Shown: piece after piece, positions 1 through 59,916 of the stretch
Position numbering within the stretch: position 1 is the first letter of the stretch
Layout of the letters: the number at the start of each line of letters is the position of its first letter
UHGV virus genome: UHGV-0126570
Strand: one strand, 5' to 3'
From: a virus
DNA: 59,916 nucleotides
The notes under the pieces: model-generated
What the model was told of the DNA's origin: nothing
What the model saw: the letters and a program-made list of their open reading frames with translations, nothing else
Databases searched by the model: none
Made by a program: the position numbers and the translations under genes

Positions 1-35
1 CATGGAACGGGCACACCAACGGGCAGTGCAGAGCC

Positions 36-61
36 TTCCCCCAAACCAACGTTTTAGTCTT
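36..61. other. Putative invertase crossover site (cix/gix/hix-like imperfect palindrome)
   Basis: TTCCCCCAAACC-AA-CGTTTTAGTCTT lies 55-80 bp upstream of the invertase start; AAACC..GTTT half-sites around a central AA dinucleotide resemble known Hin/Gin/Cin recombination sites. The invertible segment would lie left of the window. Confidence 0.4.
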
Positions 62-115
62 AATCCCTACCTATACCAACTATGTATTTTTAACTAAACA
101 AAGAGGATGTTTTTC

Positions 116-688
116 ATGCAAATTGGCTACATTCGTGTGTCAACAAATGACCAAAACACAGATTTACAAAGAAATGCACTGAACTGCGCAGGATGTGAAC
201 TAATTTTTGAAGATAAAATCAGCGGAACAAAGTCAGCCAGACCAGGATTGAAAAAGCTGCTCAGAACGTTATCAGAAGGAGATACGCTGGTTGTCTGGAA
301 GCTGGACAGGCTTGGCAGAAGTATGAAACACCTGATCACACTTATTGAGGAGCTGCGGGAAAAAGGTGTTAATTTTCGTAGTCTGACAGACAGCATTGAC
401 ACCTCAACACCCATGGGGCGTTTCTTTTTTCACGTCATGGGGGCTTTAGCAGAAATGGAACGTGAATTAATTGTTGAGAGAACCCTGGCTGGACTGGCAG
501 CTGCACGCGAACAGGGACGCATTGGCGGACGTCGCCCGAAGTTGACAAAAGAACAACATGAGCAAATAGCGAGGTTGATCGAAAATGGCTACAGCAGGAA
601 ACAGTTGGCAATTATTTACGATATCGGTGTATCGACGATTTATCGTTATCACCCTGTAGAGAAGCGCCAAACTCAAACTGAGTTGTAA
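116..688 (+). CDS. Serine recombinase, DNA invertase (Hin/Gin/Cin/Pin family)
   Basis: Translation IGYIRVSTNDQNTDLQRNAL...DTLVVWKLDRLGRS...MGRFFFHVMGALAEMERELIVERT...C-terminal HTH; catalytic Ser in the YIRVST motif. ORF track starts at 107; the ATG at 116 has better spacing to AGAGGA at 102-106. Confidence 0.9.
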   Translation: MQIGYIRVSTNDQNTDLQRNALNCAGCELIFEDKISGTKSARPGLKKLLRTLSEGDTLVVWKLDRLGRSMKHLITLIEELREKGVNFRSLTDSIDTSTPMGRFFFHVMGALAEMERELIVERTLAGLAAAREQGRIGGRRPKLTKEQHEQIARLIENGYSRKQLAIIYDIGVSTIYRYHPVEKRQTQTEL

Positions 689-940
689 TACAAATGCCGC
701 GTCGATGTAGTTTATCTCGAGGGAATAGATACACTTATCGCGCGGCGCATCAATTCGATGCATCTTGTGTCGGACCGACCACTAATGAAAACCATCCCTG
801 TAATGTTGATCTTAATTGCATCGTGAGCGCTGCATTGGTGTACAGATGTCGATAGAATTAGTGGGATTCAGAAGGTTTATTCATCTGGCACGCAGCGATT
901 ACAGCAGCACAACTAAATTGCCCTCAAGCCGCTCTAACTG

Positions 941-1100
941 CTATACGACCAAGGCTTCATCTCTGGAAAACATACGCAGAACCTTTTTTAACCCTTGGCG
1001 TTCAGCCTTTTTGCCACTCGCTTTGCCCTCAAAAATTAGCTCACATCCTGCGCTTTCAAGGGGGGCGTTGCAAAGCGGTGTTTTGGTCATTTGTTGAAAT
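941..1100 (-). pseudogene. Fossil of a second Cin-like invertase gene (5' portion only, frameshifted, inverted relative to the intact invertase)
   Basis: Minus-strand translation ...ESAGCELIFEGKASGKKAERQGLKKVLRMFSRDEALVV matches residues ~20-60 of invertases but is preceded by out-of-frame sequence and followed by a stop; a 24-bp stretch (1028-1051) is nearly identical to the inverted complement of 188-212 in the intact gene. Confidence 0.6.
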
Positions 1101-1224
1101 GCGAATGTATCCAATAAGCATATGTCTCCCTTGTATGCTAAGGATACGATTCTAGAAGATGTCCTGTAAGGAAATAACAAACTGACTAAGTTAGTGGCGC
1201 ATTAGATGTTATTTCTGGAGGGGT

Positions 1225-1551
1225 ATGTTTGCAGATTATGAAAATCTGGCTGTAGTAGTCATAACATCCCTACTAAGTGGAACCGGCGTATTCCTTCTCG
1301 GAGTTAGAGACGGGCGCATTTCTGCGTCCCTGCTCAATCTTGCGAGTGAATTGTTTACTGCGGTAACAGCCGGGCTTGCGGGGTATGGGGTGGCGGTTAG
1401 CCAAGAATGGCCTGAAGGTATCATTTTCTGCGTTGTTCTGATTGCCAGTAACAACGGTAGTGAAATTTTACAGGGCTTGAAGTCCAGAGCTAGTAACGTC
1501 TTGAATCTCTTAAGCGTAATAGCGAATGGGGGAAAAGGTGGAGAGAAATAA
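1225..1551 (+). CDS. Holin-like small membrane protein (three predicted TM segments)
   Basis: 108 aa with three hydrophobic stretches (LAVVVITSLLSGTGVFLLGV, LFTAVTAGLAGYGVAV, IIFCVVLIASN) and a polar C-terminus; class I holin-like topology. Function inferred from topology only. Confidence 0.4.
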   Translation: MFADYENLAVVVITSLLSGTGVFLLGVRDGRISASLLNLASELFTAVTAGLAGYGVAVSQEWPEGIIFCVVLIASNNGSEILQGLKSRASNVLNLLSVIANGGKGGEK

Positions 1552-1997
1552 TGGGTAACTTTGGAAATTATTTCATTTTTATCATGGCATTTGTTGCCAT
1601 CATTGACCGTTTCATTTTTCGTCGCAAGAGTGTTGAGATTTTGAGTATTGGTGATGCTGTAGTGAAAGAATCCGCTATAGCATTTCCTGTTTCGCTACGT
1701 GTTAAGCGAAGCTGGGTCAGCAATGCTCAAATCGAATATTGGTTGCAAGACCTGAAAAATCCATCTGTGGTTATTTCAGGGAAAACGCGACCAGTTGACG
1801 CCTCAAAACGCGGTGAGAGAGAAGAGTATTTGCTCATCGATACGAAATATCTTGAGCCAACGAAGTGGGATCTGAAAGTCACATTGACTAACGGTAACTG
1901 CCGACTGAATCCGCTTTATCGCATTTTCCCTATCAATGACTGCATAGAGCGCCAGTTTACGATCGAAAAGCGTGAAGGAGACTGGGATGTCAAATAA
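1551..1997 (+). CDS. Membrane-anchored protein (N-terminal TM), possible holin partner/antiholin
   Basis: 148 aa; N-terminal hydrophobic segment NYFIFIMAFVAIIDRFIF; stop/start overlap with the upstream holin-like gene. Role is a positional guess. Confidence 0.35.
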   Translation: MGNFGNYFIFIMAFVAIIDRFIFRRKSVEILSIGDAVVKESAIAFPVSLRVKRSWVSNAQIEYWLQDLKNPSVVISGKTRPVDASKRGEREEYLLIDTKYLEPTKWDLKVTLTNGNCRLNPLYRIFPINDCIERQFTIEKREGDWDVK

Positions 1998-2607
1998 GAA
2001 TAATTATGTTCTTCTTAATTATGATGAGTTAAACGAAAAGGGGCTGGCAAAACTCGTCAAAGAAATCAGCAAAGGTGGTTACAAGATAGCGAGGGTGATC
2101 CCTGCCAGTAATGGCAGGAAGAAAGATGGGATCATGACGCGCACGTTTACCCTTATTGGTATTGATGAACAGACAATGGAAGTTCAGGTTAACGATACCG
2201 GTGATATATCTGGGATCAAACTGAATGGTAAAACAGTACCGTTCAAGCCAGTAAAAACAATGTCGGCTTTGGGGCAATCTCTTGCGGCTTTATTTAATCG
2301 CGGAGCAACTTCTTTCCAGAAGTCATTAGCTCGAAAACTTGCTCGTGCAGCAAAAAATATTGATGACGGAAATAAGAAGCGGCAGGGAGTTAAATCTAAC
2401 GCTCAGAAATTAGCTGAAGCGAAAGAATCACGTGATGCACTCCGTGAAGATATCGCTAATGCTAACGACAAACTGTCTAAACTCCAGAGCAAGTCAGACA
2501 AAGTAATGCAAGATACGGGTAACGTTAAAGCTGCCTTGTCTCAGGAAGTAGCTAAGACACGTGCTCTTAAAGAAGAAATCGCGCGCCTGGAGGATGAGCA
2601 TGATTAA
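1987..2607 (+). CDS. Hypothetical coiled-coil protein
   Basis: ORF in track from 1972 (GTG); ATG at 1987 preceded by AAGGAG at 1975-1980. C-terminal half is charged and heptad-rich. Confidence 0.5.
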   Translation: MSNKNNYVLLNYDELNEKGLAKLVKEISKGGYKIARVIPASNGRKKDGIMTRTFTLIGIDEQTMEVQVNDTGDISGIKLNGKTVPFKPVKTMSALGQSLAALFNRGATSFQKSLARKLARAAKNIDDGNKKRQGVKSNAQKLAEAKESRDALREDIANANDKLSKLQSKSDKVMQDTGNVKAALSQEVAKTRALKEEIARLEDEHD

Positions 2608-4537
2608 CAATCCTTTACGAATTAATATTCAGTCTACTTTTGCTGATACGATCCCCGGCTATATGCCAAGTCGCTGGTCTTCAGAAGAATTAAACGAAGA
2701 TGACCTGATTTTTGAGGCGGCGACCTTAGAAGATATTGAGCTTGCCTATATGGGCAATGAAATTCTGGTTGTGTCTGACGAAGCTATGTTTGAGTCCATA
2801 ACTACAACCAGAATTCGGTTAGCTCAAACAATGCGAGCTTTCGTCCGTGCGCTGAATCGTGGCCTGAATGGTACGAATATTATGGCAGGGACTGATGAAG
2901 CTGGGACCGATGAAAATGGACGTAATTGTATTGGTGGTGCGATTATCGGTCGTGTACGTCGGATAGCTAATATCCCTGTTTTGACCGCGCAGATACCGCT
3001 TACTGACGGGCAGAGTACAAGCATAATTTTCCACTCTCCAACAGCTGACGGGGCAAAAATAAAGAGTAACGACGAGCTTGTTGCATTTCAGTTTTTACTT
3101 AATAAGCGTAACGTAACTCACGTTGTCGCCCCGATTGGTGGGAGAGATGTTTCTTTAAGCCAGGTATGCCAGGCGCTATCTAATTTGATTGAGCGTAACA
3201 GCGAAAAATTTAAGAAAGCAAAAGAGCGCCAGGACAAAATGAAGGCAGATATTGAGAGTTATCTCAATGAAGCAGATAAACTGGCAGAAGAACGGTCAAT
3301 AATGATTGATCAGGTGGACGTTGCGCAACGTGGGCTGACTGAAAAGCGTGCTGCTCTTACGGAGATGCAAAAAAAACTTGATGCCCAGAAAGCCATCAAC
3401 GAGGAATTACAAGCAAAACGCGATAAATTGTTGTCTGCTAAAGGTGAAAAAACGAAAGAGCGAGCGTTTAGTGACCAGCTGCGACATGTAAAACATAATC
3501 TTGCCATTGACGGAAAAACAGTGCTGGATAATGGCGCTGAAGTTAATTATGTCACGTCCGGCAGTGACAATTTCGTTACGATAGTAGCACCTGAAGGTAA
3601 ATTCAGTATTGATGCCAGTGCTGTCAAAGGAGGCAGTTTGGCAGATGCTGCAACCAAATTACTTAAAGCCTACCGAGAGCATAACGCAGATAAATATAAA
3701 GTTGATGTGTTACCAGGCCAGCAGGAAGACCCCGAACCACCACAGACAGACCCCGAGACGAACCCAGTATCACAACCAGAGAGCCAGGATGTAGGTAAAT
3801 ACCACTATGCACTTCAATCTCGCCCGGCTGGTGTTGGTGCTGTGCCGGATGGAAATAAAGCCGTGCTTGATCGTCCTGACCAGGCTGATCAGTATTACGA
3901 ATATGCTCGTCACGGTATCATTACGTATGACCGTAAACTGACAGATGAAGAAGTCAGCCAGTACGAGTTGCTCTATCTTCCTGATGAAGATGAGCTGAAA
4001 GATTTTGCAGGCCAATTGGTTGTGTCCAGCATGTCGAAACATATTGATGGCTATGTAGACCTGTTTGGCAGTGACCTGAAAACATTCAAGGCGCAAGTGA
4101 AAATTCTTTTCCGCAAAGCGTTTCCAAACGTGGCGTATCCACTTGGTGATGGGGAGAACCTTTTCATTATGGACGTATATAACGCCCTTCAAAATCATTC
4201 AAACGAAGTAACGCCAGAGCCTGAATTAGCACCTGTAATTGAGCCAGAATCACACCCACAAACAGCACCAGAGCAACAGCCAACGCCGGAAGACGCTGAA
4301 GAAGCGGCAACTGAAGCTGATCAGGAAGCAGATAAAGCGTTGGAGTACCTTAAATCCGTCCCGGTGCAGTTTACATCTCGCGATCTGACGGTAATCAGTG
4401 CCGAACTTGACCATGTGCAGGAAGCTGCAAACGCTCTTATCAGTGCTGGTCGATACGACGAGAACGAATCAACGGTTGGCGCAGCAGTTGACTACCTGAT
4501 CAACATTCTGGCTGAAATTCAGCAGGGAGGTGCTTAA
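2600..4537 (+). CDS. Large hypothetical protein (645 aa), candidate virion-internal protein
   Basis: ATG at 2600 with GGAGG 6 nt upstream, overlapping the upstream stop (ATGATTAA). Central coiled-coil, acidic Pro/Glu-rich C-terminal linker. Size and operon context are compatible with a DarA-type head protein of P1-like phages; this is not verifiable by eye. Confidence 0.45.
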   Translation: MINNPLRINIQSTFADTIPGYMPSRWSSEELNEDDLIFEAATLEDIELAYMGNEILVVSDEAMFESITTTRIRLAQTMRAFVRALNRGLNGTNIMAGTDEAGTDENGRNCIGGAIIGRVRRIANIPVLTAQIPLTDGQSTSIIFHSPTADGAKIKSNDELVAFQFLLNKRNVTHVVAPIGGRDVSLSQVCQALSNLIERNSEKFKKAKERQDKMKADIESYLNEADKLAEERSIMIDQVDVAQRGLTEKRAALTEMQKKLDAQKAINEELQAKRDKLLSAKGEKTKERAFSDQLRHVKHNLAIDGKTVLDNGAEVNYVTSGSDNFVTIVAPEGKFSIDASAVKGGSLADAATKLLKAYREHNADKYKVDVLPGQQEDPEPPQTDPETNPVSQPESQDVGKYHYALQSRPAGVGAVPDGNKAVLDRPDQADQYYEYARHGIITYDRKLTDEEVSQYELLYLPDEDELKDFAGQLVVSSMSKHIDGYVDLFGSDLKTFKAQVKILFRKAFPNVAYPLGDGENLFIMDVYNALQNHSNEVTPEPELAPVIEPESHPQTAPEQQPTPEDAEEAATEADQEADKALEYLKSVPVQFTSRDLTVISAELDHVQEAANALISAGRYDENESTVGAAVDYLINILAEIQQGGA

Positions 4538-4911
4538 TGACTATCTCTGTTTTAGACCGTCTGAAATTGGGTAAAGAGCTATCAGATTTAATGCAGGCGC
4601 AGAAAACCGCGCCAGTATTACAACGCGTCGCCATTGGTAAGCAGATTGTTGATCTGATGCTTAAACTGGGGTTGGGTACTGCCGCTCAACCGATGTCGGA
4701 ACCGCAACCACAACCACAGTCTGATCCTGTTGCAGATGAAGTTCCTAAGATAGTGACTGACTTCCTGGGCGGCGTGTTCACAAAGTCCACACAAATGGAA
4801 TTTATTGATGCGCTGCGTGGGATCTCAAACTATGTTGGCGAGTTCCTTACGTTGGAGCAGGCTAAAGAACAGACCATAAGCTGGGTGAAAGCCAACGGTT
4901 ATGCCGGGTAA
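4537..4911 (+). CDS. Hypothetical protein (124 aa)
   Basis: ORF translationally coupled to the upstream gene; followed by a hairpin at 4916-4945. Confidence 0.5.
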   Translation: MTISVLDRLKLGKELSDLMQAQKTAPVLQRVAIGKQIVDLMLKLGLGTAAQPMSEPQPQPQSDPVADEVPKIVTDFLGGVFTKSTQMEFIDALRGISNYVGEFLTLEQAKEQTISWVKANGYAG

Positions 4912-4915
4912 TCAA

Positions 4916-4945
4916 AAGGGGGCGAAATGCCCCTTTCACTTCTCT
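4916..4945 (+). terminator. Putative intrinsic terminator / operon-internal hairpin
   Basis: AAGGGG-gcgaaatg-CCCCTT stem-loop followed by a T-rich tract, directly after the 4909-4911 stop. Confidence 0.35.
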
Positions 4946-5005
4946 GTTCTCACATAAATCACACTCTTTTTACACTCACAGCTTTCTCTATAGTTGGAGT
5001 GTATT

Positions 5006-6391
5006 TTGAACAAATCAGTTACTTCTGCGCTTTCCGAGGCCGCAGATATTAACAGCGTCATTGCTCTGGTTTCTTCATTAGAGAGGAAAGAAACACGCCT
5101 GGGGCGAAGTAGCTACGTAGTCACCAGCAAAGGTGCAGAGGTAAAGACGGCTTTTAAGGTCGTTGATGCCAGCAGTCTGATCATTTCGAACAACCTTGAC
5201 GGTATGATTAACCCGGCCTTCCCGGAAGAACTCCAACCACGAGATCGTACCCGGCTATCCAGCAAACTCCAGGTTAACCGCATTGCCTCCAATTTACGCC
5301 CGGCACAATTAACGGATTCCGGTATGAGCAGCCACGGAGCGCCGATAGTTGGTCCGGACAACGTTGTTGAATCCGGCAACGGAAGGAGTATGGGTATCTG
5401 GCGTGCCTATGAGCAAGGACAGGCGGATGAGTATCGCCAGTACCTGATCGACCATGCGAAAGAGTTTGGTCTGAATCCTGACGAAATTTCGCAAATGTCT
5501 ATGCCCGTACTAGTGCGAGAAAGACTCACAGATGTAGACCGCGCTCAATTTGCCCGCGATTCAAACATTAGCGATCTGCAAGAGATGGCAGCAAGTGAAA
5601 AAGCGTATGCGGATGCGCAATTTCTCACTGAGAGCGTCATGGCGCTATTTAATCCTTCAGATGATGGAAATCTGCTGGCGCGGTCCAATGATGCGTTTAT
5701 TCGTGCGTTTTTGCGCGAAATTGGCGATACAGCGACGGCAGGCTTGCTTACTGCCGATGGGCGTCCCACGAAACAGCTTATCGATCGCATCCAGAATGCA
5801 ATTTTTGCCAAAGCGTACAAGGATGAAAGGCTTGTTCGGCTAGTGTCCGAAGAGCCAGATCCGGAAATGCGTAATATCCTGACCGCATTAAATACGGCAG
5901 CCAGCGATTTTGCGCAAATGCAGTCGCTGTCTGGCGACGCTCACCATGACGCAGTAACAGGCTTAGTGGACGGTATAGAGCAGGTTAATGGCCTGGATAC
6001 ACAGGCGATAGCAGCACTCCAGGAAGCAATTAATCTTGTACGTGAAGCCAAAGACAACGGTCAGGCCGTTGAAGAAGTGATCGCCCAAAGGGGGTTATTC
6101 GGCGACAGTACACCGGAAGCTGAGGCATTGGCGCTATTCATCGTAGCAAATAATCGCAGTGCGAAGCGTATGGGGGCCGCATTCAAAAAAATGGCGCAAA
6201 AAATAAACGACGAGCTGACTCATAAACAACAGGCATTGGGCGATATGTTCGGCGGTGGCGATGTTGATCTGCGTCGTATTTTGTCTGCTGTATCTGATGA
6301 AATTGAGGGTGAATTTGGCGAAGGGAAAGGTCTGAACTTTGCTATGTTTGAAAATTCTACAGTTCTAAATAATTGCAGTATGGAAAACTAA
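5006..6391 (+). CDS. Hypothetical protein (~461 aa)
   Basis: ORF track starts at TTG 4994; in-frame TTG at 5006 has GGAG at 4996-4999. No recognisable motif. Confidence 0.45.
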   Translation: MNKSVTSALSEAADINSVIALVSSLERKETRLGRSSYVVTSKGAEVKTAFKVVDASSLIISNNLDGMINPAFPEELQPRDRTRLSSKLQVNRIASNLRPAQLTDSGMSSHGAPIVGPDNVVESGNGRSMGIWRAYEQGQADEYRQYLIDHAKEFGLNPDEISQMSMPVLVRERLTDVDRAQFARDSNISDLQEMAASEKAYADAQFLTESVMALFNPSDDGNLLARSNDAFIRAFLREIGDTATAGLLTADGRPTKQLIDRIQNAIFAKAYKDERLVRLVSEEPDPEMRNILTALNTAASDFAQMQSLSGDAHHDAVTGLVDGIEQVNGLDTQAIAALQEAINLVREAKDNGQAVEEVIAQRGLFGDSTPEAEALALFIVANNRSAKRMGAAFKKMAQKINDELTHKQQALGDMFGGGDVDLRRILSAVSDEIEGEFGEGKGLNFAMFENSTVLNNCSMEN

Positions 6392-6455
6392 GCCAACCGC
6401 TGAAATCACATACTGATTATGCTGCCGCAAAACTGGAAACAATTTGCGGTGATTC

Positions 6456-8138
6456 ATGGCAACGAAAGACAAAAACAAAGGCTTTCTGTCAGCATTGAAG
6501 AAAGCCTTCAACGGTGGTGATGTTACGCCCGCCGATCCGGTCGTTTTTACGAGCGGGCATAGTGTCGTTGCTCGTTCCGGCCTGTCTGCTTTACGTCCAG
6601 GTATACTGGGGAGCAACAGCGATGGCATGACGAGTGCAGCAGATTCAATTTCTTTATCCGCTGAACTGCCCGGCGAGCGCCTGCAAAAGTACAACATCCT
6701 GGAAACGATGGCTAAAAGCCCGACTATCTCGACGGCTTTAAACATTCACATTGCACATGCGCTTGCGCCTTCAAAAAAAACCGGACAAGCATTCATCCTT
6801 TCGCCAAAGGATGGTTCCGATGCTGAGGCAGTAAGTAGATGTGAAGAGTTAACCGCTGATTTGGGGGCGATGATTAATGACGGACTTCCTTCATGGGCCA
6901 TGATTATGGCTATCTTTGGGGTGTCTTATGTCCGACCTTATGCTGAACAGGGCAGGGGGATAACAGGCATTGAGTCCAGTTATTACACTCTGCCACACTT
7001 CGTCCAGGAGTTTTATCGTGGTAGCCAGCTGGTAGGTTTCAGTGGTGATTACATTCTGGATACGCATAGTTTGCGCAGAGTAATAACCGAACCGTGGAAT
7101 CTGGTTTCCATGAAAAATCCCTATTGGACGCCACAGCATAAAGTTATTCCGGTTAGCTACGGCACAAAAGGGTACTCACTGTTAAGTGATCAGGCTGATA
7201 AGCCGTTAATGGAGACGCAGAATTACGGAACTTCATTCCTGGAATACAGCTATGAACCTTACCTTAATTTATGTGCTTCGCTCGCCGCGCTGAAATCAAC
7301 GCGAAATAATGCAGCCAAAATTGACCGCCTGATTGCTCTTACGACGAACACACTGGACCCGGTTAATGCGGCGAACTATACGCGTGGCGTCAGCCAGGCA
7401 TTGAAGCGTCATAGTGACCTGGTGGCGCAAAGGTCGATTAATGCCAACGCTATTCCGACTGTGCTTAACCATCTGATACCTGTTATGGGAGACGGGAAGA
7501 ACGGCATCACCATTGATACGCAATCCATACCCGCAGATATCAGTGGTATCGAAGACGTTATGTTTCACCTCCGGCAGCTTGCTGCAAGCCTCGGCATTGA
7601 CGCAACAATGCTTGGCTGGGCTGATCAGATGAGCGGAGGGCTTGGAGAAGGCGGCTGGCAGCAAACTGCTATCCAGGCTGCATTGCGTGCGAACTGGATC
7701 AGACAGGCCGCCCAGCGAACTATTTATCGGCTTCTGGACATTCACCTCGCTTATAAATACGGCAAGGTTTACACCGAAACAAACCGCCCTTATGACGTGC
7801 AATTCAACTCAATGAACACTGCTATCCAGGAAGAGGAAAACCGAGAACTGGATGCACGCGCCAACTTTGTTGCTGTCATCTCCCAAATTATGGACCAGAT
7901 CCAGAACAACCCGAAACTGGCTGGTAGCGACGCGTTTATGCGTTATCTGTTCACTGAGCAGTTGCACATCGACGATGACACTCTCAACACCATGATCAAA
8001 GAGTTTAAGGCGAATGAATCAGAGCAAAACAACGAGCATGGTATGTACGAATCCGCGCCGTTGTCGTCCGGTGACGATCCGGAAAACTGGACGCCAGAAC
8101 AGTTAATAAACTTTGCAAAATTTGTGATGAGCAATTAA
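6456..8138 (+). CDS. Hypothetical protein (560 aa), possibly virion structural
   Basis: Long ORF with ATG start; size and adjacency to a ~330-aa gene resemble the portal/protease pair of P1-like phages, but there is no motif evidence. Confidence 0.4.
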   Translation: MATKDKNKGFLSALKKAFNGGDVTPADPVVFTSGHSVVARSGLSALRPGILGSNSDGMTSAADSISLSAELPGERLQKYNILETMAKSPTISTALNIHIAHALAPSKKTGQAFILSPKDGSDAEAVSRCEELTADLGAMINDGLPSWAMIMAIFGVSYVRPYAEQGRGITGIESSYYTLPHFVQEFYRGSQLVGFSGDYILDTHSLRRVITEPWNLVSMKNPYWTPQHKVIPVSYGTKGYSLLSDQADKPLMETQNYGTSFLEYSYEPYLNLCASLAALKSTRNNAAKIDRLIALTTNTLDPVNAANYTRGVSQALKRHSDLVAQRSINANAIPTVLNHLIPVMGDGKNGITIDTQSIPADISGIEDVMFHLRQLAASLGIDATMLGWADQMSGGLGEGGWQQTAIQAALRANWIRQAAQRTIYRLLDIHLAYKYGKVYTETNRPYDVQFNSMNTAIQEEENRELDARANFVAVISQIMDQIQNNPKLAGSDAFMRYLFTEQLHIDDDTLNTMIKEFKANESEQNNEHGMYESAPLSSGDDPENWTPEQLINFAKFVMSN

Positions 8139-8151
8139 CCGGAGGGAAATA

Positions 8152-9150
8152 ATGCAATCACTGAATACTGTTACGGATCGCTTCTCCCTGGTAGAGAAAA
8201 TCCGCAAACACACACCGCAGAACAACCGAAATTACGTCATTCAGTCGGTACGAGACACATTCAACTCGCCAGAAACAAAAGAGCGTATCGCGCTGGGTGA
8301 GATGTATGGTTATTACGGTCATGGTCGCCGGGCGATGCACTATAACAAAACGAAAAGCCTGAACTTGCCGGAAGTCTCTGTTGTGATGGTAGATGGGAAG
8401 CCTGTTGTATTGGAGAACGTGCCATCCAACAGGACTATCGACATTTCGATTGACGACAACGGCATTGTTACCCATACGCAGGAAATACTGGATACAGACA
8501 CCGGGCGTATTGTTCAGGGGATGATAAATTCTGGCGCCGGTGGTTGGTCATGGGCTACATCTGGTCCAGACTCATCGGTATCCCTGGTAAAGTCTTTCCA
8601 CGGCTTTGATTACGTAACTGTGCCTAACTATATCAGCCTCGACAAGAAAAGCCTGATGCTTGAATCAGCAGAAGAGCGCGATGCGGCTATTCATGCAGCA
8701 CTTATCGAACAAGGTTTTACCGATAACGCTGCCACGGATCTGGTTCACCACTTTTCAGCGATGAAAAATCAGCAAGCCATGCTCGAGTCTGCACATCGTG
8801 AAGCCCTGGAATCAGAATTAATGCTCCTTGAAGCGGAAAATATGCAACTTCGCGACAAATTACGAAACCAGGCTGCAATGATGGAAAGCCAGGGCGAAGA
8901 TGCGAAGAAATGCCGCCGTATTTTGCGTGATGCTATCCAGGAAATGCCTGTTTTTATCAGTGCAGAACAACGCCGGGCGCTCTGCCGTATGCAGTCTGAA
9001 GATGATGCTCGCATAGTGGCTGCGATGCTTGAATCTCTGGGGGCAAATGCGACTTATGGCTTACCGATATCAGGCAAGAAAGAGGCGGAGTTATCACCGA
9101 AGGAGAACAAAAATACCACACCGTTACTCTTCGTTTCGCGACGGGCGTAA
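8152..9150 (+). CDS. Hypothetical protein (332 aa) with C-terminal coiled coil
   Basis: ORF immediately after the 560-aa gene; followed by an intrinsic terminator. Confidence 0.45.
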   Translation: MQSLNTVTDRFSLVEKIRKHTPQNNRNYVIQSVRDTFNSPETKERIALGEMYGYYGHGRRAMHYNKTKSLNLPEVSVVMVDGKPVVLENVPSNRTIDISIDDNGIVTHTQEILDTDTGRIVQGMINSGAGGWSWATSGPDSSVSLVKSFHGFDYVTVPNYISLDKKSLMLESAEERDAAIHAALIEQGFTDNAATDLVHHFSAMKNQQAMLESAHREALESELMLLEAENMQLRDKLRNQAAMMESQGEDAKKCRRILRDAIQEMPVFISAEQRRALCRMQSEDDARIVAAMLESLGANATYGLPISGKKEAELSPKENKNTTPLLFVSRRA

Positions 9151-9263
9151 CCGTTACATGAAGTTAAATTTCTAACATAGTGTATTTATATACACTGTTG
9201 ATCCTGTTCGATGTGATCGAGTAGGATCGCGGTCACTGCTCCGGTAGCGACTGCCAAAAAAGC

Positions 9264-9288
9264 AAAAGCCGCTGAGAAGCGGCTTTTG
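9264..9288 (+). terminator. Rho-independent terminator
   Basis: AAGCCGCT-gaga-AGCGGCTT stem followed by TTTT. Confidence 0.6.
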
Positions 9289-9350
9289 GGTGTATAAATC
9301 CTCGGACATAGATTTATACGGTAGATAGATTTTTTTCACGGAACTATCTG

Positions 9351-10313
9351 GTGAGTATTTTAAATTCAGTTTCAGTAACTTTCAACACTTCTGAGTATAA
9401 AAACAACACTGAATACCACAAAAAAATCAAAGGTCATCAGTTGAGTTTTTTTGCTCGCCACTGTGGTTTTCTTTCCCCTTCACATAGCGCCATTATTGCC
9501 GAGTTCGCCAACCTGGCAGGGGCTACCGATGAATACATGATCCGTCGTTCATATGCTGATATGTCCGAGATTACAGGACGCAGTATTTCTACTGTGCGCC
9601 GGGCATTTGCTGAAGCGACGAAGTGCGGAATGCTTGTTAAGCAACATCAGGTAGCGAATAACAATGCTCAGGTGTGTAACGTATACCGGTTTACAACACA
9701 ATTTCTCCACTTCATTCATGTAGCAATGGAGATAGGGGGTAAGCAGGGCATCAAATTTGCGAACGCCACAAAACTGGTTAAGCAGTTGATTTCAAAGGTT
9801 CGGTATTTTTTTGAAACTGGGAACCCCCTGTTCAAATTGAACAAGTCCCCCCATGTTCAAAATGAACAGCCAATAGAAAATAAGAGTCACTCTATAGCCA
9901 AAAGAAGAGAAAGATCATGCGCGGTTCAGCCAAAGGCTTCACCAGCAGATAGTTCCCAAGCGGATAATGGATTACTGGATAAAAAACCAGCAATCAGGGA
10001 AGAACATACCGACCACTGCCTGGCGGCGGCAAAAGCGAGAGCTGCAAAGCGTCGTTCAGACGAGGGGCACGCAAAACGGCAGGCTCTGTATCGTACCGCT
10101 GAAAAGCTGGCAAAAAAATTTGCATGGATACGTAGTGCCGCTACCGCAGTGAATAAGCCTAAACAATCCAGTGCCCTGGATTTCTCAATGGATTATTCTG
10201 GCTCCCAGGGGTGTGCAACCATTGGTGAAGCCTTTGACCTGATGAAACAGCGTGGCTATCGGTCTGAATTTGACCGGGAGGATTGGTCAATCCCTGCGGG
10301 ATTTAGGGGATGA
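9351..10313 (+). CDS. HTH DNA-binding protein, possible replication initiator or regulator
   Basis: GTG start; helix-turn-helix-like segment MSEITGRSISTVRRAFAEATKCGML; basic C-terminal half. Preceded by a terminator and inverted repeats (GTATAAATC..GATTTATAC). Confidence 0.3.
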   Translation: MSILNSVSVTFNTSEYKNNTEYHKKIKGHQLSFFARHCGFLSPSHSAIIAEFANLAGATDEYMIRRSYADMSEITGRSISTVRRAFAEATKCGMLVKQHQVANNNAQVCNVYRFTTQFLHFIHVAMEIGGKQGIKFANATKLVKQLISKVRYFFETGNPLFKLNKSPHVQNEQPIENKSHSIAKRRERSCAVQPKASPADSSQADNGLLDKKPAIREEHTDHCLAAAKARAAKRRSDEGHAKRQALYRTAEKLAKKFAWIRSAATAVNKPKQSSALDFSMDYSGSQGCATIGEAFDLMKQRGYRSEFDREDWSIPAGFRG

Positions 10314-10726
10314 CCTGTGTGTCTACAAAACATCCCAATGATCGGAAAATGTTCGCTCGATGATTTGTATTAGAAAATTAATTTGCTGTTTCTAAATCGG
10401 AATGTATGATCTGCATCATCGACTGAAGTCATCCATTGCTGAAATTTTTAGTTGATCTTCCATGTTTTCAGGCTTATATTCATGCCGTCGTAGCAAATTC
10501 TGCGACCAGGTTTGACAGCCTGAATGTTAGTGCGGACAACCGCAGATTTCCGATATTGCGGTATTTTTGTGTCCGTAAACCGCGTTACGCCCGAATTATG
10601 GTGGGGCGTGATGGGGAGGCTTCGGCCTGCTGGTTTCACTAACGCCAGTCTGTCAACCCTGTCACGTCCTGCCACCTGTTTGACAGCGGGTAGCAGGTTG
10701 TTAAACCTGTTAGTGAGGCCGTAACT

Positions 10727-10951
10727 ATGGTTAATGCCAATCCTTGCTCACGTCCAGAATTCATCTGGCGTTTTCACTCCCTGCAAAAACACTGCGATCA
10801 CTTCGCAATTGCCGCAACTGAAAAAGAAGCCCGTTCTCTGATCCCTGATCAGTATGGCGTTCTCACTGGTCGTTTCTCTACTTCCCCACAACCAAACACC
10901 AATCCCTGGTATCGCAATATTACCAATCCCGGCATTGCGGAGGCTCACTGA
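10727..10951 (+). CDS. Small protein, paralog of the 47875-48090 product
   Basis: 74 aa; shares EFIWRF(H/Y)S.QKH...AATE.EARS with the second copy, which supports a real gene. Confidence 0.5.
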   Translation: MVNANPCSRPEFIWRFHSLQKHCDHFAIAATEKEARSLIPDQYGVLTGRFSTSPQPNTNPWYRNITNPGIAEAH

Positions 10952-11658
10952 TGGATATCTGCATTCTCGAAAAGCCATCAATGACCAGCATTGAGATCGC
11001 GGAGCTGGTGGGAAAACGTCATGACAATGTGAAACGCACTATTGAGACATTAGCCAAAGGTGGCGTTATTGCTCGTCCTCAAATTGAGGTTTTCGAAAAA
11101 ATCAATAACTTAGGACTACGGCGTAGTGTTGAGGCTTACGTCTTCGAAGGCGAGCAAGGCAAGCGCGATAGCATTATCGTCGTCGCGCAGCTCTCTCCCG
11201 AATTCACTGCCCGGCTGGTGGACCGCTGGCGCGAACTGGAAGAACAAGTACGCCAGCCGTTGACCGAAATAGAGATGATCGCCGCAATGGCTGCAAATGC
11301 AGTTCAGCAGCAAAAGCGGCTTCATGCTGTTGAGTCAAAGGTTAGCCAGGTCGCTGAAACCGTCGAGCAAATCAAGAAAGGCAATATTCCGGAAGGCTAC
11401 ATTGGCTACCGCCAGCTGGCGGCGAAATGTGGCCTGACTGAAGCCAAATGTCGCAACCTGGTTAACGCTTACCGGATTCCCACCGATACACATGAGTTTT
11501 TAACTCCAGAGGGGGTATTGTCGCGTCGTTCCATCGTGGCCTTATCTCCCTTCATGAATGCTTTTAACCGGATGATGTCGGAGGCTGAACACCGAGGAAA
11601 ACGCTGGTATCACCCCAAAATGGGGCAATTCCAGGTGATCGGTTGGGGAGGTGAATGA
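10951..11658 (+). CDS. Rha-family phage regulatory protein (antirepressor-like), truncated relative to the paralog at 48090-49031
   Basis: N-terminal MTSIEIAELVGKRHDNVKRTIE is Rha-like; long stretches are near-identical at nucleotide level to the second copy (e.g. 11180-11240 vs 48320-48380). Confidence 0.55.
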   Translation: MDICILEKPSMTSIEIAELVGKRHDNVKRTIETLAKGGVIARPQIEVFEKINNLGLRRSVEAYVFEGEQGKRDSIIVVAQLSPEFTARLVDRWRELEEQVRQPLTEIEMIAAMAANAVQQQKRLHAVESKVSQVAETVEQIKKGNIPEGYIGYRQLAAKCGLTEAKCRNLVNAYRIPTDTHEFLTPEGVLSRRSIVALSPFMNAFNRMMSEAEHRGKRWYHPKMGQFQVIGWGGE

Positions 11659-11855
11659 TGGACATCATGCAAGCGGTAAAAAAAATCAGGGAAGAACAGG
11701 CTGAAGTGTGCCGCCGTAAAGCATGGAGTGTTGGTGTATGGGCCTGGCCTGATAATTACTCTACTACCGGATGGTTTTGTATTAATGGACTCCAGATCCG
11801 GGAAGTTTATTTATCGACGGCTGATATAGTCGGTAATGATTGGATCGTGACTTGA
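11655..11855 (+). CDS. Short ORF homologous to the C-terminus of the full-length Rha paralog (split gene fragment)
   Basis: EVCRRKAWSVGVWAWPDNY...DWIVT aligns with ...TVCRRSSWPEGIWVWPEGG...DWIVS at the end of the 48090-49031 product, so copy 1 appears interrupted. Confidence 0.45.
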   Translation: MMDIMQAVKKIREEQAEVCRRKAWSVGVWAWPDNYSTTGWFCINGLQIREVYLSTADIVGNDWIVT

Positions 11856-11887
11856 TGCGTGATGCCCCGGCCTGGCCGGGGCTTTTT

Positions 11888-12373
11888 TCATGCCTCATTA
11901 GTTGAGGTTGCTGCGTCTCCGACTGGTAACAGAGCGGTATTGCGTGGTTCGCCAGCAGGCCAGCGATAGCCAGACACTCTTGATGTTGGGAATGCGCGAA
12001 TATTAACCGCATCCCCCTGGTTCCCACCCAGGACAAGCAGATCGCCATTGGCGCGGCGTCCGACAACGAAGCCTACGTGCCCACCGCCTACGCGGGTAAA
12101 TACAACGATACATCCGTATGCCGGTGTATCTAATTTCTCGCCCCAATCCAGATAGGATTTTGCCGACTCAAATCTTGTTGAGCGGATGCCTACACGTTCC
12201 AGCATTGCACCGACAAATGCTGCGCACCACGGCGTTTCATCGTCTTTAATTCCGCCGCGCTTGATGTCGCGCCAGAACTGAACGATTTCAGGGTTGTGTT
12301 TAGCGCCTTTTATTTCAGTCAGGCCAATGTGCTTACGGGCTTCAATTAGCCAGCGAGGTTCAATGTTTGCCAT
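11888..12373 (-). CDS. NlpC/P60-type (CHAP-like) putative cell-wall hydrolase
   Basis: Cys in ETPWCAAFV and His in GGGHVGFVV with spacing typical of papain-like peptidoglycan peptidases (TIGR02594-like pattern). Confidence 0.5.
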   Translation of the reverse strand: MANIEPRWLIEARKHIGLTEIKGAKHNPEIVQFWRDIKRGGIKDDETPWCAAFVGAMLERVGIRSTRFESAKSYLDWGEKLDTPAYGCIVVFTRVGGGHVGFVVGRRANGDLLVLGGNQGDAVNIRAFPTSRVSGYRWPAGEPRNTALLPVGDAATSTNEA

Positions 12374-12448
12374 ATTTTTCTCTCGGTCATGGGTTAATAA
12401 GTAGGCAAACTATGGGGAGTATGTGATTTTGACGGTAGTATCGTCCCC

Positions 12449-15400
12449 GTGAAAATAACATTCTCCATACCCTCTCAACCGTACCGCATAGCGGATTTTT
12501 TACGGTTTAGAGGGGGTAATCCTTTGGATAAACTACTTCATTCAATCAGTGAAGCCTCCAGCTTAGGCGAACTGATTGAAATTGTTAGTCGGTTGCATAA
12601 ATTACGTGCTGTTGCGACCTTTGGCGTTAAGAAAGTCGATGGTGTCAGCATTCAAAAAACACGGCGGGCAGCAAACAACGCCGCAGTAGAGCTTCTTAAT
12701 TCCCTTCCGCCCGGCTTCGATGGGGCGAAATTAACTGACGAACAACGTCAGATTCTTTCCGGGTATACCGGTGAAGGCGGCCTGACAGATGGTGAGGGCA
12801 GCCAATACGAATACTACACACCACAGTTTATGGCTGAAGGTATATGGGATCTGTTTGCTGACTACGGTATTGATGGCGGGCACGTACTGGAACCATCAGC
12901 GGGCACAGGTATTTTCCAGGAGACAAAACGGCAGGGCATGATAATGACCAGCGCCGAACTATCTCCGATTTCCGGTCGAATAAACCAGCTTTTGCACCCG
13001 GAAGACGATGTGAATATCGGGGCGTTTGAGGCGCTGGCGGCGAAAGACGCAATGTATGACCACGCTGTTGGTAACGTACCGTTTGGTGAAGGGCGTTCCG
13101 GCGTTGCCGGGCTTGATCCGGCATATGCAAACGAGAAGAACGTTGGCAATTACTTTGTGCTGCGCACGATCGACAAGGTTAAGCCTGGTGGACTAATTGT
13201 ATTGGTGGTGCCGAATGGCATGACCGATGGTACGAAATACAAAAAATTGCGCGATAAAGTCAGCCGTAAAGCGGAATTTTTGGGCGCACATCGTATGCCT
13301 TCTGGTACGTTCAGCGAATCCGGTACAGATACAGTGGTGGACGTATGGGTATTGCGTAAACACCCGGAAACCTTCCTGGAGATGATCCCCGACACGGATG
13401 ATGCAACGCTCAAGTCGGCAAACGTCCTTTGGGATACCTTCCTCAAAGGGAAATGGTTTACAACCGAAGGGAAGCGATTTGTTTACGGCGATATGGAGCG
13501 TACCAGCTTCCGCAATACCCTGGTGGTGAAAAAGGACGGTCGTGTATCCAATGAGTCGATGAAAACCGCTCTATCGCGCCGCTTTGAAAGCCGCATTAAT
13601 TGGGATTTGCTTGGCGTAACTACTCAGGCATGGCAGGGCGCGAAAGTGGGCGATAAACGCCTTGTAGGCGGCATCTGGCATGAGTTTGATGGCCTGAAAT
13701 GGGTCAAGGACGCGACAACCAAATCCTCCGCGCTTGATGTAAATCGATATGGTGTTACGACGTTTGGTGATCTGCAGATCGCGTTTCAGTCAACAAATGG
13801 CATTCTGGCGTTGTCATGGGACCAGATATCAGCGATCGCGTCCGACTATCCGTCGGTTATCAGTGATGAAGTAGCGGCAATGATTCGCTTTGCTGGCAAG
13901 CAGAGAGAAAAAGATAGAGAACGCGTTATGCGCGGCGCACTGATAGGGCAGTTGATCAACAAGGCGCTTGATAAGCGTAATCTGGGGGAAAATGTTGATG
14001 ATGAACTTGCTGATGCCGCGCGCCTGGCGGAAGCCGAAATTGCGAAGTATGGTCCGCCGCACGCGATTAAGCTGAATGGGATTGCTGAAGCTGGCGCTAA
14101 AAACTGGATGACTTTCACTGGCAACGTGAAACAGGACGGCTCTGCTTCTGACCTCCTTGCTGGACGACTTGATGTAACGGATGGTGCTGCCGGTATTGAC
14201 TTTACACGCCCGGAACAAGTTGTAACCCACCTTTTCAGTGACGTGGCACTTAATCCAATCACACTGGACGATTTTCGTGAGGCGTTTGCTGGCGAACTGC
14301 CAGGAGACGACGATGCTGCTCTGGAATACCTGGCGAAATTTGATGATATCGCTATTGATGGGTATGGCTGCCTGCTGCCGATGGACCGCGCCACCAGCGG
14401 CGATATTGCAACCAAAACAGCATTGCTGGTGGGCTGGCGTGATGCGTCAACAGGTGAGCAGAAAGCGAACTTTGAGCGTCAGTTGGCGAAAATCGAAGAG
14501 AAACGCATTTTCACGCCACTAAATAAAGTCACCGTTAATCTGAACGCCCGCTGGCTGGATCGCCGCTTGATAAAAGAGTTCCTGGCAGAGCAGGGCTATG
14601 ACGAGTTTAAGTATACAGAACCCGACCTTAAGGTTGAGGACGGCATTCTGGTATCTCCGGACGATTACGAAGGTAAGGACGGGGTATTTACTGGCTATCA
14701 ACTACGAACCGTAAACGGCAAAAACGGGAATGAGTTCAAGAAGGCCAACAATAAAGACGGCTTCCTGAACCAGTTAGAAAACTACCTGAACGGCATTAAA
14801 CCGCGTGGGCAGAACGCTAACGAGTACCTGGATAAGATTGCTCAACTGGAAATTAGCTTCAACGACTGGTTACGCACTCACCCGCAGGCTGATCAGATAG
14901 CCCGCGACTATAACGACGCATTTAATGGCTTCATCCCGTTTACGCATTCTGACGCACCGCTTGGCCTGGAGGGGATTAGTGGGAAGCGCATTCCTCTGAC
15001 TTATCAGAATGAAGAAGTTCGTCGCTTATCAGAAGATGGGCGCGGCATCATGGGATTTGGCACCGGGCTGGGTAAAACCACGACCGCGCTTGCGCTTGAG
15101 GCGTATAACTTCGAAACAGGTCGCACTAAACGCACGTGTATTGTTGTTCCGAAGGCGGTTTATCAGAACTGGTATCACGAGGCACAGAGTTTCTACAGTG
15201 CTGATGCCTTCGCCAATATGATGTTTATCGGTTTGGATGAAGTTCGTGATGACAGCGGAAATATTCTGACCGCGCCGGTGCTTGATGAAAATGGCGAACC
15301 ACGCCTCGACAGTAACGGGCAGCCTCTTACCCGAAATGTTGTGAAAGAGTCCGCCAGCGCCGTTATCGTTCAGCGCATGAACATGATCCCGTCGTCAAAT

Positions 15401-18400
15401 TGGCGAACGGTCATCATGACAAAAGAGCAATTCGCGTCTATCCCGCTACGAGAAGAAACCATTGAGGAAAACTCACAGCAAGCGGTCTTTAATGCTGTGG
15501 AAATGGGGCGTCTTGACCTGGCATCTGGCAAACACCGTGACGCGCAGAAGAAGAATAAGATTAAGGACCAGGCCGCAAATACCGGTACAACGAAGAAGCA
15601 GAATATCCCGTACTTTGAGGATATGAACTTCGATAGCGTAATTGCCGACGAAGGGCATAACTACCGCAACTCCTTTAGCGCCGGGCGCGAAGCGGGGCAA
15701 CTGGCATATTTGCCTAACCCGGCAGTATCCAAAATGGCCCGCGACATGGCTGTAAAAGCTGCGTACATGATGAAACGCAACAACGGGCGTGGTGTGGTTA
15801 TGCTGACGGCAACACCGCTGGTGAACAGCCCGATTGATGCTTTCAACATGCTGTCTACTGTCATTCCGCAGGAAGAGTGGATGCGCATGGGTATTGTTAC
15901 GCCGGATGATTTCGTTCGCGTGTTCGGTAAAACAGCCACAGTTCAGGTTCAGAAAATTTCCGGTGAGGTGGAAGAGAAGCAGGGACTGGTGGGCTTCCAG
16001 AACCTGGATGGTCTGCGTGGTATTTTCCATCGCTGGACTACTCTGAAGACTGCTGCGGACGTCGGGGCGACGGTAAAAATCCCTGATATTGTCGAGAATA
16101 CCTTGCAGATCCCGATGACAGGAGAGCAAGAGGCCATTTACGAAGAACTTCGTAAGCGTGCACAGGAGTTAAGTAGTAAAGATGCGCTGACGGTCGATGA
16201 AAACGGGCATATCACAAACGAAAAACCGGATGATTTCATCTTCTCCATCATCCGCGACATGGATAAGGTTGCTATAGATCCTGATCTGTATGCCAGTGCG
16301 ATTACATTCCAGTTCCCCGTTGAGCTTGCAGACAAGGTAAAAGCTATTGCTGATGCCCTGCCAAAAGTAGCTGGCGGTAAAGTGGCAGATGATGCAGACG
16401 AGGCCGAAGAAGATGGCGCTGGTGGGCTGGCCAGTACGCGTACCAGCAAGGTAGTGAAGACCACCTTTAGCGAACATCCGTCGCATGTTGAAATACGTGC
16501 TGGCATTGAACTGGAAGCTGAAATACTGAAGGCCATTGCGGCTGCCGGTATTGATATGCAGCAGGTATCACACCCCATCCCGCCGAAGTATGCCGCGCTG
16601 ATCGAAAACCTTCGTGAAGGTCTGAAGAACGGTAAACAAATCGTCTTCATTGATGAAAAAGCCCAGCACCAGAAGCTGCGCCGTATTATTGCCAGTGCAC
16701 TGCAAATGCCGGAGCAGGAGATAGGCATTATCAATGCGACGACAGTTAGCCAGGCTGGCGGCGTCAAGCTGAAGAAGGTGAATAAGCCGACTGAACCTAC
16801 GCCAAATAAAAACGGTGAATACAAAGAAGGTGCATGGGAAACCTACTACAGTAAACTTGCCCAATATGAGGATTATCTCTCAGCTAAAAATGATGCTGGC
16901 CTTGAGGGCATGGAAGGTATTGCCGCCGACTATAACGAAGGTCGCACGCGCATCATAATCTGTAACAAGAAGGCTGAAGTAGGTATTAACTTGCACATCG
17001 GTACAACCGATATCCACCATCTGACACTACCCTGGACTCCTGCCAGTATCGACCAACGTAATGGGCGCGGCGCTCGGGTAGGCTCACCACAAGAAAAGGT
17101 CAATGTTCACTACTATTGTGGCAAAGGCACATTTGATGACTTCCGTCTGGATACGCTGAAACGTAAGAAGGACTGGATCAATATGGTGATGACCTCCGAC
17201 ATGTCAGAGATCGCCAATGGTGATGCGGATGACGCAGATGAACGCGCCATTATGCTGGCGGCAAATCCGGAAGAACGCCGTGCAATCATGAGTCGTCAGG
17301 CGCAAGAGCGTGAAGAACGTCTGAAACTGAAAGCCCTACGCGAAGCCAATAATGCTCTCGATAACTACCTGAAAGCGGCGAATGCTGCCGGGAAAGATAT
17401 CGGCATGATGGAGACAGAACTGAAAAGCGCGATGGAGCAGGTAGAGCATTACCAGCGCAATCTTGACGGCCTGATTAAAGCGGGGACGAACAGGAACGGG
17501 CAGAAATATGTTCTGGAACAGTTGCGAGACTACAGAAAACGTGTGCGGGAGCTACGCTTTGCGATCACCAGAGCTAAAGACGCTGACACCGTTATGAAAC
17601 GTTCTCGTGGTGATCTGGAACGTGCGATTAAAGCCGGGGTTCTGGAGCTTGATGCCGATGTATTGCAGAACCCACAGGAGTATGTACGCACTGAGAAAAA
17701 TATCTTGTTGCACAAGGGCAGCCATTATCGCGCGATCATCGATGAGAATCACAATACGACAGCAATTGTTCGTGTTACCGCCATTGATGCGGAAAGGGGC
17801 GGGTGTACGTGCCGCATATCCTGGCTGGATGTGGCTAGTCGTTACTCTCGTTCTCCGGGGACGGCATTATTTTTGCCCTTTAACCTGATAATTGAATCGG
17901 TAACCTTTGAAGAGGGAGTTGCAGAATCGCGTGAAACAGCTGCACGTGGTGTTCAATGCCACCAGCTATCAACAACACTTACGCGCGATCAGTTCTATGA
18001 TGCTATTCGCAATGGGGTAATGAATGTCACTGCCGGGAAGCCTGGTAGAGTATGGGGCGGTGGTTCAGCTATTAAATACTGGGCTTATCGCACCGATGAT
18101 GGTCAGATTGCACTGTCATCGGCTTATGATGGCGTAATAGGTCAAAAAATCGGGCGAGCATCGGATATAGCGCCTGAGCGGTGGATTTACCCTGATGGCA
18201 ACGATGAGGCGCTGAAGCGTGAAGTGGCAAAAATACAAGCCAGTGATAACCCGCTGAATGTCGTGGACGGCGAGGGATTCCTCCAGGCATTGTATGGATA
18301 TGATTACATCCAGGGAATGCAGGCATGGGGGGCACAGGCCACGATGGATGATGTTTCCCAGGAGTTTGAAAACTGGATGGCAGGGCGTGGTTTGTCCGGT

Positions 18401-19363
18401 CGCTCACTTAATAAAGTTACTTCTGAAGATATTCTTAGCCTGTTCCGTAAACCGTCCGGAGAAGGGCTGGAATCTTTCTGGAAGACCGTGGTGGCATACC
18501 GTTTATTCCAGGGCAGGATGAAAGCCTTTAGCAACACTGATGACATTGAACGGATGTTTAATCAGGTGAAGGCCGCGAAAATTACGGCGAAAATTGAGAA
18601 AACACGAGCTGCGCTGGTGGCCTGGCGCGATGCATTGTTTGAGCAATATAAATCACTCAGCGATGCCGATGGCTGGTCGGCATTGGAGCAGCTGGCTAAT
18701 AATGGTGTCGATGGAGCGAAATTAGCCATTGTTCAGGCCGATAATCCTCTGGATTCGCCAGCAGCGCAGTGGATTAAGGTGGGGGCTGTCATCAATGCAT
18801 TTGATGAAAAACACATTAGTAAGGACGATTTTGCTGATGCTGTTTCCATTAACCGCCTGGTAGAAATGGCTGTCCGCCGTGCTCGTGCTTTGAAAGACGG
18901 GGACTATGTGAATGAGTTACCAGATGCGCTCAAATCGGCAACGTGGCAAGACTATGTATCGCTGAAAAACGGCGGAGCCACCGAATCAGAGATCGCAGAA
19001 AGACTTGAGCAGGCTGAAAGCAAAAGAGAAGAGCAGGCGGCAGTGGCAGAAGCCAGAGCTGAAGAAGCTGCGAACGATGATTATATCATTGTGGTTAATG
19101 ATAAGCCGATTCGCGCTAAAGCCCGTGTTCGCGGGCGCTGGTGGAGTGTCAGTGAAGATGTGGGAGCCGTTTATCTCATTGCCGATCAGCCCGGTTCCTC
19201 GACAATACGGAACGCCAAGGACGCGATTAAGAAGATTGGCGGGCGTTTCTGGAATTTTGAAGCAAACCCGGTTGCTGATGTGAACTTTGACCGTCCGGCA
19301 TGGATGGTATCTACGCGTTACTCGGTAGATGAACTGCGTAAAATAATCGCCGATGCGGCCTAA
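12449..19363 (+). CDS. darB: DarB-like giant antirestriction protein (N6-adenine methyltransferase fused to SF2 helicase)
   Basis: 2304 aa. MTase motif I (VLEPSAGTGIF) and motif IV-like (GNVPFGEG); helicase Walker A (GFGTGLGKTTT), DExH box (VIADEGHNY) and motif VI (QRNGRGAR). Size and domain order match P1 DarB. GTG start. Confidence 0.85.
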   Translation: MKITFSIPSQPYRIADFLRFRGGNPLDKLLHSISEASSLGELIEIVSRLHKLRAVATFGVKKVDGVSIQKTRRAANNAAVELLNSLPPGFDGAKLTDEQRQILSGYTGEGGLTDGEGSQYEYYTPQFMAEGIWDLFADYGIDGGHVLEPSAGTGIFQETKRQGMIMTSAELSPISGRINQLLHPEDDVNIGAFEALAAKDAMYDHAVGNVPFGEGRSGVAGLDPAYANEKNVGNYFVLRTIDKVKPGGLIVLVVPNGMTDGTKYKKLRDKVSRKAEFLGAHRMPSGTFSESGTDTVVDVWVLRKHPETFLEMIPDTDDATLKSANVLWDTFLKGKWFTTEGKRFVYGDMERTSFRNTLVVKKDGRVSNESMKTALSRRFESRINWDLLGVTTQAWQGAKVGDKRLVGGIWHEFDGLKWVKDATTKSSALDVNRYGVTTFGDLQIAFQSTNGILALSWDQISAIASDYPSVISDEVAAMIRFAGKQREKDRERVMRGALIGQLINKALDKRNLGENVDDELADAARLAEAEIAKYGPPHAIKLNGIAEAGAKNWMTFTGNVKQDGSASDLLAGRLDVTDGAAGIDFTRPEQVVTHLFSDVALNPITLDDFREAFAGELPGDDDAALEYLAKFDDIAIDGYGCLLPMDRATSGDIATKTALLVGWRDASTGEQKANFERQLAKIEEKRIFTPLNKVTVNLNARWLDRRLIKEFLAEQGYDEFKYTEPDLKVEDGILVSPDDYEGKDGVFTGYQLRTVNGKNGNEFKKANNKDGFLNQLENYLNGIKPRGQNANEYLDKIAQLEISFNDWLRTHPQADQIARDYNDAFNGFIPFTHSDAPLGLEGISGKRIPLTYQNEEVRRLSEDGRGIMGFGTGLGKTTTALALEAYNFETGRTKRTCIVVPKAVYQNWYHEAQSFYSADAFANMMFIGLDEVRDDSGNILTAPVLDENGEPRLDSNGQPLTRNVVKESASAVIVQRMNMIPSSNWRTVIMTKEQFASIPLREETIEENSQQAVFNAVEMGRLDLASGKHRDAQKKNKIKDQAANTGTTKKQNIPYFEDMNFDSVIADEGHNYRNSFSAGREAGQLAYLPNPAVSKMARDMAVKAAYMMKRNNGRGVVMLTATPLVNSPIDAFNMLSTVIPQEEWMRMGIVTPDDFVRVFGKTATVQVQKISGEVEEKQGLVGFQNLDGLRGIFHRWTTLKTAADVGATVKIPDIVENTLQIPMTGEQEAIYEELRKRAQELSSKDALTVDENGHITNEKPDDFIFSIIRDMDKVAIDPDLYASAITFQFPVELADKVKAIADALPKVAGGKVADDADEAEEDGAGGLASTRTSKVVKTTFSEHPSHVEIRAGIELEAEILKAIAAAGIDMQQVSHPIPPKYAALIENLREGLKNGKQIVFIDEKAQHQKLRRIIASALQMPEQEIGIINATTVSQAGGVKLKKVNKPTEPTPNKNGEYKEGAWETYYSKLAQYEDYLSAKNDAGLEGMEGIAADYNEGRTRIIICNKKAEVGINLHIGTTDIHHLTLPWTPASIDQRNGRGARVGSPQEKVNVHYYCGKGTFDDFRLDTLKRKKDWINMVMTSDMSEIANGDADDADERAIMLAANPEERRAIMSRQAQEREERLKLKALREANNALDNYLKAANAAGKDIGMMETELKSAMEQVEHYQRNLDGLIKAGTNRNGQKYVLEQLRDYRKRVRELRFAITRAKDADTVMKRSRGDLERAIKAGVLELDADVLQNPQEYVRTEKNILLHKGSHYRAIIDENHNTTAIVRVTAIDAERGGCTCRISWLDVASRYSRSPGTALFLPFNLIIESVTFEEGVAESRETAARGVQCHQLSTTLTRDQFYDAIRNGVMNVTAGKPGRVWGGGSAIKYWAYRTDDGQIALSSAYDGVIGQKIGRASDIAPERWIYPDGNDEALKREVAKIQASDNPLNVVDGEGFLQALYGYDYIQGMQAWGAQATMDDVSQEFENWMAGRGLSGRSLNKVTSEDILSLFRKPSGEGLESFWKTVVAYRLFQGRMKAFSNTDDIERMFNQVKAAKITAKIEKTRAALVAWRDALFEQYKSLSDADGWSALEQLANNGVDGAKLAIVQADNPLDSPAAQWIKVGAVINAFDEKHISKDDFADAVSINRLVEMAVRRARALKDGDYVNELPDALKSATWQDYVSLKNGGATESEIAERLEQAESKREEQAAVAEARAEEAANDDYIIVVNDKPIRAKARVRGRWWSVSEDVGAVYLIADQPGSSTIRNAKDAIKKIGGRFWNFEANPVADVNFDRPAWMVSTRYSVDELRKIIADAA

Positions 19364-19399
19364 CAGATAAGGAGCGGCCCCAACCGGGGCCGAATTTGA

Positions 19400-19834
19400 A
19401 TGACGACACTAATTGACACTGTAAAACCGACGGAATCCTACCTTGAGGAAATCTTGCCGCAGGCACTCAATGGCAGGAGTGAAGAAGAATACCTGACAGT
19501 TTATCTTGATGGCATGGTAGAAAGGCTGAAGAAAAATCCACAGCTTTATCACCTTTATGGTCCGTGGTGGCCCGCGCTCAAAACGATATTGCTGGAGCGC
19601 GGCGACATATCATTTGGACAAGTTGTAGATAGTGATGTGGCAGAGATCTACAAAATGAGTCGCCCGGCGCTTACGGTTTTGGCTGGGCATCTGTATTCGA
19701 GCGATCGCCTGGAAAATGACGCGGTATACAATCCCGTTCATGCTCTGGAAGTCGCACCTTATGCTGATGATACAGAGCCATACGTGTACACAAGTTACGA
19801 CGAGTCAATAGAGAAATATCGAATCATGGGGTAG
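19400..19834 (+). CDS. Hypothetical protein (144 aa)
   Basis: ORF after darB, ATG start; no recognisable motif. Confidence 0.45.
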   Translation: MTTLIDTVKPTESYLEEILPQALNGRSEEEYLTVYLDGMVERLKKNPQLYHLYGPWWPALKTILLERGDISFGQVVDSDVAEIYKMSRPALTVLAGHLYSSDRLENDAVYNPVHALEVAPYADDTEPYVYTSYDESIEKYRIMG

Positions 19835-19836
19835 CC

Positions 19837-20097
19837 ATGCGAAAGAATCGTAGGTTTACGGTCGAAGACCTAAAGGAATATTCCATATCGAAGGGGTATG
19901 TCCTTGAGTTTCACCGTTACAAGAAGGTTTTTACGCTGCGAAAAGCAGAAAACCCAGCGAGCTGGAGCTGGGTATACTTCCCTCATACAGAAGACAAACT
20001 GGTAGAGCTTGTTGATGATTTAACCTATGAAGGGTGGTTGATCGCAATCGACAAGACAATCACAGAAATATCCGAACCGGATAAAATAAACCTTTAA
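19837..20097 (+). CDS. Hypothetical protein (86 aa)
   Basis: ORF starting 3 nt after the previous stop. Confidence 0.4.
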   Translation: MRKNRRFTVEDLKEYSISKGYVLEFHRYKKVFTLRKAENPASWSWVYFPHTEDKLVELVDDLTYEGWLIAIDKTITEISEPDKINL

Positions 20098-20271
20098 AAA
20101 TAACAAGTTGGGTAAATGCCATGCGATTTACCCTCCTTGTTGATTAAGGTCACTTTTTACTCTAAAAGCAAATCCTACCTGTTGCATATAGCCCAGCCTT
20201 GAGTAGTATCTCTCTTGTTTTACAAATCTAACGCAGTTGTTATTATTTCGCTTATTTACTATCAATGGGTG

Positions 20272-20281
20272 TGTTAGAAAA
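20272..20281 (+). promoter_or_regulatory. Operator-like half-site TGTTAGAAAA
   Basis: Exact copy of the recurrent 10-mer, ~140 bp upstream of the VRR-NUC start. Confidence 0.4.
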
Positions 20282-20418
20282 TAGCGAGGAAAAGAAGGCG
20301 TCGCAGTGAATATTCTGAAACGTCCCCACATGCCGTAGCTCTCAGAGAACTGGAGAAAAACCCAGATCTAATCAAAAGGAACCATGAGCATTACGAGCAG
20401 GTACGCGTCCTGGATTGG

Positions 20419-20727
20419 TTGTATCGCAATATGCGCTATGTGTATGAGCATACACACGCCACTCCAAACGGCGGTCTGCGAGGCATAAGGACGGCAATAA
20501 AAATGGTGGCAGAGGGCCAAAAGAAGGGATATCCCGATCTTTCTATAGACCTTGCTTGTGGGGGATACCACGGAATGCGCATTGAGATGAAACATGGGAG
20601 AAATCGCCTGACTCCCGAACAACTCGTCTGGATGACTCGCCTCACCGAAGCAGGTTACTACTGCTTTGAGGCGCGCAGTGCCGCTGAAGCCATAAAAGCT
20701 ATCACGGAATATGTTTGTCTTGATTAA
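20419..20727 (+). CDS. VRR-NUC domain nuclease (PD-(D/E)xK fold)
   Basis: GYPDLSIDLA...RIEMKHGRNRLTPEQLVWM matches the VRR-NUC pattern (GxPDL...E.K...S.EQ..W). Start is TTG; the first helix of the domain is encoded upstream of any canonical start, so the start is uncertain. Confidence 0.55.
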   Translation: MYRNMRYVYEHTHATPNGGLRGIRTAIKMVAEGQKKGYPDLSIDLACGGYHGMRIEMKHGRNRLTPEQLVWMTRLTEAGYYCFEARSAAEAIKAITEYVCLD

Positions 20728-20741
20728 ACGGAGAAATCGTT

Positions 20742-20942
20742 TTGCGTTTACTTAACGTGGCTGAACTTATCCCTGCTGGTGCTAACGTTGTTGCTCGCCG
20801 TCGTTCCTGGCAGCAACCATTGTGTGTTGAGTTGTTGAAACACAGCAATGGAACAATAGAGGCTCGGAATATTGTCACTGGTGATAAGGTTCACATTACC
20901 CCGGAAAGTACAGGCGCTGATGATTGGGAGTTTGTACATTGA
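20742..20942 (+). CDS. Hypothetical small protein (66 aa)
   Basis: TTG start with GGAG 8 nt upstream. Confidence 0.35.
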   Translation: MRLLNVAELIPAGANVVARRRSWQQPLCVELLKHSNGTIEARNIVTGDKVHITPESTGADDWEFVH

Positions 20943-21238
20943 GCAAAAAATATCATGTGAACCTGGCGTTTGCCGATGACGCCGGGAGGACGCGGAGCAT
21001 TACGCTCAACACTGCCCGCAAGGTGGTAACAGCGCCTTTAATCCGGGAAGCACTCAGGGAGCTGGAAATGGGGGAGAACTCGACCCTTTTGTCGGTTAGT
21101 TGGTTAGGGAAAATGTCAGAGAAGGAATACGTAGACGGAGTTACTCCCATGACAGCCATGAGGCTGCTTTCATTGCTGCAATGGGCTATCGTACCGGTAT
21201 GCATCGTGTATTTTATCTACCAGGCAATGACACAATAA
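20939..21238 (+). CDS. Small protein with C-terminal transmembrane anchor
   Basis: TTG at 20939 after GGGAG (ORF track 20924); C-terminal LLSLLQWAIVPVCIVYFIY hydrophobic segment; followed by a strong terminator. Confidence 0.4.
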   Translation: MSKKYHVNLAFADDAGRTRSITLNTARKVVTAPLIREALRELEMGENSTLLSVSWLGKMSEKEYVDGVTPMTAMRLLSLLQWAIVPVCIVYFIYQAMTQ

Positions 21239-21245
21239 CCGCTCA

Positions 21246-21272
21246 AAAACCCGCCGATTAGCGGGTTTTTTG
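21246..21272 (+). terminator. Rho-independent terminator
   Basis: AAAAACCCGCCGATTAGCGGGTTTTTTG. Confidence 0.75.
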
Positions 21273-21313
21273 TTTATCACATCTTTCGCTCTTGTTCTCA
21301 TACTAATAAAATA

Positions 21314-21323
21314 TGTTAGAAAA
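21314..21323 (+). promoter_or_regulatory. Operator-like half-site TGTTAGAAAA
   Basis: Located ~30 bp upstream of the 21354 start codon. Confidence 0.4.
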
Positions 21324-21353
21324 CTAATTTTGCAAAAAACAATGGGAACTGCA

Positions 21354-22562
21354 ATGAGTCAACAAACTGATACTTCTAATCTGGAAATCATCTCAGCCGC
21401 GATTGAAACGCTGCGGACACAGATCGCCCTTATTCAAAAGCGGAATCCGGGGGATGACCTGTCCAGACGGCTACATGAGAGCGTCATTGCCACTACTGAT
21501 AACCTGGTCGCGGAGATCAACCAGCTACTTGAGGAAGGGACGGTTGATTACAACAAGCTGGTGGATCAGTTTGAGGAATATCAACAAGCCGTTAATGATG
21601 GCTTGATCCGTTTTTCACAAGTCACAGGCGTATCAGCGACAGTTGAAAGTCTTGGCAATGCTGTTAATCAATTTGCCGCGAATATGCGTAGTGAGATCGG
21701 CAATCTGGAAGCGCGTCTTGAACAGGCAAACACACTGCGCAAATCCGCAGAAGCCGATTTGAGTCGTTACAAAAAAGACTATCCAGCCAGTCTGTCAAAA
21801 CGACTGGATGTTGCGGAGAAGGATAACCGTGCGCTGAAAAGAGAGCGTCGGGAACTAAAAGAGCGTTTAACAGAGCTGAATCAGCAATGCATTAAGTATC
21901 AAGGCGAAGGCGTCACACTGCGTAAAAAGTTAGCAGCAGCGCAGAACATTATTGAAACGCTGAAACGAGAGTGCTCACAGCTTGGTCATGATCTGAACCG
22001 CGCTTGTGGTATGGGACAAAGGCCAGAGACATTCCCGCTCATGTATGACGGGGTGGATGCTATTGCCTATATCCATGAGTACCCGCATGGTCTGGTTGCG
22101 GAGACTGGTCAGCGTGGTGAAGCTCTGTTGACGGCTAATTACCATCAACAAATTAGAACCAACCGCCTGCTGACGATGGATGTGATCCCATCAGTATGGG
22201 GAACGCCGCTTTACTATCGCCTGCCCGGCTTCGAAACGGACTGGAATACCGATATAGACGAATGCCTGGCAGATAAAATTATGGCGTACCTGGAGACTGA
22301 TTTCCCGCGCCTGCATCGCCGGATTATGGACTCTAAGGATGCGCCGATCGATGAATTGAAAATGCGCCCAGAGACGTTGGAAGCTATCAAACAGACTGCG
22401 TTTGATACCGTATTCAGCGTGGCCTGTATCCCAAGTAGTTTTCATGAAAGCATCCCCTTTATGCAGGGCGACCGTCGTCAAGAAATTATTGATGCCTGCC
22501 GGGTGTGGGCTAACGAATGGGACAAGAAGAATGGGGGCGTAGAAGATCTTTATGGGAAATAA
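21354..22562 (+). CDS. Hypothetical protein: N-terminal coiled coil plus C-terminal globular domain
   Basis: ORF track starts at 21270; the ATG at 21354 (MSQQTD...) lies downstream of the terminator and motif and has GGGA upstream. Confidence 0.5.
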   Translation: MSQQTDTSNLEIISAAIETLRTQIALIQKRNPGDDLSRRLHESVIATTDNLVAEINQLLEEGTVDYNKLVDQFEEYQQAVNDGLIRFSQVTGVSATVESLGNAVNQFAANMRSEIGNLEARLEQANTLRKSAEADLSRYKKDYPASLSKRLDVAEKDNRALKRERRELKERLTELNQQCIKYQGEGVTLRKKLAAAQNIIETLKRECSQLGHDLNRACGMGQRPETFPLMYDGVDAIAYIHEYPHGLVAETGQRGEALLTANYHQQIRTNRLLTMDVIPSVWGTPLYYRLPGFETDWNTDIDECLADKIMAYLETDFPRLHRRIMDSKDAPIDELKMRPETLEAIKQTAFDTVFSVACIPSSFHESIPFMQGDRRQEIIDACRVWANEWDKKNGGVEDLYGK

Positions 22563-23220
22563 TATGTTAGAAATCTAATTTCATCAAACGAACATATTGA
22601 TTGTGAGAGTAACTTAACTTAGAATTTTCCTTGCTGGTGGAGCGTTGCCACATTTCGCTTGCTGGGCTTGATAGTCACTTATTGGTTGTTGTTCGCCCAC
22701 CAGCAAATAACAAATTAAAGTGTTAGAAAATTACATGCATACAGGGACTCGCTTTGGCACCGAGCAAGCCAAAGTTCAGCAGGTTTAGTGCGTAAAGTGG
22801 TTTCAGAGAGAGCACTTTACGGAGTAAACAACAAGACATGTTGAGCCACGGAAGGTCTTTTTAAGATGTTCATTGATGATGGTCCGGCAGAGAGTAACGG
22901 GACTCGCCGCATCGAATCATCATCAATGCACATCCTCAACATTAAGGAGGCATAGGGATTTTTTTGTGGCGATTACCTTTTGCCCTAAGTCTCCTTAATG
23001 TTGCGGTAATGCACCTATGCGGATGCGGCCTTGCATTGTGTCTTGAAAGAATGGGGTAAGGCCGGGGATATCCCCAGGGGGAGGCACCCCCGCTGCAACG
23101 AACAGCCACAGACGGCAGTCGAGTGATGGAAACGTGCAAAGACTTTAAACCTCGTTACGGCTGGCGTGGCAAACGCGACAACCGAGACAGAGCGGTGACG
23201 GGCGGAGAGAGTGCCGCATC

Positions 23221-23341
23221 AAGAAAGAAGCCGACTTGTGATCCCTTTCTGCGGGCATTTGAAAGTGAATCCAGCTCAGGCAGTCGGCTTCTTTCTTGTG
23301 TGAGATGTAGCGTATTTGCCCATCTTCGGGTGGGCTTTTTT
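23221..23341 (+). ncRNA. Candidate small structured RNA (16-bp stem-loop plus intrinsic terminator)
   Basis: AAGAAAGAAGCCGACT (23221-23236) pairs with AGTCGGCTTCTTTCTT (23282-23297); then GCCCATCTTCGGGTGGGC followed by TTTTTT (23318-23341). The overlapping 85-codon ORF (23123-23380) runs through both hairpins and is probably not coding. Confidence 0.3.
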
Positions 23342-23801
23342 AGGGTTTTCGTCATGGTTAGCGACTTTGCGGCGGTTTAGAACCCGACCATTAAAGTAAA
23401 TGCAAACGATGATCTGATGATGGTAGCGGCCTAAGAAGCCTGACGCCACGGGGTATGAGTCGTCCCCCGTCAAAAAATCGACCGCAGAGTGTCCCCGTCT
23501 GTGTATTAGGGAACGGGGAGGCATAACAGGCAAGGGCGCTGGTGTGATTAACCAGATGAATGAGAAGGGTCAGGTCTTTCTGGTCAGCGCCCTTACCTGT
23601 TACGTCCCTCCCGCGTAACAGCCATTGATTAATGGCTTTCTGGGATAACATCCTACTACGGGTATATCCCGTCATGCTGAAGGCGCTAATCACGCTGGAA
23701 GCCAGGGTTGTGCATCCCCTGTTACCGAATTGCAGCCAGGGCGCGGTGCGCCGAAAAGCATACGGAGGTGGAAGCCCTCGCCGGAGACGTAACCGGCAAG
23801 T

Positions 23802-23878
23802 GATGGTGTAGCTCAGTAGGATAGAGCAGCAGCCTTCTAAGCTGTCGGTCGGTGGTTCGAATCCACCCACCATCGCCA
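23802..23878 (+). tRNA. tRNA-Arg (anticodon UCU; decodes rare AGA)
   Basis: Manual cloverleaf: acceptor GATGGTG/CACCATC, D-arm GCTC-AGTAGGATA-GAGC, anticodon stem GCAGC/GCTGT with loop CTTCTAA, T-arm GGTGG-TTCGAAT-CCACC, encoded CCA. Confidence 0.8.
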
Positions 23879-23880
23879 AT

Positions 23881-23956
23881 GCCGGTTTAGCTCAGTTGGT
23901 AGAGCGCCTGCCTTGTAAGCAGGATGTCAGCGGTTCGAGTCCGTTAACCGGCACCA
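23881..23956 (+). tRNA. tRNA-Thr (anticodon UGU)
   Basis: Acceptor GCCGGTT/AACCGGC, D-arm GCTC-AGTTGGTA-GAGC, anticodon stem CCTGC/GCAGG with loop CTTGTAA, T-loop TTCGAGT, encoded CCA. Confidence 0.8.
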
Positions 23957-23964
23957 ACACAACA

Positions 23965-24039
23965 GGTAAGGGTATTTTGCGACGTCGGAGATCGCCGTGC
24001 TTGGCAGAGGGTTCGAATCCCTACGAAGTACCCTTACCG
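23965..24039 (+). ncRNA. Non-canonical tRNA-like element (acceptor-like stem plus T-loop, no canonical D/anticodon arms)
   Basis: GGTAAGG(G)...GGGTTCGAATCCC...CCCTTACC: a 7-8 bp terminal helix and a perfect T-loop consensus, but the interior cannot be folded into a cloverleaf. Either a tRNA pseudogene or an RNase P-type processed regulatory RNA. Confidence 0.3.
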
Positions 24040-24421
24040 TTGTGATGAAGTGCAGCTCTTTGAAGCAACCAGAAGATAAGCATCTGGCTTCACAACATAA
24101 ACCGCAGGAACGACCAATAAACGGTAGTCCGTATGGAGAATACCCCGTTGAGGAAGAGGCCTGGCCGGAACCGTAACCGGCACTACAACGTTGAGAACAC
24201 TGACGTAACGGGGTCATATCCCAATCTACGAATAAATGTTGCGTTGCAGCGTGACAACCAGTGTTCTCAACGTTGTGGTGGATTCGCAGACTGATGCGAT
24301 AGCTTTCTTGGATGTTAGGGAAATGCGGCCGCAAACCTTCCCTTTCGCGAGCGGTGATCGTCCGTAGTCCTAATTGGCTGCACCGTATGCCGGAGATTCA
24401 GTACCGGCCACCACAACGGCC

Positions 24422-24508
24422 GGAGAGTAGGGAGCATGGTGCTCAAGCGGTCTTGAAAACCGTCCCATTGCGCAAGCGATGATGGTTCGATTCCATTACT
24501 CTCCGCCA
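24422..24508 (+). tRNA. Probable type II tRNA, tRNA-Ser (anticodon UGA)-like
   Basis: Acceptor GGAGAGT/ACTCTCC, anticodon arm GCGGT-CTTGAAA-ACCGT (close to E. coli serT), 17-nt variable region, T-arm GATGG-TTCGATT-CCATT, encoded CCA. D-arm and variable arm are atypical. Confidence 0.55.
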
Positions 24509-24775
24509 GCGCAACGTTAAGAGTATTTGGCTAATTAAGCGAATGCCGGAAGCAGAACCGGATCAACAAATGCGTACAGGCGTCATCGCCGCCCAGCCAG
24601 CCAAGTGCTCTTACCATTGCGGTGAATGCGGCTAAGCGCACGCGGAACAGTTAAAACAATCCTCCTTAGTGGTTAAGTCAAACATCCCGGCGTTAATTGT
24701 TAACTGGTTAACGTCACCTGGAGGCACCAGGCACCGCAACCTAATAAATACGTCATGTTTATTGAGGGATAACCA

Positions 24776-25210
24776 ATGTTCGGTAAATTTTTCGGTAAGA
24801 AAGTCGCTTCAGCAAAAGTAGAGCTGAAAAGGGTTGAGAATCGCGATCTGATGGAGGCCATTATCGGTGGCTGTTTGTTGGTGTCTGCCGCAGATGGTGA
24901 AATCGAAAAGGAAGAAACAGCGAAACTTGATCAGCTTGTCCGCTCTAATCCTCGCTTAAGTCATTTTGGCAACGAAATTACCGCAACAATCACCCGTTTT
25001 ACTGAGCAACTGGAAGCTGGTTTCCGTGTTGGTCGCATGAATATCCTTCGCGAAATTGAAGATATCAAAAATGATCCAAAAGAAGCGGAAGAAGTATTCG
25101 TTAACATGCTGACGATTGCAGAAGCGGACGGTGAAATCGAGCCAGCAGAACACAAAGTACTGGAAGAAGTAGGCCGTCGTTTGGGCCTTCGTGTGGAAGA
25201 TTATCTGTAA
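24776..25210 (+). CDS. TerB-like domain protein (tellurite-resistance TerB / TciA-like)
   Basis: 144 aa with the paired acidic helices typical of the TerB fold (...LLVSAADGEIEKEE...LTIAEADGEIEPAEHKVLEEV); GAGGG RBS. Adjacent to the tRNA-Ile2 gene, as tciA is adjacent to trnI in P1. Confidence 0.65.
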   Translation: MFGKFFGKKVASAKVELKRVENRDLMEAIIGGCLLVSAADGEIEKEETAKLDQLVRSNPRLSHFGNEITATITRFTEQLEAGFRVGRMNILREIEDIKNDPKEAEEVFVNMLTIAEADGEIEPAEHKVLEEVGRRLGLRVEDYL

Positions 25211-25374
25211 TGATTGGCAAGGCGCGTATTGCGTGCGCCATTGGTTTTCTCGTTTTGTCCGTGCTGGTGGATTTCACCAGCAAAGTGATGTCGGTGTTGG
25301 CTGATGGGGCACTGGTTTCAGTAGCTGTGGTATTGCTATTGCCGATTATTAAAGCTGCGTTCAGGAACTCATGA
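25210..25374 (+). CDS. Small membrane protein (54 aa), not in ORF track
   Basis: Start overlaps the upstream stop (TAATG); MIGKARIACAIGFLVLSVLVDF...VAVVLLLPII has two hydrophobic helices. Confidence 0.4.
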   Translation: MIGKARIACAIGFLVLSVLVDFTSKVMSVLADGALVSVAVVLLLPIIKAAFRNS

Positions 25375-25484
25375 TGGATTTTTGGACGTATATTGATAAG
25401 AACCCTGGATGGTCTTTGCTATTTCTTCTTGTGATCGTATACGGAGTAGAACAAGTAGCGAAGAATCTCAGGCGTCGAAAATAA
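25371..25484 (+). CDS. Small membrane protein (37 aa), not in ORF track
   Basis: ATGA overlap with the previous ORF; MMDFWTYIDKNPGWSLLFLLVIVYGV...RRRK has a single TM and basic tail. Confidence 0.35.
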   Translation: MMDFWTYIDKNPGWSLLFLLVIVYGVEQVAKNLRRRK

Positions 25485-25493
25485 AAACTAATT

Positions 25494-25569
25494 GGCCCCT
25501 TAGCTCAGTGGTTAGAGCTGGCGACTCATAATCGCACGGTCACCGGTTCAAGTCCGGTAGGGGCCACCA
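25494..25569 (+). tRNA. tRNA-Ile2 (anticodon CAU, lysidine-type; decodes rare AUA)
   Basis: GGCCCCTTAGCTCAGTGGTTAGAGC...CTCATAA...GGTTCAAGTCC...AGGGGCCACCA; acceptor and D-arm essentially identical to E. coli ileX. Cannot be formally distinguished from elongator Met by sequence alone. Confidence 0.75.
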
Positions 25570-26022
25570 TATTTGGTTGTAACACGGCGTATGGCACATG
25601 CGTCGTTAGCGGTCTGGTGACGTTATAGGGGTTACCTTTTCCCCTAGCTCAGGCAACAAACCAGGTAGCCGGAATGTGCAAGCCCCGTTCATATCGTCGG
25701 ACCGAGGACTCACCATCCTGGCGATTCGGTGTGACAGCCGGAAGAGTACGGCGCACAACAGGAAAAGGCGTTTAATTAACGTGAGCGCCGTTTCCGTTGT
25801 GGTAATTGCGGCTATGCGCTCGTGACGAAGCCATTTTCATTCACTACGTTCTGATAAGTGACGTCGCCAGGAGTGGCTAACCTGGCAGGTGGAGGCACCA
25901 CCGCCACAACTCCTTTCAATTCATCATATAGCCGCTCAGGCTGTAACCCTTAATTAATACGAAGTTTCGACATCTCTATCGGTTTAACCGAGGGATGGTC
26001 GCGCGTGTAAAAAGGAGACGTT

Positions 26023-26598
26023 ATGTTAACGGCGAACGATAACGCGTATGCAGAAGCAGATCTCATATTGAGTGACTTCATCGGTCAGCGGGAACGCTGG
26101 ACACAAAAGCGAGAGGAACTTTATGCCTCGTTAGTTCGCAAAGGTGTCAACATTGAAACCGCTCAAAGCGGCGATATGACGGTAGTCAGTGTTGGATTAC
26201 ATGGTGTGAGCGTGTCCGCAGCCAATCATGAGCCATACGTAGCGTTATCCGAGTCGATGGCAAGGCTAATTAAGTTTCTGAAGCAAACAGAAGCCAATAA
26301 TGTTTTCATCGCCAAAAAGAACATCAATTTTTCTGCCGCCATGTTCTGGATGATGAAGGGGCTGGATGCCCGCCGGGCATCATGGCCTAAAGGGAGCTAT
26401 TTATCGATGTTCCGTGGCAGCATTGGCAGCAAAGAAAAGCTCTTCGAATTCTTGCCGGAAGAGGCATTCGATATTGTGGAAGGGTGCGATGTGATGGTTA
26501 TGCCTCGCCTGGTAATGATGAATGGGGATTTACAGGCGCAGACAGACTGGTTCGCAACTGGCGTGGATATTATCGCAACTGACTGGGAGGCATTCTGA
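26023..26598 (+). CDS. Fusion protein with C-terminal DUF2829-like (Tad2-like) domain
   Basis: C-terminal AAMFWMMKGLDARRASWPKGSYLSMF ... MPRLVMMNGDLQAQTDWFATGVDIIATDWEAF follows the DUF2829 signature as recalled from memory; N-terminal ~100 aa unassigned. Confidence 0.4.
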   Translation: MLTANDNAYAEADLILSDFIGQRERWTQKREELYASLVRKGVNIETAQSGDMTVVSVGLHGVSVSAANHEPYVALSESMARLIKFLKQTEANNVFIAKKNINFSAAMFWMMKGLDARRASWPKGSYLSMFRGSIGSKEKLFEFLPEEAFDIVEGCDVMVMPRLVMMNGDLQAQTDWFATGVDIIATDWEAF

Positions 26599-26990
26599 TG
26601 TACGAGACAACAAAATTAAGCATTCACGAAGTCTCCAACGTGGAGTGGAATATCGTCACCTGTAAGATTGTATCGTGTAATGCTGCGCGTACTGATGCAG
26701 GCCATAAGAGCACGATAACAGGCTACATGGTAATGGCTTATAGGGGATTGAGAGTTCGCTTTATCTGGAAAGCTCGGCAATTGACACCATTCAGAGAGCC
26801 GTCAATGCCATTAGAGGTAGAACAGGATTATTTAAGCCTGCCGGAAATAGACGGTGCAACGCTGGTGGATTCTGATGGTCGTAAGGCTGATTTTGAAGTC
26901 AGCTTAAAGGTGGCGCAGGCCGTAATTAATAACTCACGTGGTAAGTGGATCGCTAAGGTAAAACACGTCGTTCGCTTATCTCGCTGGTAG
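26598..26990 (+). CDS. Hypothetical protein (130 aa)
   Basis: Translationally coupled (ATGA overlap) to the DUF2829-like gene. Confidence 0.4.
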   Translation: MYETTKLSIHEVSNVEWNIVTCKIVSCNAARTDAGHKSTITGYMVMAYRGLRVRFIWKARQLTPFREPSMPLEVEQDYLSLPEIDGATLVDSDGRKADFEVSLKVAQAVINNSRGKWIAKVKHVVRLSRW

Positions 26991-27020
26991 TGTTAGATGA
27001 ATGGAATTAATTTTCTAATA
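26991..27020. promoter_or_regulatory. Palindromic operator-like element TGTTAGA-N16-TCTAATA
   Basis: Inverted heptamers with 16-bp spacing, upstream of the 27099/pacA operon; same architecture as the sites at 42979, 46407 and 57293. Confidence 0.5.
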
Positions 27021-27098
27021 TAACCAACTTTTTGCCAGTCTATACAGAAATAACATTCTCATTATCATCCCCTCGGTCATTTCCTGCCCGGGGGATTA

Positions 27099-27491
27099 AT
27101 GGAGCATATCAGCAGCGCAGAAATTGCGGATATCATGATTAGGGCTGACTGCTATCTGACAGTCACCGAAATTACCACTCTAGCTAAAGAAAAATATCCT
27201 CACCTTCATGTTTCACGCGTAAGTGTAACCAACATCATTCGGCATTTTGTGCGGTCAAGCCGAGCTATTTGTGAGCTTGATGATCGTGTTTACCCACGGA
27301 AATACTGGTTGCATGGCCTGAACGGATATCAGTTCAAGGTGCGCGGGCGCACCCCTGAATACGGCAGTTTGCTGGTTAAAAACTGTAGCCGGAAGTCTGC
27401 AGAACTGGCGCGACAAGAGCAGCGCAAGCTGGTGGACATGGCTAATAAGCTGTGGAATGCCGCAGTTAAAAAGCGTGGTGTTGCTTTATGA
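27099..27491 (+). CDS. Hypothetical protein (130 aa)
   Basis: First gene after the operator-like palindrome; stop/start overlap with the pacA-like gene. Confidence 0.45.
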   Translation: MEHISSAEIADIMIRADCYLTVTEITTLAKEKYPHLHVSRVSVTNIIRHFVRSSRAICELDDRVYPRKYWLHGLNGYQFKVRGRTPEYGSLLVKNCSRKSAELARQEQRKLVDMANKLWNAAVKKRGVAL

Positions 27492-28852
27492 GCCTTGTTA
27501 ATTGGGAAGAGCACCGCGCCAAATTTATAGCGTTGCGTGAAGAAAAAGGGATCACCGTAAAGGAATACTGCGAGCAACACGACCTTAGCTTCAATACCGC
27601 CAGAAAGCATCTCAATATGAAAAAAAATGAGGTGCGGTCGCAGGTGAAGACTACAAAAAAAAGCACCAAATCACCTGAAAAAAAACGGGCAGGAAGAGCA
27701 AAAAAAAGGCCAGAAGAGGGTACAGAAACAACAAAATTTACAGAAACTGACAATTCACAGAGCGGAAGTTCTTTCCGGAGCATGCCGAGAAAGAAAACTT
27801 CGGATCATAAAAATAACGACAATAATAACAATGAGATAAAAGAATCTGTCAGGAGATCATTGCGCGAAAAAATGGCGAAAATGATCCCCACCGAAGATAA
27901 ATGCGCCTCAAAAATCGAGGGATCTTCAGCAATGATCCCTGGCGGTGCTGTGCAGCGTGCCACGTTGCCCACTACGAGTGTGGCTCGCGACATGATGAAG
28001 AACGGCGCAGAAGAGCACCTGCGGTTAGCAATTCAAATGGCGCAAGAACGCGCACTTCAGTACCAAAGCATTGTTGATCAGGAGGCCGAACGCCTACAGG
28101 CGGAGATAGACGCCCTGGGTGATGAACAGCCAGAAGGAATGCACCCTGGGCAGCGACTTCTCGGTCTAATCAGTGACGCGGCCTACTACATGAACGATTT
28201 TATCAGTAGGTTGGCAGCGATATATCAGTCCGAACAAAAGCTGCGACAGGGTGATGAAAAACTTCGTCAGGGTGCTCGCCAGCAAGCATTCAGAGAGGCC
28301 GAGGCCAGAGAAAAACTCGAATTAGCACGCCTACAGGCCGAACAGCGTGGCAAAGAGATTGAATATCGCATTGGCGCTGACGCACGCGCAGCCAGAGTTA
28401 TCGCCGCCGCTATACGTATGCGTGAGCGCGAGGAGCTGGACGATATCGGTGTTGCTGAATACATCGAGCGTCAGGGTGTCAGTGTCCCGGCTATCCTCGC
28501 GGCGCGCGCGGCGAAAGCTATCACTCTTCTCGAACCTCCAGTTTCTGACATCAATGATGTTGATGATGAACAGCTGGACAAAGAAGCGAAGGAGTTTGCA
28601 TCGCTTCAGGCTAACCATCCGCAATGGCTGGCAGAGCGCCGGGCGGATGTGGCAACCATTGTTGAAGATCTGGGGTGCGGAGATTACGACCACAATGGCG
28701 AGCGTAAGGCTGGGGAATTCGAGGCCAACGATGAAGAGTTGGACATTGACCCTTCGGCAACGGCTGAAATTTACGGTGATTATGATGCATCAGATGCAGG
28801 GTATGACGCCGGAGATGATGATATTGCGATAGAACCGCCGGAGGATGACTAA
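27488..28852 (+). CDS. pacA: PacA-like terminase small subunit (pac-recognition protein)
   Basis: Immediately upstream of and overlapping (TAATG) the large-terminase gene; Lys-rich N-terminal region; contains a cluster of GATC hexamers. Assignment is by synteny with P1. Confidence 0.5.
   Translation: MSLVNWEEHRAKFIALREEKGITVKEYCEQHDLSFNTARKHLNMKKNEVRSQVKTTKKSTKSPEKKRAGRAKKRPEEGTETTKFTETDNSQSGSSFRSMPRKKTSDHKNNDNNNNEIKESVRRSLREKMAKMIPTEDKCASKIEGSSAMIPGGAVQRATLPTTSVARDMMKNGAEEHLRLAIQMAQERALQYQSIVDQEAERLQAEIDALGDEQPEGMHPGQRLLGLISDAAYYMNDFISRLAAIYQSEQKLRQGDEKLRQGARQQAFREAEAREKLELARLQAEQRGKEIEYRIGADARAARVIAAAIRMREREELDDIGVAEYIERQGVSVPAILAARAAKAITLLEPPVSDINDVDDEQLDKEAKEFASLQANHPQWLAERRADVATIVEDLGCGDYDHNGERKAGEFEANDEELDIDPSATAEIYGDYDASDAGYDAGDDDIAIEPPEDD
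27802..27938. other. Candidate pac site (cluster of Dam-methylatable hexamers)
   Basis: Five GATC within 135 bp inside the pacA 5' region: GGATCA 27802, AGATCA 27854, TGATCC 27882, GGATCT 27920, TGATCC 27933. P1 pac consists of clustered TGATCA/G hexamers inside pacA. Confidence 0.3.
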
Positions 28853-30360
28853 TGGCTGGTGGGCGCAAGATTAAATGCGTCACCAGCGATCCACGCTGGC
28901 GCGATATGGTAATCAAATACCGCTACAACTTTACCCAGGCTGTTGTTGATATATTCGGGATGTTTCCCTCCCACCAGCAGCAGGAGATTATCCAGTCCGT
29001 ACAGCAAAAAGGGAGCAGAACCACTGTTACCTCTGGTCACGGTACAGGGAAATCGTCGCTAACGGCTATGTTGTTGCTGATTTATTTGATTCTGTTCCCC
29101 GATGCCCGTGTCATCATTGTTGCTAACAAAATAGGTCAGGTTAAGACAGGTGTATTCAAATACGTTAAACAGTATTGGGCGAATGCCGTTAAGCGTCATG
29201 GGTGGTTACAGACCTATTTTGTCCTGTCTGACACCATGTTTTATGAACGCTCTCGAAAGGGGATCTGGGAAGTTCTCTGCAAAGGCTATCGACTCGGTAA
29301 CGAAGAAGCTCTGGCGGGGGAGCACGCGGCACATTTGCTTCTAATTCTGGATGAAGCATCAGGTATATCTGATAAAGCGATCGGCGTAATGACTGGCGCT
29401 CTGACTGAAGAAGATAACCGAATGTTGATGCTATCCCAGCCAACAAGGCCAAGTGGTTATTTCTACGATTCGCACCATTCTCAAGCTAAAACCCCAGACA
29501 ACCCGAAAGGGATCTGGACAGCAATTGTTCTTAACTCAGAAGAATCACCGTTCGTCACACCACAATTCATCAGGCAGAAACTCCTGGAATATGGCGGGCG
29601 CGATTCTATTGAGTACATGGCCAAGGTTCTTGGTCAGTTTCCTCGGGAGATTAACGGCTATTTGCTTGGTCGTGATGAATGCGATCGCGCTGCGCGGCGC
29701 AAGGTGTTGTTGGAGAAAAACTGGGGATGGGTGGCTACTGCTGACGTTGGTAACGGGCGAGACAAGTCAGTTCTTAATATCTGTAAAGTGTCTGGTCACC
29801 GGGAAAAGCGGCGTGTTGTTAACTTTAAGGTAATGGAAATGCCAGGGACTATGGACCCGCTGGCTTTTGCTGACTTTATATACAACGAATGCACGCCGGA
29901 TAAATACCCGAATATTACAATCGCGGTTGACGCAGACGGTTTTGGTTCAGATACCTGTGCGCAGCTGGTGCGCCGTGGGGCTAATCCGGTACGGATTCGG
30001 TGGGGGAAACCCATGTTTTCGAACAAAGACAAGGAGCGTTTTGTTAACCAGCGTGCCTACGCAAATATTATGGCTCGTGATGCCATAAAGTCAGGTCGTA
30101 TGCGAATAGACAGCGACCCTAAAACGGCAGAGCAAGCGTCAAAAATCCCCTTTTTACTTAATGAAGAAGGGAAGATGGCGATGATGCGCAAGGAGCACAT
30201 GCGGCAAAAGCTGAACATCAAATCACCTGACCGATGGGATACCTACTGCTTTACAATGCTGGTGGACTATGTTCCTGCTAATGAAGATATCGGCGCTGAA
30301 ATGGCTACCTTCCGCGATCAGGTTCTTGCAGATGTAGAAATGCCAGATCTGGATATTTGA
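28852..30360 (+). CDS. pacB: PacB-like terminase large subunit
   Basis: 502 aa; Walker A TSGHGTGKS, Walker B LLLILDEAS, C-terminal acidic nuclease-type motifs (ATADVGNGRD, AVDADGFG). Confidence 0.85.
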   Translation: MAGGRKIKCVTSDPRWRDMVIKYRYNFTQAVVDIFGMFPSHQQQEIIQSVQQKGSRTTVTSGHGTGKSSLTAMLLLIYLILFPDARVIIVANKIGQVKTGVFKYVKQYWANAVKRHGWLQTYFVLSDTMFYERSRKGIWEVLCKGYRLGNEEALAGEHAAHLLLILDEASGISDKAIGVMTGALTEEDNRMLMLSQPTRPSGYFYDSHHSQAKTPDNPKGIWTAIVLNSEESPFVTPQFIRQKLLEYGGRDSIEYMAKVLGQFPREINGYLLGRDECDRAARRKVLLEKNWGWVATADVGNGRDKSVLNICKVSGHREKRRVVNFKVMEMPGTMDPLAFADFIYNECTPDKYPNITIAVDADGFGSDTCAQLVRRGANPVRIRWGKPMFSNKDKERFVNQRAYANIMARDAIKSGRMRIDSDPKTAEQASKIPFLLNEEGKMAMMRKEHMRQKLNIKSPDRWDTYCFTMLVDYVPANEDIGAEMATFRDQVLADVEMPDLDI

Positions 30361-30431
30361 CATCCTCCACGCCCTGAAGGACGGGGTTTTACGGCGCACC
30401 GGATAAAGCCCCGGCAATGCGGGGCTTGTGA

Positions 30432-31469
30432 TTACCAGAGTTTAGCGGCGTGCTGTGTTTGGGAGAAAGTGAACCCGTAACGTTCTTCTATGGTTTTACC
30501 GTATCTTTTCCGCGCGTCTGTCAGTTTTATGCCTGTCAGGTCATCTCCGGATGTCATCATTACGTCTAACAACTCCAGATCCATTTTATTCAGTCTCGCC
30601 ATCGCTTCGCGTGCTGTCTGTATTTTACGCTCAATGATATGGCGAATAGCCGGATCGGCTTCCTCAAGCATTTTGGCTGATTTGTTCTTTAAGCTCTCAT
30701 TGCGGATGTCGATGTTTCGCAAGATGTATGACTTCGCAACATAGCTTGGTTGGTGTTTCTCCAGATCGCGAACGCGATAGAGACTAAAGTCACCAAGCAG
30801 GCCGCAAGGTATCGACTCAACCCCAGAATAAATAGTAATGCTGCGACGTTCGCCGACATTATTAACAACGGGCACTGTGGTGTTCGGAAGTTTTGCGAAC
30901 ACTAAGGCTCCGTGTGCGCCTACCCTGAATCGTGACAGAGCATTGCTGCCTTCAATGTTTGTTGTAAGCACTACATCTGTGTATCCATCTTTGCGCGCCC
31001 GGTAAACTTCCCCTTCAGGTTCTGATGCGAAAAAACGGCGCTCTTCTTCAAGTGCACCAACAATCTGCGAAAATATCTTGTTTTTCAGGCTTTTCTTTAT
31101 AATTGCATCATATTTTTTGAGCAGATTTTCGCGCGTAAATGAGCGGGTGGTGGTCGCGCTTTGCACAACAATATGCGTGCTTTGATTTGTGTCCTCGATA
31201 ATGAATGGGATCGGAGAATATACAGACTCAACAATGTTAGACGCTTTGCCGTCAGCGTTACGGCACAAGTCAACAAAGGCTTTCCATTCTGTGAGGCACT
31301 TTTCAGCTTCTTCTAGCACATTCTGATCATGTGTTAGTGCAACATGGCGGAATTCCTCGCCGGAATAACTGGTATCATGGAAAACAGAGTTTGCGACCAC
31401 CAGCTCTTTCCACCGTTCAGCGGTTTGCAGGAACCGTTTGTACTCTTTCTCGATCGACTTCTTACTCAT
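30432..31469 (-). CDS. Hypothetical protein (345 aa); candidate immunity-region regulator
   Basis: Only gene between pacB and the lox-like site, divergent from cre; three operator-like motifs lie in its upstream region (31488-31497, 31572-31582, 31666-31674). Repressor role is positional inference only. Confidence 0.3.
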   Translation of the reverse strand: MSKKSIEKEYKRFLQTAERWKELVVANSVFHDTSYSGEEFRHVALTHDQNVLEEAEKCLTEWKAFVDLCRNADGKASNIVESVYSPIPFIIEDTNQSTHIVVQSATTTRSFTRENLLKKYDAIIKKSLKNKIFSQIVGALEEERRFFASEPEGEVYRARKDGYTDVVLTTNIEGSNALSRFRVGAHGALVFAKLPNTTVPVVNNVGERRSITIYSGVESIPCGLLGDFSLYRVRDLEKHQPSYVAKSYILRNIDIRNESLKNKSAKMLEEADPAIRHIIERKIQTAREAMARLNKMDLELLDVMMTSGDDLTGIKLTDARKRYGKTIEERYGFTFSQTQHAAKLW

Positions 31470-31487
31470 TATTCCTACTCGATTTAG

Positions 31488-31497
31488 TTTTCTAACA
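31488..31497 (-). promoter_or_regulatory. Operator-like half-site (TGTTAGAAAA on minus strand)
   Basis: About 20 bp upstream of the 31469 start codon of the minus-strand gene. Confidence 0.4.
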
Positions 31498-31669
31498 TAA
31501 AATTACTATGACAAATCTATGCCGAATAACAGGGTGAGTAAAGGATCAAGATGCATTTTTTTATCATCCAATTTAGAAAATTCTGCTTAAAAACTGCCAG
31601 GCATAACTTAAAGCCCACACCAGCAATGCATTGCCCATCTGCGCGGAAAGGAAAAAAATTCCTAAATTT

Positions 31670-31703
31670 CTAACTTTAGATAATTGGCATTATTTAAAGT
31701 TAG
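31670..31703. other. lox-like recombination site (13-bp inverted arms, 8-bp spacer)
   Basis: CTAACTTTAGATA-ATTGGCAT-TATTTAAAGTTAG; arms are 12/13 inverted matches and resemble loxP arms (ATAACTTCGTATA); 152 bp upstream of the Cre-like gene. Confidence 0.6.
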
Positions 31704-31854
31704 GCTATAATCATGGGTAGATGATCAGTATTGACATCACTGAAAATACGTGCCTCGAATCAAAGGCTTGAATCTTGAAAATTAACTTATAGCTACCCTG
31801 TCATTTTTATATTTTTCGCGTAGCGTCATCTGTATATAGAGGTTAAATAGTTTC

Positions 31855-32883
31855 ATGAGTGAATTAATTATCTCTGGCAGTTCCGGTGGTTTTCTGCGCA
31901 ACATTGGCAAAGAGTACCAGGAAGCCGCAGAAAACTTTATGCGGTTCATGAATGACCAGGGGGCTTATGCGCCGAATACTTTGCGCGATCTCCGGTTAGT
32001 GTTTCACTCCTGGGCGAGATGGTGTCACGCTCGCCAGCTCGCCTGGTTCCCGATCTCACCAGAGATGGCCCGCGAGTATTTTCTTCAGCTGCATGATGCC
32101 GATCTGGCTTCGACCACCATTGATAAGCACTACGCCATGCTGAACATGCTGCTTTCGCATTGTGGCCTTCCGCCACTTTCGGATGATAAAAGTGTTTCTC
32201 TGGCTATGCGGCGCATCCGGCGCGAAGCGGCAACTGAAAAAGGCGAACGAACAGGCCAGGCTATACCGCTGCGGTGGGACGATCTGAAACTGCTCGACGT
32301 CCTGTTGTCCAGGTCAGAACGGCTGGTGGACCTGCGCAACCGGGCTTTTCTCTTTGTTGCATACAATACGCTGATGCGTATGTCGGAAATCTCGCGTATT
32401 CGTGTAGGAGATCTGGACCAAACAGGTGACACTGTCACGCTACATATTTCACACACGAAGACAATAACGACCGCCGCCGGGCTTGATAAGGTGCTTTCCC
32501 GTCGCACTACCGCTGTGCTGAATGACTGGCTGGATGTTTCCGGGCTTCGCGAACATCCTGACGCAGTGCTGTTCCCGCCGATACACCGTAGCAATAAGGC
32601 CAGGATCACGACAACGCCCCTTACTGCACCTGCAATGGAGAAAATATTCAGCGACGCCTGGGTGTTGCTGAATAAAAGAGATGCTACGCCAAACAAAGGA
32701 AGATACCGGACGTGGACCGGGCATAGTGCACGCGTCGGGGCCGCTATTGATATGGCTGAAAAGCAGGTGTCTATGGTGGAGATCATGCAGGAAGGAACCT
32801 GGAAGAAACCGGAAACACTTATGCGGTATCTTCGCCGTGGCGGCGTGTCTGTGGGGGCTAATAGCCGCCTGATGGATTCGTAA
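31855..32883 (+). CDS. cre: Cre-like tyrosine site-specific recombinase
   Basis: Alignable along its length with P1 Cre: SVSLAMRRIRRE, LRNRAFLFVAYNTLMRMSEISRIRVGDL, GHSARVGAAIDMA, C-terminal Tyr region. Confidence 0.85.
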   Translation: MSELIISGSSGGFLRNIGKEYQEAAENFMRFMNDQGAYAPNTLRDLRLVFHSWARWCHARQLAWFPISPEMAREYFLQLHDADLASTTIDKHYAMLNMLLSHCGLPPLSDDKSVSLAMRRIRREAATEKGERTGQAIPLRWDDLKLLDVLLSRSERLVDLRNRAFLFVAYNTLMRMSEISRIRVGDLDQTGDTVTLHISHTKTITTAAGLDKVLSRRTTAVLNDWLDVSGLREHPDAVLFPPIHRSNKARITTTPLTAPAMEKIFSDAWVLLNKRDATPNKGRYRTWTGHSARVGAAIDMAEKQVSMVEIMQEGTWKKPETLMRYLRRGGVSVGANSRLMDS

Positions 32884-32956
32884 ATTAAAATTCTAACACA
32901 TCTTTTTAGATTAACGCCTTTGCTGTAAAGTACCCTCGCCTATTTAGGAGGGTGCT

Positions 32957-33301
32957 TTGCAGAGTCAAATCACGGAATCAAGACGCTTCAAGGTGGATGG
33001 TTACACCGTAACCTTCGCCGCTGGTGTTAAGAACAGTCATGCTGTCGTTGTGTTCGGCATCATGACCGGGCTTGAGGCCGTCCCTGTGTTTACCCTCGAA
33101 AAAAACTGGCGAAATCTGGAGGAAGCAGAAAGCTACGTCCGGAAAGTAACCATCATTGCCGCCGAAAAACTCCTGGCCCACTATCAGGAAAATTATCGCA
33201 CTATGGTCGAGAAGATTAATCTCGCTTTCACTCGCCCCACTACCGGCTTTATTGCACCGGATACTAATGCAGGTCGATATCCGGCAAGGGGGCGTCGGTG
33301 A
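32957..33301 (+). CDS. Hypothetical protein (114 aa), first gene of cre-proximal accessory operon
   Basis: TTG start with AGGAGGG RBS. Confidence 0.4.
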   Translation: MQSQITESRRFKVDGYTVTFAAGVKNSHAVVVFGIMTGLEAVPVFTLEKNWRNLEEAESYVRKVTIIAAEKLLAHYQENYRTMVEKINLAFTRPTTGFIAPDTNAGRYPARGRR

Positions 33302-33774
33302 AAACTTATTACCCATCTCTGAATTGTTACCCGTCTTCCTATCCAGAATTATCCGGGAAGCTGTTAGCTCTATTAGCTAAAGCACCTACGGAATGGTTTA
33401 AGCCAGTCGTTATCAATCCACACTTCCTGGATTACGGATCTGTTCGCACTCGTAACGAACTCAAAAACCTACTGGCGCATGGATTCATTCGACACCGTGC
33501 CGGGAAAGGCTATCAGTTAGCGATTGCGCCAGAAGAGGCCGTGCGGCTATTCGCATATCGTGACAGCCAGACAAAAGCTCGGGTAATAGCTCAAATACTT
33601 CATAACGGCAGCACCTATGCCCGCCAGTTTGGCGGCGACACGTCGCAGTTCTTGCGGGCGGTGCGATCGCTGGAGGAGCAAGGAGTTATTGAAAGTTCCT
33701 GTCTTCCTGTTCCTACCGTTCCACATATCAAACGTCGGGTTTACACCTTCACGCAGAGAGCTAAAAAACAATGA
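33298..33774 (+). CDS. Hypothetical protein with winged-helix-like segments
   Basis: GTG start overlapping the upstream stop; two helix-turn-wing-like stretches (NLLAHGFIRHRAGKGYQLA, LRAVRSLEEQGVIES). Confidence 0.4.
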   Translation: MKTYYPSLNCYPSSYPELSGKLLALLAKAPTEWFKPVVINPHFLDYGSVRTRNELKNLLAHGFIRHRAGKGYQLAIAPEEAVRLFAYRDSQTKARVIAQILHNGSTYARQFGGDTSQFLRAVRSLEEQGVIESSCLPVPTVPHIKRRVYTFTQRAKKQ

Positions 33775-34265
33775 TTTACGTAAAAGTGAAACGCCTACAT
33801 CCGGCAGCAAAACTTCCAGCTTATGCCACCTCCGGATCGGCGGCGATGGATTTTGAGGCTGTTGAAATAAAACCATGCGTCGATAGCAATGGTGCAATTT
33901 CCTCAAGCTGGTGGGTGTATACCGGACTGGCTATGGAGATCCCGCCCGGCTGGTGTCTGAAACTCTATCCGCGATCAGGATTGGGCTGCAAAAAACATAC
34001 TCGCCTGGCTAACTGCGTAGGAATTATCGACTCCGATTATCGCGGCGAAATCATGGCAAAACTGATTACTGATCCAGGCGGGGAAGGCGTTTGTCTCAAG
34101 CCTGGAATGGCTGTCATGCAAGGAATTTTTGAGCGTGTTGAACAAGTCTCACTAGTCGAGGTTGAGGAACTCAACGAAACGGAGCGTGGTGCTGGTGGCT
34201 TTGGTAGCACATCGGAAGGCCACTTTGAAATTAAGCGTTCACCGCTTCAGTACGAAAAGTTATAA
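33771..34265 (+). CDS. dut: dUTP diphosphatase (trimeric dUTPase)
   Basis: Motifs AAMDF, RSGLG, GIIDSDYRGEI, ERGAGGFGSTS in canonical order. Confidence 0.85.
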   Translation: MIYVKVKRLHPAAKLPAYATSGSAAMDFEAVEIKPCVDSNGAISSSWWVYTGLAMEIPPGWCLKLYPRSGLGCKKHTRLANCVGIIDSDYRGEIMAKLITDPGGEGVCLKPGMAVMQGIFERVEQVSLVEVEELNETERGAGGFGSTSEGHFEIKRSPLQYEKL

Positions 34266-34279
34266 GCAGAGAAAAGACT

Positions 34280-34957
34280 ATGAATAACAAGCCAACGAAA
34301 GAGCTTTTTAAGCTCCTTCCCAAATACAAAGCTCACAAAAACGTTAGTGCATCGAAAATCAAAAATGTTGTTATTTTCGGAGTAACTGATACCCCACTTT
34401 GGGGCAGCATCGAACTCGTTGAACCTAAAGGGGCAACAGTTTGTGTTGACGCAATGTTTTTACAAAAACACCGACCAAAAACTGGCGGGTATCTGATCGT
34501 TTATGAAAACGGTTATCTGTTCTATGCCCCGGAGAAACCATTTGAGGAACGCTATGGCCTGGTTAACGACGCCTCCAAAAATGGAACCACGGTCATCATT
34601 ACGGATGACAACGGCGAGATGATTAATCTTACCGGGAGCGTAACTATTTCTGCTGGTGGCATCACCACCCAGCAAGAAGAAATCGACCTTGAAGCAGCCG
34701 ACTTTTCTGACGCGCTGATGTGGCTGAAGGATGGCAAGAAAGTTGCTCGACGCGGGTGGAACGGCGAAAACCAATTTTGCTGGCTGGTTCCTGAAGGACA
34801 GTACCCGGCACGAATGGAAGCCATTAAGGGATATTTCCCCGGCGACCTCGTTCCGTATGGTGCTTATTTCGCCTTAAAAAATGCACAAGGTGTAGTTGTT
34901 CCGTGGGTGCCTTCAGTTGGCGACCTGCTGGCCTGTGACTGGTTTGTTGTGGAGTGA
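34280..34957 (+). CDS. Fusion protein: unknown N-terminal domain plus C-terminal DUF2829-like (Tad2-like) domain
   Basis: C-terminal DALMWLKDGKKVARRGWNGENQFCWLVPEG ... VVPWVPSVGDLLACDWFVVE follows the DUF2829 signature (A..W.K.GKKV.RRGWNG ... PW.pS..DLLA.DW.vvE) as recalled from memory. Confidence 0.45.
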   Translation: MNNKPTKELFKLLPKYKAHKNVSASKIKNVVIFGVTDTPLWGSIELVEPKGATVCVDAMFLQKHRPKTGGYLIVYENGYLFYAPEKPFEERYGLVNDASKNGTTVIITDDNGEMINLTGSVTISAGGITTQQEEIDLEAADFSDALMWLKDGKKVARRGWNGENQFCWLVPEGQYPARMEAIKGYFPGDLVPYGAYFALKNAQGVVVPWVPSVGDLLACDWFVVE

Positions 34958-34963
34958 TTTGAC

Positions 34964-35731
34964 ATGGAAAGCACTAAAACAATTCAATACCGCTTGCGTA
35001 ATGGCCTGCTGGTGGCTGTTAACGCCGACATGTCACTGCCGTTTGACACGATTGAACGCACTATCATGACGTATCTCGGCTTTAATGAAGAGCTGAATGA
35101 AGAGCATGGCGTAGCTATATGGAGTGATGCAGACAGCGGCGTTCGTCGTTACATCACCGCCAGGGGCAAAGACTACTCTCTGGATGAACTGTTTGCCCTT
35201 GCGCAGTCTTTCGAATGTGTAGCATTAGACCTGTTTAATGATCCTGCTATAGCGCAACGACTTATACGCGAGCTTGGGCTATCCGTTACACCAATTATAT
35301 TTAAAAATGGCAGCCTGACTGGCACATGGCGCGTAGAACGCATCTCAAACTACCTTCCATATAACCGACAGTTAAATGGAGTAATCTCCGGCGTTAATCA
35401 GCCCGTAGCGTGTGAAAATGTAAACCTAGTTGTCGCTGTTTTGGCAACCGCATGTCGTGTTATCGGTTTGGCTAAACAGGCATTTATTCATTTCCCAAAT
35501 GGTGCAGAAGGTAGCGCAGAGATTATCGCGTGTGATTTCGAATTTACCTGGATGCTACGCGAATATCTGGACCAAACAGTATTCCGTGCCGAAGAACTGG
35601 ATATGTATATCACGTCAACGATTCCAGACGATGTGCGAGCTGAAGCAATCGCTACAGCCAGGGCGAAATGCCGTGCGGCGATTGCAGAACAGGCCAAAGA
35701 AGAAGTTAAGGAAGTGGCAGATGGCGACTAA
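34964..35731 (+). CDS. Hypothetical protein (255 aa), partner of the terminase paralog
   Basis: Translationally coupled to the downstream TerL-like gene; no similarity to PacA. Confidence 0.45.
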   Translation: MESTKTIQYRLRNGLLVAVNADMSLPFDTIERTIMTYLGFNEELNEEHGVAIWSDADSGVRRYITARGKDYSLDELFALAQSFECVALDLFNDPAIAQRLIRELGLSVTPIIFKNGSLTGTWRVERISNYLPYNRQLNGVISGVNQPVACENVNLVVAVLATACRVIGLAKQAFIHFPNGAEGSAEIIACDFEFTWMLREYLDQTVFRAEELDMYITSTIPDDVRAEAIATARAKCRAAIAEQAKEEVKEVADGD

Positions 35732-36815
35732 GAGCAATATTTATAAAGATCCGCGCTGGCTGTCGCTGGTGGAGAAATATAAAGACAATTGGGTACTGGC
35801 AGCAAAAGAATTGTTTGATATTGATTTAAGCCACCAGCAACAACAAATTGTTGAAGCTATACAGCCCAATAATGCAAAAGCTACTGTCACCACTCCGTAT
35901 GGGATCGGACGACCGCAAGTGCTTGCTGTTATTAGTACCCTTTATACGATTATGTATCCTGATTCCCGGACAGTAATTGTTTATCCAAAATCAAATGTTT
36001 GCAAAAGAGGAATTGTTGCATATGTGTGGCAATGTTGGGAGGCATTGCTGAAAAAACAACCTTTTATCATTGAGTATTTTAAGGTCGGTGATAGCGGTCT
36101 GATGTTCAATGAATTTTGGGGAATGTGCTTTTGTAACTACCGCCTTAACTATGAAGATAGCATTGCAGGTCACTACGCCGACCATCTTTTATTCATTATT
36201 GTGGATTCCGCACATATCAGCGATCGGGCATACAGCATTGTGTGGGCAAGCATGACTAGTGGTGATTCACGCATATTGCTCACTTCAATTCCGTCACCAG
36301 AGGAAATAGGCTTTTTTTATGATTCACATCATGGACGTGCTTTAGCTGAAGATAATCCGAGTGGTGTATATAAAGCCATTAAGCTGAGCGCGGAGGATTC
36401 ACCATTTATTACCCAAGAATATCTTGATCATTTTGCCGAAAGGTATGGCGGGCGAAATAGTGATGACTATCGTCGTATGATTCTTGGTGAGTTCCCTGGT
36501 ATTAGGGAGGCTGTTCTTGAATCAGATATGCCGAAGACAATGCGCTTTTCGATGCCTGATGGTAGTGAATGGACAATGCCATTACGAGTGATAGCCCGGC
36601 ATCATGCGCAGCACCACGCCAAAAAACATGGCGTCACGACATTAGAATGGTTGAAATCGCACACTATTCCACTCTTCACTGCAGATCACAATGCTATCGT
36701 TGAGTGGGCAAAAACAATTCCGTGGGAGCATGTCGCTGAATATGCTCACATGCTAAAACCGCCGAAAGACAGGCGCGAAATTAGCTGGCTGACAGCCGAA
36801 AAAATCATTGAATGA
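35721..36815 (+). CDS. Terminase large-subunit (PacB) N-domain paralog with degenerate Walker A/B and no nuclease domain
   Basis: Aligns with PacB residues ~10-300 (DPRW..., SHQQQ, FYDSHH, SPF, YGGR, FP), but Walker A is TTPYGIGRP instead of TSGHGTGKS and Walker B LLFIIVDSAH instead of LLLILDEAS; protein ends after ~364 aa. Confidence 0.6.
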   Translation: MATKSNIYKDPRWLSLVEKYKDNWVLAAKELFDIDLSHQQQQIVEAIQPNNAKATVTTPYGIGRPQVLAVISTLYTIMYPDSRTVIVYPKSNVCKRGIVAYVWQCWEALLKKQPFIIEYFKVGDSGLMFNEFWGMCFCNYRLNYEDSIAGHYADHLLFIIVDSAHISDRAYSIVWASMTSGDSRILLTSIPSPEEIGFFYDSHHGRALAEDNPSGVYKAIKLSAEDSPFITQEYLDHFAERYGGRNSDDYRRMILGEFPGIREAVLESDMPKTMRFSMPDGSEWTMPLRVIARHHAQHHAKKHGVTTLEWLKSHTIPLFTADHNAIVEWAKTIPWEHVAEYAHMLKPPKDRREISWLTAEKIIE

Positions 36816-36860
36816 TATCAACAAAAAGCCCGCCTGGTCTGGCGGGCTTCTTTATGCGCC

Positions 36861-37250
36861 TTAAATCACAGGTCTATAATCAAACTCCCCACTTCGGGCA
36901 TCATTAATGACATGAGTGATCACACCAAAAACAGCATTACTGCCCGTGTATCCATCGTCATCCACTGGTAACGCCTCTTTCTTCCCGGTGCTTAAATCCT
37001 CCAGGTGCTGGCGCGGATACTTCCTGTATCTCTTTATGCGATATTCACCCTCCATAGCGCATATAAGCAGTGAACCATCAACCGGAGTAAGTGAGGAATC
37101 AACCACCAGCAAAGCACCTTGCAATATTCCCTCACGGTGATGGCTGTCTGCCGCCCGCATGAAGTAGGTCGCGGAAGGATGTCTGATTAGTTGCTGATCA
37201 AGAGAAATGCGGCTCTCTGCATAATCCGCCGCAGGAGAAGGGAAGCCCAT
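36861..37250 (-). CDS. humD: UmuD/HumD-like S24 peptidase
   Basis: S24 LexA/UmuD C-terminal domain pattern (GILQGALLVVD...GEYRIKRY) in a 129-aa protein. Confidence 0.75.
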   Translation of the reverse strand: MGFPSPAADYAESRISLDQQLIRHPSATYFMRAADSHHREGILQGALLVVDSSLTPVDGSLLICAMEGEYRIKRYRKYPRQHLEDLSTGKKEALPVDDDGYTGSNAVFGVITHVINDARSGEFDYRPVI

Positions 37251-37373
37251 AGCGTTTTACCTCAATGATACTGTTTATTCATACAGTATACATTGAAAAG
37301 GCATAGTTTGTGAAAGCGGGGTTTGTAGGCGCGCCACGCTGGGGGCTAATCACATTTCTCCCCCATCTTGCCG

Positions 37374-37625
37374 TTATTTTTTTGGTGCATCCTCGTTCTG
37401 ATACACCGGATCGCTCCCTTTTGGCAACTGGAGGCTTAACTGCCGGTAGTGCCGTAGCCGTTCCATGAAATAGGTGCGCAGGTTCTCCGGCTGCTCACGG
37501 GCTACCTGTTCCGCTATGACGGGTATGTTCAATCGCTCTTTGTACGCCACACCGCTGGCAGCCAGATCAACGTTAACCTTATCCCGTTCTTCCTGACTTT
37601 TAGCTGCAATATTCCAGTCGCTCAT
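37374..37625 (-). CDS. Hypothetical small protein (83 aa)
   Basis: ORF only. Confidence 0.35.
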
Positions 37626-37627
37626 AT

Positions 37628-37900
37628 TTAAGGCTCACATTTCCAGATGGTATTCTGAACACCCGAACCGGGCGCAAGATGAGGGTTAGCGTTCGCGCTA
37701 TGCTGATATACGGCTTTAGACTTTCCATATTGCTGACAGGCTTTATCTGCGGTTTTTTGCAGGCTATCCAGGCCATACCAACCATCTGACTGGATGCTAA
37801 CCTTTTCTCCGTCATTGTATTGCACCATAGCACACCCAGACATAGCCAACATCGCACCGACAATAACGCTTTTACCTAAAAATCTACGCAACATATACAA
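37628..37900 (-). CDS. Predicted lipoprotein
   Basis: Signal peptide ending in lipobox LAMSGC; mature part ~65 aa. Confidence 0.5.
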
Positions 37901-37939
37901 AAATCCCCTCTGTGAATTGAGGGGATTTTAGCATGGTGA

Positions 37940-38698
37940 TCAGATATCGGCCTTATTCGGAATTTTATCAGCCACCAGCGGCAATAAAGCCTTCGCCATT
38001 TCATGAACCAACATGGCATCAATGACGCCTAGCGTATGGCCCGGCTTAATCTTTAATGCGGCCTCAAGATAGCCTCTTTCCAGAGTGGTTTTTACGCTTT
38101 TCTTGGGCGATTGTTGGGAACTATCCGGAAAATCCGGATGGTTGCCAGCCTCGTAAGCTACCCGCAGCCAGTGCATGAATGTTTCAGTGGACACACAACC
38201 ACAGTCCACATCGATTTTCCCGCGTTGCTGTTCCAGCCATTGCCCAAAATCCAACCTGTAAGCCTTACTTTCAAGTTCATCACCATTGAACTCGACTTGA
38301 TGCGACGCTATGAGAGCGGCTTCGTATTGTTCGTGAGTGACAACTGACTGGTATTCATCGCTATCAAGGTCATGAATTGGAAGCTCAATCTCACAACAAA
38401 AATTGCGCCCAAAGAACGTGTCTTTTTTGTGGTCTGAGCCAAAAGCAAAAGTCGCGCATGGCGCCATTAAATTGGCACTGAGCAGGCGACAATCGATCAT
38501 ACCATCAGGCCACCCGCCGCACTTAGGCAGCTCCTTCACTAACAAGTCGATAAGCTTCATTTTTTTATCATCTTTGCAAGCCGCCAAAGCCATTTGGGCA
38601 AGTGCCAATACTTCATCTGCCGTATATCCAGCACCGTGACCATACATTTCGATACGGGAAATAATATCTGAAATACGCTCTTTAGTGATTCTTGTCAT
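37940..38698 (-). CDS. Hypothetical Cys-rich protein (~252 aa)
   Basis: ORF track start 38716; the ATG at 38698 gives an ATGA overlap with the upstream stop. Confidence 0.4.
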   Translation of the reverse strand: MTRITKERISDIISRIEMYGHGAGYTADEVLALAQMALAACKDDKKMKLIDLLVKELPKCGGWPDGMIDCRLLSANLMAPCATFAFGSDHKKDTFFGRNFCCEIELPIHDLDSDEYQSVVTHEQYEAALIASHQVEFNGDELESKAYRLDFGQWLEQQRGKIDVDCGCVSTETFMHWLRVAYEAGNHPDFPDSSQQSPKKSVKTTLERGYLEAALKIKPGHTLGVIDAMLVHEMAKALLPLVADKIPNKADI

Positions 38699-38904
38699 AG
38701 TTTTATTTCCTTGCATGGTTCGCCTTTACGGCAAACAGCTACACGGTCATTTCTTACATTAACCACAGTCACCGTTCCGTCATCGCATTGAATAACGATG
38801 AAAGGGTGTTCATTCTCTTTTGTGCAATGTTGCTGTTCTCCAGCCATTGCAGCCGGAGGATCAAATAGCGCCAGAACAAATGCCAACCTTAAAAAATGCT
38901 TCAT
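38695..38904 (-). CDS. Small secreted protein
   Basis: N-terminal signal peptide MKHFLRLAFVLALFDPPAAMA; four Cys in the mature part. Confidence 0.45.
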   Translation of the reverse strand: MKHFLRLAFVLALFDPPAAMAGEQQHCTKENEHPFIVIQCDDGTVTVVNVRNDRVAVCRKGEPCKEIKL

Positions 38905-39159
38905 TTGGCCTTATCCGTTATCAAAATTGGAATATCCGTTATCACGAGCGTGATATCCGTTATGAAGTGGGGAATAAGACCACTTACCAATACCCTCCGC
39001 CTGACTCAAAGTTGGCGATAAGCCAGGCTGCGAAAAGAGTAACCCCGCTCCAAAAACCACACTCCACCGTACCCCATTTAACACCACCAGCTAATAAAAT
39101 AAATAAACCGCAAAGGCATACAAACAAAAAAGTAATCCAAAATTTCTTTCTGTTTTTCA

Positions 39160-39453
39160 TTATGGTTGACTCCAGTTATCTTCAATAACAATACTTAACC
39201 TCTGAAGCCATTCTGCTAATTTCAGCATGGCTTCTCTTTCGCTTAAACCACGCGGAAAATCATCAAGCGAAATTGTTGGCTTGAAGTTCCCCGAATTATC
39301 CATTTCAACGGTCAGATTTTGCTCCAGCACGGTATTCCTTACGCGGCTATTGTGCCGAAGCAAATATACTGAGCGTGATTTATTGGTTTTGTGGTCGAGC
39401 TGATATTCGGTAAGTATCATCTGGCTTCCACCATGATTATTACCGCGCCACAT
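39160..39453 (-). CDS. Hypothetical protein (97 aa)
   Basis: ORF only. Confidence 0.35.
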   Translation of the reverse strand: MWRGNNHGGSQMILTEYQLDHKTNKSRSVYLLRHNSRVRNTVLEQNLTVEMDNSGNFKPTISLDDFPRGLSEREAMLKLAEWLQRLSIVIEDNWSQP

Positions 39454-39465
39454 AATTACTCCGTG

Positions 39466-39870
39466 TTAATAAGAGAAATAGACCGTTGCAACACTGTTAT
39501 ATTGGTCGAACGAAATAGCATTTACTTCATAGCTGGTGGGCAGCTTCTTACCAAGAATGTAGCCAGGCCATGAGTTCCACGGAATTTCTGTTCGGTCGTC
39601 GTCTTGCCACATTACGCAACCCAGAGAGCCAACCATTTCACCATATCGCTTGCCACAAGTAACAAATCCGATATTCGGCTTTTCTTGTGTTACTGATACC
39701 GTGGTGGTATTGGCAGATGCATTGATTGCAGTACGTTGCTCATGCTCGCTGGCGGCTGAGGCGCTAATTACAGCGGTTGCCGCAGCTCCCGCAGCAATAA
39801 CCGATGCATGAGATAAATGACAGGCAGATAACATTGCCAGAAAAATAATATTTCTTTGAAATTTAGCCAT
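39466..39870 (-). CDS. Secreted protein (134 aa)
   Basis: Signal peptide MAKFQRNIIFLAMLSACHLSHA; Ala/Thr-rich linker. Confidence 0.45.
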   Translation of the reverse strand: MAKFQRNIIFLAMLSACHLSHASVIAAGAAATAVISASAASEHEQRTAINASANTTTVSVTQEKPNIGFVTCGKRYGEMVGSLGCVMWQDDDRTEIPWNSWPGYILGKKLPTSYEVNAISFDQYNSVATVYFSY

Positions 39871-40144
39871 TGATATTAACCTTTATCGCAAATACCTTAA
39901 CCGGATTCTCTCCAAAGTGCGGATGTGTGATTGTCTTGATTTCATATCCGTCATACGGGACGTCTATTCTGCGGCTGGAATCGTCGCGCTTCGGGTATCC
40001 CTTTGTGATAATCAGGCGGTCATATTCCCGGAACATAATTCGCTTATTCCAGTAGTCATTGCACAGGCGATACTCTTCCGTTTTCTCCCCGCGAATCATG
40101 GCATCGAAGTATTCACCTTTGACGGCAAGTTGCAGGTTAGCCAT
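39863..40144 (-). CDS. Hypothetical protein, possible ASCH/PUA-like fold
   Basis: MANLQLAVKGEYFDAMIRGEKTEEYR...ITHPHFG pattern; start chosen at the ATG overlapping the upstream stop. Fold assignment is tentative. Confidence 0.3.
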   Translation of the reverse strand: MANLQLAVKGEYFDAMIRGEKTEEYRLCNDYWNKRIMFREYDRLIITKGYPKRDDSSRRIDVPYDGYEIKTITHPHFGENPVKVFAIKVNING

Positions 40145-40404
40145 TACCGCACCTCCAGTCTCCATACCGCCTGACCAATCCGGCTGGCATAGGTATCTTT
40201 GGATACTGCTCCGTCTTTAGCCAGCTCCATAAGAATTTTGCGCAAATCTGCCGAACGCCATTCTTCATCAGGAAATTCCTTCTCCATTGCCAACCGCAGA
40301 TTCCAGGTTGCTATCGTGAATGGATATTCCCCGCCGAGAGCTTTCTCTTGCAGGGCAGAACGGGAACGCATCACCTGCAAAACCTTCTCTTTTACATCCA
40401 TCAT
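40144..40404 (-). CDS. Hypothetical protein (86 aa)
   Basis: ORF with ATGA coupling to neighbours. Confidence 0.35.
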   Translation of the reverse strand: MMDVKEKVLQVMRSRSALQEKALGGEYPFTIATWNLRLAMEKEFPDEEWRSADLRKILMELAKDGAVSKDTYASRIGQAVWRLEVR

Positions 40405-41057
40405 TTTGCCTCCTGCGGCGGTTCTGGTAGTGGCATCCAGTGTGTGACATTGCTAATCAGACCATATTCATTAGTTTGAGGATGGTTGCCGTTATCGTCT
40501 CCGTATTTAAGACTCTCCATAAAACCATAATGCTTATTCCCATTAACGCTCACAAAGCCGTAATAAGCTGGTATAACGCCGATCTCACACGTAATCAGCA
40601 AAGGAAAACTAGTTCTCCAATTTAGCTCGCCGATTACAGGCATTCTCTCACTACAGCTTATCCAACTATCCTGAGTTACCGGAGAGTTGCCCGATAGCTG
40701 GTTCAACTTGTAAGTTTGGCTTACAGGTTCGGCTTTCAGTTCTGCTATGCGCTTTTTTGCTGCTTCCAGCTCAACGCGCAGCTTCCCTACCGTTAGCGCA
40801 ATATCCTCGTTCTCCTGGTCGCGGAGTTTGATGTATTGCTGGTTTTTTTCCCGTTCATCCAGTAGTGCCAAAGCAACCTTTGGATTAAAGGCAGCAATAA
40901 ATTCAGCGTTGTTTTTCAGAACGTGTTGCGCAATGGCCTGACTACTTAGTCGGACCTCATAACCACGTGCGCCACGGTGTGGTTTATATGAGTCCCAGTC
41001 TCCCCACGTTGCTTTCTCTGCCGCCTCACGCAGTGCCTGGTAATTAATTTCGCTCAC
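40401..41057 (-). CDS. Ea22-like protein with C-terminal DUF551-like motif
   Basis: N-terminal MSEINYQALREAAEKAT (Ea22-type), coiled coil, C-terminal THWMPLPEPP. Confidence 0.5.
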   Translation of the reverse strand: MSEINYQALREAAEKATWGDWDSYKPHRGARGYEVRLSSQAIAQHVLKNNAEFIAAFNPKVALALLDEREKNQQYIKLRDQENEDIALTVGKLRVELEAAKKRIAELKAEPVSQTYKLNQLSGNSPVTQDSWISCSERMPVIGELNWRTSFPLLITCEIGVIPAYYGFVSVNGNKHYGFMESLKYGDDNGNHPQTNEYGLISNVTHWMPLPEPPQEAK

Positions 41058-41641
41058 TGGTTGCCTCCTTTGCGAAGCTGTTCAGCAATACTTACGCATA
41101 TCTCTGCGCCTCTAATCAGCCCCGGAACGTTCTTGTTTGGCCCAACTTCACCATCAACAAAATCAATCATCGCGTTACGAGCCATATCCACCCCCTGCGC
41201 ACGTACTTCAGCCAGGAGAGCGTCGGTAGCTGGGGTTTCCGTGAAGTTGTCCTCCCAACCGTAGTACTCCTGACGACAGAAGTTATTAAATTCCTTCTCC
41301 GACTGTTTAAGCGCCGCATTCTCCACTGCCAGCGCCGCGCACTTGGCCTCAAGAGCGGCAACCACTTCCTGATGGTCTTTGTACTTAACGTATGAGCCGG
41401 AGATGTCATCACCTTCGGTGTTTAGCCATGCGTCATTGCAATTCACTGCGTAGGTTCTGATGCTGATGCTCTCCCGCCCCTGACAGACGCCAGGCCAGTC
41501 AATAAAGTATCCGCAATGCCTACCTTCAGACGTGCGCGCAGGATAAATGCCGTTATGACCCGGCAAAATATATGCTACCCATTCATCTTGCGTTGCCTGT
41601 TCCGCCGCCTCGCGCAGTTCTTGATAGTTAATTTTGCTCAC
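41054..41641 (-). CDS. Ea22-like protein (paralog)
   Basis: N-terminal MSKINYQELREAAEQAT; C-terminal ...LLAEVRAQG...AEQLRKGGNQ shared with the 44216-44926 product. Confidence 0.5.
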   Translation of the reverse strand: MSKINYQELREAAEQATQDEWVAYILPGHNGIYPARTSEGRHCGYFIDWPGVCQGRESISIRTYAVNCNDAWLNTEGDDISGSYVKYKDHQEVVAALEAKCAALAVENAALKQSEKEFNNFCRQEYYGWEDNFTETPATDALLAEVRAQGVDMARNAMIDFVDGEVGPNKNVPGLIRGAEICVSIAEQLRKGGNQ

Positions 41642-41927
41642 TGGTTGCCTCCGCTTCCCACGTTTTCAGACTTTCACCACAGAATGGGCAAAATGAAACT
41701 CGAATAGGCGATTTAGAAAATTCACCAGACCGCAGCATGATCAGGTCCTGTGAATGAATTAATTCATGGTTATAGACTTTGTATTTCAGCAGGCCTTTTC
41801 GCGTCGTGTATTCAGCATCCTGCTCCAGAGATTGTGCCAGCGCCGCGCACGGTTCTATTTTTCTGCCATTAATCAAACAAGTGGAGATTCTGCACTTTGC
41901 AGCTCCGTCACCGTTACCTTGACTCAT
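41628..41927 (-). CDS. Small zinc-ribbon protein
   Basis: Cys pairs (CRISTC ... CPFCG). Confidence 0.35.
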   Translation of the reverse strand: MSQGNGDGAAKCRISTCLINGRKIEPCAALAQSLEQDAEYTTRKGLLKYKVYNHELIHSQDLIMLRSGEFSKSPIRVSFCPFCGESLKTWEAEATSEQN

Positions 41928-41940
41928 TGCGTTGTTCCCA

Positions 41941-42936
41941 TCAGTTATTAAACGTGATCACTCCGCGCTCGATGGCGAAGTCGAAAAGCTGGTTAGCGAC
42001 TACATAAAGGCGTATGCCATGTGCTTTTTCCCATGCCCGGACATCGTGTTCTGCGCTTCTGGCGCAGTCATCGCAAAGAGGAACAGCCCAGCGGTTGTGT
42101 TCGTTTAACGAGCGGGCGCGGTACATGAACGGGTGGTTAACTTTGCCACCGCATCCGATGCACGGACGAGAAACCACAAAGCGGAGATAAGCCGGGCTTT
42201 TTCCGAGTAAGGTTTTTGGACGGCGCATATATAGGAGGCCAGAATCCTCATCTACAGACAGGTTGACGATCTGCTCTGCGGTTATGTCCACCAGCTCGCG
42301 CGTACTGCGCTCCCAGGTGATATCTGATTCTTTCAGCGTACCGGTAGGGATTTCAGTTTTTGGCTGACAAAATGCAATGCGCCCGGCTTCATCTGGCAGC
42401 TCATCTTTCAGATTCCGGCGAATGGCCCAAAAAGTGAGTTCAACCATGCTCAGATCGCGTTCTGGCGGTAGTTTTAACTCGCTCGCAGCCCAGTTCATAA
42501 CCCAGTTGGCGCGATTCAGGGATAACTGGTCGTCCAGCTTGCTGTACCCCTTCATCATGTATTCCGCATCATGCTTCCAGCACAGGCGAACGGCAGAACC
42601 GTTATAGAAGTGAGTGGTTAGCTGGTGGCTACAATCGCGCTTATCATGCGCCTGGCAATCGTGAATGTTGGTGCTAACCCAGTGAACGATAGAATCCTCG
42701 CCACCTAACGCATTAAATACGCGCTCACTTTGAAAAAAGGGTGTCAGTGACTGGTTGGCAACCAGGGAATAATTCAGATCCACGACGCCATCAGGGGTGT
42801 TTTCAGCCTGTTCGCGCGGCAATGGGGAGATAAGAAAACGGCGGCCTGCGCCGATGTAATTGCTGGTGGGCTTATCTACAGGAAAGACAGCCACACCAGT
42901 TTCATTTACGACATATGGGGTGATTATTGCACTCAT
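41941..42936 (-). CDS. HNH-motif protein (331 aa)
   Basis: C-terminal CIGCGG...HPF...NEHN...PLCDDC resembles a His-Me finger; a palindromic operator-like site lies directly upstream. Confidence 0.4.
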   Translation of the reverse strand: MSAIITPYVVNETGVAVFPVDKPTSNYIGAGRRFLISPLPREQAENTPDGVVDLNYSLVANQSLTPFFQSERVFNALGGEDSIVHWVSTNIHDCQAHDKRDCSHQLTTHFYNGSAVRLCWKHDAEYMMKGYSKLDDQLSLNRANWVMNWAASELKLPPERDLSMVELTFWAIRRNLKDELPDEAGRIAFCQPKTEIPTGTLKESDITWERSTRELVDITAEQIVNLSVDEDSGLLYMRRPKTLLGKSPAYLRFVVSRPCIGCGGKVNHPFMYRARSLNEHNRWAVPLCDDCARSAEHDVRAWEKAHGIRLYVVANQLFDFAIERGVITFNN

Positions 42937-42978
42937 AATGCATACCGACTCTGTTTTGTTCCGAGCGGTAAAATAATA

Positions 42979-43008
42979 TGTTAGAAAATTAAAATCAACA
43001 ATCTAACA
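42979..43008. promoter_or_regulatory. Palindromic operator-like element TGTTAGA-N16-TCTAACA
   Basis: Between the minus-strand HNH gene start (42936) and the phosphatase gene end. Confidence 0.5.
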
Positions 43009-43040
43009 CGATTTTGAGCGCGTAAACGATGTAACCCGGC

Positions 43041-43724
43041 TTACGGTTGCCCTCCCTTCACCTGCATTAGCGTCAGGTTTCCGCAAAATACAGCACCAGT
43101 ATCGATATAATGCTGGTTCCAGAATGCTTTTGGGCTTTTAGCCGGGGTGTGTCCGAAGATAAATCGATCTGCACCTGTAATTTCTTCACCGATGCCATCT
43201 ATCGAATCACTAACACGGTCGCGCGACCAGATGACATTGAAAAGCGGCACAGCCTTACCGAACTGATACTCTCTATCCGGATAGTCAGCATGAGCAATGA
43301 CAATAGTCTCCTGCCCGGTGTTCAGCTCAATGATATGAGGCAATTGCCTTACCAGCTCCACCAGCGCCCTGGCTAAAACTTCCTTATCACTATCCAGCAT
43401 AAAGAACCACTGGCCGCCATTCATTAGCCAGTTATTCACGTTTCCAGCTGGGCTTAACGCATCGATCATCAACCTCTCATGGTTACCCATGACAGCCCGG
43501 AACCAGGGCATCTGCAATAACTCCAGGCATTCGACATTTTCAGTACCGCGATCGATAAGGTCGCCGACTGATATCAGTAAATCCTGCGCCGGGTCAAAAT
43601 CCACACGATGGAGTTCATTCATAAGCAGGGTGTAGCAACCGTGCAAATCACCAACAACCCATATGTTTCTGTATCCTGAACCATCAATACGGCTATATAA
43701 CGCCTGGTCGTTAACGGTGATCAT
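43041..43724 (-). CDS. Ser/Thr protein phosphatase (lambda-PP / calcineurin-like metallophosphatase)
   Basis: GDLHGC, GDLIDRG, GNHE and downstream His motifs in canonical order. Confidence 0.85.
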
Positions 43725-43948
43725 TCTGCAACATCCTCCAAATCAGCAACCGCGTCCATCACATCAGAACCGCGAATAACTTCAAAAGCGCGGCAGGCCA
43801 TTTGAAATACCTGTTGTTCTTGCGGGTGCGGAGACTCCCAATATTTGAAGCCTGGGCGATGCGTGTACCCCATCATGGAATAAAAATCGCCAGCAAGTTC
43901 AATCGCGGCATCAACAAGTTCGCGATTAGTCATTCGCTTTGCTGCCAT
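43721..43948 (-). CDS. Hypothetical small protein (75 aa)
   Basis: ORF with ATGA coupling. Confidence 0.35.
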
Positions 43949-44219
43949 TTGCTTTCTCCTGTCGGAACATCACGATCATCAGGTCACCTTTTGTCGCTAT
44001 CCTGGCTGTTGTGCCAGGCTCAATGCGGCTAAGTTCAAATGCGTCATAGAACGCCTCTAACGCTTTCTGGCGTCTCTCCTGTTTGCGGCGCTTTCCCCAC
44101 TGCTTTAGAAAAACAGAGGCCGCCCACTTCCCCGCACTGAACATGATGTAAAACCAACCGAGCAGGGCCAAACCTGTGTTGAGGGCCGTATCGAGCGTTA
44201 TCGTGGTGTCGATATTCAC
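43926..44219 (-). CDS. Small membrane protein
   Basis: Hydrophobic helix LALLGWFYIMFSAGKWAASVFL followed by a basic tail. Confidence 0.4.
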   Translation of the reverse strand: MNIDTTITLDTALNTGLALLGWFYIMFSAGKWAASVFLKQWGKRRKQERRQKALEAFYDAFELSRIEPGTTARIATKGDLMIVMFRQEKANGSKAND

Positions 44220-44926
44220 TGATTGCCCCCTTCCCTAAGCTGTTCTGCACAATGCAGCAGCGCACCTGTCGCATCTTTAAGCGTCACTAGCTCGTCATCA
44301 TCCAGTCCTACTCCCCTCGCGTCCCTGACAAACGCCGCGCAAAGGTCGTTAAACGCCCCCGCCCGCACTTCAGCCAGGAAAGCGCCAGTAGCAGGGGTGT
44401 CAATGCAAACACTGTCACGAAGGATGAAGAACGCATTAAGCATTCCTCTTTCTGGTACATCGTCCTGGCATTCCTCATATGCAACCAATGCATCCATCAT
44501 TTTCTGACCGAATTGCTGAGGGTGTGCAGATTTCAGTGCTATATTCTCCGCCGCCAGCGTCGCGCGATTGCTCTCCAGTTCTGCAATGCGCTGTTTTGCG
44601 GCATCAAGTTCAATCGACAATTTTTCCAACTGCTCTTTATGCTTTTTGTATGCCTGATATGCGTGCCAAGACTGTCCTTTGCGCACACTTTCAGTAATAT
44701 CAGAAATCTGTTCTGGTGTTAGCGTGGTCAGTGGCTGCGCTGGGGAAATCAGCACTTTCCCGGAATCCCAATCAAAACCAGCGTGAATTGACTGAACCTC
44801 AACTGAGGGTGTTGAACCAATGCTGCCAGGCGAATGAACAACGATCGTTACATCCATATCGCGACGATGGCTGTGGTTGTTGGACAAAATACGATTCACC
44901 AACTCAGAAAATTTGGAAAATTTCAT
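44216..44926 (-). CDS. Ea22-like mosaic protein (paralog)
   Basis: Start moved to the ATG at 44926 (ATGA overlap with the upstream stop). Coiled coil [14 protein letters not shown] and C-terminal ...FLAEVRAG...[10 protein letters not shown] shared with 41054-41641. Confidence 0.45.
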
Positions 44927-45285
44927 GCTGATTCCCTTTGCTCTTCCTGGATAATGTTGTTGCAATCTTTCACGCACTCGTTGCAGATGAAAACGTTGTC
45001 CCCGGCAATTAACTTTTTAACGGTGTGCTGGGATTTGTTGCAGAAGCTGCAATAAAGCGTTGAACTTGCTGATACGGATGGTGCGCCAGATGTCAGCCGC
45101 GCGATGTCGTTCTTGCGACGCAATATCACACGGCTGCACTCGACCAGCATCTCCGGGGATATCTTCTCCTCCGTAGCGAGCGTTTCTAATCGTTCGAGTA
45201 TGTGGAAGGCTTTTTCCTGGGTAATCCTGGGTAATTCAGCGTTACGCTCTGCCAGTTGTGCGGGCGTTAAACCTTCAGACTTCAT
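44923..45285 (-). CDS. Small protein with ClpX-type C4 zinc finger
   Basis: C-terminal [36 protein letters not shown] closely resembles the ClpX N-terminal zinc-binding domain. Confidence 0.55.
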
Positions 45286-45592
45286 ACACTCTCCTTTCGA
45301 AATAAACGTACTGATTAATCATGCCCAGGGGCATTTCGAGTTTTTCCGCGATCTCACGGCGGGGAACACCACACTGATGAAGCTGCCGTGCCAGTTCTAT
45401 ATCGCTCTGCCGGTATTTGGCTGACGGATGAAAGTCTCCTTTCAGAATCATGCTGATCCCCAGCTCCCGCGCTTTGGTCCTGACGGCATCACCGGTACGA
45501 CCGATCAGCTTCCCAATACTCTCTACCGTCATAGTTCCGGCGCACTGGCGGAGTATCATGATTTCTGCCCTTCCCCATCCCCGCCAGCTCAC
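45275..45592 (-). CDS. HTH protein (105 aa)
   Basis: Two helix-turn-helix-like stretches ([22 protein letters not shown]; [18 protein letters not shown]). Confidence 0.35.
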
Positions 45593-46239
45593 GCCGACAT
45601 CCTCTGAGACATAAACTCCACAAAACGAACTGCATCTTCAGAAACAACGCCGCATGACTTCAGATAATTCATTGCGTCATTAGGTAGCGGATTAGTTGGT
45701 TCGGCATTTGCCAGGGATTGAGATAAACGCGTGATTAATTTGACCATTCTCCGCTGCCGGAGGTTGTATCCTTCAGCTAAAGACAGGTAACTGGAAAGGG
45801 TATTGCTTAAGCGGGCGCGAAGCTGATCCGTGCCGTGACATTCAATAGCAACATCACGTAACGCATCGACCAGTTCACGGTAAAGATGCGCTGCCATTCT
45901 GCAATCTGTGTCAGATGGTGCTTCATAAATTACCGTCAACCCCAGTTTTTCAGCCAGAGCGTGTTCTGCACGTGCTCCTGCGGACACATCCCATCCCTTA
46001 AGCAGATAGATCGCATCAGCAGAACGCACCATTGCCAGGCAAATATCCATGTATTCACTCTGACAAAGGCCACCAGGTAACACAGCTGGATTCAGAACGA
46101 TATGCCCTTCAGCCATCAGCTCGCTCGCTTTCGCATTAAACGCCGCACGGTTGTAATCTGGATAACCAGTCATCGGCCCCGCGATGTAAATTTTCAAAAC
46201 ACGTTTCACCATCAAAATTTCCCCAAAATCGTGACGCAA
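45589..46239 (-). CDS. DUF4406-like (nucleoside 2-deoxyribosyltransferase-like) protein with C-terminal extension
   Basis: N-terminal KIYIAGPMTGYPDYNRAAF...LNPA...IYLLKGWDVSAGARAEHALAEKLGL matches the DUF4406 pattern; ~100-aa C-terminal extension. Confidence 0.45.
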   Translation of the reverse strand: MRHDFGEILMVKRVLKIYIAGPMTGYPDYNRAAFNAKASELMAEGHIVLNPAVLPGGLCQSEYMDICLAMVRSADAIYLLKGWDVSAGARAEHALAEKLGLTVIYEAPSDTDCRMAAHLYRELVDALRDVAIECHGTDQLRARLSNTLSSYLSLAEGYNLRQRRMVKLITRLSQSLANAEPTNPLPNDAMNYLKSCGVVSEDAVRFVEFMSQRMSA

Positions 46240-46406
46240 AACATAAGCACTGCGAAAAGCTCAATACCAAGCTCAAGTAGCGCCAACGCCCCGAAAAACA
46301 ACACATAGAACAGGCCAATTTCATTCACAGATGGCTGGTGGATCGCACTTAAAGCTATAAGCATCATGTCCTCCAAACAGTTATCAGGAATGATATTAAT
46401 GTTTTG

Positions 46407-46436
46407 TGTTAGAAAATCAATTTTGAATATCTAACA
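46407..46436. promoter_or_regulatory. Palindromic operator-like element TGTTAGA-N16-TCTAACA in a divergent promoter region
   Basis: Between the minus-strand operon start (46239) and the plus-strand Ref-like gene (46485). Confidence 0.5.
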
Positions 46437-46484
46437 ATTTTGATCAATCATAGAAAAATCGTTGAAAAGTAAGAGACTGCCATC

Positions 46485-47063
46485 ATGCAGAAACAGAGTT
46501 ATTGGGAGAAACAGAGACAAAAAGCCATGCAAAAATTGGCTGACCCAGCCTGGCGAGAGGAACAAAGGGCAAAGCGCCTTCAACAAGCTCAACGCCAGCA
46601 GCAGCGAGCGAGAGAAAAAGCCGCATCGCCTGAATATCGGCAAAAGAAAATTGAAAAAGCAAAGCAATATGAACAGCGGAGAAAAGATAAAGCGGTATCC
46701 GCTCCGCCCAAAAAAACACGCACGTCACGCGGCCTGAAGGGCAGATCACTCACAGCCGATGAACGCCGGATACAGACCGCTATCGGTACTCTCCCCTGCA
46801 TTGCCTGCCATATTCACGGGCAACATAGCCCAGTGGTATCCCTGCACCATATCTTCGGGAGAACGGCAGAGAACGCGCATAAATATGTCCTCCCTTTGTG
46901 TAAATGGCACCACCAGTACGCAGCGCCAGCCGAGGTCCGAGAACAATATCCCTGGCTGGTCCCTGTTCATGCTGATGGAAAAATAGGCGGAAAAGCAGAT
47001 TTCATGCGGCACAATGCCGATGAAATGACGTTGTATCAGATGGCGATTGAATTGATAAATTAG
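46485..47063 (+). CDS. Ref-like HNH endonuclease (basic disordered N-terminus plus His-Me finger core)
   Basis: N-terminal ~90 aa highly basic (QKQRQKAMQK...RRKDK); C-terminal LPCIACH..HGQH..SLHHIFGR..H..LPLCKWHH. Architecture matches P1 Ref; the identity is an inference. Confidence 0.4.
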   Translation: MQKQSYWEKQRQKAMQKLADPAWREEQRAKRLQQAQRQQQRAREKAASPEYRQKKIEKAKQYEQRRKDKAVSAPPKKTRTSRGLKGRSLTADERRIQTAIGTLPCIACHIHGQHSPVVSLHHIFGRTAENAHKYVLPLCKWHHQYAAPAEVREQYPWLVPVHADGKIGGKADFMRHNADEMTLYQMAIELIN

Positions 47064-47394
47064 TTTTCTAACATTTTAAGTTGAATTGTAAATTTCTCCG
47101 ATGTACATTCACTACCGATTGGCACACCGGTCAACTTTTTGAGACAAACTGTTTAGTTTTTCGTATTATTGCCGCCGCTATACCTATGGCGGTGCAATAT
47201 AGGTGGCTGAAAAGCCCCCGTTGACTCACGGTGTTCCAGCCTTTATTGCGCCGCCACCAGACCGTGGAACAGTCGATGGCGGCTCCGAAAGCAAGGAGTC
47301 ACTACACTATGAACAGCTACTGTCTTTTCCCATCACTCGTTGTCCGCCACTCACGCGATAATCTGCATTCTTTACTCGCGCTGGGGGTGTCAAA

Positions 47395-47562
47395 ATGACC
47401 GTTCGCTACCTCAACTTTCAAATCCAGAACATCACTGGCGGTTGCTATGACTGGTTTGTCACTCTCGGAAAAGAAGTGATCACCGGGAAGCTGGATGAAG
47501 TGAAAGCTAAAGCAATGGCCTACGCCTGCAAGCAAGCCCGGAAGAAATCCGCCAAAGCATAA
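47395..47562 (+). CDS. Possible small ORF (55 aa)
   Basis: ATG preceded by GGGGG; competes with an antisense 72-codon ORF (47317-47535). Coding status uncertain. Confidence 0.2.
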   Translation: MTVRYLNFQIQNITGGCYDWFVTLGKEVITGKLDEVKAKAMAYACKQARKKSAKA

Positions 47563-47667
47563 AATACTGACTGTTGCGCCATGGCATTATCGTGGGGTAT
47601 ATTTCTACGGCACCTTAGAAAAACGGGTGCCGGGATTGGAACCCCGGATAATGTCAAAGGCGACACA

Positions 47668-47689
47668 GACGCCGAAAGCGTCTTTTTTT
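47668..47689 (+). terminator. Rho-independent terminator
   Basis: GACGC-cgaaa-GCGTC followed by TTTTTTT. Confidence 0.7.
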
Positions 47690-47874
47690 GTGTCATGCCA
47701 TCGCACAGCCATACGTAGCGTTTAGCTCAGAGATCAATGGTAGTGCTGGCTGGGCTGCCGAAAGGCAGGCCGGTTCCCTTTGACGCCGGTAGTTCCAACC
47801 CAGTCAGTGCTACCGCCATTGAGATTGGAACCTCACGCGGTAGCTCCTTAACTTAGTCAAAGGAGGCTGCCAAT

Positions 47875-48090
47875 ATGGCTACTATCCCTACCCCAACTCA
47901 TTCTGAATTTATCTGGCGTTTCTATTCCTGCCAAAAACACCTGTATATCTGCGTCATGGCTGCTACCGAAGCAGAAGCTCGTTCATACCTTCCTGAAGAA
48001 CCCTGCATTTTTGCCGCACGCTTCACTCTTGATGCGATGGAGATCCTAAATTACTGGAATCTGCCAATGAACTGCGTGGAGGTGCACTGA
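47875..48090 (+). CDS. Small protein, paralog of the 10727-10951 product
   Basis: 71 aa sharing the EFIWRFYSCQKH...AATEAEARS block. Confidence 0.5.
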   Translation: MATIPTPTHSEFIWRFYSCQKHLYICVMAATEAEARSYLPEEPCIFAARFTLDAMEILNYWNLPMNCVEVH

Positions 48091-49031
48091 TGAATCTGTC
48101 CATCTCTCAAAAAGCGACAATGACCAGTATTGAGATCGCGGAACTGGTAGGTAAGCGTCATGATAATGTGAAGCGTACCATTGAAGTATTAACTAAAGGT
48201 GGTGTCATTCAATTTCCTCAAATTGAGGAAATTGAAAATAAACAATCAGTTGGCCCTCGTCGATTTTCCAAGGCTTACATATTTGAAGGCGAACAAGGAA
48301 AACGAGACAGCATCATTGTCGTCGCGCAGCTCTCTCCGGAATTCACCGCCCGGCTGGTGGACCGCTGGCGCGAACTGGAGAATGCCCGGGTACAGTTAAA
48401 ATCAAAAGCCGAAATCCTGGCTGAAATGGCGCAAATGCATCTTGAGCATGAACGCCGGATCAACGCCGTAAATGCCCAGGTAGCCGAGGTATCAGCACAA
48501 GTATCGATGGTCGCTGAAACACTCGAGCAAATAAAGAAAGGCAATATTCCGGAAGGCTACATTGGCTACCGCCAGCTGGCGGCGAAATGTGGCCTGACTG
48601 AAGCCAAATGTCGCAACCTGGTTAACGCTTTCCGGATTCCCACCGATACGCATGAGTTTTTAACTCCAGATGGTTTGCTTGCGCGACGCTCCATTGTGGC
48701 CCTGGCCCCCTTCCGGAAAGCCTTTAAGCAGGTGATGTCGGAGGCAGAACCACGCAATAAACGCTGGTATCATCCAAAGATGGGGATGTTTCAGGCAATC
48801 CACCATCCTGTGCCTGAAAGCCCAAAGGATAATCTGTCACTACATACCGTCAGAGAGAAGATCAGGACTGGATACGCAACAGTGTGTCGTCGTTCTTCCT
48901 GGCCTGAAGGTATATGGGTGTGGCCCGAAGGTGGATCACGAAAGCACTGGCGCACCATCCGTGACGGGAAAATCCATGCTATTGATTTAGCTCCAGAGGA
49001 TGTTATTGCTATGGACTGGATTGTTAGTTAA
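48090..49031 (+). CDS. Rha-family phage regulatory protein (full-length copy)
   Basis: N-terminal MTSIEIAELVGKRHDNVKRTIE; 313 aa, including the C-terminal W-rich segment that is a separate ORF in copy 1. Confidence 0.55.
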   Translation: MNLSISQKATMTSIEIAELVGKRHDNVKRTIEVLTKGGVIQFPQIEEIENKQSVGPRRFSKAYIFEGEQGKRDSIIVVAQLSPEFTARLVDRWRELENARVQLKSKAEILAEMAQMHLEHERRINAVNAQVAEVSAQVSMVAETLEQIKKGNIPEGYIGYRQLAAKCGLTEAKCRNLVNAFRIPTDTHEFLTPDGLLARRSIVALAPFRKAFKQVMSEAEPRNKRWYHPKMGMFQAIHHPVPESPKDNLSLHTVREKIRTGYATVCRRSSWPEGIWVWPEGGSRKHWRTIRDGKIHAIDLAPEDVIAMDWIVS

Positions 49032-49090
49032 ATGCTGCATCCCCGGCGACGCCGGGGATTTAACTGCCAAATAATCGGATTATCCGCACG

Positions 49091-49402
49091 ATGAAAAAAA
49101 TAGATTTCACTTATTCTGCCGCCACACTTGAGCGGCGCTTCACCCTCATTAGAGAGTTGGAACTGTCAAAAGTCTGGTATCAAATCCTACTGGATGAAGA
49201 GTTTTCACTGATGGTTATAGCAGAAAAATTGGCTATGCCGAATGACCGGCACAAGGTCATAGCCAGCCTCGATCTGGTGACAAACAGATACTGGGAAACA
49301 GAGGAACTACATGAGGCGGGAGTAATTCGTGACCTGATGGAGAATTCCGTTCCCCGCCGCTATCGTGCAGGAAACGGCATCTCCGTGGTTAAAGGTGTTT
49401 AA
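49091..49402 (+). CDS. Hypothetical protein (103 aa)
   Basis: ORF only. Confidence 0.35.
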   Translation: MKKIDFTYSAATLERRFTLIRELELSKVWYQILLDEEFSLMVIAEKLAMPNDRHKVIASLDLVTNRYWETEELHEAGVIRDLMENSVPRRYRAGNGISVVKGV

Positions 49403-49791
49403 AGCTCACCTGCGCGCTGTTTTTCAAGCACAGATTTAACATTTGGCGCTTTCCCTTTAAAAGAATGGAAAGTGCCACATTTTTCTGTTTTAACCTCGCG
49501 CAGAGCTTCGCCATCGGCGTTCTGCCATTGATGGGATAATGTCATATCACCGCGAGAAGGAACATCCAGCGAGTACAGCGTGTAAGTTCCCCCCATCTCC
49601 GCATACTCCTGGAACACATAGCTCATTACGTCAGATTCAGTTTTTCGGTGTGCGTTATCAACCTTATTCCCATTCAGAAATATGGCATCTGGATAGATTT
49701 TTATATCAAACCGACCGCACTTAACTTGTAAATTTCCGGCGCTCGCGATCAAAGGGAAAGACGCCAGTAAAGCAATAGCCAATCTTTTCAA
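49399..49791 (-). CDS. Secreted protein (130 aa)
   Basis: Signal peptide MKRLAIALLASFPLIASA. Confidence 0.45.
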   Translation of the reverse strand: MKRLAIALLASFPLIASAGNLQVKCGRFDIKIYPDAIFLNGNKVDNAHRKTESDVMSYVFQEYAEMGGTYTLYSLDVPSRGDMTLSHQWQNADGEALREVKTEKCGTFHSFKGKAPNVKSVLEKQRAGEL

Positions 49792-49811
49792 TTCTGCCTC
49801 CGCTGCGTAAC

Positions 49812-50435
49812 TTATTGCCCGTATTTTTTACACCATTGCTCTGCCATTTGTTTGGCTAAAGGCCCGGCTACTGCACTGTATTCTGCTGTTTTACTTTGCA
49901 CACATGAAGCAGATGGTTTTTTATTTCGCTGCTCGGTTAGTTTGCGCTCATAAGCCATCATGCTATCGAACCCAGCAATATCACTTTGGCGAAGCATTCC
50001 CTTTTTAACCAAAAATTGCTGCCCCTCGGGCACCAACGCAAGCATAAAAAGTGGTTGTAATAACTCACCTAATCCTTGCTGGCGATACACTTCGAATTGC
50101 TGCCATCCCTGACTTAATCTGGAAAGAGTATCTTTGGTTGAATAACCTGTTTTTGTTATAGCTTTGTCCGTCAGATATGCTGTATATGCAAAAACGCAAA
50201 AGTCAGTTTTACCAATAAACTGAGTTCCAACAGGCCGTAATGGAATGCCCTCTCTCTTGCAAAAGTCCATAATTGCCGCTTGTGAATGATCCCCACCAGC
50301 GTTATTCATAACCTGCTGCCCTGCCCTGAATTGTGCAGGTAACGCAGTTGCATTGGCTGTATTAACAGATACGCATCCCAACATAGCCGCGAGCGCGGTC
50401 CCTAAAACCCTTAACTTCACTACACCGTCCTTCAT
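49812..50435 (-). CDS. Exported protein (207 aa), possible lipoprotein
   Basis: N-terminal signal sequence with LGC motif. Confidence 0.45.
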   Translation of the reverse strand: MKDGVVKLRVLGTALAAMLGCVSVNTANATALPAQFRAGQQVMNNAGGDHSQAAIMDFCKREGIPLRPVGTQFIGKTDFCVFAYTAYLTDKAITKTGYSTKDTLSRLSQGWQQFEVYRQQGLGELLQPLFMLALVPEGQQFLVKKGMLRQSDIAGFDSMMAYERKLTEQRNKKPSASCVQSKTAEYSAVAGPLAKQMAEQWCKKYGQ

Positions 50436-50651
50436 GTAAACAAAATGAAGTTTTATGTTACAAAAACAATCAACTACATCAACATGATTTAGGCCAAATT
50501 TCGGTCAAAAAATAAAATCCACAAAAAGTGGTTGACACTATTTTGGAAATCACAAACTGCACATAATCCATCGCGCTAACGGCTCCCGTTGAAGGTTCTT
50601 TTGACGATTAACTTTCAGCCGAAGCGCGGTAGGGAGTCATAACGCCAAAGC

Positions 50652-50677
50652 AGGCCGCCATGTGCGGCCTTTTTTTG
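50652..50677 (+). terminator. Intrinsic terminator-like hairpin immediately upstream of a gene (possible attenuator or sRNA end)
   Basis: AGGCCGC-catgt-GCGGCCT followed by TTTTTTT, 27 bp before the ATG at 50704. Confidence 0.5.
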
Positions 50678-50703
50678 TATCCGTCATCCGTGGAGGAAGG
50701 ACA

Positions 50704-51357
50704 ATGGAAAAGATCGCAATATTCAGCCTGACCACCAGCAAGCCTCAAATGCTCACTGCAATACTGAAAGACGGTGCTCTCATTATTAACGAAGTAAAAC
50801 CCCTTCCCGCGTCAGCATTGGAGCAAAAGCAAAAAATTCCTCCAGCTATAGCAGCCCTGCGGAAAAGCAAATTTAAGGTACTGGTAGACGAAATTACGCC
50901 AACGATCTCCGCTGGCACCGGAGCAAGCCAGGTGACTCTCAAGACCCGTCATGCCGATGGCAGAGCAGCAATCATCGTCGGGATGGAAAGATACAGAGAG
51001 TTAAAACTCCAGAAGCTATTATCCCTGCCGCAAAATAACAAAGGTGCTTTCGAAATCCCCGACTCTATCGTTGATACCGAATACAACGGTAACGGAGAAG
51101 AAGTCTACAGGGTGAACTGGCAGGATATCAGGCCGGAGCATATTCTGATGATCCTGTGTTGCTACGCGACCGTATACCACAACGTTGCCAGTGCAGATTA
51201 CGTAGAGCGGATGACCGGCACAGTCGAGAAAGAGCAAAAAACAGGCATACTCGCTTCGTTCCTGTCCATTATTGGGCATGAAAAAGTTGAAGCAGGCACC
51301 TCCCAGCCAAAGTCACTGGCTGGGAAAGAAGTTGATGAAGATACCGTGATACTTTGA
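50704..51357 (+). CDS. Hypothetical protein (218 aa)
   Basis: ORF track starts at 50662; the ATG at 50704 has GGAGG upstream and lies after the hairpin. Confidence 0.45.
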   Translation: MEKIAIFSLTTSKPQMLTAILKDGALIINEVKPLPASALEQKQKIPPAIAALRKSKFKVLVDEITPTISAGTGASQVTLKTRHADGRAAIIVGMERYRELKLQKLLSLPQNNKGAFEIPDSIVDTEYNGNGEEVYRVNWQDIRPEHILMILCCYATVYHNVASADYVERMTGTVEKEQKTGILASFLSIIGHEKVEAGTSQPKSLAGKEVDEDTVIL

Positions 51358-51685
51358 TCACATTAGTAGCTTTGTTAACTCCCTCAATACCAGGTAGAAG
51401 AGTAACAAAAATATTGACGCCAGTATTTGAGTGGACAATGAAGCGTTCATAAACAGATCAATTAGCATTAATAATTCGAAGATAACATCCATGTCATTCA
51501 CTCCGTTTAATTTTTAATCTAATGCCAGCAAATGAAGCTGGCCCCCGCATAAAGATTAATGAAAGTCACTTGTCACCAGTGAGGGGATTTATGAACCACA
51601 TCCCCCTGAACTGGTGGCCAGTCTGTTTCTCGCATTTCACACCCTGCATACAGTTTCCACCAGGTTATGACTGAGAGGCTTTGTT

Positions 51686-52015
51686 ATGGGCTATAGCAGA
51701 CTCGACGATAGGTACATTGAAGACGATATTTTTCGTGCGCTGTTTCACCAGGAAATGATTAAGCGGGTATCGGAGTATCACTCTGATAATTTCCAGTACA
51801 CGATAAAGATTGATGAAGTATATCGTTCAGACCTTGCAGCCTACAGGGCGTATGGCAATGCAGATTTGCGCTGGGTATTCCGGGTGCTGGTGGGCCATGA
51901 GTCAGAAATGGAAGAAATGCCCGCCGGGACCACGTTAACTCTTCCTGATGTCGCATGGCTGAGGAACAAGATCCGTGATTACGCGAGCGCGGAACCGGAG
52001 ATAGAAAATGCCTGA
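51686..52015 (+). CDS. Hypothetical protein (109 aa)
   Basis: ORF overlapping the start of the next gene. Confidence 0.4.
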   Translation: MGYSRLDDRYIEDDIFRALFHQEMIKRVSEYHSDNFQYTIKIDEVYRSDLAAYRAYGNADLRWVFRVLVGHESEMEEMPAGTTLTLPDVAWLRNKIRDYASAEPEIENA

Positions 52016-53204
52016 TTTCCTGAAAAACCAGGACGGGCGCTATATCACTGATGGCCTGTCCTCTAAGGACTTCACGCGTTTATTCGACCTTATCAGTAAA
52101 GAACAAACCCGTAAGCGCCGACAAGCTCACCGGACGCTGACGCCCGGCAGACTGAGGAACAAATCCGCCGAAGATATTCTCAAGTTGGGGAAGAAGAAAG
52201 GCGGCACGTTCTTTACGCGAGACGATCTGAAAGGCTTCGAAAAGCTACGGAGTAAAACGCGCGAAAAATATGACAGTAAGACGGCAGGCATCACATACGC
52301 CCAGCTGGTGGCATCCAGCCAGGCTATCGATATTAAGCGTGCAAATAACGCCGTGGATGACGGATCTGGTATCAAAAGAGCTACACCCGTATCTCTTCGC
52401 CACAATGTGATTAATATCCGCGTAGAAGCATCGGATATATCCGTCCACCAGCACCATATCGTCCGTATACGCTTTGAAGAATGGGATCAGATGGTCGATG
52501 ACATCGCAGAAGACGATAAATCAGCTCTGAAAATCACTAAATCACTGTGCGCCGGGCGGGTGTCTTTCGATTGTGACTGTGGTCGTCATCAATACTGGTA
52601 TCGTTACATCGCTACTGCGGGTAACTTTGCCTTGGCCCCGCCAAAAGAATACGCCTATCCAAAAGTTCGTAACCCTAAGCTACAAGGCGTCGCCTGTAAA
52701 CACGTGATCCACTCAATGACGCGGTTACAGTCCGCCAGTTGGCAAATGAGTATTGCTCGTGCGTTACAAAAGGCCGCAACGCAAATTGCATTTGGTGACG
52801 ATCGCCGCCGTACAACTAAACACTTCTCAAAAGAAGACGAGAAGGAGTTTAATCGCAATCGTAGCAGTAAAACGAACGTTGAAGCCGCCAAACGCGAATG
52901 GAGGCTCTATCAGAAACGCCAGGCCGCTTTAAGCACAAAACTGGCAAAGGACAACGGGAAGATTGACAAGCTACGTGACCAGCTGACCAGGGCCAGAAAG
53001 TTGTCCGATGCACAGAAAAAACGGGCAGCAGCAAAAGAAGCAGCCTTGCAACGTGAGAAACAGAAAAACAAGGAGCTTCAGCAACGCCTTGCCGATCAAT
53101 TCGCACTGAAGAAGCAAGCGTTCATTGATGCACTGGTCATGGCAGGAACGTCACCTGAGCAAGCTGAAAAAATGTTTATGGAGTACGTGAAGAAAGGTTC
53201 TTGA
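52008..53204 (+). CDS. SWIM-type zinc-finger protein with basic coiled-coil C-terminus
   Basis: FDCDCGRHQYWYRY...GVACKHVIH fits the CxCxnCxH SWIM pattern; C-terminal third is Lys/Arg-rich coiled coil. Confidence 0.45.
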   Translation: MPDFLKNQDGRYITDGLSSKDFTRLFDLISKEQTRKRRQAHRTLTPGRLRNKSAEDILKLGKKKGGTFFTRDDLKGFEKLRSKTREKYDSKTAGITYAQLVASSQAIDIKRANNAVDDGSGIKRATPVSLRHNVINIRVEASDISVHQHHIVRIRFEEWDQMVDDIAEDDKSALKITKSLCAGRVSFDCDCGRHQYWYRYIATAGNFALAPPKEYAYPKVRNPKLQGVACKHVIHSMTRLQSASWQMSIARALQKAATQIAFGDDRRRTTKHFSKEDEKEFNRNRSSKTNVEAAKREWRLYQKRQAALSTKLAKDNGKIDKLRDQLTRARKLSDAQKKRAAAKEAALQREKQKNKELQQRLADQFALKKQAFIDALVMAGTSPEQAEKMFMEYVKKGS

Positions 53205-53275
53205 TTGACAACAAAGGCGGTCATACAGACCGCCAAACTCATACACCAACCAGGCTTTCAAGAGGAATGCCAAAC

Positions 53276-53635
53276 TCATACACCAACCAGGCTTTCAAGA
53301 GGAATGCCAAACTGGGAATGTAAACGACGAATCATAGGTAACGTTAAATTTCGTGTCCCATTTAGCACTTCGTAAACACGATTTGACTTACCAATCGCCG
53401 GTTCCAGATCCTTCACGGTCAGCCCTTGCTGTTCCATACGGAATTTAATGGCTTCAATAGGTGATGGTGGCTCAATTGGGTAATGCTTTTTCTCGTACTC
53501 TTCAATGAGCAGGCACATTACTTCAAAGAAATCGCCTTCCGGTGTGTTCATTTCCGGTTCGTTATCGAACATCGGTTCGACCGCACGCAGTGCGGCCTCA
53601 TAATCTTGTTCTGTACGGATAGGTTTAATGTTCAT
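53276..53635 (-). CDS. higA: HigA-family antitoxin (HTH)
   Basis: C-terminal HTH ...LTVKDLEPAIGKSNRVYEVLNGTRNLTLPMIRRLHSQFGIPLESL typical of HigA; downstream of the toxin gene. Confidence 0.75.
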   Translation of the reverse strand: MNIKPIRTEQDYEAALRAVEPMFDNEPEMNTPEGDFFEVMCLLIEEYEKKHYPIEPPSPIEAIKFRMEQQGLTVKDLEPAIGKSNRVYEVLNGTRNLTLPMIRRLHSQFGIPLESLVGV

Positions 53636-53638
53636 GAT

Positions 53639-53941
53639 TTACTCCAGTTCTATTGTATCAGCTTCAATGGCATCGTATTCCTTATGTGTTCCAATAAACT
53701 TAACGAACATCCATCCTCGCTGATAAGCAATTGCGACAATTAACCTGTAATCATTTCCCTTAATATTGAACACCACGCGCCTGTTTTTAAGGATGCTGGC
53801 TGTCCGGTACTGTTCTTTGATCTCAGCCGGATTTTTCCAGTCAGCCTTTGTTGCTTCATCAACCCATGCCTTTAATGGCTGTTCTGCATCGGGATTCTTC
53901 GCCCAGAAATCCCTTAGTGTTTTTACCGAAATTATTTTCAT
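53639..53941 (-). CDS. higB: HigB-family toxin (RelE/ParE superfamily)
   Basis: MKIISVKTLRDFWAKNPDAEQ...VVFNIKGNDYRLIVAIAY...IGTHKEYD; ORF track start 53998 trimmed to the ATG for MKIIS. Confidence 0.75.
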   Translation of the reverse strand: MKIISVKTLRDFWAKNPDAEQPLKAWVDEATKADWKNPAEIKEQYRTASILKNRRVVFNIKGNDYRLIVAIAYQRGWMFVKFIGTHKEYDAIEADTIELE

Positions 53942-53971
53942 CACAGATTCCTTCTCGCTGAAAGTATAGTA

Positions 53972-54017
53972 GTCCCAATATGGGACAATGTAAAGCACTT
54001 TAGTCCCATGTTGGGAT
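53972..54017. promoter_or_regulatory. Tandem palindromes upstream of higBA (putative HigA operators)
   Basis: GTCCCAATATGGGAC (53972-53986) and GTCCCATGTTGGGAT (54003-54017) immediately upstream of higB. Confidence 0.5.
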
Positions 54018-54086
54018 ATGAATTGAAATCACAATCTCCAGACAATGCACCCTCGATACCTGATAAATCGACCTTTGAGGATGCTT

Positions 54087-54878
54087 ATGGGCCGTTTTGA
54101 CGAATGGTTTGCTGACGATGCAAACCTGGCAAGTAAGGAGTCAGAACATGACAGCACGCAGAGAGAAACGCCAGCGACGGTTGAAGCGGATGCAGGAAGC
54201 GCGCCGGAACATGGCAATGCCGGACCGGATTCATTCAGCATTCTGGAAGAGCAATCCACCGCCGAAGCTGATAGCCATGATAATTTTGCTGATAGCAACG
54301 GTGGCCTTACTCCGGACGCTGGCGAATCAGATATAGCCATACTTCCACCTTCCCTGGCTGGCAGAGAACCGACTCCACAGTTAAAAGCACGCTATAACGG
54401 GCATAAAGCCTTTAATGACCAAATCCGCGCAGACTGGATGCTGATTATTGAATCCAGCCCAGACGCGTTTCAGGCTCTCTTATATCGACCAGATGTTGGC
54501 ACATATGGGGTAGTCAGCGACGAAACAGGAGAAGAGTCATTCACTGAACTGGATAACAACCAACGCGAACTGACTTACCAGGAACCTGAAATCGTTTATG
54601 TGCTGGATAACCCTGACGGGCGTGACTCTTTCCATGCGATTGACGCAGACGGTGAGCAGGATGGCTTAACCGATGATGTTCTGATTCTGCGTATTGCAGC
54701 AAATAACGTCCCCGTCGGCTCAATTCTTGAATGGAATGAAGAGATGGTAAACGGCGTAGCCCGCCGCTGGTGGTACGTGCACCGTATTTTTAGCTACGGC
54801 ACACAGCATGTTGGTTCGCTTTACTACTGCATACCTGCCAGGAATTTTGATACGACTCAAAACGGAGTGATCGAATGA
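54087..54878 (+). CDS. Hypothetical acidic protein
   Basis: ORF track starts at 54045; ATG at 54087 follows GAGG and avoids overlap with the higBA operators. Start uncertain. Confidence 0.4.
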   Translation: MGRFDEWFADDANLASKESEHDSTQRETPATVEADAGSAPEHGNAGPDSFSILEEQSTAEADSHDNFADSNGGLTPDAGESDIAILPPSLAGREPTPQLKARYNGHKAFNDQIRADWMLIIESSPDAFQALLYRPDVGTYGVVSDETGEESFTELDNNQRELTYQEPEIVYVLDNPDGRDSFHAIDADGEQDGLTDDVLILRIAANNVPVGSILEWNEEMVNGVARRWWYVHRIFSYGTQHVGSLYYCIPARNFDTTQNGVIE

Positions 54879-55642
54879 CTTCAAATAAAACCCTCCTGGC
54901 GCGAACAGGTGAATGGCAAACCTCACGCACAGGAAAATTCCAGACCACGGGCTTTGAAAACGTGGATAACGCGTTTGCGACGCTAATCAGCAACATTTTT
55001 TCTGATATCTTACTTGTGGCCCCCGCGCCGGAAGAAAAACGCTTTGCGTCATTCCTGAATCGTCCACCAGCAGAGCGTGTCTATGTGGCCCGTTTCGACA
55101 ATGCGATCGAGTTTCTTAAAGCAGTTCGTCGCGCAAATGCCGGGCAAGGGAGAAAACCTGAAAACCAGAACATTAACCGGGATGCTCTCCCCCTGGTCAA
55201 TATCTCACGCACTATGGATATCAATTATATCAACGATGATCAGCAGATTGACCGCAAAAAAGTAGCCAGTTTTTGCGAACCGGATACCGGAATGCCTTTA
55301 GCAGAACTGGAATACACCCAGGCCATTCTGACGTATGACGTTACGTTAATGGCAACTGATAAAGCGACCATGAGTCTGATGTGTAATTCGCTGGGCGCAC
55401 GGCTTCGCCTGATGACAGGTACACAATTTGAAGCAACCACTCACCTTGTTCGTGTCCCGGTCCCGCTGATTTGCTCGATACAGGATGCCAAAGAAGTCGG
55501 CTTTACGGATGTTTCAGCACCAATTGGAGAAGAGCGTATTTATGCCACACAAGCGCCGATAAGTGTGATTGCAGACGTGATCACAGCATGGGAGTTGGAC
55601 GCAAAACGTATTATTACCGAAACCTCGATATCTATGGGGTGA
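54875..55642 (+). CDS. Hypothetical protein (255 aa), possibly tail/baseplate-associated
   Basis: ATGA-coupled member of the operon that contains a baseplate-spike-like gene. Confidence 0.35.
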   Translation: MTSNKTLLARTGEWQTSRTGKFQTTGFENVDNAFATLISNIFSDILLVAPAPEEKRFASFLNRPPAERVYVARFDNAIEFLKAVRRANAGQGRKPENQNINRDALPLVNISRTMDINYINDDQQIDRKKVASFCEPDTGMPLAELEYTQAILTYDVTLMATDKATMSLMCNSLGARLRLMTGTQFEATTHLVRVPVPLICSIQDAKEVGFTDVSAPIGEERIYATQAPISVIADVITAWELDAKRIITETSISMG

Positions 55643-55645
55643 TAA

Positions 55646-56626
55646 GTGGCCCAGGAGTTACAACAATATTTTCTACAGTCAGTGCTCATTAACGATAACA
55701 AAGTGCCACGAGACTGGATTTTTACCGCAGTATATGTAGAAAAAACCAGCCTCAAAGCCCCTTTGCTAAAACTGGAAATTCATGACGCTACCGGCACCGT
55801 AATTGATGACTGGAAAGCCAAATACGGTGCATCGCTGGTGGCTGAAATGGGCGATCCAAACGGTAATGCAGGCACTTTTAAAACAGATTTCTTTGTTACG
55901 TCTGCAATGCTGGCTGGTGATGTTGTTACCGTTATTGCTGTCAGTGAAGACGTGCGCAGGTTTAAGATCCCCTCCCCGCGCACAAATTTACATACCAACA
56001 AAACACCAGACGCTATATTCAAGGCATATTCCGGCAAGCTTAAAATTACCAGCAGCGTGCTAAAACGCGCAGTTACATATCATCTGAATGCCGGTGACAA
56101 ACCGTCAAAAATGCTCTCGCAGATAGCGCGAGACAAAGGTGCATTATGTTGGGTATGCCGTGGGGAATTTAACTTTTACACCCTGGCTGATCTGATGAAG
56201 CAAACGCCATCATTTACCTACGAGGGGAATAACCCTAAAGCAGAATACACTTTGTCCAAAATGCGCCTACTCCAACAGGAACATGCGACAACAGCAAAGA
56301 ATCAATATCGTTTTGTTGGGTATTCCATGACCGATGGCTACGTCGAATATGGCGATAGCTCACTCCCAGTGCGTTATATATCCGACTCTGATATGGAAAC
56401 TCTTCGCAATATGCAGCTGTCTCTCGTCCCCAAAATGGATATAGAAGTCGCAGGCAATCCGGATATAAAACCGGGAATGGTAATAGAGATTATCGTATAC
56501 CGCTATGACCAGGAAAACCGCATTGATGAATCAATGCCCCGCAAGCTGATAGTAAAAAATGTTGCGCACTTTGAAGACCGCGTAGGCTACACAACACGAA
56601 TGATATTAGGAGTGCCGAACAAATGA
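55646..56626 (+). CDS. Hypothetical protein (326 aa), possibly baseplate-associated
   Basis: Same operon; ATGA overlap with the downstream spike-like gene. Confidence 0.35.
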   Translation: MAQELQQYFLQSVLINDNKVPRDWIFTAVYVEKTSLKAPLLKLEIHDATGTVIDDWKAKYGASLVAEMGDPNGNAGTFKTDFFVTSAMLAGDVVTVIAVSEDVRRFKIPSPRTNLHTNKTPDAIFKAYSGKLKITSSVLKRAVTYHLNAGDKPSKMLSQIARDKGALCWVCRGEFNFYTLADLMKQTPSFTYEGNNPKAEYTLSKMRLLQQEHATTAKNQYRFVGYSMTDGYVEYGDSSLPVRYISDSDMETLRNMQLSLVPKMDIEVAGNPDIKPGMVIEIIVYRYDQENRIDESMPRKLIVKNVAHFEDRVGYTTRMILGVPNK

Positions 56627-57276
56627 AGCGTAGAGCGCAAATTGTTGGAACTGTGCACCCGGCAGGGCTTATGCGTGCTCAGGTCCGTGTTTTACCAGAC
56701 TGGAATGGCGTTCCTGATGACGATCTACCCTGGGCAGAATACCTGTTACCCATAGGTAACGCGTTTGTACCTACAGTAAAAGGCGACCTGGTATGGGTAG
56801 AGTTTCCTTATCTGGATGTTAATGGTCGAATTGATACCAGACGCCCAATGATAGTTGGCGCAGCTCAGGATGCGCCTGGCGGAGTACCAAACGTCGCGCC
56901 GGAGGCGTCAGGCAATGGTAGCGGCTGGACGCCACCAGAAGTAGACGGAGCGCCTCCCCGCCCGCAATTTTCGGCGACAAAAGATTTCGTGATTCACCGC
57001 AACAATGTGCTCGAAGTGCGAACGGCTGGCGGTGGATATGAAATAGCGAATACGGCAGCAGGCTCAAGGATTGGAATGAATGAATCAGGGCAGATATACA
57101 TCATTGGTCCGGCTGATGTAGTAGTGAATGCGGGAGGGAGTGTTAACGTCAAATCAGCCGATAACATCAGCGTTAATGGCAAAAACATTACTGTGACAGC
57201 CGACGAAAATATTGATTTCAAGGCTGGAGGCACCTTCCAGGCTATCGCAAGCAACTTTGATTTCAAGAAGGGATAG
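56623..57276 (+). CDS. Baseplate spike / gpV-like protein
   Basis: N-terminal OB-fold-like segment (IVGTVHPAGLMRAQVRVLPDWNGVP...GDLVWVEFPYLDVNGRIDTRRPMIVG) followed by a Gly/Asn-rich beta-helix-like repeat. Confidence 0.45.
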   Translation: MKRRAQIVGTVHPAGLMRAQVRVLPDWNGVPDDDLPWAEYLLPIGNAFVPTVKGDLVWVEFPYLDVNGRIDTRRPMIVGAAQDAPGGVPNVAPEASGNGSGWTPPEVDGAPPRPQFSATKDFVIHRNNVLEVRTAGGGYEIANTAAGSRIGMNESGQIYIIGPADVVVNAGGSVNVKSADNISVNGKNITVTADENIDFKAGGTFQAIASNFDFKKG

Positions 57277-57285
57277 AAAACACAT

Positions 57286-57329
57286 CCAATTGTGTTAGAT
57301 AATTGAATAGAATTTTCTAACACAATTGG
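57286..57329. promoter_or_regulatory. Extended palindromic operator-like element CCAATTGTGTTAGA-N16-TCTAACACAATTGG
   Basis: Near-perfect 14-bp inverted arms, 7 bp upstream of the rdgC start codon. Confidence 0.55.
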
Positions 57330-57335
57330 TGAAAC

Positions 57336-58241
57336 ATGAGATCAGTCGCTTTCAAAAACATCTTCATCTATCGTCTTTCACGTGAAGTTAACTGGAGTGC
57401 CGCAGAAGTATCCGATGCTCTTAGCAAATTCGTGTTTACTCCTTGCGGTTCTCAGGACACAGCTAAAGTCGGTTGGACACCTGTTCTTGGTGACAACCTC
57501 ACCCATGAATACCAGGGTTTTCTGCTAATACAGCATAAGCGAGAAGAAAAAATTCTCCCCTCGCAGGTGCTCAAGGAAGAGTTGCAGAAAAAAGTCCTGA
57601 AACTCGAAGAAGAGCAAGCCCGCAAGCTGAAGAAAACGGAAAGAGACAGTCTTAAAGATGAAGTCCTGCATTCACTTTTGCCTCGCGCGTTCACGAGAAA
57701 ATCACTCGCCAAAATCCTGATCGACCGCAGCAACCATCTGGTATTCGTTGAGGCAAGCAGCGCCAAAAAGGCAGAGGACCAGCTGGCTTTATTGCGAAAG
57801 TCGCTCGGCAGCCTGCCTGTCATTCCATTCACACCACGCGAACCGCTGGAAATTACAATGACCGAGTGGTTTAAAAGCGGCTTCCCTGCCGGATTTACAG
57901 CAGGTGAAGACGCCACATTAAAGGGTCTGCTCGATAATGGTGGTGCCGTTCGCTGCAACAAAGTTGATCTACAGTCCGACGAGATTATGTCTCACATTGA
58001 GGCGGGGAAAGTAGCTACGACCGTTGCAATTAACTGGATGGACCGTGCGTCGTTCAGAGTCAACGATGATATGAGTATCAAAGCCCTGACATTCTGTGAT
58101 GATCTCTATGACCAGAACGACGATATCGACCGGGAGGATGTAGCACAACGATTTGATGCTGATTTCGTGCTCTTTACGGGCGAATTATCTGCACTGTTTA
58201 ACGCGCTGGTGGAGGCCATTGGCGGTGAAGCAGAACGATAA
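57336..58241 (+). CDS. rdgC: Recombination-associated protein RdgC
   Basis: Alignable along its length with E. coli RdgC ([54 protein letters not shown]). Confidence 0.85.
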
Positions 58242-58257
58242 TAACCGACCGCTTGTT

Positions 58258-58905
58258 GTGAGTCTTTGTGATTTTACGGGGGCAATGGTTGCCCCCTGGC
58301 TGGAATACGGTGTCGATGCCGCTATCGTCGATCCACAGCACTTATCGACCAGTGACGAGCGGATGCAATCAGGTGCCGTTCTGACGCGTATTAGTGCGAT
58401 CATCGATAGCGATGAAGTATACGCTTTTCTCCGTAAGAATTTGCAGCGCATCGTGTTTCTGGCCGGGTTCCCACCGTGTACTGACCTGGCTGTTTCCGGC
58501 GCGCGCTGGTTTTCGGACAAGGCTAATAAAGATCCGGTTTTCCAGTTCAAAGCAATGCAGGTTGTCTGGCAGTGTTATGACATTGCAAAGATGATCGGTT
58601 GTCCGTACATGATTGAAAATCCGGTCAGCAAAATATCGACATTCTGGCGTAAGCCAGATCACATCTTTCACCCTTACTTCTTCACTGCATATTGTCAGGA
58701 AGATAACTACACCAAAAAAACATGCCTCTGGAGCGGCCAGGGCTTTGTCATGCCTGATGCCCTAATGGACGAATCATTAGGCAAGCCAGATAACAGAATC
58801 CATGCCGCGCCACCAGGGCCTGACAGGGCTAATTTCCGAAGTGCTACTCCACATGGATTCGCAAAGGCAGTTTTCGAAGCGAATAAGGGGGTGCTCTATG
58901 AGTAA
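58258..58905 (+). CDS. Minimal C5-cytosine methyltransferase-like protein (motifs I, IV, VI only)
   Basis: LCDFTGAM (motif I-like), GFPPCTDLAVSG (PC motif IV), IENP (motif VI-like) with canonical spacing; no recognisable target-recognition domain. Start uncertain (GTG 58258, ATG 58285, or ATG 58153 inside rdgC). Confidence 0.4.
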   Translation: MSLCDFTGAMVAPWLEYGVDAAIVDPQHLSTSDERMQSGAVLTRISAIIDSDEVYAFLRKNLQRIVFLAGFPPCTDLAVSGARWFSDKANKDPVFQFKAMQVVWQCYDIAKMIGCPYMIENPVSKISTFWRKPDHIFHPYFFTAYCQEDNYTKKTCLWSGQGFVMPDALMDESLGKPDNRIHAAPPGPDRANFRSATPHGFAKAVFEANKGVLYE

Positions 58906-59803
58906 ATCTATAGCAAGCATAGCCATAGAAAAACAGGATACGATGGCTGAAATTAGCTATATGCGCACCATTCGGACTCCGGATGAATATGAGCGTCCGA
59001 TATTCAAATGGGTAGGTGGTAAATTCTCAGAATTGCCTACAGTGCTTGAGCATCTACCACACGGTAAGCGGTTAATAGAACCATTCGTTGGTGGCGGTTC
59101 CGTATTTACGAATGCAGGATTTCGCCACAACCTGCTTAATGATATTAACGGTGACCTGATTAACTTCTATCAGACATTGCAGCGAGAAGGACATTCGCTC
59201 GTCACGCTGTCATATAGTTTTTTCAAAAATTACAACAACGCTGACGCTTACCTCGAAGTGCGTGAGGCATTTAACAGAGGAAAATATGACCAGCTACATC
59301 ATGCTGCCGCATTTTTGTACCTTAATCGTCACTGTTTTAATGGCGTAACGCGGTACAACCAAAATGGCGAGTTCAACGTGGGGTATGGCAAATACAAAGC
59401 GCCCTACTTCCCACATGCAGAGATGGAGGCATTTTTGGCTGATGACGTACTCAAAAACACTTCCTTTGTATCAGGAGACTTTGCTAGCGTCATCGAGGCG
59501 GCTGGTGAAGACGATGTGATTTTTTGTGATCCGCCGTATGAACCGCTTCCGGATACAGAGGGATTTACCAGCTATTCAGGAAATAGCTTCCGTTTCGATG
59601 AACAAAAACGGCTTGTATCACTGTTGGTGGATGCCCACCAGCGCGGCGCTAAGGTAGTGATAACAAATAGTGGTGCTCCAAACATCCGTGAGCTATATGA
59701 AGGAAACGGGTTTAAAGTACATCATATGGCAGCCAGACGGTCGGTTTCCTGCAAGGCGTCAACACGTGTAGTTGCTAACGATATAATTGCAATAATGAAG
59801 TAA
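58898..59803 (+). CDS. dam: Dam-family N6-adenine DNA methyltransferase
   Basis: FKWVGGK, EPFVGGGSVF, FLYLNR, CDPPYEPL in the order found in E. coli Dam; start overlaps the upstream stop; GGGGG RBS. Confidence 0.85.
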   Translation: MSKSIASIAIEKQDTMAEISYMRTIRTPDEYERPIFKWVGGKFSELPTVLEHLPHGKRLIEPFVGGGSVFTNAGFRHNLLNDINGDLINFYQTLQREGHSLVTLSYSFFKNYNNADAYLEVREAFNRGKYDQLHHAAAFLYLNRHCFNGVTRYNQNGEFNVGYGKYKAPYFPHAEMEAFLADDVLKNTSFVSGDFASVIEAAGEDDVIFCDPPYEPLPDTEGFTSYSGNSFRFDEQKRLVSLLVDAHQRGAKVVITNSGAPNIRELYEGNGFKVHHMAARRSVSCKASTRVVANDIIAIMK

Positions 59804-59805
59804 AA

Positions 59806-59833
59806 AACGCCGCAGTAGCGGCGTTTACTTTTT
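59806..59833 (+). terminator. Rho-independent terminator
   Basis: AACGCCGC-agta-GCGGCGTT followed by a T-rich tract directly after the dam stop. Confidence 0.65.
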
Positions 59834-59916
59834 CATGTGGCGAAATACCTATTAACCTAACTTCGCCCAGGTATCACGCAGCCCAACGGTGCGGTTAAAT
59901 ACCGGTTTTTCCGCCG

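What the first reader, a model, noticed from the sequence alone, without database searches (positions are those of the whole stretch)
36..1100. Invertase module at the window edge with an inverted fossil of a displaced cin gene
An intact invertase (116-688) is preceded by a crossover-like site (36-61), so the invertible tail-fibre segment probably lies just left of the window. About 250 bp downstream, on the opposite strand, is a frameshifted fragment encoding residues ~20-60 of a different, P1 Cin-like invertase. The fragment keeps a 24-bp block (1028-1051) nearly identical to the inverted complement of 188-212 in the intact gene, the region where invertase genes carry the Fis-dependent recombinational enhancer. 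This suggests an invertase replacement event and a possible second enhancer copy in inverted orientation.
Basis: seen in the sequence. Interest (0 to 1): 0.55.

Follow-up and report, generated by a model that had tools for sequence, protein, structure and literature searches.

The report
Min-type tail-fibre invertase with cin remnant
The window edge carries an ordinary, already described phage host-range switch, a Pin/Min-type DNA invertase with its crossover site, next to the decayed first half of the Cin invertase gene it displaced, an arrangement first seen in plasmid p15B and common in P1- and D6-like phage-plasmids.

Summary
Bases 116-688 encode an intact 190-aa serine invertase, 81% identical to e14 Pin and 74-75% to P1/D6 Cin. 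A 26-bp crossover site lies at 36-61. Bases 826-1121 on the minus strand are the first 307 nt of a D6/P1-type cin gene, broken by 2-nt and 9-nt deletions and stop codons.

The window is a D6-like phage-plasmid, and collinearity with D6 starts exactly at 826. D6 has an intact cin at that position.

Close relatives show what lies to the left: a multi-site tail-fibre inversion region. It has eight sites in the nearest complete plasmid and three in others. Two isolates from one patient carry the same plasmid with a 1.9-kb segment exactly inverted between two such sites. The window's own first 35 nt match a different cassette than the one at that site in its nearest relative.

This is the Min architecture of plasmid p15B, including the truncated invertase remnant. 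It occurs in well over a hundred database plasmids.

The "second enhancer" is a sequence relic. Its distal Fis core is intact, but a 2-nt deletion cuts the core spacing from 47 to 45 bp. Similar cin remnants persist in plasmids that have no invertase nearby. Interest is low.

The parts
1..53 (-). Start of a silent (unexpressed) alternative tail-fibre C-terminal cassette. It reads leftward out of the window and begins inside the crossover site.
   Evidence: The minus-strand translation is NVGLGEGSALPVGVPVP. The expressed tail-fibre gene of relative L014 reads YLGLGEGSALPVGVPIPW across its partner site. Bases 1-35 match the cassette at L014:6054 with 0 mismatches. They match the cassette next to the invertase in that plasmid with 4 mismatches.
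36..61 (.). 26-bp crossover site of the hix/gix/cix/pix/mix class, with central AA at 48-49. It is the invertase-proximal member of a multi-site set.
   Evidence: It is unique in the window, with 0.01 expected by chance. It is identical to the proximal site in L005 and L014. Sites of this family are the exact breakpoints of an inversion between L008 and L009. It aligns with the e14 site.
62..115 (+). Leader of the invertase gene, with ribosome-binding site AGAGGA at 100-105. The promoter was not identified.
   Evidence: Read directly from the sequence. The consensus scan found no sigma-70-like site here.
116..688 (+). Intact Pin/Min-type serine DNA invertase, 190 aa.
   Evidence: Resolvase and HTH_7 domains. 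It is 81% identical to e14 PinE and 74-75% to P1/D6 Cin. The exact protein is seen on 698 contigs. A variant differing by one residue equals UniRef Q05517_ECOLX 'DNA-invertase' and WP_001165547.1, found in both P1-like and D6-like plasmids.
134..205 (+). Presumptive Fis-dependent recombinational enhancer inside the invertase gene. The presumptive Fis cores are at 139-153 and 186-200.
   Evidence: It is homologous to the enhancer annotated in the P1 record at cin nt 19-90, with 59 of 72 identical. The cores are 47 bp apart centre to centre. The proximal core centre is 97.5 bp from the site centre. This matches the hin layout described in PMC3798978. Fis binding was not tested.
689..825 (+). 3' flank that travels with the Min cassette. 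It has two hairpins just after the stop codon, at 696-746 and 747-761, which may be a terminator.
   Evidence: It is shared with P1-like Min plasmids at about 80% identity and is absent from D6 and P1. Hairpins are seen, but the fold energy is not different from shuffles (z -0.8 and -1.6).
826..1121 (-). psi-cin: the truncated, decayed first 307 nt of a D6/P1-type cin invertase gene.
   Evidence: blastn gives cin nt 1-307 at 82% identity to D6 and 79% to P1, with 11 gap positions. The alignment shows a 2-nt deletion, a 9-nt deletion and stops. The same truncation and indels occur in the independent assemblies L004 and L024, and H56 (NZ_CP135715) is 100% identical to window 689-1125.
1034..1103 (-). 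Enhancer remnant inside psi-cin. The distal core (1039-1053) is intact. The proximal core (1084-1098) is changed at its first base. A 2-nt deletion lies between 1065 and 1066.
   Evidence: the distal core is GCGCAGGATGTGAGC, identical to P1 and D6. The proximal core is TTCAACAAATGACCA, against ATCAAC... in P1 and D6. The centre-to-centre distance is 45 bp instead of 47.
1122..1224 (.). Former cin upstream region and intergenic region before lydA. This is D6 backbone.
   Evidence: It aligns with the D6 region upstream of cin and is 100% identical to D6 from 1171 onward. lydA, lydB and DarA_N follow.

Best explanation
Bases 1-825 are the right-hand end of a Min/Pin-type tail-fibre host-range switch carried by a D6-like phage-plasmid.

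How it works. The invertase (116-688) binds 26-bp crossover sites. One is at 36-61. The others, including an inverted one inside the tail-fibre gene, lie just left of the window. With host Fis bound to the enhancer in the first ~90 nt of the invertase's own gene, it inverts DNA between oppositely oriented sites. Each inversion joins a different C-terminal cassette, and its assembly-chaperone gene, to the constant part of the tail-fibre gene. This changes host range.

The remnant. Bases 826-1121 are a neutral scar. They are the 5' half of the Cin-type invertase gene that occupied this position, as it still does in D6 and P1. An ancestor exchanged its two-site Cin/C-segment module for a Pin/Min-type multi-site module. 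The scar now travels with the module among P1-like and D6-like plasmids by recombination. Its enhancer copy is a decaying relic.

What is shown: the domains, the site family, inversion at such sites in near-identical relatives, the cassette swap at the window's own site, and the truncation and decay of cin.

What is inferred: Fis dependence, host-range switching, and neutrality of the scar.
For: Invertase and site:
- Domains and homology are given.
- The e14 layout, site then pin, is the same.

Inversion region in relatives:
- Relatives have 3 sites (L004, L007-L009) or 8 sites (L014). One site is inverted and lies inside the tail-fibre gene.
- L008 and L009 come from the same patient and are the same plasmid length. 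Over 12,297 bp they are identical except for a segment of 1,906-1,926 bp that is exactly inverted, with 0 mismatches. The half-sites TTCTCCC and TTCCCCC are swapped.
- The annotated tail-fibre protein changes accordingly.
- The window's first 35 nt equal an internal cassette of its nearest relative, joined precisely at the site.

Replacement and scar:
- D6 has an intact cin reading toward its C segment at the homologous position.
- Collinearity with D6 runs from 826 to 25000.
- The psi-cin truncation and indels are shown.
- P1 record notes place both a cin-enhancer-like stretch (6463-6533) and a cin 5' fragment with promoter (7147-7408) in p15B, followed by lydC and lydA.
- P1-like plasmids carry the same invertase protein with a 177-nt remnant.
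- PMC6906374 reports an invertase 98.5% identical to p15B Min in a P1-like plasmid, in reverse orientation relative to cin.
- Orphan cin remnants of 212-236 nt persist with no invertase within 3.5 kb (L011-L013).
Against: - The partner sites and cassettes are not in the window, so activity in this particular molecule is inferred from relatives.
- The junction at bases 1-35 could also arise from a deletion between direct sites, or from a different cassette set.
- No Fis binding or inversion assay is available.
- In three decayed remnants (window, L005, L010), cin nt 64-94, which includes the distal Fis core, is almost unchanged while the flanks have many changes. This is a weak hint of constraint.
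- Identity to the p15B Min sequence itself could not be checked, because X62121 is not held.
Confidence: 0.9

Rival explanations
1. The psi-cin remnant is retained because it still works in cis. It could act as a second, inverted Fis-dependent enhancer, or as a single Fis site that helps the invertase reach crossover sites spread over several kb.
For: - The enhancer homologue is present, with an intact distal core carrying the G/C dyad.
- nt 64-94 is nearly invariant in three otherwise decayed remnants.
- Every remnant examined keeps at least the first 177 nt.
- The hin enhancer still works when moved 868 bp from a hix site (PMC3798978).
Against: - Core spacing is 45 bp rather than 47 in the window lineage. 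L010 also carries an independent 2-nt deletion between the presumptive cores, which would shorten its spacing in the same way. Helical phasing of the two Fis sites is critical (PMC3798978 citing Johnson et al. 1987).
- The first base of the proximal core is changed.
- The intact gene has its own enhancer at the native distance of about 100 bp.
- Remnants persist where no invertase is nearby.
- L024 carries a substitution inside the conserved block.
- The population sample is too clonal to test for constraint.
Confidence: 0.06
2. The remnant is kept because the old cin promoter and 5' region have a regulatory role. It might drive antisense transcription into the 3' end of the invertase gene, or insulate or control the divergent lydA lysis operon.
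For: - The P1 record annotates two promoters just upstream of cin.
- The corresponding D6-type upstream region is retained nearly intact in the window.
- Replacement junctions in six plasmid types all fall inside cin, at nt 177-308, and never upstream of it.
- Hairpins at 696-761 lie between the convergent units.
Against: - The consensus scan found no sigma-70-like promoter pointing into psi-cin from the region just upstream of it (about 1122-1224). The single hit lies inside lydA, and one hit is no more than shuffles give.
- Junctions upstream of cin might simply be lethal or invisible to my search, which is a survivorship effect.
- A match covering only about 56 nt of the cin 5' end (window 1070-1125) turned up in one plasmid (H95); whether it is a shorter remnant was not examined.
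- No transcript data are available.
Confidence: 0.04
3. The fragment is an intact second invertase gene that only appears broken because of sequencing errors.
For: Frameshifts are a common error type. The related phage record 673R5 has its invertase split into 'Hin1' and 'Hin2'.
Against: - Homology to cin stops at nt 307 of 561 and is followed by unrelated DNA.
- The same truncation, the 2-nt and 9-nt deletions and the stops recur in the independent assemblies L004 and L024. H56 is 100% identical to window 689-1125.
Confidence: 0.005

Closest known systems
Min multiple DNA inversion system of plasmid p15B (E. coli 15T-). References: Sandmeier et al. 1990 PNAS, cited in PMC5903667; Iida et al. 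1990 Mol Microbiol, cited in PMC6906374.
   Same: - The invertase is Pin-like and lies outside the invertible DNA, reading away from it.
- There are more than two crossover sites, which shuffle tail-fibre 3' cassettes.
- The enhancer lies in the 5' coding region of the invertase gene.
- A truncated cin-like 5' fragment in inverted orientation sits between the invertase and the lyd genes (P1 record notes).
- P1-like plasmids with that layout carry the same invertase protein as D6-like relatives of the window.
   Different: - The backbone is D6-like, not P1-like.
- The remnant is 307 nt and of D6 type, against 177 nt and P1 type in P1-like Min plasmids.
- The nearest relative has eight sites. 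From memory, p15B has six.
- The p15B sequence itself could not be aligned here.
Pin system of the e14 cryptic prophage, E. coli K-12
   Same: - The invertase is 81% identical.
- The order is the same: silent cassette, crossover site, then an invertase reading away.
- The crossover-site core is near-identical.
- Tail-fibre and assembly genes are the cargo.
   Different: - e14 has a simple two-site P segment.
- It has no cin remnant.
- It is chromosomal and defective.
Cin/C-segment system of phages P1, P7 and D6
   Same: - It is the same family and has the same biological role.
- It occupies the same genomic position, between the tail-fibre operon and the lyd genes.
- psi-cin is a remnant of exactly this gene.
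   Different: - cin reads toward the segment, and cixL overlaps its 3' end.
- It has only two sites.
- In the window that gene is truncated and dead.
Hin/hix/Fis enhancer of Salmonella (invertasome paradigm)
   Same: - The crossover sites are 26 bp.
- The enhancer has two Fis cores 47 bp apart.
- The enhancer lies about 100 bp from the nearest site and inside the invertase coding sequence (PMC3798978).
   Different: - hin lies inside its invertible segment and switches a promoter, not coding cassettes.
R64 shufflon
   Same: - It is a multi-site inversion cluster that assembles alternative C-termini of a host-recognition protein.
   Different: - It uses a tyrosine recombinase (Rci) and unrelated sites. 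It is analogous, not homologous. This comparison is from general knowledge and was not tested here.

Membership tests
Din-family serine DNA invertases (Hin/Gin/Cin/Pin/Min) | Protein of about 190 aa with an N-terminal resolvase catalytic domain, including the catalytic serine motif, and a C-terminal HTH_7 domain | tested here: met
   PF00239 E 2e-51 and PF02796 E 3e-15. The YIRVSTNDQ motif is conserved with Pin and Cin.
Din-family serine DNA invertases (Hin/Gin/Cin/Pin/Min) | 26-bp imperfectly dyad-symmetric crossover sites present in inverted orientation | tested here: met
   One site lies at 36-61 of the window. Inverted partners are seen only in relatives. The window ends 35 nt left of its site.
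Din-family serine DNA invertases (Hin/Gin/Cin/Pin/Min) | Inversion actually occurs between the sites | tested here: met
   An exact inversion with swapped half-sites separates two same-patient plasmids. Their invertase is 99% identical to the window's. This was not testable for the window molecule itself, because no reads are available.
Din-family serine DNA invertases (Hin/Gin/Cin/Pin/Min) | Fis-dependent enhancer in cis, with two Fis sites about 47-48 bp apart | tested here: inconclusive
   A sequence homologue of the P1-annotated enhancer is present with 47-bp core spacing, 97.5 bp from the site. Fis binding and stimulation are not testable with these tools.
Min system of p15B | Invertase closer to Pin than to Cin | tested here: met
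   81% identity to PinE against 74-75% to Cin.
Min system of p15B | Cluster of more than two crossover sites giving overlapping invertible segments in a tail-fibre gene | tested here: met
   The nearest complete relative has eight sites and others have three. These are not visible inside the window.
Min system of p15B | Truncated cin-like 5' fragment between the invertase gene and the lyd genes | tested here: met
   It lies at window 826-1121. The p15B coordinates in the P1 record notes imply the same order and orientation.
Min system of p15B | Near-identity to the published Min protein (X62121) | not testable with these tools
   X62121 and pJIE250-3 are not in the collections. Two pieces of indirect evidence exist. 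A one-residue variant equals the old UniProt entry Q05517_ECOLX 'DNA-invertase'. A P1-like plasmid invertase is reported as 98.5% identical to Min (PMC6906374).
Functional Cin invertase gene (applied to the 826-1121 fragment) | Intact reading frame of about 186 codons, with a cix site at its 3' end | tested here: not met
   The frame stops after 21 codons. Homology ends at nt 307 of 561. No second crossover site exists in the window.
Functional recombinational enhancer (applied to 1034-1103) | Two Fis cores at the native 47-bp centre-to-centre spacing | tested here: not met
   Spacing is 45 bp because of a 2-nt deletion, and the first base of the proximal core is changed. The placement of the cores rests on homology to hin sites that I recalled from memory, and on the P1 annotation.

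The most novel reading that the evidence does not exclude
The cin 5' remnant is not neutral. Its conserved distal Fis core (cin nt 64-94) or its old promoter may be kept because it acts in cis on the Min switch. It could serve as an auxiliary Fis-bound element for the far crossover sites, or as a source of antisense transcription that tunes invertase level. This would explain why independent module replacements keep at least the first 177 nt of cin.
Probability: 0.07. Interest if true: 0.45.

Novelty: already known. Interest (0 to 1): 0.15.

Why it matters
It matters little as a discovery. The Min/Pin-type tail-fibre switch and its cin scar were characterised in p15B about 35 years ago, and the same protein sits on hundreds of public contigs.

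The module is still useful for three practical reasons.
- It marks the exact boundary (base 826) of a host-range cassette exchange between P1-like and D6-like phage-plasmids.
- It explains why assemblies of these plasmids break or differ here.
- It shows that cin scars of different lengths (177, 212-217, 236 and 307 nt) can serve as markers to count independent tail-fibre module replacements in this clinically common plasmid family.

Tried and rejected
Sources that were not held:
- The primary p15B papers (NAR 1991, J Bacteriol 1992, PNAS 1990) and the P1 genome paper.
- X62121 and MN510445, which are not in the sequence collections.
- 'Q05517', which appears in no held paper.

Tests that gave nothing:
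- An Rfam scan of 1-1400 found nothing credible. The best hit had E 0.9.
- The promoter and terminator scan of 1-1300 found no more sites than shuffles give.
- Folding 680-840 on either strand did not differ significantly from shuffles.
- Source names from the protein search were uninformative ('recombinase family protein').

Constraint test on the psi-cin enhancer:
- I fetched 23 IMG/VR loci through an anchor in the Min 3' flank.
- Of these, 22 are the near-identical p15B type and one is the D6 type, so the test has no power.

Rejected idea:
- The fragment is not a sequencing artefact. The same indels occur in independent assemblies.

Full report
**What is in the sequence.**
- Bases 116-688 (+) are an intact 190-aa ORF with a resolvase catalytic domain and an HTH_7 domain.
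- An AGAGGA at 100-105 and the RefSeq gene models of relatives fix the start at 116.
- The 26-mer TTCCCCCAAACCAACGTTTTAGTCTT lies upstream at 36-61. It occurs once in the window, against 0.01 expected.
- Read on the minus strand, bases 53-1 encode NVGLGEGSALPVGVPVP.
- The expressed tail-fibre gene of a relative reads YLGLGEGSALPVGVPIPW across its own site.
- The left edge of the window is therefore the first 17 codons of a silent tail-fibre C-terminal cassette that starts inside the crossover site.

**The minus-strand fragment.**
- Window 1121 down to 826 aligns with nt 1-307 of the cin genes of D6 (82%) and P1 (79%), including the ATG.
- It has a 2-nt deletion after nt 56, a 9-nt deletion and several stops. 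The frame from the ATG ends after 21 codons.
- The inverted block is 186-210 against 1029-1053, with 24 of 25 matching and none in shuffles.
- A further 54-nt arm, 116-169 against 1068-1121, is 83% complementary.
- The two 5' gene ends therefore form an imperfect inverted repeat of about 95 nt, about 900 bp apart.

**Genomic context.**
- From 826 to at least 25000 the window is collinear with phage D6 at 94.6% identity.
- lydA, lydB and a DarA_N-domain (hdf/darA-region) gene follow at 1225 onward.
- In D6 and P1 an intact cin sits exactly where the fragment is. It reads toward the C segment, and cixL overlaps its 3' end.
- Bases 1-825 therefore replace the 3' part of cin and the C segment.
- The replacement did not happen recently in this plasmid. 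Bases 1171-1560 are 100% identical to D6, whereas the remnant differs from D6 cin by 10% near its 5' end and up to about 35% toward its 3' end. The scar is old and arrived with the neighbouring module.

**What lies to the left, and whether it inverts.**
- The nearest complete plasmid is NZ_CP135715. It is 100% identical over 689-1125 and has 6 mismatches in 1-651.
- It has eight crossover sites. Seven are in the orientation of the window's site. One is inverted and lies inside a 2.9-kb tail-fibre gene. Partial 'tail protein' cassettes and an assembly gene lie between them.
- Other D6-like relatives have three sites.
- Plasmids from isolates T5 and T20 of one patient are both 89,996 bp. Over 12,297 bp they are identical except for a 1,906-1,926-bp segment that is an exact reverse complement.
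- The breakpoints lie inside two sites, whose left halves (TTCTCCC and TTCCCCC) have been exchanged. The annotated tail-fibre protein and its chaperone change accordingly.
- Their invertase is 99% identical to the window's.
- In the window itself, bases 1-35 match an internal cassette of NZ_CP135715 with 0 mismatches. They match the cassette next to the invertase there with 4 mismatches. The switch occurs exactly at the site.
- That is the signature of recombination at this site. A deletion between direct sites or a different cassette set cannot be excluded.

**Family assignment.**
- The invertase is 81% identical to e14 PinE and 74-75% to P1/D6 Cin.
- e14 has the same order of silent cassette, site and outward-reading invertase.
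- The notes in the P1 GenBank record place three things in p15B (X62121): a stretch 83% identical to the cin enhancer at 6463-6533, a stretch 89% identical to the cin 5' end plus promoter at 7147-7408, and then lydC and lydA. That is the order and orientation seen in the window.
- P1-like plasmids with this layout carry WP_001165547.1, the same protein as in D6-like relatives. That sequence equals UniRef Q05517_ECOLX 'DNA-invertase'.
- PMC6906374 reports an invertase 98.5% identical to p15B Min, in reverse orientation relative to cin, in a P1-like plasmid.
- From memory, and not verifiable here, the 1991 p15B sequence paper already described a truncated 5' invertase gene next to min.
- The arrangement is common. 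474 plasmid records match part of bases 1-1300. About 120 fall in the 90-95% identity band, and all 17 of that band that were listed show the P1-like/p15B pattern of 75% coverage ending at 1123. Thirteen cover at least 80% of 1-1300, all at about 98% identity.
- Of 23 IMG/VR loci, 22 are the p15B type.

**The enhancer question.**
- The P1 record annotates the Cin enhancer at cin nt 19-90.
- By homology, the intact gene has its enhancer at 134-205. The presumptive Fis cores are GTCAACAAATGACCA (139-153) and GCGCAGGATGTGAAC (186-200).
- These cores are 47 bp apart, and the proximal one is 97.5 bp from the site centre.
- That matches hin, which has 47 bp between Fis sites and about 100 bp to hixL (PMC3798978).
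- My placement of the cores uses hin site sequences recalled from memory together with the G/C-dyad consensus (PMC7166090).
- The remnant's copy lies at 1034-1103. It keeps the distal core unchanged. Its proximal core begins with T instead of A or G, and the 2-nt deletion between 1065 and 1066 reduces the spacing to 45 bp.
- Helical phasing of the two sites is critical for enhancer function (PMC3798978 citing Johnson et al. 1987). This copy is therefore probably weak or dead.

**Other remnants.**
- cin remnants with other end points exist: nt 1-177 in P1-like Min plasmids, 1-236 (L011), 1-212 (L013), 1-217 (L012), and 1-308 (L010, where an IS3 element replaces the invertase gene).
- L011-L013 have no invertase within 3.5 kb. 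The remnant therefore persists without any enzyme to serve, as expected for a scar.
- There is one weak hint of constraint. In the three most decayed remnants, nt 64-94 is almost unchanged while the flanks carry many changes.
- However, one D6-type locus has a substitution there, and the available population is too clonal for a test.

**Verdict.**
- The second enhancer exists as sequence but is most likely a relic.
- The whole arrangement is the known Min-type module of p15B on a D6-like backbone. It is already known and of low interest.

Noticed in passing
L005:1232-1250 (NZ_CP148411): In P1-like (p15B-type) plasmids, the junction between the Min 3' flank and the 177-nt cin remnant is a perfect palindrome, CCCTAGTC-CGA-GACTAGGG. 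It is an inverted copy of the last 8 nt of the remnant. This may be a trace of how the junction formed.
   Followed up: no
L010-L013 (CP042620, NZ_CP055600, NZ_CP020522, CP063718): cin 5' remnants of 308, 236, 217 and 212 nt lie next to the lyd genes in plasmids whose tail-fibre modules differ. The neighbours are an IS3 element, a DapH-like acetyltransferase, a glycine-rich protein, and a non-invertible fibre gene. No intact invertase lies within 3.5 kb. This suggests several independent module replacements.
   Followed up: partly
window 1171-1560 versus 826-25000: lydA and its upstream region are 100% identical to D6, while the window averages 94.6% identity to D6 over 24 kb. This mosaic pattern indicates recent recombination near the module boundary.
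   Followed up: no
window 696-761: Two adjacent hairpins lie directly after the invertase stop codon, a long imperfect one at 696-746 and GCATC-N5-GATGC at 747-761. They may form a terminator between the convergent invertase gene and the remnant. The fold energy is not significant against shuffles.
   Followed up: partly
L010 psi-cin (cin nt 40-41) and window 1065/1066: Two diverged long remnants each carry an independent 2-nt deletion between the two presumptive Fis cores, so both would have 45-bp spacing. This could be coincidence.
   Followed up: no
window about 23315-25000: This stretch matches the tRNA-Asn/tRNA-Thr and terB/tciA region of P1 and P7 at about 92% identity.
   Followed up: no
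L001:6112-6683 (phage vB_EcoM-673R5, ON470615): The same invertase is annotated as two CDSs, 'Hin2' and 'Hin1'. The crossover site next to it lacks one base. These are probably sequencing errors in that record rather than biology.
   Followed up: no

Follow-up and report, generated by a model that had tools for sequence, protein, structure and literature searches.

Two immI-type operons and their antisense RNAs

The window, i.e. the whole stretch of 59,916 nucleotides analysed here, carries two modules in which a gene for a small protein precedes a Rha-family gene. The sequence-only reading had described these pairs, and the open reading frames (ORFs) were confirmed at both places, all on the + strand. 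Each pair is the coding part of an operon of the P1 immI type, with the order promoter, a1/b1 leader, C4 antisense RNA, a2/b2 over the icd ribosome site, icd and ant. The P1 immI identity and the upstream antisense RNA were absent from that reading.

10452..10480, + strand: module 1 promoter-like site, TTGATC-17-TATATT, aligned with the P1 promoter P1c4/P51b
10474..10533, + strand: module 1 leader (Rfam c4-a1b1, RF03163); a1 TTGACAG 10512-10518, b1 GTTAGTGC 10526-10533
10600..10676, + strand: C4-1 antisense RNA, 77 nt (Rfam C4, RF01695); b' loop TCACTAAC 10636-10643, a' CTGTCAA 10650-10656
10680..10716, + strand: module 1 targets, from the P1 a2/b2 annotation; a2 10680-10686, b2 GTTAGTGA 10709-10716
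10727..10951, + strand: icd1, Icd-like, 74 aa, 61% identical to P1 Icd; phrog_1426
10951..11658, + strand: ant1, Rha/Roi-type putative antirepressor without C-terminal domain, 235 aa; Phage_pRha, phrog_63, D6 orf18
11658..11855, + strand: W-rich stand-alone ORF with Tad2-like (DUF2829) predicted fold, 65 aa (66 aa if read from the ATG at 11655); phrog_7385, D6 orf17
11864..11889, + strand: intrinsic terminator (8 G-C pairs, then a T run) with which the operon of module 1 ends
47539..49395, + strand: module 2 accessory cassette with leader, C4-2, icd2, ant2 and a pmgF-like ORF (49091-49402); about 78 nt in its place in plasmid pTB423
47610..47690, + strand: module 2 IsrK-like leader (Rfam isrK, RF01394); a1 TTGGAAC 47636-47642, b1 GTCAAAGG 47653-47660
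47733..47820, + strand: C4-2 antisense RNA (Rfam C4); b' CCTTTGAC 47777-47784, a' GTTCCAA 47792-47798
47825..47866, + strand: module 2 targets, from the sequence; a2 47825-47831, b2 GTCAAAGG 47856-47863
47875..48090, + strand: icd2, Icd-like, 71 aa, 45% identical to Icd1; phrog_1426, E 4e-41
48090..49031, + strand: ant2, Rha/Roi-type putative antirepressor, 313 aa; D6 orf82
48208..48236, no strand: palindrome of 29 nt with 14-bp arms, inside the ant2 N-terminal coding region, from the sequence

The leader of module 1 scores 54.4 bits with c4-a1b1 (threshold 46.7) and that of module 2 62.7 bits with isrK (threshold 50), while C4-1 and C4-2 reach 68.8 and 77.1 bits (threshold 45). C4-1 has the sequence of P1 c4 without any difference. 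The a1, a2 and b2 sequences of module 1 equal those annotated in P1; for b1 the script match covers 7 nt and the eighth base was read off the sequence. The module 2 leader has its own intrinsic terminator (stem 47667-47683 and a T run). The b2 site extends into the ribosome site of icd1 (GAGG) in module 1 and overlaps that of icd2 (AAGGAGG) in module 2.

The C4 loops covary with their targets, a' fitting a1 and a2 and b' fitting b1 and b2, in all eight a/b combinations found among about 50 loci (six reference modules, namely both of the window, both of D6, P1 and P7, and about 40 IMG/VR loci). Module 1 has the P1 pair TTGACAG/GTTAGTGA and module 2 the pair TTGGAAC/GTCAAAGG, mismatched at 3/7 (a) and 4/8 (b) positions. 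D6 differs from the window in b of its module 1 (ACTTACGA) and in both a (TTGAGAC) and b (GCAAAAGG) of its module 2. Because the recognition sequences differ between modules, the two switches should be independent of each other.

The stop codon of each icd gene overlaps the start of ant in the motif TGATG. The Ant proteins feature an N-terminal winged-helix Rha domain (Phage_pRha, 36.9 bits in Ant1 with a cutoff of 29.9) and are 70% identical over 237 aa; phrog_63, matched by ant1, is named 'anti-repressor Ant'. Both paralogues are under selection, with pN/pS of 0.09 (ant1 core), 0.11 (ant2 core) and 0.14 (domain fused in Ant2). The palindrome inside ant2 has a counterpart in ant1 reduced to a degenerate core (11077-11089), and it is kept by compensatory changes, which also change the protein.

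The window comes from a D6-like plasmid-prophage (phage-plasmid) with two paralogous P1 immI-type operons. Its module regions are 95.5% and 90.9% identical to those of phage D6, whose gene order they match. D6 has both modules, as do about 100 related plasmids (89-97 kb). The second module is already on record, in the D6 annotation, which has this layout, and in a 2019 paper.

The Tad2-like domain, fused and detached

Ant2 ends with a fused Tad2-like domain (residues 248-313, 48831-49028). The corresponding W-rich segment of copy 1 is, as had been noticed, an ORF of its own (66 aa, 11655-11855), 40% identical to Ant2 residues 256-313. Its AlphaFold2 model (pLDDT 93.5) gives in Foldseek against the PDB 18 top matches that are all Tad2, with TM 0.70-0.75, before a sharp drop. 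The 65-aa ORF itself has no direct Pfam match, but its family members P0007 and P0005 match PF11195 at 3.6e-9 and 6.2e-5. The W-rich piece has, in its predicted structure, a Tad2-like (DUF2829) fold.

The split of copy 1 had been read as possible decay. It is the normal state: D6 has it (orf18/orf17), and so do 17 of the 18 module-1 loci on IMG/VR viral contigs, in which the small ORF is intact. The TGATG stop/start overlap that joins it to ant1 is kept in these relatives, and a terminator lies 3' of the ORF. The stand-alone family phrog_7385 matches the small ORF end to end (E 2e-48), and of 110 plasmid matches the best 40 are annotated as a Rha gene plus a hypothetical protein. The copy that is broken in some genomes is Ant2, with ORFs of 212, 225, 164 and 45 aa. 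The detached ORF alone has a pN/pS of 0.63 on few sites, i.e. a weaker constraint.

A canonical DUF2829 domain is also encoded elsewhere in the window (34280-34957).

Sequence exchange between the ant genes

The suspected repeat is real. A BLAST comparison of the window with itself finds two collinear matches between the modules, 10939-11244 with 48078-48382 (79.7%) and 11349-11625 with 48509-48785 (87.5% over 277 nt, E 4e-87), and no other repeat above 95 nt. The near-identity judged by eye stood, while the second-copy coordinates were off by 1 and 10 nt: 11180-11240 pairs with 48319-48379 (59/61 identical) and 11370-11510 with 48530-48670 (138/141). A perfect run of 97 nt (11374-11470 and 48534-48630) compares with longest exact repeats of 14-18 nt in 10 shuffled windows. 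Flanks diverge as described, to 20-57% identity in 11246-11349.

10981..11245, + strand: exchange tract 1, hypervariable N-terminal Rha domain, partner about 48120-48384; alleles common to both loci
11350..11505, + strand: exchange tract 2, partner 48510-48665; 151/156 identical, holds the 97-nt perfect run

Gene conversion and recent duplication had both been proposed. Among ten genomes carrying both modules, no difference between the loci is fixed in the central tract (11350-11505), where 15 polymorphisms are shared; the adjoining 104 nt (11246-11349) hold 52 fixed differences. Tract 1 has 2+4 fixed differences against 38+10 shared polymorphisms. Shared polymorphisms without fixed differences in the central tract speak for gene conversion and not for recent duplication, and the module copies are old paralogues. 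That one Rha module was duplicated recently and copy 1 is decaying, its C-terminal segment cut off by a frameshift or stop, would agree with the 97-nt identity, the 87.5% over 277 nt and the relaxed pN/pS of the detached ORF. This account can hardly be credited and was rejected: it is contradicted by Icd proteins only 45% identical, unlike C4 scaffolds and leaders, the fixed differences beside the central tract, the occurrence of both modules in D6 and its plasmid relatives, and the conserved split.

It is very unlikely that what keeps the blocks identical is nucleotide-level constraint (for instance by a binding site, a promoter or an RNA element within them) rather than exchange. In favour of such constraint, a covarying palindrome lies inside the ant N-terminal coding region, the block 11157-11247 keeps 67-93% identity in lambdoid homologues as well, and similar DNA is found in Pseudomonas and Ralstonia phages. 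The central tract, however, is just 57-80% identical in the lambdoid homologues and varies more among orthologues (about 10/136 nt) than the left flank (2/91). Its variation consists of polymorphisms common to both loci, which is a signature of exchange and not of constraint.

The central tract of copy 1 in the window differs from copy-2 alleles at 3-10 positions and from other copy-1 alleles at 6-17, and by sequence looks like a copy-2 allele; in this lineage the ant1 central block was probably overwritten by ant2-type sequence. In 136 nt of the tract the differences between orthologues (10.4 and 7.7) are as many as those between paralogues (10.8). On average, paralogues differ about as much within a genome as between genomes (10.8 vs 11.6 differences), and much of the homogenisation may therefore come from recombination between plasmids and not inside one genome.

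That the tracts arose mainly by recombination among phage-plasmids infecting the same cell, or between them and lambdoid roi genes, with alleles shuffled at either locus and intragenomic conversion being minor, is a tentative possibility. It agrees with these alike distances, with N-terminal alleles that are mosaic and in common with lambdoid Roi genes, and with the reassortment of modules. The accessory cassette of 1.86 kb that forms module 2 is missing in pTB423, the closest module-1 relative (99.9%), and the closest module-2 relatives (99.2%) have a module 1 only 95.3% identical. Against it, any allele transfer between locus 1 and locus 2 needs at least some ectopic exchange, and the ant2 alleles nearest to the ant2-type block of the window's ant1 include the window's own. 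The reading that two old paralogous P1 immI-type operons of a D6-like plasmid-prophage had their ant blocks homogenised by episodic gene conversion or homologous exchange is probably correct.

The direct repeats had been suggested as possible mediators of a deletion of the interval of about 37 kb, whose D6 equivalent carries c1, pacAB, cre/rox and phd/doc. An identity of 97 bp could in principle support recombination and such a deletion is possible, but none of the plasmids (594) and complete E. coli genomes (781) with a match has its junction. The hybrid junction expected of it is seen in one 10.7-kb metagenome contig.

Proposed working and relation to known systems

By analogy with P1, each operon would give a single transcript with the decoy a1/b1 leader, C4, the true a2/b2 targets, icd and the coupled ant. 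In the prophage, processed C4 would pair with a2/b2 and block icd translation, keeping ant silent. If C4 were outrun or titrated, Icd and Ant would be produced and push the phage to lytic growth, Ant possibly acting as antirepressor against a D6-type C1 repressor. The Tad2-like domain, which may bind a ligand, is a separate 65-aa protein translationally coupled to ant1 and followed by the terminator in module 1, and the end of the Ant protein in module 2. The Ant proteins have no detectable relation to P1 Ant1 and KilA by BLASTP (E 0.21 and 0.74), so that the term 'antirepressor' rests on operon position and database names. Control of the modules by the prophage repressor is putative, no P1-type C1 operator having been found in the window.

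The Rha/Roi-type proteins could instead be site-specific DNA-binding regulators acting on the palindrome of their own gene, the modules controlling something besides C1. This is rather unlikely, although the winged-helix domain, the lack of similarity to P1 Ant and a palindrome conserved through protein-altering compensatory changes all point that way. HK022 Roi, as Clerget and Boccard reportedly found in 1996, binds a site within roi. On the other side, the genes occupy the ant position of P1 immI, the matched PHROG families carry the anti-repressor name and, as a possible parallel, expression of AnrP in the Gifsy-1 IsrK-leader operon induces that prophage (PMC4825925). The two activities are mutually compatible.

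The model of the 65-aa ORF matches the SPO1 and Myroides structures of the anti-Thoeris sponge Tad2 (DUF2829, PF11195), and its pattern RR..W ... D..DW can be aligned over the full length with the DUF2829 domain at 34280-34957. The matched Tad2 chains have 73-96 residues, the ORF being about 10-25 residues shorter and 13-17% identical. Unlike in Tad2 proteins, the domain here belongs to an immunity operon, in which it is either fused to a regulator or coupled with one.

HK022/HK97 Roi and P22 Rha have in common with the Ants the N-terminal Phage_pRha domain, collinear protein similarity of 64-68% over residues 1-237 and a palindrome at the equal position within the gene. Lambdoid roi/rha genes, in contrast, are not preceded by C4/icd, a C4-like RNA lying about 280 nt downstream instead, and their proteins are without the Tad2-like domain.

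D6 and D6-like plasmid prophages (orf19/18/17, orf83/82; pYU39_89) have both modules at matching places, split included. The window differs in its N-terminal Ant alleles and in a more fully homogenised central tract, in which three 30-nt windows are all at 100% (D6: 93/100/83%).

In Gifsy-1 isrK-orf45-anrP-isrJ of Salmonella, as in module 2, an anti-repressor-like gene has its translation coupled to that of a short ORF upstream; the module 2 leader matches Rfam isrK, terminator included. A stable processed RNA, STnc1160, lies in Gifsy-1 between leader and ORF (PMC4825925), which is the position of C4 in module 2. Unlike Gifsy-1, module 2 has a 71-aa Icd-like protein and not orf45 as upstream ORF, the window gave no Rfam match to isrJ at threshold, and the element is a plasmid-prophage and not an integrated lambdoid prophage.

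The P1/P7 immI system (c4, icd, ant1/ant2) differs in several respects: here two modules occur in one genome, the effector is of the Rha/Roi type and by BLASTP unrelated to P1 Ant1/Ant2, an in-frame Ant1/Ant2 pair is replaced by a fused or coupled Tad2-like domain, the P1-type C1 operator is absent from the window, and repL lies upstream of the module and not downstream as in P1. The order of parts is nevertheless alike (a1/b1, C4, a2/b2, icd, coupled downstream gene), the C4 of module 1 being identical to c4 and Icd1 61% identical to Icd. Heteroimmunity of P1 and P7 is credited to minor immI differences (PMC6906374), and specificity differs between relatives in P1/P7 as it does in the D6-like modules.

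Two immI-type modules and their layout

Two modules of related organization lie in the same orientation in the window, each with a leader, a C4 antisense RNA, an icd gene and an ant gene:
10594-10679 (+), C4-1, C4 RNA of module 1 (Rfam RF01695, 68.8 bits, threshold 45)
10727-10951 (+), icd1
10951-11658 (+), ant1
ending at 11855 (+), W-rich 66-codon ORF of module 1
47667-47683 (+), terminator stem in the IsrK-like leader of module 2
47733-47820 (+), C4-2, C4 RNA of module 2 (RF01695, 77.1 bits)
47875-48090 (+), icd2
48090-49031 (+), ant2, 313 amino acids with the fused C-terminal domain

The sequence-only reading had described a duplicated pair of genes at these sites, and its layout agrees with the ORF calls. 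Comparison of the window with itself gives two collinear pairs, 10939-11244 with 48078-48382 (79.7% identity) and 11349-11625 with 48509-48785 (87.5%), and no further repeat longer than 95 nt. The stretches judged by eye as almost identical are so (59 of 61 and 138 of 141 positions), while their coordinates in the second copy were off by 1 and 10 nt. A perfect run of 97 nt (11374-11470 and 48534-48630) stands out against shuffled windows, where the longest exact repeat is only 14-18 nt. Between copies the proteins are 70% (Ant) and 45% (Icd) identical, and the 66-residue ORF product is 40% identical to the C-terminal 58 residues of Ant2. The observation of a duplicated module is confirmed; its interpretation was partly right.

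The window also holds an exact 45-nt direct repeat at 53232-53313 (offset 37 nt, about 2.2 tandem copies), situated between an ORF ending at 53204 and a minus-strand ORF at 53276-53635. Inverted repeats of ~90 nt with 79-80% identity (116-210 and 1029-1121) flank a 193-aa ORF at 107-688 and are possibly part of an invertible tail-fibre segment with its recombinase.

Each C4 is encoded on the strand of its icd, ~50 nt upstream of that gene. The Rfam motif c4-a1b1 fronts module 1, and isrK (RF01394, 62.7 bits, threshold 50) fronts module 2; like IsrK, the module-2 leader has an intrinsic terminator at its end. Positions 10600-10676 are identical to the 77-nt c4 of phage P1; target sites a1, a2 and b2 of module 1 have the P1 sequences and spacing, and b1 is equal over the 7 nt compared. 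In module 2 the a sites are TTGGAAC (47636 and 47825) and the b sites GTCAAAGG (47653 and 47856), the second b overlapping the icd2 ribosome binding site AAGGAGG. Both modules have a1/b1 upstream of C4 and a2/b2 downstream, with b2 covering the icd ribosome binding site. The segments a' and b' of C4-2, complementary to these targets, sit in its junction and loop. Whole-molecule duplex energies between C4 and targets carried no information, since computing them opens the C4 stem, and sites were compared directly instead.

TGATG overlaps join icd to ant (10949-10953 and 48088-48092) and ant1 to the small ORF, which is followed by a strong terminator. Icd1 shares 61% identity with P1 Icd, and both Icds match phrog_1426. 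Directly downstream of module 1 a 2304-aa DarB-like methyltransferase/helicase is encoded (12449-19363, +), preceded on the opposite strand by a CHAP-domain peptidoglycan hydrolase (11888-12373).

C4 specificity and covariation with the targets

Modules 1 and 2 of the window differ at 3 of 7 a positions and 4 of 8 b positions. P1 and P7 are less far apart, with only 2 differing positions in a and 2 in b, and minor immI differences between these phages are credited with their heteroimmunity (PMC6906374). In 80 related loci from viral contigs C4 was located by profile, and its loops and targets were tabulated. The covariation set comprises six reference modules and ~40 IMG/VR loci, in which eight a/b combinations occur.

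Combinations of a and b target sites (scaffold; a/b; occurrence)
module 1; TTGACAG/GTTAGTG; P1, window, 8 loci
module 1; TTGACAG/ACTTACG; D6 and 2 loci
module 1; TTAGCAG/GATTGTG; P7
module 1; TTAGCAG/GTTAGTG; 2 loci
module 1; TTAGCAG/ACGAATG; 5 loci
module 2; TTGGAAC/GTCAAAGG; window, 12 loci
module 2; TTGAGAC/GCAAAAGG; D6 and 2 loci
module 2; TTGGAAC/GCAAAAGG; 8 loci

All eight combinations keep the pairing: a' fits the two a sites, and b' the two b sites. No other observation argues as strongly for both modules working as antisense switches as this covariation, which also shows that a and b assort independently. One locus encodes an Ant2 identical to that of the window, yet has a different b. 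Loops that change with their targets suggest strong selection to escape a neighbour's immunity, and two independent antisense locks per prophage would provide naturally occurring pairs of RNA repressor and target that are orthogonal to each other.

Exchange between ant genes and mobility of the modules

The ant genes were aligned from ten genomes that carry both modules (the window, Escherichia phage D6 and eight viral contigs).

Differences between ant1 and ant2 along the gene (ant1 coordinates; fixed differences; shared polymorphisms)
10981-11245, N-terminal domain; 6; 48
11246-11349; 52; 2
11350-11505; 0; 15
11506-11655; 35; 5

The 52 fixed differences in 11246-11349 speak against the recent duplication that had been proposed: the two copies are old paralogues. 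The suggestion of gene conversion fared better, as the central tract 11350-11505 combines 15 shared polymorphisms and no fixed difference with diverged flanks. Within this tract orthologues differ as much as paralogues do, while in the left flank orthologues differ by only ~2 in 91 positions. A universal nucleotide constraint on the central block was considered and rejected, because lambdoid Roi-type homologues are just 57-80% identical to ant1 across it. In the window the ant1 tract has 3-10 differences from ant2 alleles and 6-17 from most ant1 alleles, and the ant2 tract is typical of ant2 alleles, a pattern that suggests that, in this lineage, ant1 was converted by a donor of ant2 type. Paralogues from one genome resemble each other, on average, no more than paralogues taken from different genomes; exchange is thus episodic, and recombination between plasmids contributes too.

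Direct repeats of this kind had also been proposed to mediate deletion of the ~37-kb interval. Genes that lie between the two modules in D6 include c1, pacA, pacB, lpa, tRNAs, darB, cre/rox, phd/doc and humD, and in the close relative pTB423 the repB replicon and parM lie outside this interval. Losing the interval would remove the repressor, packaging genes and the addiction module. Just such a hybrid junction occurs in one 10.7-kb metagenome contig (L022, IMGVR_UViG_3300013958_000038), whose upstream part matches window 8449-11244 and whose downstream part matches 48076-49931. The contig carries repL, a P1-type C4 scaffold and icd1 joined to a fused 313-aa ant with module-2 downstream context. 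The junction is covered in none of 594 matching plasmids or 781 matching complete E. coli genomes, so that a segregating deletion finds no backing among finished genomes. Either a rare natural recombination or deletion event or a chimeric assembly at the repeat could account for L022; as a single contig of possibly chimeric origin whose junction is in no finished replicon, it was not accepted as proof of deletion.

The modules have separate histories among relatives, the best relative of module 1 and the best relatives of module 2 being different plasmids. Plasmid pTB423 (NZ_CP034790.1) has a module 1 99.9% identical to that of the window and lacks module 2: window 47539-49395 (module 2 and a pmgF-like ORF) is replaced by ~78 nt with a terminator hairpin (67189-67266). 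Module 2 is an accessory presence/absence cassette. The P1-like phage RCS47 (NC_042128.1, 103405-105004; locus L089) has an unannotated module-2-type leader, C4 and 5' part of icd, 90% identical to window 47609-48011, which precede another ant, of 372 aa, in the stretch from pacB to c1 (PMC6906374). RCS47 thus also has a second immI-like module. The absence of module 2 from pTB423 and the joining of its front end to another ant in RCS47 show that the regulatory front end moves as a cassette and is paired with various effectors.

The Rha/Roi-type effectors and a Tad2-like domain

Residues 11-98 of both Ants match Phage_pRha (Pfam PF09669; 36.9 and 37.3 bits, cutoff 29.9), and the PHROG name of the family is anti-repressor. 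The full-length model of Ant2 is poor (mean pLDDT 50.2) and was excluded from fold search; its predicted features are a winged-helix N-terminus, a long helix (83-149), an alpha/beta domain (157-219) and a beta-rich C-terminus.

The sequence coding for the Rha/Roi N-terminal domain contains a palindrome, at 48208-48236 in ant2 and with its core at 11077-11089 in ant1. It is found at the same codon positions in the related loci L005-L084, in the variants CCTCAA-A-TTGAGG, CCTCCA-A-TGGAGG, CCTGCA-T-TGCAGG and CCACAG-A-CTGTGG. The arms reach a length of 14 bp in ant2 and of 12 bp in 26 lambdoid loci, and the palindrome is retained via compensatory changes that alter the protein. According to work of Clerget and Boccard from 1996, HK022 Roi is said to bind a site within roi. 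The palindrome may be such a site, or an RNA hairpin.

The separate W-rich ORF of module 1 had been taken as a sign that this copy may be decaying. D6 has the same split, as do 17 of the 18 viral-contig loci of module 1 (the remaining one is frameshifted), and by annotation the best 40 of 110 plasmid matches have the same arrangement. Over its full length the small ORF aligns with a stand-alone PHROG family (E 2e-48), which the Ant2 C-terminus matches as well. Strong purifying selection is seen in the ant cores (pN/pS 0.09 and 0.11) and in the fused domain (0.14); the value for the stand-alone ORF is 0.63, from few sites. Copy 1 is no wreck, and its stand-alone ORF is intact and conserved, though perhaps less constrained. 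Ant2 itself is interrupted in some genomes (L026-L029 among other loci of module 2), where ORFs of 212, 225, 164 or 45 aa are found. The broken gene leaves the domain as an ORF of 81-98 aa (relatives P0009, P0011, P0014 and P0015), named 'transcriptional regulator' in some records.

Homologue searches with the 66-aa ORF returned 3 proteins when word-indexed and 7 representatives with exhaustive HMMER, a family that is narrow at the sequence level. Neither this ORF nor the Ant2 C-terminus matches Pfam PF11195 ('Thoeris anti-defense 2-like', formerly DUF2829), even at E 10. Two relatives provide an indirect link by sequence, P0007 matching PF11195 with E 3.6e-9 (37.4 bits, cutoff 25) and P0005 with 6.2e-5 (23.9 bits, below the same cutoff of 25). 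A domain profile aligned by hhalign to the DUF2829 domain encoded elsewhere in the window gave E 0.0022 and a probability of 13%, and against PDB sequences it found chance-level matches only. The AlphaFold2 model of the small ORF, built from a 10-sequence alignment, has a pLDDT of 93.5. Its top 18 Foldseek matches in the PDB are all Tad2 chains (8sme, 8smf, 8smg, 8wje, 9eib, 8v3e), with query-normalised TM 0.70-0.75 and probability 0.99-1.00; the next match has probability 0.08. The W-rich segment is accordingly predicted to have a Tad2-like (DUF2829) fold.

A canonical DUF2829 domain (residues 141-224, PF11195 E 1.8e-22) is present in the 225-aa protein encoded at 34280-34957 (+), which corresponds to D6 orf114 and whose gene adjoins that of a dUTPase (33771-34265). 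Counting modelled folds, the element carries three Tad2-fold domains, one canonical and two divergent in the immI modules.

In databases the 313-aa proteins are labelled only 'Rha family transcriptional regulator', without PF11195, and the Tad2 sponge literature searched has no mention of such a fusion. It seems rather unlikely that the Tad2-fold domain, fused to Ant2 or coupled to Ant1, is a working binder of nucleotide signals within the lysis-lysogeny switch. If it were, one role could be that of an anti-defence sponge, delivered as soon as infection or induction begins and ahead of any build-up of C4; another could be that of a sensor which makes antirepressor activity depend on the immune signalling of the host. 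The immI modules, with their two orthogonal C4 locks that diversify combinatorially, would then unite superinfection immunity and anti-defence. A Tad2-like domain on or beside an antirepressor is a concrete, testable lead that would join the induction switch to anti-defence.

The effectors set these modules apart from P1 immI, whose effector is Ant1/Ant2: the Ants here are of Rha/Roi type, and Ant2 has no detectable BLASTP similarity to P1 Ant1 (E 0.21) or KilA (E 0.74). The P1 C1 operator consensus, which may not suit a D6-type C1, has no match in the window at up to 3 mismatches, and the motif ATTGCTGAAATTTTTAG next to promoter 1, searched for as a possible D6-type operator, has no second copy. 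The C1 homologue of the window is encoded on the minus strand at 30432-31469. Experiments on Salmonella prophage Gifsy-1 offer the nearest precedent: its anti-repressor-like AnrP, whose gene follows an IsrK leader and a translationally coupled short ORF, induces the prophage when expressed (PMC4825925). We infer an antirepressor role from position and analogy. The IsrK-type leader with its own terminator is common to Gifsy-1 and module 2 only, module 1 having c4-a1b1, and the Gifsy-1 sRNA isrJ has no counterpart in the window at the Rfam gathering threshold. Lambdoid Roi-type loci (L033, L035-L060, L063, L064, L070; ~3472-3646) have no C4 upstream of the gene; a C4-like RNA lies ~280 nt downstream, with a second ~650 nt further in some, which recalls the Gifsy-1 isrK region.

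Phage D6 matches both regions over their whole length (95.5% and 90.9%), with the same genes in the same order:
D6, first site: icd-like orf19, 'anti-repressor' orf18 (235 aa), hypothetical orf17
D6, second site: icd-like orf83, 'anti-repressor' orf82

Three tRNA genes of the window (23802-23875, 23881-23953 and 25494-25566, +) are also arranged as in D6 (Ser/Thr/Asn region). Each module is present in ~100 plasmids, sized 89-97 kb, whose hosts are E. coli, Salmonella and Shigella, so that, with D6, the duplication is already a known feature of this phage-plasmid group. Pairs of 'Rha regulators' on ~90-kb E. coli and Salmonella phage-plasmids are immI-type switches, whose key part, the C4 RNA, is missing from the annotation in most such records. 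The modules of the window add one more example to a kind already described. Three details seem to be absent from the record: C4 specificities that are orthogonal and vary combinatorially, the exchange tracts as mapped here, and the Tad2-like fold of the detachable domain.

What the first reader, a model, noticed from the sequence alone, without database searches (positions are those of the whole stretch)
11888..19363. DarB-like 2304-aa methyltransferase-helicase with a divergent NlpC/P60 gene upstream
The giant ORF carries N6-adenine MTase motifs followed by SF2 helicase motifs, the architecture of the P1 antirestriction protein DarB. The gene immediately upstream on the other strand is an NlpC/P60-type hydrolase rather than a same-strand small partner gene, and the neighbouring genes differ from P1 order, so the packaging partners may differ.
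Basis: partly seen in the sequence, partly recalled or inferred. Interest (0 to 1): 0.4.

Follow-up and report, generated by a model that had tools for sequence, protein, structure and literature searches.

The report
D6-type phage DarB antirestriction gene block
This is the already annotated darB–ulx antirestriction gene pair of a common D6-like (P1-family) phage-plasmid of E. coli, and the small gene facing it is most likely the phage's cell-wall-cutting lysis enzyme, so the finding is real but ordinary.

Summary
Both ORFs exist where stated. The window is a D6-like P1-family phage-plasmid: 93% nt identity to Escherichia phage D6, 99.3% to several E. coli plasmids, and the block is present in 93 of 5,426 complete E. 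coli genomes.

The giant ORF is a full-length, colinear DarB homologue: 95% aa identity to D6 orf15 and about 41% to P1 DarB, with all methyltransferase and SF2 helicase motifs intact. Its real start is most likely TTG 12524, giving 2,279 aa rather than 2,304.

A ulx homologue (48% to P1 Ulx) lies immediately downstream on the same strand at 19400-19834, exactly as in P1. The hdf, darA, ddrA and ddrB homologues are also in the window. The inference that packaging partners differ is therefore largely unsupported. The real differences are a half-length DdrB and a strongly diverged DarB C-terminal third.

The divergent 161-aa gene is a CHAP/TIGR02594 papain-fold peptidoglycan hydrolase, 100% identical to D6 orf16. 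Close homologues occupy the endolysin slot of holin–endolysin–spanin cassettes, and D6 has no P1 Lyz homologue. It is therefore most likely the endolysin, not a Dar component.

Both genes carry back-to-back copies of a D6-lineage late-promoter-like motif.

The parts
11864..11882 (.). GC-rich hairpin with a T-run between the convergent orf17-like gene (+) and the CHAP gene (-). It is a terminator-like element.
   Evidence: The terminator scan finds 8 GC pairs followed by TTTTTT; the sequence is.
11888..12373 (-). 161-aa CHAP/TIGR02594 papain-fold peptidoglycan hydrolase, the candidate endolysin of the D6 lineage.
   Evidence: Pfam CHAP 31.4 bits and TIGR02594 143 bits. It is 100% identical to D6 orf16. 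C50, H99 and N118 are invariant in 40 homologues. The AF2 model (pLDDT 84.6) matches NlpC/P60 endopeptidases. Homologues sit in holin-X-Rz cassettes.
12417..12429 (-). Late-promoter-like box AAATCACATACTC, 44 nt upstream of the CHAP start and followed by CATAGT.
   Evidence: Motif search. The same box occupies the same position in D6, Raoultella and JGI relatives.
12453..12473 (+). Late-promoter-like box plus -10-like hexamer for darB: AAATAACATTCTCCA-TACCCT.
   Evidence: Motif search. It stands out as a conserved footprint in otherwise diverged intergenic DNA. Compare P1 late promoters, AAGTGACTT-N4-TAnnnT.
12470..12514 (+). darB leader hairpin. The core is 12477-12507; the possible extension CCCUCU/AGAGGG overlaps the Shine-Dalgarno.
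   Evidence: MFE -28.2 kcal/mol, z = -5.1. Pairing is kept with different stem sequences in diverged relatives, with 5 of 16 pairs compensatory.
12524..19363 (+). darB homologue, 2,279 aa from the TTG start (the maximal ORF starts at GTG 12449).
   Evidence: PHROG 1685 matches full length.
12524..12613 (+). First 30 codons of darB, the position of the P1 DarB capsid-targeting sequence. Here 9/30 residues are identical to P1.
   Evidence: Alignment. The P1 capsid-targeting sequence is defined experimentally in PMC9024508.
12776..13453 (+). EcoKI/TaqI-like N6-adenine methyltransferase domain: YYTP, motif I EPSAGTG (aa 123) and motif IV NVPF (aa 184).
   Evidence: Pfam N6_Mtase. Weak PDB sequence hit to a type I methyltransferase subunit, 7eew. 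Motifs; 50-55% identity to P1.
14999..17203 (+). SNF2-type SF2 helicase/translocase: GLGKTT (aa 848), DEGH (aa 1042), TATP (aa 1095) and QRNGRGAR (aa 1511), with a long insert between the two RecA lobes.
   Evidence: Pfam SNF2-rel_dom, ResIII and Helicase_C. Motifs and 45-68% identity to P1.
17324..19360 (+). C-terminal about 680 aa of DarB, function unknown. It is only 18-25% identical to P1 but still colinear.
   Evidence: E = 2e-9 and 1e-3. Only 27 representatives exist in 1.84 billion proteins; all six hits longer than 1,000 aa (1,648-2,302 aa) match at or near their C-terminus and the rest are shorter fragments.
19369..19392 (+). AAGGAG followed by a 7-bp GC hairpin in the darB-ulx junction, 7 nt before the ulx ATG.
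   Evidence: Sequence. P1 has the same layout with a different stem sequence.
19400..19834 (+). ulx homologue, 144 aa, annotated 'olxA' in RefSeq plasmids.
   Evidence: 48% identity to P1 Ulx, E = 3e-46. PHROG 1629 'Ulx-like anti-restriction', 4.9e-59. D6 orf14.
19837..20097 (+). 86-aa gene (D6 orf13) in the position of P1 lxc but unrelated to it. Function unknown.
   Evidence: No alignment to P1 Lxc. PHROG 6844, unknown function. The position is conserved in L011 and L012.
1972..6391 (+). The rest of the Dar system. ORF limits are hdf 1972-2607, darA 2561-4537, ddrA 4537-4911 and ddrB 4994-6391; exact starts were not determined. ddrB has the ParB-like domain only (465 aa against 995 aa in P1).
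   Evidence: tblastn with P1 proteins. Pfam DarA_N, DarA_C and ddrB-ParB.

Best explanation
The region is the darB-ulx module of a D6-like, P1-family phage-plasmid, plus the lineage's endolysin gene pointing the other way.

**DarB (12524-19363).**
- It is a 2,279-aa virion-packaged antirestriction protein.
- It is made late in infection.
- It is recruited into the procapsid through its N-terminal about 30 residues, after Hdf/DarA, DdrA, DdrB and Ulx. All of these are encoded in the window.
- It is ejected with the DNA and protects that DNA in cis against type I restriction (EcoK/EcoB type in P1).
- The most likely mechanism is that its SNF2-type motor tracks along the entering duplex. The fused EcoKI/TaqI-like adenine methyltransferase then modifies the DNA, or at least occupies it, and so denies it to the restriction complex.

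**The divergent 161-aa CHAP/TIGR02594 protein (11888-12373).**
- It is a cytoplasmic Cys-His peptidoglycan amidase/endopeptidase that serves as the phage endolysin.
- It would be released to the wall by the LydA holin.
- It functionally replaces the P1 Lyz lysozyme, which this lineage lacks.

**Status of each step.**
- Shown here: homology, domain and motif content, gene order, presence of all partner genes, absence of a Lyz homologue, and the shared promoter-like motif.
- Inferred from P1 experiments: virion packaging, cis protection and the order of assembly.
- Hypothesis even for P1: methylation coupled to translocation.
For: **DarB identity**
- 95% aa identity to D6 orf15, which is annotated 'similar to P1 darB'.
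- 40-41% identity to P1 DarB from end to end, with the domain order and every methyltransferase and helicase motif conserved.
- A full-length PHROG match.

**Partner genes**
- ulx lies immediately downstream, as in P1.
- hdf, darA, ddrA and ddrB are present with their diagnostic Pfam domains.

**P1 biology, from the literature**
- Six Dar proteins are in the head; DarB is present at about 40 copies and is added last.
- Protection against EcoB/EcoK acts in cis only.
- Sources: PMC9024508, PMC12810830 and PMC12707154.
- The coupling of methyltransferase and SNF2 motor is proposed in PMC5512222.

**Late expression**
- The motif AAATMACATWCTS occurs 8 times in the window against 0.85 expected; none of 100 shuffles reached 8.
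- Five of the eight sites (lydA, prt, the CHAP gene, darB, lpa) lie 39-59 nt upstream of the ORF start. The mat and gene-7 sites also precede their genes, and one site (33990) lies inside the dUTPase-like ORF.
- In D6 it also precedes the tail-fibre (R-S-U) and pmgB-sit operons.
- It is conserved as a footprint in diverged relatives.

**Endolysin reading of the CHAP gene**
- CHAP and TIGR02594 scores are above their cut-offs.
- C50, H99 and N118 are invariant.
- The predicted structure has an NlpC/P60-like fold.
- Homologues at 72% and 69% identity sit between the holin and Rz genes in Aeromonas phage PCAh2 and Klebsiella phage BUCT711.
- The protein is about 50% identical to the CHAP domain of Lysqdvp001, whose isolated domain lyses Vibrio.
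- Neither the window nor the whole D6 genome has a homologue of P1 Lyz, LydD or LydE.
- Among 20 further D6 hypothetical proteins none has a wall-hydrolase domain. D6 annotates only orf16 and the tail protein Sit as wall hydrolases.
Against: - No experiment on D6-lineage Dar proteins was found; the D6 genome paper could not be read.
- The first 30 DarB residues are only 30% identical to the P1 capsid-targeting sequence.
- DdrB lacks its C-terminal half.
- The C-terminal 680 aa of DarB are only 18-25% identical to P1, so specificity and assembly details may differ.
- Methyltransferase and ATPase activities have not been demonstrated for any DarB, as far as the papers read here show.
- The CHAP gene lies 10 kb from lydA/lydB rather than in a lysis cassette.
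- PHROG 1259, which the CHAP protein matches, is labelled 'baseplate hub subunit and tail lysozyme'; the match falls on the C-terminal end of an 1,179-position profile.
- The late-promoter assignment rests on sequence pattern and position only.
Confidence: 0.85

Rival explanations
1. The CHAP protein is a virion-borne, ejected wall-degrading enzyme. It would work at entry together with the Dar proteins, as a split version of the polyvalent head proteins that fuse methyltransferase-helicase modules with wall hydrolases, and would not be the endolysin.
For: - It sits back-to-back with darB, and both carry the same late-promoter-like motif.
- The adjacency is conserved in 25 of 33 IMG/VR loci and in Raoultella and JGI relatives.
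- PHROG 1259 places this domain at the C-terminus of an 1,179-position 'baseplate hub/tail lysozyme' profile.
- Polyvalent injected proteins often carry peptidoglycan-degrading domains (PMC5512222).
Against: - It is a stand-alone 161-aa protein with no capsid-targeting-like extension.
- Its closest non-D6 homologues occupy the endolysin slot of holin-endolysin-spanin cassettes.
- D6 already has a Sit tail transglycosylase for entry.
- D6 would otherwise have no endolysin at all.
- DarB relatives at 69-74% identity lack the neighbouring CHAP gene, so the link is not obligatory.
Confidence: 0.1
2. DarB protects by coating the DNA or by stalling or evicting type I enzymes. Its methyltransferase fold would serve only as a DNA- or SAM-binding module, so no methylation of the incoming DNA is involved.
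For: - Reviews describe Dar as possible physical shielding, and cis-only action fits this (PMC12707154).
- About 40 copies per virion cannot methylate every site quickly (PMC9024508).
- No DarB methylation activity is reported in the papers read.
Against: - Motif I (EPSAGTG), motif IV (NVPF) and the YYTP element are perfectly conserved between lineages that are only about 41% identical overall. This argues for selection on catalysis.
- The methyltransferase-SNF2 dyad is conserved across many polyvalent proteins (PMC5512222).
Confidence: 0.3
3. The giant protein is a plasmid-borne defence or restriction-type enzyme (DISARM DrmD-like, Dpd-like or type ISP-like) that acts for the lysogen, not a virion antirestriction protein.
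For: NCBIfam gives partial hits to DrmD, DpdE and a PLD anti-phage protein over the helicase C-lobe.
Against: - Those hits score 26-44 bits against cut-offs of 500-1,100 and cover only the generic helicase lobe.
- No nuclease domain was found.
- Homology to P1 DarB runs the full length.
- The gene is embedded among late and morphogenetic genes, with a late-promoter-like motif and ulx downstream.
Confidence: 0.02

Closest known systems
Escherichia phage D6 orf16 / orf15 / orf14 (MF356679, NC_050154) and D6-like E. coli and Salmonella phage-plasmids
   Same: - Same genes in the same order and orientation.
- DarB is 95% aa identical, the CHAP protein 100% and the DNA 93%.
- Several RefSeq plasmids are 99.3% identical over the block.
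- The TTG start, promoter-like motifs and leader hairpin are the same.
   Different: Differences are point substitutions and a 1-nt indel in the darB leader. Elsewhere, the window lacks D6 orf23/orf24 between ddrB and prt; this is inferred from coordinates.
Phage P1 DarB-Ulx, part of the six-protein Dar antirestriction system
   Same: - Same architecture: N-terminal targeting region, EcoKI/TaqI-like adenine methyltransferase, SNF2-type helicase and a long C-terminal region.
- All catalytic motifs are identical.
- ulx lies immediately downstream after an SD-hairpin junction.
- hdf-darA-ddrA-ddrB follow lydA-lydB.
   Different: - Overall identity is about 41%.
- The C-terminal 680 aa are only 18-25% identical.
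- The targeting sequence is 9/30 identical.
- DdrB is half length.
- lxc is replaced by an unrelated 86-aa gene.
- The divergent upstream neighbour is the CHAP gene rather than prt-pro.
- The promoter box is AAATMACA... rather than the P1 AAGTGACTT, and P1 lacks the leader hairpin.
TIGR02594/CHAP endolysins of Gram-negative phages (for example the Lysqdvp001 CHAP domain, and cassette endolysins of Aeromonas phage PCAh2 and Klebsiella phage BUCT711)
   Same: They share the 155-165-aa single-domain layout, the PWCAAFV and GGHVGFV catalytic motifs, and 50-72% identity.
   Different: Here the gene is not next to the holin; it stands alone on the opposite strand between the ant operon and darB. Lysqdvp001 has an extra N-terminal peptidoglycan-binding domain.
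P1 Lyz (gp17, the P1 endolysin)
   Same: Presumed same role: a late-expressed endolysin of a P1-family phage. P1 lyz has its own late promoter, LPlyz.
   Different: It is not homologous. No Lyz, LydD or LydE homologue exists in the window or in D6. The chemistry also differs: a Cys-His peptidase/amidase fold here, whereas Lyz is, from general knowledge, a lysozyme-type muramidase.
Methyltransferase-SNF2 'dyad' of polyvalent injected proteins (Iyer et al. 2017)
   Same: Same fused pair of EcoKI/TaqI-like adenine methyltransferase and SWI2/SNF2 ATPase, with the N-terminal TP motif.
   Different: Those proteins are often much larger (PHROG 10089, a profile of 4,647 positions) and carry extra effector domains. 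This one has only the DarB-specific C-terminal region.

Membership tests
DarB (P1-type antirestriction methyltransferase-helicase) | Full-length colinear homology to P1 DarB | tested here: met
   BLASTP gives 944/2370 identities, E = 0, from residue 1 to the C-terminus. A MAFFT profile shows 41% overall identity. The C-terminal part alone is still significant, E = 2e-9.
DarB (P1-type antirestriction methyltransferase-helicase) | N-terminal EcoKI/TaqI-like N6-adenine methyltransferase with the TP motif, motif I and motif IV (NPPY-type) | tested here: met
   YYTP, EPSAGTG (aa 123) and NVPF (aa 184) are identical to P1. Pfam N6_Mtase scores 20.2 bits against a cut-off of 20.4, which is borderline. 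PDB sequence hit to a type I methyltransferase subunit, 7eew.
DarB (P1-type antirestriction methyltransferase-helicase) | SF2/SNF2 helicase motifs I, II (DEGH), III and VI, C-terminal to the methyltransferase | tested here: met
   Pfam SNF2-rel_dom 51.1 bits, ResIII and Helicase_C, all above cut-off. The motifs are located.
DarB (P1-type antirestriction methyltransferase-helicase) | Genomic association with ulx and with the hdf-darA-ddrA-ddrB operon | tested here: met
   ulx is directly downstream. hdf, darA, ddrA and ddrB lie at 1972-6391.
DarB (P1-type antirestriction methyltransferase-helicase) | Packaging into the capsid through an N-terminal targeting sequence | not testable with these tools
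   The position is conserved, but only 9/30 residues are identical to the P1 targeting sequence (PMC9024508).
DarB (P1-type antirestriction methyltransferase-helicase) | Cis protection of ejected DNA against type I (EcoK/EcoB) restriction | not testable with these tools
   This is known only for P1.
NlpC/P60 - CHAP papain-fold peptidoglycan hydrolases | Match to the family profile above its curated threshold | tested here: met
   CHAP PF05257 scores 31.4 bits against 26, and TIGR02594 scores 143.3 against 70.55. The Pfam NLPC_P60 model itself did not appear at E <= 0.01. Membership is therefore in the CHAP/TIGR02594 branch, not NlpC/P60 in the strict sense.
NlpC/P60 - CHAP papain-fold peptidoglycan hydrolases | Conserved catalytic Cys and His, plus a third polar residue | tested here: met
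   C50, H99 and N118 are invariant in a 40-sequence alignment.
NlpC/P60 - CHAP papain-fold peptidoglycan hydrolases | Papain-like alpha+beta fold | tested here: met
   AF2 model with pLDDT 84.6 and pTM 0.86. Top Foldseek PDB hits are 4xcm (NlpC/P60 D,L-endopeptidase), MepS, LytE and CHAP-K, with probability 0.99-1.0 and TM 0.42-0.55.
Phage endolysin (functional class) | Encoded in or next to the holin/spanin lysis cassette | tested here: not met
   lydA/lydB lie at 1225-1997, 10 kb away. Homologues at 69-72% identity are inside such cassettes in other phages.
Phage endolysin (functional class) | The only soluble muralytic enzyme of the phage | tested here: inconclusive
   There is no P1 Lyz homologue in the window or in complete D6. 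No other hydrolase domain was found in 20 D6 hypothetical proteins. Not every small ORF was scanned, and the window covers only about 60 of about 90 kb.
Phage endolysin (functional class) | Muralytic activity and a lysis defect on deletion | not testable with these tools
   Activity has been shown only for the related Lysqdvp001 CHAP domain (PMC9180635).

The most novel reading that the evidence does not exclude
The D6-lineage Dar system may be a functionally re-tuned variant rather than a copy of the P1 system. Four features point that way: the DarB C-terminal 680 aa are almost unrelated in sequence to P1, the capsid-targeting sequence has diverged, DdrB lacks its C-terminal half, and darB carries a lineage-specific late promoter with a conserved leader hairpin. 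Together these could give a different spectrum of defeated host defences (other type I families or BREX) and an extra layer of translational or mRNA-stability control on DarB dosage.
Probability: 0.2. Interest if true: 0.35.

Novelty: already known. Interest (0 to 1): 0.1.

Why it matters
It matters little as a discovery. The genes are annotated in phage D6 and in over a hundred near-identical plasmids.

The check is still useful in four ways:
- It corrects the gene start.
- It shows the Dar system is complete in this lineage.
- It assigns the 'odd' divergent gene to lysis rather than antirestriction.
- It points to the D6 lineage as a natural comparison set for which parts of DarB (conserved enzymatic core versus fast-evolving C-terminus and targeting peptide) determine specificity and packaging.

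D6-like phage-plasmids are frequent in E. coli and Salmonella, so their antirestriction load is relevant to transduction and plasmid spread.

Tried and rejected
- **P1-type late promoter.** I searched for AAGT[GT]A[CT]T-N3-6-TAnnnT upstream of darB and the CHAP gene and found none. The window has a single copy, at 51571 on the minus strand.
- **The 13-nt motif as a C1 operator.** Rejected. It precedes lydA, prt, the tail-fibre operon, sit, gene 7 and mat, which are late operons in P1, and it is absent from the c1 upstream region.
- **orf13 (19837-20097) as an Lxc homologue.** No similarity.
- **PDB sequence searches.** Nothing for the CHAP protein, and only a weak type I methyltransferase hit for DarB.
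- **Word-indexed search with the DarB C-terminus.** It returned only 12 close fragments, too shallow for structure prediction, so I did not model the C-terminal region.
- **Defence-system reading (DrmD, DpdE).** Rejected because scores are far below the cut-offs.
- **Papers that could not be read.** The D6 genome paper, Piya et al. 2017 and Lobocka et al. 2004 were not available.


Full report
**Observation**

The ORF table confirms a 161-aa ORF on the minus strand (11888..12373). It also confirms a 2,304-aa ORF on the plus strand (12449..19363, from a GTG).

Pfam places N6_Mtase, then SNF2-rel_dom/ResIII, then Helicase_C along the large protein. It places a CHAP domain in the small one.

**Where the window comes from**

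- Region 11500-19900 is 93.2% identical over its whole length to Escherichia phage D6, a P1-like plasmid prophage. P1, P7 and SJ46 match only over about 170 nt inside the methyltransferase region.
- In PLSDB, 113 plasmids hold at least 80% of the region, and the best are 99.3% identical. They are about 90-kb non-mobilizable E. coli plasmids.
- 93 of 5,426 complete E. coli genomes carry the block, almost always on a plasmid.
- The D6 records annotate the three genes as orf16 'putative peptidoglycan hydrolase', orf15 'similar to P1 gene darB' and orf14 'similar to P1 gene ulx'.
- RefSeq plasmids call them 'TIGR02594 family protein', 'SNF2-related protein' and 'olxA'.

**Gene start**

The 2,304-aa figure is the maximal ORF. 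Four things point to TTG 12524, which gives a 2,279-aa protein:
- A strong Shine-Dalgarno (GAGGGGG, 12510-12516) lies 7 nt upstream of it.
- P1 DarB Met1 and the D6 start align to that codon.
- RefSeq annotates the same start.
- D6 has an extra base upstream that shifts the frame of the 25-codon extension.

**DarB membership**

- The protein is 95% identical to D6 orf15. It aligns with P1 DarB from the first residue to the C-terminus (944 identities over 2,370 columns).
- A per-100-residue profile shows 40-68% identity through the methyltransferase and helicase parts (aa 1-1600). Identity is only 18-25% in the last 680 residues.
- That last part is still colinear and significant when compared alone (E = 2e-9 and 1e-3).
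- YYTP, EPSAGTG, NVPF, GLGKTT, DEGH, TATP and QRNGRGAR are identical in both proteins.
- PHROGs places the D6 type in its own full-length family (phrog_1685). The P1-type family matches only to about residue 1473.
- An exhaustive HMMER search with the C-terminal 680 aa found only 27 representatives among 1.84 billion proteins. All six hits longer than 1,000 aa (1,648-2,302 aa) match at or near their C-terminus, and the rest are shorter fragments. This region was therefore seen only in DarB-sized proteins and is narrowly distributed.

**The partner genes**

In P1 the order is darB, ulx, lxc on one strand, with prt-pro diverging upstream. In the window a 144-aa ORF at 19400..19834 follows darB after 36 nt. 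It is 48% identical to P1 Ulx (E = 3e-46) and matches PHROG 'Ulx-like anti-restriction'.

tblastn with the P1 proteins also finds the following, in the order lydA, lydB, hdf, darA, ddrA, ddrB, prt, pro at 1225-9150:
- LydA, 43%
- LydB, 34%
- Hdf, 40%
- DarA, 38%
- DdrA, 33%
- DdrB, 64%, N-terminal 442 residues only
- Prt, 50%
- Pro, 42%

Pfam confirms DarA_N/DarA_C and ddrB-ParB.

According to P1 work, all six Dar proteins are head components. Hdf and DarA come first and DarB last, and Ulx and DdrB aid DarB incorporation. The first 30 residues of DarB suffice for capsid targeting (PMC9024508; PMC12810830).

The idea that this phage lacks the small partner, or uses other partners, is therefore not supported. 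Three things do differ:
- DdrB is 465 aa instead of 995 and keeps only the ParB-like part.
- The DarB targeting region is 9/30 identical to P1.
- The gene after ulx is unrelated to lxc.

**The divergent gene**

- The 161-aa protein is 100% identical to D6 orf16. It passes the CHAP and TIGR02594 thresholds.
- 5,641 database proteins match at E <= 1e-10. In a 40-sequence alignment C50, H99 and N118 are invariant.
- An AlphaFold model (pLDDT 84.6, pTM 0.86) finds NlpC/P60 D,L-endopeptidases (4xcm, MepS, LytE) and CHAP-K as best PDB matches. 'NlpC/P60-type' is therefore right at fold level.
- 543 phage records encode homologues.
- The 72%-identical protein of Aeromonas phage PCAh2 lies between 'lysis protein S' and 'Rz'. 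The 69%-identical one of Klebsiella phage BUCT711 lies between two holins and a DUF2514 (Rz-like) gene.
- The CHAP domain of the Vibrio endolysin Lysqdvp001 (about 50% identical, sharing the GGHVGFV peptide) is lytic on its own.
- P1 Lyz, LydD and LydE have no homologue in the window or anywhere in D6. D6 annotates no other lysin apart from the tail protein Sit. Twenty further D6 hypothetical proteins show no wall-hydrolase domain.
- The simplest reading is that this gene is the endolysin of the D6 lineage.
- Its adjacency to darB holds within the D6 clade: 25 of 33 IMG/VR loci, plus a Raoultella plasmid and a JGI contig. It is absent upstream of the 69-74% identical DarB relatives. That argues against an obligatory functional link.

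**Regulation (inference)**

- The 150-bp region between the two genes holds two opposed copies of a 13-nt motif: 12417-12429 on the minus strand and 12453-12465 on the plus strand.
- With one mismatch allowed, AAATMACATWCTS occurs 8 times in the window against 0.85 expected; none of 100 shuffles reached 8.
- Five of the eight sites (lydA, prt, the CHAP gene, darB, lpa) lie 39-59 nt before the ORF start. The mat and gene-7 sites also precede their genes, and the eighth site (33990) lies inside the dUTPase-like ORF.
- In D6 it also precedes the R-S-U tail-fibre operon and pmgB-sit.
- A TAnnnT hexamer usually follows about 6 nt later. This resembles the P1 Lpa-dependent late promoters (AAGTGACTT-N4-TAnnnT) but with a different box.
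- In the Raoultella and JGI relatives the surrounding intergenic DNA has diverged while the box and hexamer are kept.
- I therefore read it as the D6-type late promoter. Both darB and the CHAP gene would then be late genes, as expected for a head protein and an endolysin.

**Mechanism**

By homology with P1, DarB would be loaded into procapsids and ejected with the DNA. It would protect that DNA in cis from type I enzymes.

How it protects is unproven even for P1. The conserved methyltransferase and SNF2 motifs favour translocation-coupled adenine methylation, as proposed for the methyltransferase-helicase dyad (PMC5512222). Physical shielding remains a live rival.

**Verdict**

The finding is a correct recognition of a DarB homologue. 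The gene block is already annotated, very common and syntenic with P1 where it matters. The supposed peculiarity, a missing same-strand partner, comes from overlooking ulx downstream. Novelty: already known. Interest: low.

Noticed in passing
window 1172-1184, 6403-6415, 12417-12429(-), 12453-12465, 27048-27060, 33990-34002, 50547-50559, 54026-54038; D6 loci L001 and L004: The 13-nt motif AAATMACATWCTS, usually followed about 6 nt later by TAnnnT, marks the upstream regions of lydA, prt, the CHAP gene, darB, lpa, mat and gene 7. In D6 it also marks the tail-fibre and sit operons. It looks like a D6-lineage late-promoter box distinct from the P1 box AAGTGACTT.
   Followed up: partly
window 12470-12514 (+): A stable two-tier hairpin lies in the darB leader (-28.2 kcal/mol, z = -5.1). 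Its outer extension pairs CCCUCU with the Shine-Dalgarno. The stems differ in sequence but stay paired in diverged D6-like loci, with 5 of 16 pairs compensatory in 7 leaders. P1 has no equivalent. Whether it acts as an mRNA 5'-end stabiliser or a translational mask is unresolved.
   Followed up: partly
window 19369-19399; P1 locus L003 13308-13341: The darB-ulx junction has an AAGGAG, then a 7-bp GC hairpin, then the ulx ATG 7 nt later. P1 has the same layout with a different stem sequence. It may bring the Shine-Dalgarno close to the start codon or attenuate ulx expression.
   Followed up: no
window 4994-6391 (+): The DdrB homologue is 465 aa against 995 aa in P1. It keeps the ddrB-ParB domain (64% identity) but lacks the whole C-terminal half, which the literature describes as a metallopeptidase.
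   Followed up: partly
window 6391-6456 versus D6 L001 5812-6957: D6 orf24 (DUF4145) and orf23, which lie between ddrB and prt, appear to be absent from the window. The gap is 65 nt here against about 1.1 kb in D6. This is inferred from coordinates only.
   Followed up: no
window 26023-26598 (+) and 34280-34957 (+): Two proteins carry a Tad2-like (Thoeris anti-defense 2) domain, with E = 1.5e-9 and 1.8e-22. They are further candidate anti-defence genes on the same element.
   Followed up: no
window 51571 (-): The only exact P1-type late-promoter sequence in the window, AAGTGACTTTCATTAATCT, lies in the mat / gene 26 intergenic region and points away from both.
   Followed up: no
window 107-688 (+): A Cin-like resolvase/invertase lies on the same strand as lydA, with a 537-nt gap to it. 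In D6 cin is on the opposite strand, 106 nt from lydA. The invertible-segment border may be arranged differently.
   Followed up: no
locus L012 14700-16439 and 9610-9888: A JGI D6-like contig carries a group II intron-type reverse transcriptase (RVT_N, RVT_1, GIIM, HNH) between ddrB and prt, and an extra 92-aa gene between the CHAP gene and darB.
   Followed up: no
window 12429-12456 (+): A sigma-70-like promoter (TTGACG-16-GAAAAT) overlaps the darB late-promoter-like box. A transcript starting there would include the anti-Shine-Dalgarno arm of the leader hairpin.
   Followed up: no

Follow-up and report, generated by a model that had tools for sequence, protein, structure and literature searches.

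In phage P1, the C1 immunity repressor controls repL, lpa, ref, ban, ssb, dmt and kilA via 22 dispersed asymmetric operators (PMC8546580; PMC4713147). In P1 and P7, c1 lies between pacB and the lox/rox-recombinase module, and a dozen or more operators are scattered before repL, c4-icd-ant, lpa, ref, the dmt operon, the tRNA/tciA (ban) operon, the pmg genes and c1 itself. The elementary site lacks symmetry and contains a TTAGA core, and some sites form inverted ('bivalent') pairs. All these features recur in the stretch analysed here (59,916 nucleotides of virus genome UHGV-0126570, hereafter the window), which is a D6-like, P1-family phage-plasmid. It carries a recurrent intergenic motif which, judging from sequence comparisons, is most probably the operator of a D6-type C1 immunity repressor encoded at 30432..31469 (minus strand).

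The product of this c1-like gene (345 aa) is 89.6% identical to D6 C1. A BLASTP comparison with P1 C1 gave 20% identity over 239 aa (E 6e-8), the window protein being 62 aa longer, and comparison of the C1 family profile with P1 C1 by hhalign gave 98.2% probability (E 5.5e-14, 232 columns). The NCBIfam model phage_rep_C1 (NF041318) matched the product with E 3.8e-5 and 23.3 bits for a cut-off of 500, and it is therefore a distant member of the family, not an equivalog of P1 C1. The gene order lpa-pacA-pacB-c1-rox-dre places c1 between pacB and rox/dre, as in P1. By homology and gene order the product is thus a true but distant C1 homologue; 155 plasmid records encode a C1 of this family. No helix-turn-helix match was found for it in Pfam. 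Homologues of the P1 partners Lxc and Coi were not detected: the gene at 19837..20097, beside ulx (the lxc position in P1), has no similarity to P1 Lxc, and upstream of c1, where Coi was sought, there is no ORF of at least 60 aa but only small ORFs of 20–55 aa; small, fast-evolving proteins might escape such searches.

The exact 10-mer TGTTAGAAAA is present in eight copies in the whole window for 0.17 expected, a number reached in none of 100 shuffles; five are on the plus strand (20272, 21314, 22721, 42979 and 46407) and three on the minus strand (31488, 47064 and 57313). A longer form, TRTTAGAAAWYTAA, gave 11 matches with at most one mismatch (0.18 expected), and the full motif is about 15 bp, TGTTAGAAAAYTAAT. 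A matrix derived from 15 window sites gave 17 matches of at least 13 bits, all 17 in non-coding DNA, which makes up 12.6% of the window; this test is partly circular because the matrix was trained on the same sites, and only a mechanical TTG start makes the site at 21314 score as coding. The bare 7-mer, which provides a non-circular test, occurs 17 times, 14–15 of them non-coding (binomial P ~1e-10). Inverted pairs TGTTAGA-N16-TCTAACA with at most one mismatch were found at 26991, 42979, 46407 and 57293, where none was expected, and N16 was the sole recurring spacer length when spacings of 0–40 bp were examined. The preliminary description, which had reported a recurrent intergenic motif, its inverted pairs with invariant spacing, and an enrichment to be verified by matrix scan, is borne out on these points. 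In total, 13 operator-like loci were recognized, all non-coding: eight are single asymmetric sites devoid of a second arm and five are paired. The pairs are convergent, with TTAGA cores 21 bp apart, and in every pair only one arm is a full 15-bp site. In phage D6 the sites are kept at orthologous positions; flanks and pair spacers have diverged between D6 and the window, so that in the pairs arms and spacing are conserved and the spacer sequence is not.

The sites match the positions of C1 operators annotated in P1 (AF234172), namely OrepL, Oc4, O26, OpmgR, OpmgT, Oban, Olpa, Oc1, Oref, Omat and Odmt. A P1 operator counterpart was found for 10 of 12 motif-bearing regions, compared with 0–2 of 8–10 motif-free regions (Fisher P 0.005 to 0.0004, from a positional table assigned by hand). 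Many sites are at operon boundaries, 1–21 bp past a stop codon, and two flank repL. A single site at 9163..9177 (minus strand, 23.9 bits) lies 21 bp past pro and 174 bp ahead of repL, in the position of OrepL (Op53); the D6 equivalent is at 22467. A degenerate pair, TATTAGA-N16-TCTAAAT, at 10368..10397 (21.6 bits; D6 21270) lies about 106 bp upstream of the module comprising the c4-a1b1 target, C4 RNA, icd and ant (a1b1 at 10474..10526, C4 RNA at 10594..10679), and corresponds to Oc4 (Op51). The weakest single site (20272..20286, plus strand, 13.8 bits) is directly ahead of the conserved part of the VRR-NUC/pmgM gene, as the counterpart of O26 (Op82); the TAG within the motif is an in-frame stop, and a promoter-like TTTACA-16-TATTAT lies nearby at 20219..20246. 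Three further single sites on the plus strand follow: 21314..21328 (30.1 bits; D6 10325), past the pmgR terminator and 22 bp ahead of the pmgS start, is the counterpart of OpmgRa/b (Op86); 22565..22579 (29.0 bits; D6 9076), 3 bp past the pmgS stop, is an approximate counterpart of OpmgT (Op88); and 22721..22735 (25.9 bits; D6 8920), upstream of the tRNA-tciA-tciB operon (tRNAs at 23802..25569), is that of Obanab (Op72).

The pair TGTTAGA-N16-TCTAATA at 26991..27020 is located 79 bp upstream of lpa, the first gene of lpa-pacA-pacB, and corresponds to Olpa (Op94); its strong arm is kept at equal distance and in the same orientation in D6 (4632) and in an Enterobacter plasmid. A single site at 31483..31497 (minus strand, 24.6 bits; D6 199) begins 28 bp upstream of the c1 start codon and is the counterpart of Oc1ab (Op99a,b), which would allow autoregulation; the Enterobacter plasmid has TATTAGAAAA 33 bp ahead of its own c1. 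In the c1-rox spacer, the weak candidate TTAGAAAATTC (31573..31583, plus strand, less than 8 bits by the matrix) is a possible, low-confidence counterpart of Oc1c/d. The single site at 32884..32898 (minus strand, 25.5 bits; D6 89948), 9 bp past the dre stop and 59 bp ahead of orf117, has no P1 counterpart; at this position Enterobacter, Citrobacter and Pantoea plasmids each carry their own version of the motif. The only other locus without a P1 counterpart is the pair at 42979..43008, between ppp (43041..43724, minus strand) and a DUF968/pdcB-like gene (41941..42936, minus strand), found in D6 at 80709/80732 with N16 retained. The pair at 46407..46436 occupies the control region between the divergent ref (plus strand) and orf88-DUF4406 (minus strand) genes and is the counterpart of Oref (Op2a). 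The single site at 47059..47073 (minus strand, 27.0 bits; D6 75980), 4 bp past the ref stop, heads an orf86-orf85-isrK-C4-icd-ant module and is the counterpart of Omat (Op2b), which it matches in position and orientation. Finally, the pair at 57293..57322 lies 14 bp ahead of hrdC(rdgC)-dcm-dmt and belongs to an extended dyad, CAATTG-TGTTAGA...TCTAACA-CAATTG; it is the counterpart of Odmt (Op68) and is present in D6 at 64116/64139 with a diverged spacer and N16 kept.

Among the sites first listed from the sequence, 9168, 22565 and 32891 are variants of the 10-mer with one or two mismatches, the variant noted at 10368 is itself the degenerate pair described above, and 31572 is merely a weak TTAGAAAATT match. 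The element at 31666 was rejected as an operator, being the left arm of the rox recombination site (31671..31702). Of the genes named behind the palindromes, the 'pacA operon' is lpa-pacA-pacB and the 'HNH gene' is the DUF968/pdcB-like gene.

The window operator differs from that of P1 in sequence (TGTTAGAAAAYTAAT versus ATTGCTCTAATAAATTT), and cross-matches are absent: no match to the 17-bp P1 consensus ATTGCTCTAATAAATTT was found in the window with up to three mismatches, a matrix of P1 operators found 24 matches in P1 but nothing in the window that reached 12 bits, and the window matrix gave no strong match when scanned over P1. Comparison of the two matrices favours the reverse complement of the P1 operator, with the TTAGA core shared (4.13 versus 2.63); the alignment to the P1 operator proposed previously was therefore probably in the wrong orientation. 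Pairs are convergent in the window, with cores 21 bp apart, whereas those of the Pantoea relative and of P1 (Obanab) diverge, at 13 bp. Pairs make up 5 of 13 loci in the window compared with 2 of about 20 operators in P1. The window also differs from P1 in having two c4-icd-ant modules. At the same loci the motif was TGTTAGAAAA where C1 is 100% or 90% identical (window and D6), TATTAGAAAA or CGTTAGAAAA in the Enterobacter plasmid (C1 42% identical), CCTTAGAAW in Citrobacter (28%), CYTTAGAWTT in Pantoea (27%) and ATTAGAGCAAT in P1 (20%). The motif shifts as the C1 homologue diverges, and the TTAGA core is retained, P1 included.

The motif had alternatively been proposed to be the recognition element of Lpa-dependent late promoters. 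The window does encode an Lpa homologue (Pfam BPP1_LPA, E 6e-55), and in the late promoters of P1 a short conserved box takes the place of a −35 element. However, a different motif, AAATMACA-N7-nAnnnT, with a fixed spacing to the −10 hexamer, was found eight times for 0.46 expected; it precedes lydA, ddrB, prt, the peptidoglycan hydrolase gene, darB, mat, gp7 and lpa, a variant form lies upstream of gp26, and these positions parallel those of P1 LPdar, LPpro, LPlyz, LPmat, LP26 and LPpac. As in P1, an Lpa homologue is accompanied by a box at a fixed distance from the −10 before the same late operons, the box being AAATMACA with a 7-nt gap in the window and AAGTGACTT (the −22 box) with a 4-nt gap in P1. 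TGTTAGA is absent from these upstream regions of late genes in the window, except that of lpa, which has both motifs, just as P1 has Olpa and LPpac nearby; both are also present in the D6 gene 23-orf52 region, which lies outside the window. Furthermore, TGTTAGA sites precede lpa, c1 and early genes, in both orientations and with no fixed −10. Because the late genes carry a separate motif, the late-activator reading of TGTTAGA is rejected as almost certainly wrong, and the immunity and late regulons are separable.

It is unlikely that the motif is the target of some regulator different from C1, such as a phage protein of the antirepressor module or of the Xre/HigA type, or a host nucleoid protein. 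The sites are A/T-rich, H-NS binds the P1 ref control region (PMC4713147), and neither C1 partner, Lxc or Coi, was found at the Lxc position or upstream of c1. However, the sites are positionally equivalent to experimentally defined P1 C1 operators, they share the TTAGA core with them, and the motif alters with C1 divergence while the loci stay; a host-factor site should not follow C1 in its variation among Escherichia, Enterobacter and Citrobacter plasmids. It is very unlikely that the motif is a promoter element, with TTAGAA or TTAGAT as a −35-like and TAACAN as a −10-like hexamer and N16 reflecting promoter spacing rather than protein symmetry. TTAGAn and TAAyAn are indeed 17 bp apart, in both directions, in every pair, and the halves of P1 Obanab overlie the −35 and −10 of P1ban; but the hexamers agree with the consensus at just three or four of six positions, and the eight single sites lack a partner at the 17-bp spacing. 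Such an arrangement fits operators that overlie promoter hexamers and is no substitute for the operators, and it leaves the co-variation with C1 unexplained. Points that speak against the C1 operator reading are the two loci with no P1 counterpart, the undetected Lxc and Coi, and the weakness of promoter assignments near the sites: in the stretch scanned (20000–33000) 11 sigma-70-like matches were found for 15.2 expected from shuffled sequence, a hexamer scan gave only matches of 8–10 of 12, and several sites are right after a stop codon or near a start codon, not over a clear −35/−10.

Operation of the motif as a C1 operator therefore agrees with the regulon with changed specificity put forward in the preliminary description, in view of the C1 homology, the P1-operator positions and the co-variation. 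The 'dimer-symmetric' specificity added to it is not supported: 8 of 13 loci are single and asymmetric, each pair has one full 15-bp arm, P1 has pairs too, and the predicted fold of the repressor matches only Tus. Lambdoid CI and Cro operators, which are dyad-symmetric and dimer-bound, are likewise immunity repressor sites, and some window sites are palindromic; however, the window sites are mostly single and asymmetric, and they are dispersed genome-wide instead of being grouped in a single switch region, and the window repressor differs from CI and Cro in its lack of a Pfam helix-turn-helix match and in its predicted fold.

Tus binds an asymmetric site as a monomer, and monomeric binding has been reported for P1 C1 too. 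For the C1 family, two AlphaFold models (pLDDT 83.7 and 79.0, from shallow alignments of 12–15 sequences) matched only E. coli Tus, with TM-scores of 0.34–0.43; no sequence similarity between the C1 family and Tus was found. This match would fit single asymmetric operators, as Tus acts as a monomer on such a site. The operators are distinct from Ter sites: GTTGTAAY, the core of Ter, occurs nine times, never at an operator, and the function proposed in the window is transcriptional repression, in contrast to Tus-Ter. An unlikely extension of the models is that P1-family C1 repressors are Tus-fold monomeric DNA clamps whose sites double as orientation-dependent roadblocks to RNA polymerase or replication forks. 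Convergent pairs of the D6 type, whose cores are 21 bp apart, would then be two-way locks; repL, which in P1 contains oriL, is flanked by two sites in the window. The models bear on the fold resemblance only.

For the C1 operator reading, we infer binding, repression and stoichiometry as follows. In the plasmid-prophage state, C1 would sit on the 13 dispersed loci and keep early and lytic transcription units down: lytic replication (repL), the late activator and packaging genes (lpa-pacA-pacB), the two c4-icd-antirepressor modules, ref, hrdC-dcm-dmt, the tRNA-tciA operon, pmgM, pmgS and c1 itself. The basic unit would be one asymmetric site, to which a single C1 molecule probably binds, as in P1. 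At five loci an additional inverted TGTTAGA core, with TTAGA cores 21 bp (two helical turns) apart, may create 'bivalent' operators giving tighter or two-directional control. Upon inactivation of C1, Lpa would be made and would turn on the late operons via AAATMACA-N7-(−10).

This basic logic is already established for P1; the operator sequence and the paired-site geometry differ from those of P1. D6-like phage-plasmids occur commonly in Escherichia, Salmonella and Shigella, and the operator word, together with the separate late-promoter word, gives a map of their immunity regulon and of their early and late transcription units. As the operators do not cross-match, D6-like phages are predicted to be heteroimmune with P1, and orthogonal repressor/operator pairs are on offer beside the Dre/rox tool from the same region. 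If the Tus-like fold is true, it would provide a structural reason why P1-type repressors read asymmetric sites. The series TGTTAGA, TATTAGA, CCTTAGA, CYTTAGA and ATTAGAG constitutes a natural experiment in repressor-operator co-evolution.

The exact 10-mer TGTTAGAAAA was found eight times in the window, compared with 0.17 expected from shuffled sequence, and TGTTAGA-N16-TCTAACA pairs with at most one mismatch were found four times when none were expected, which bears out the recurrent 10-mer and the N16 palindromes of the preliminary description. N16 was the sole recurring spacing among inverted pairs. Comparison of the flanks of all TGTTAGA/TCTAACA cores revealed a longer common word, approximately TGTTAGAAAAYTAAT, and its degenerate form TRTTAGAAAWYTAA, with at most one mismatch allowed, gave 11 matches against 0.18 expected. 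A genome-wide scan for intergenic enrichment, the check that had been proposed, was run with a matrix trained on 15 sites at a threshold of at least 13 bits. It returned 17 matches, the variants at 10368 and 27014 among them, and all 17 were located in non-coding DNA (12.6% of the window, genes being mapped by homology to phage D6); this placement test is partly circular because the matrix was trained on the same sites. The bare 7-mer provides a test free of circularity, and 14-15 of its 17 copies are non-coding (binomial P ~1e-10). Site 21314 falls inside an ORF solely through a mechanical TTG start, as the conserved PmgS protein starts at 21342. Most of the positions first listed were confirmed; several are variants of the 10-mer with one or two mismatches, and 10368 is a degenerate pair.

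The listed site 31666 was rejected as an operator because it belongs to the rox recombination site (31671-31702, TAACTTTAGATAATTGGCATTATTTAAAGTTA), of which it forms the left arm. One arm of this rox differs from that of D6 by one base (G for A), despite a Dre recombinase 100% identical to D6 Dre. A sigma-70-like promoter, TTGGCA-16-TATAAT (31684-31711), the strongest in the region, overlaps rox and is directed towards dre.

At the nucleotide level the window matches most of Escherichia phage D6, a plasmid prophage of the P1 family, with 89-97% identity; an identical c1 gene is carried by E. coli plasmids, and plasmids at least 99% identical are found in Salmonella and Shigella. Its genes are ordered lydA-lydB-hdf-darA-ddrA-ddrB, prt-pro, repL, c4-icd-ant and darB-ulx, then pmgM-pmgR-pmgS, tRNAs-tciA, lpa-pacA-pacB, c1 (minus strand) and rox-dre, followed by ppp, pdcB, ref, a second c4-icd-ant module and mat, and finally genes 26-25, genes 7-24-6-5 and hrdC-dcm-dmt. 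Two stretches, 35700-41600 and 49400-50400, are without nucleotide match to D6 and appear to be accessory-gene replacements; no TGTTAGA-type site was found in them. Within the unmatched DNA, a 461-aa ORF at 35430-36815 overlaps the end of an isaA-like gene. The D6 orf6 homologue (26023-26598, plus strand), two genes upstream of lpa, encodes a Tad2-like (Thoeris anti-defence 2) domain (Pfam E 1.5e-9).

In P1 the operators bound by C1 are 22 dispersed, asymmetric sites of 17 bp, and RepL and Lpa are under C1 control (PMC8546580), as are ref, ban, ssb, dmt and kilA (PMC4713147). All C1 operators and late promoters of P1 are marked in its GenBank record, from which their sequences were extracted. 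Motif sites of the window occupy the places of OrepL (9171, spanning 9163-9177, before repL), Oc4 (10368, ~106 bp before the c4 target and C4 RNA, compared with ~115 bp before a1 in P1), O26 (20272, before pmgM), OpmgRa/b (21314, before pmgS), OpmgT (22565, after pmgS), Obanab (22721, before the tRNA-tciA operon), Olpa (the 26991 pair, before lpa), Oc1ab (31491, spanning 31483-31497, 28 bp before c1), Oref (the 46407 pair, before ref) and Odmt (the 57293 pair, before hrdC-dcm-dmt). The site 4 bp after ref (47067, spanning 47059-47073) is identical to Omat in position and orientation. P1 counterparts are lacking only for the site after dre (32892, spanning 32884-32898) and for that before a DUF968 gene (42979). 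Across comparable intergenic regions, compiled in a hand-made table, motif and P1 operator were associated with a Fisher P of 0.005 when counted conservatively, or of 0.0004.

Three of these neighbourhoods have features of their own. The VRR-NUC/pmgM gene (20233-20727, plus strand) lacks a canonical start codon: the TAG within operator 20272 is an in-frame stop, the conserved protein (KIARKRRRR...) begins directly after it, and no ATG, GTG or TTG is present before 20419. D6 pmgM has one more A in an A-run, and its annotated N-terminal extension crosses the operator; pmgM may have an unusual start, or D6 may be mis-annotated. Between operator 22721 and the first gene of the tRNA set (Arg(TCT), Thr(TGT), Ser(TGA), Met(CAT)) lies ~1 kb without a convincing ORF (22736-23801), in which Rfam yielded no family at or above the gathering score; the equivalent place in P1 is occupied by a dicF-like region. 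Finally, there are two separate immI-like modules, with elements at 10474-10526, 10594-10679, 47610-47688 and 47733-47820, all on the plus strand. A TGTTAGA-type site precedes each module, and in each an icd-antirepressor pair lies downstream of a gene for C4 antisense RNA (Rfam RF01695; 68.8 and 77.1 bits). Also present are a c4-a1b1 target element in the first module and an isrK-like RNA in the second.

The 345-aa product of 30432-31469 is 20% identical to P1 C1 (E 6e-8) and matches the NCBIfam C1 model with an E of 3.8e-5, far below the equivalog cut-off, and a profile of its family matched P1 C1 over 232 columns (98.2% probability, E 5.5e-14). On these matches it is a real, though distant, C1 homologue. 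A second homology search added just three more distant family members, and homologues of Lxc and Coi were looked for in the window and not found. Across related plasmids the operator loci are kept, and the motif word shifts with the divergence of C1. In D6 (C1 89.6% identical to that of the window) the word is TGTTAGAAAA at orthologous places, with diverged flanks and pair spacers. An Enterobacter plasmid (C1 42.5%) has TATTAGAAAA, CGTTAGAAAA or TTTCTAACA before c1, after the recombinase gene, before lpa and around pmgS. In a Citrobacter plasmid (C1 28%) the word is CCTTAGAAW, with 13 of 16 copies intergenic, at ref, after the recombinase gene, before c1, before pacA, and near pmgS and VRR-NUC. 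A Pantoea plasmid (C1 27%) has CYTTAGAWTT, with some divergent pairs 13 bp apart as in P1, and P1 itself (C1 20%) has ATTAGAGCAAT when read on the reverse strand. Plasmid NZ_CP010154 (L007) was left out of the comparison as it is too disrupted by IS elements. This series points to a TTAGA core common to the whole C1-operator family. The C1-like repressor regulon of altered specificity that had been proposed is thus upheld by the positional match to P1 operators, by the encoded C1 homologue and by the co-variation of the motif, and the TGTTAGA sites very probably are the operators of a D6-type C1 repressor, for which we infer binding and repression.

Two details of the initial proposal were not retained. 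The same-strand alignment of ATTGCTCTAATAAATTT with ATTGTGTTAGAAAATT is disfavoured, as the window and P1 matrices aligned better in reverse complement (score 4.13) than on the same strand (2.63) and gene-relative orientation at repL, the ref 3' end and pmgM agrees with the reverse alignment. The window matrix weakly picked up a few true P1 operators, all in reverse orientation; the two operator systems do not cross-match, as expected for phages of differing immunity. Dimer-symmetric specificity, suggested by the palindromes, is not supported: eight loci are single asymmetric sites, beside which no second arm at N16 was seen by eye, 10368 excepted. In each pair, one arm is the full 15-bp word and the other the 7-bp core only, so that the pairs are no evidence of a dimer reading a symmetric site. 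The paired TTAGA cores are convergent and exactly 21 bp (two helical turns) apart, whereas those of P1 Obanab and of the Pantoea pairs are divergent and 13 bp apart; the window pairs are thus a D6-lineage variant of the P1 bivalent operators. P1 C1 has been reported as a monomer. The single sites follow no rule in their direction relative to transcription, five being in the same direction and three opposite, and a consistent polarity was rejected. Consensus promoter scans around the sites did no better than shuffles, so no promoter was assigned.

The predicted structure of C1 provided an unusual lead. A first AlphaFold model of the family had matched only E. coli Tus; a second, of a member 27% identical (pLDDT 79.0), gave the same four matches and no others. 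TM-scores were low (0.34-0.43) and the C1 sequence profile had no match in the PDB, and for these reasons the Tus-like fold stays a prediction. Tus recognizes its asymmetric site as a single molecule and contacts DNA through beta-strands. Binding of this type would suit single asymmetric operators, and the invariant arginines of the C1 family (R41, R113, R157, R159, R182) lie within predicted beta-strands or at strand ends. None of the operators is a Ter site, and no paper linking C1 and Tus was found in the literature set that was searched.

The alternative first considered for TGTTAGA was an activator site of late promoters. P1 late promoters consist of AAGTGACTT, a 4-nt gap and a -10 hexamer, according to the P1 record sequences, and just one P1-type AAGTNACTT box is present in the window. 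A separate motif, AAATMACA followed after 7 nt by nAnnnT, was found upstream of D6 and window late operons (lysis, head, tail and dar), with eight matches against 0.46 expected: on the plus strand before lydA (1172-1192), ddrB (4956-4976), prt (6403-6423), darB (12453-12473), lpa (27048-27068), mat (50547-50567) and gene 7 (54026-54046), and on the minus strand before a peptidoglycan hydrolase gene (12409-12429). A variant precedes gene 26 (51634-51654, plus strand). P1 has LPdar, LPpro, LPlyz, LPmat, LP26 and LPpac in parallel positions. AAATMACA-N7-nAnnnT most likely represents the late promoter on which Lpa acts in D6-type phages, in place of the P1 AAGTGACTT box, and the changed box fits the window Lpa, a clear family member just 31% identical to P1 Lpa. 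Among the AAATMACA-bearing upstream regions of the window, only that of lpa also has a TGTTAGA site, similar to P1, in which Olpa and LPpac are close to each other; the two motifs thus mark two separate regulons, and TGTTAGA was rejected as a late-promoter element. The single P1-type box, gtgacAAGTGACTT followed by TTAATC (51563-51571, minus strand), lies between mat and gene 26 and is directed away from the latter; its conserved copy in D6 is at 71096.

The D6 GenBank records AY753669 and MF356679 annotate no operators, and searches for the motif string and for D6/operator found no title or abstract on this motif; the D6 genome paper may already list the sites. One AAATMACA copy sits between the operator pair and lpa, an arrangement by which Lpa would enhance expression of the operon that encodes it, lpa-pacA-pacB. 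The D6-type operators, as a new variant in sequence and geometry of the well-known P1 immunity system, are of modest interest.
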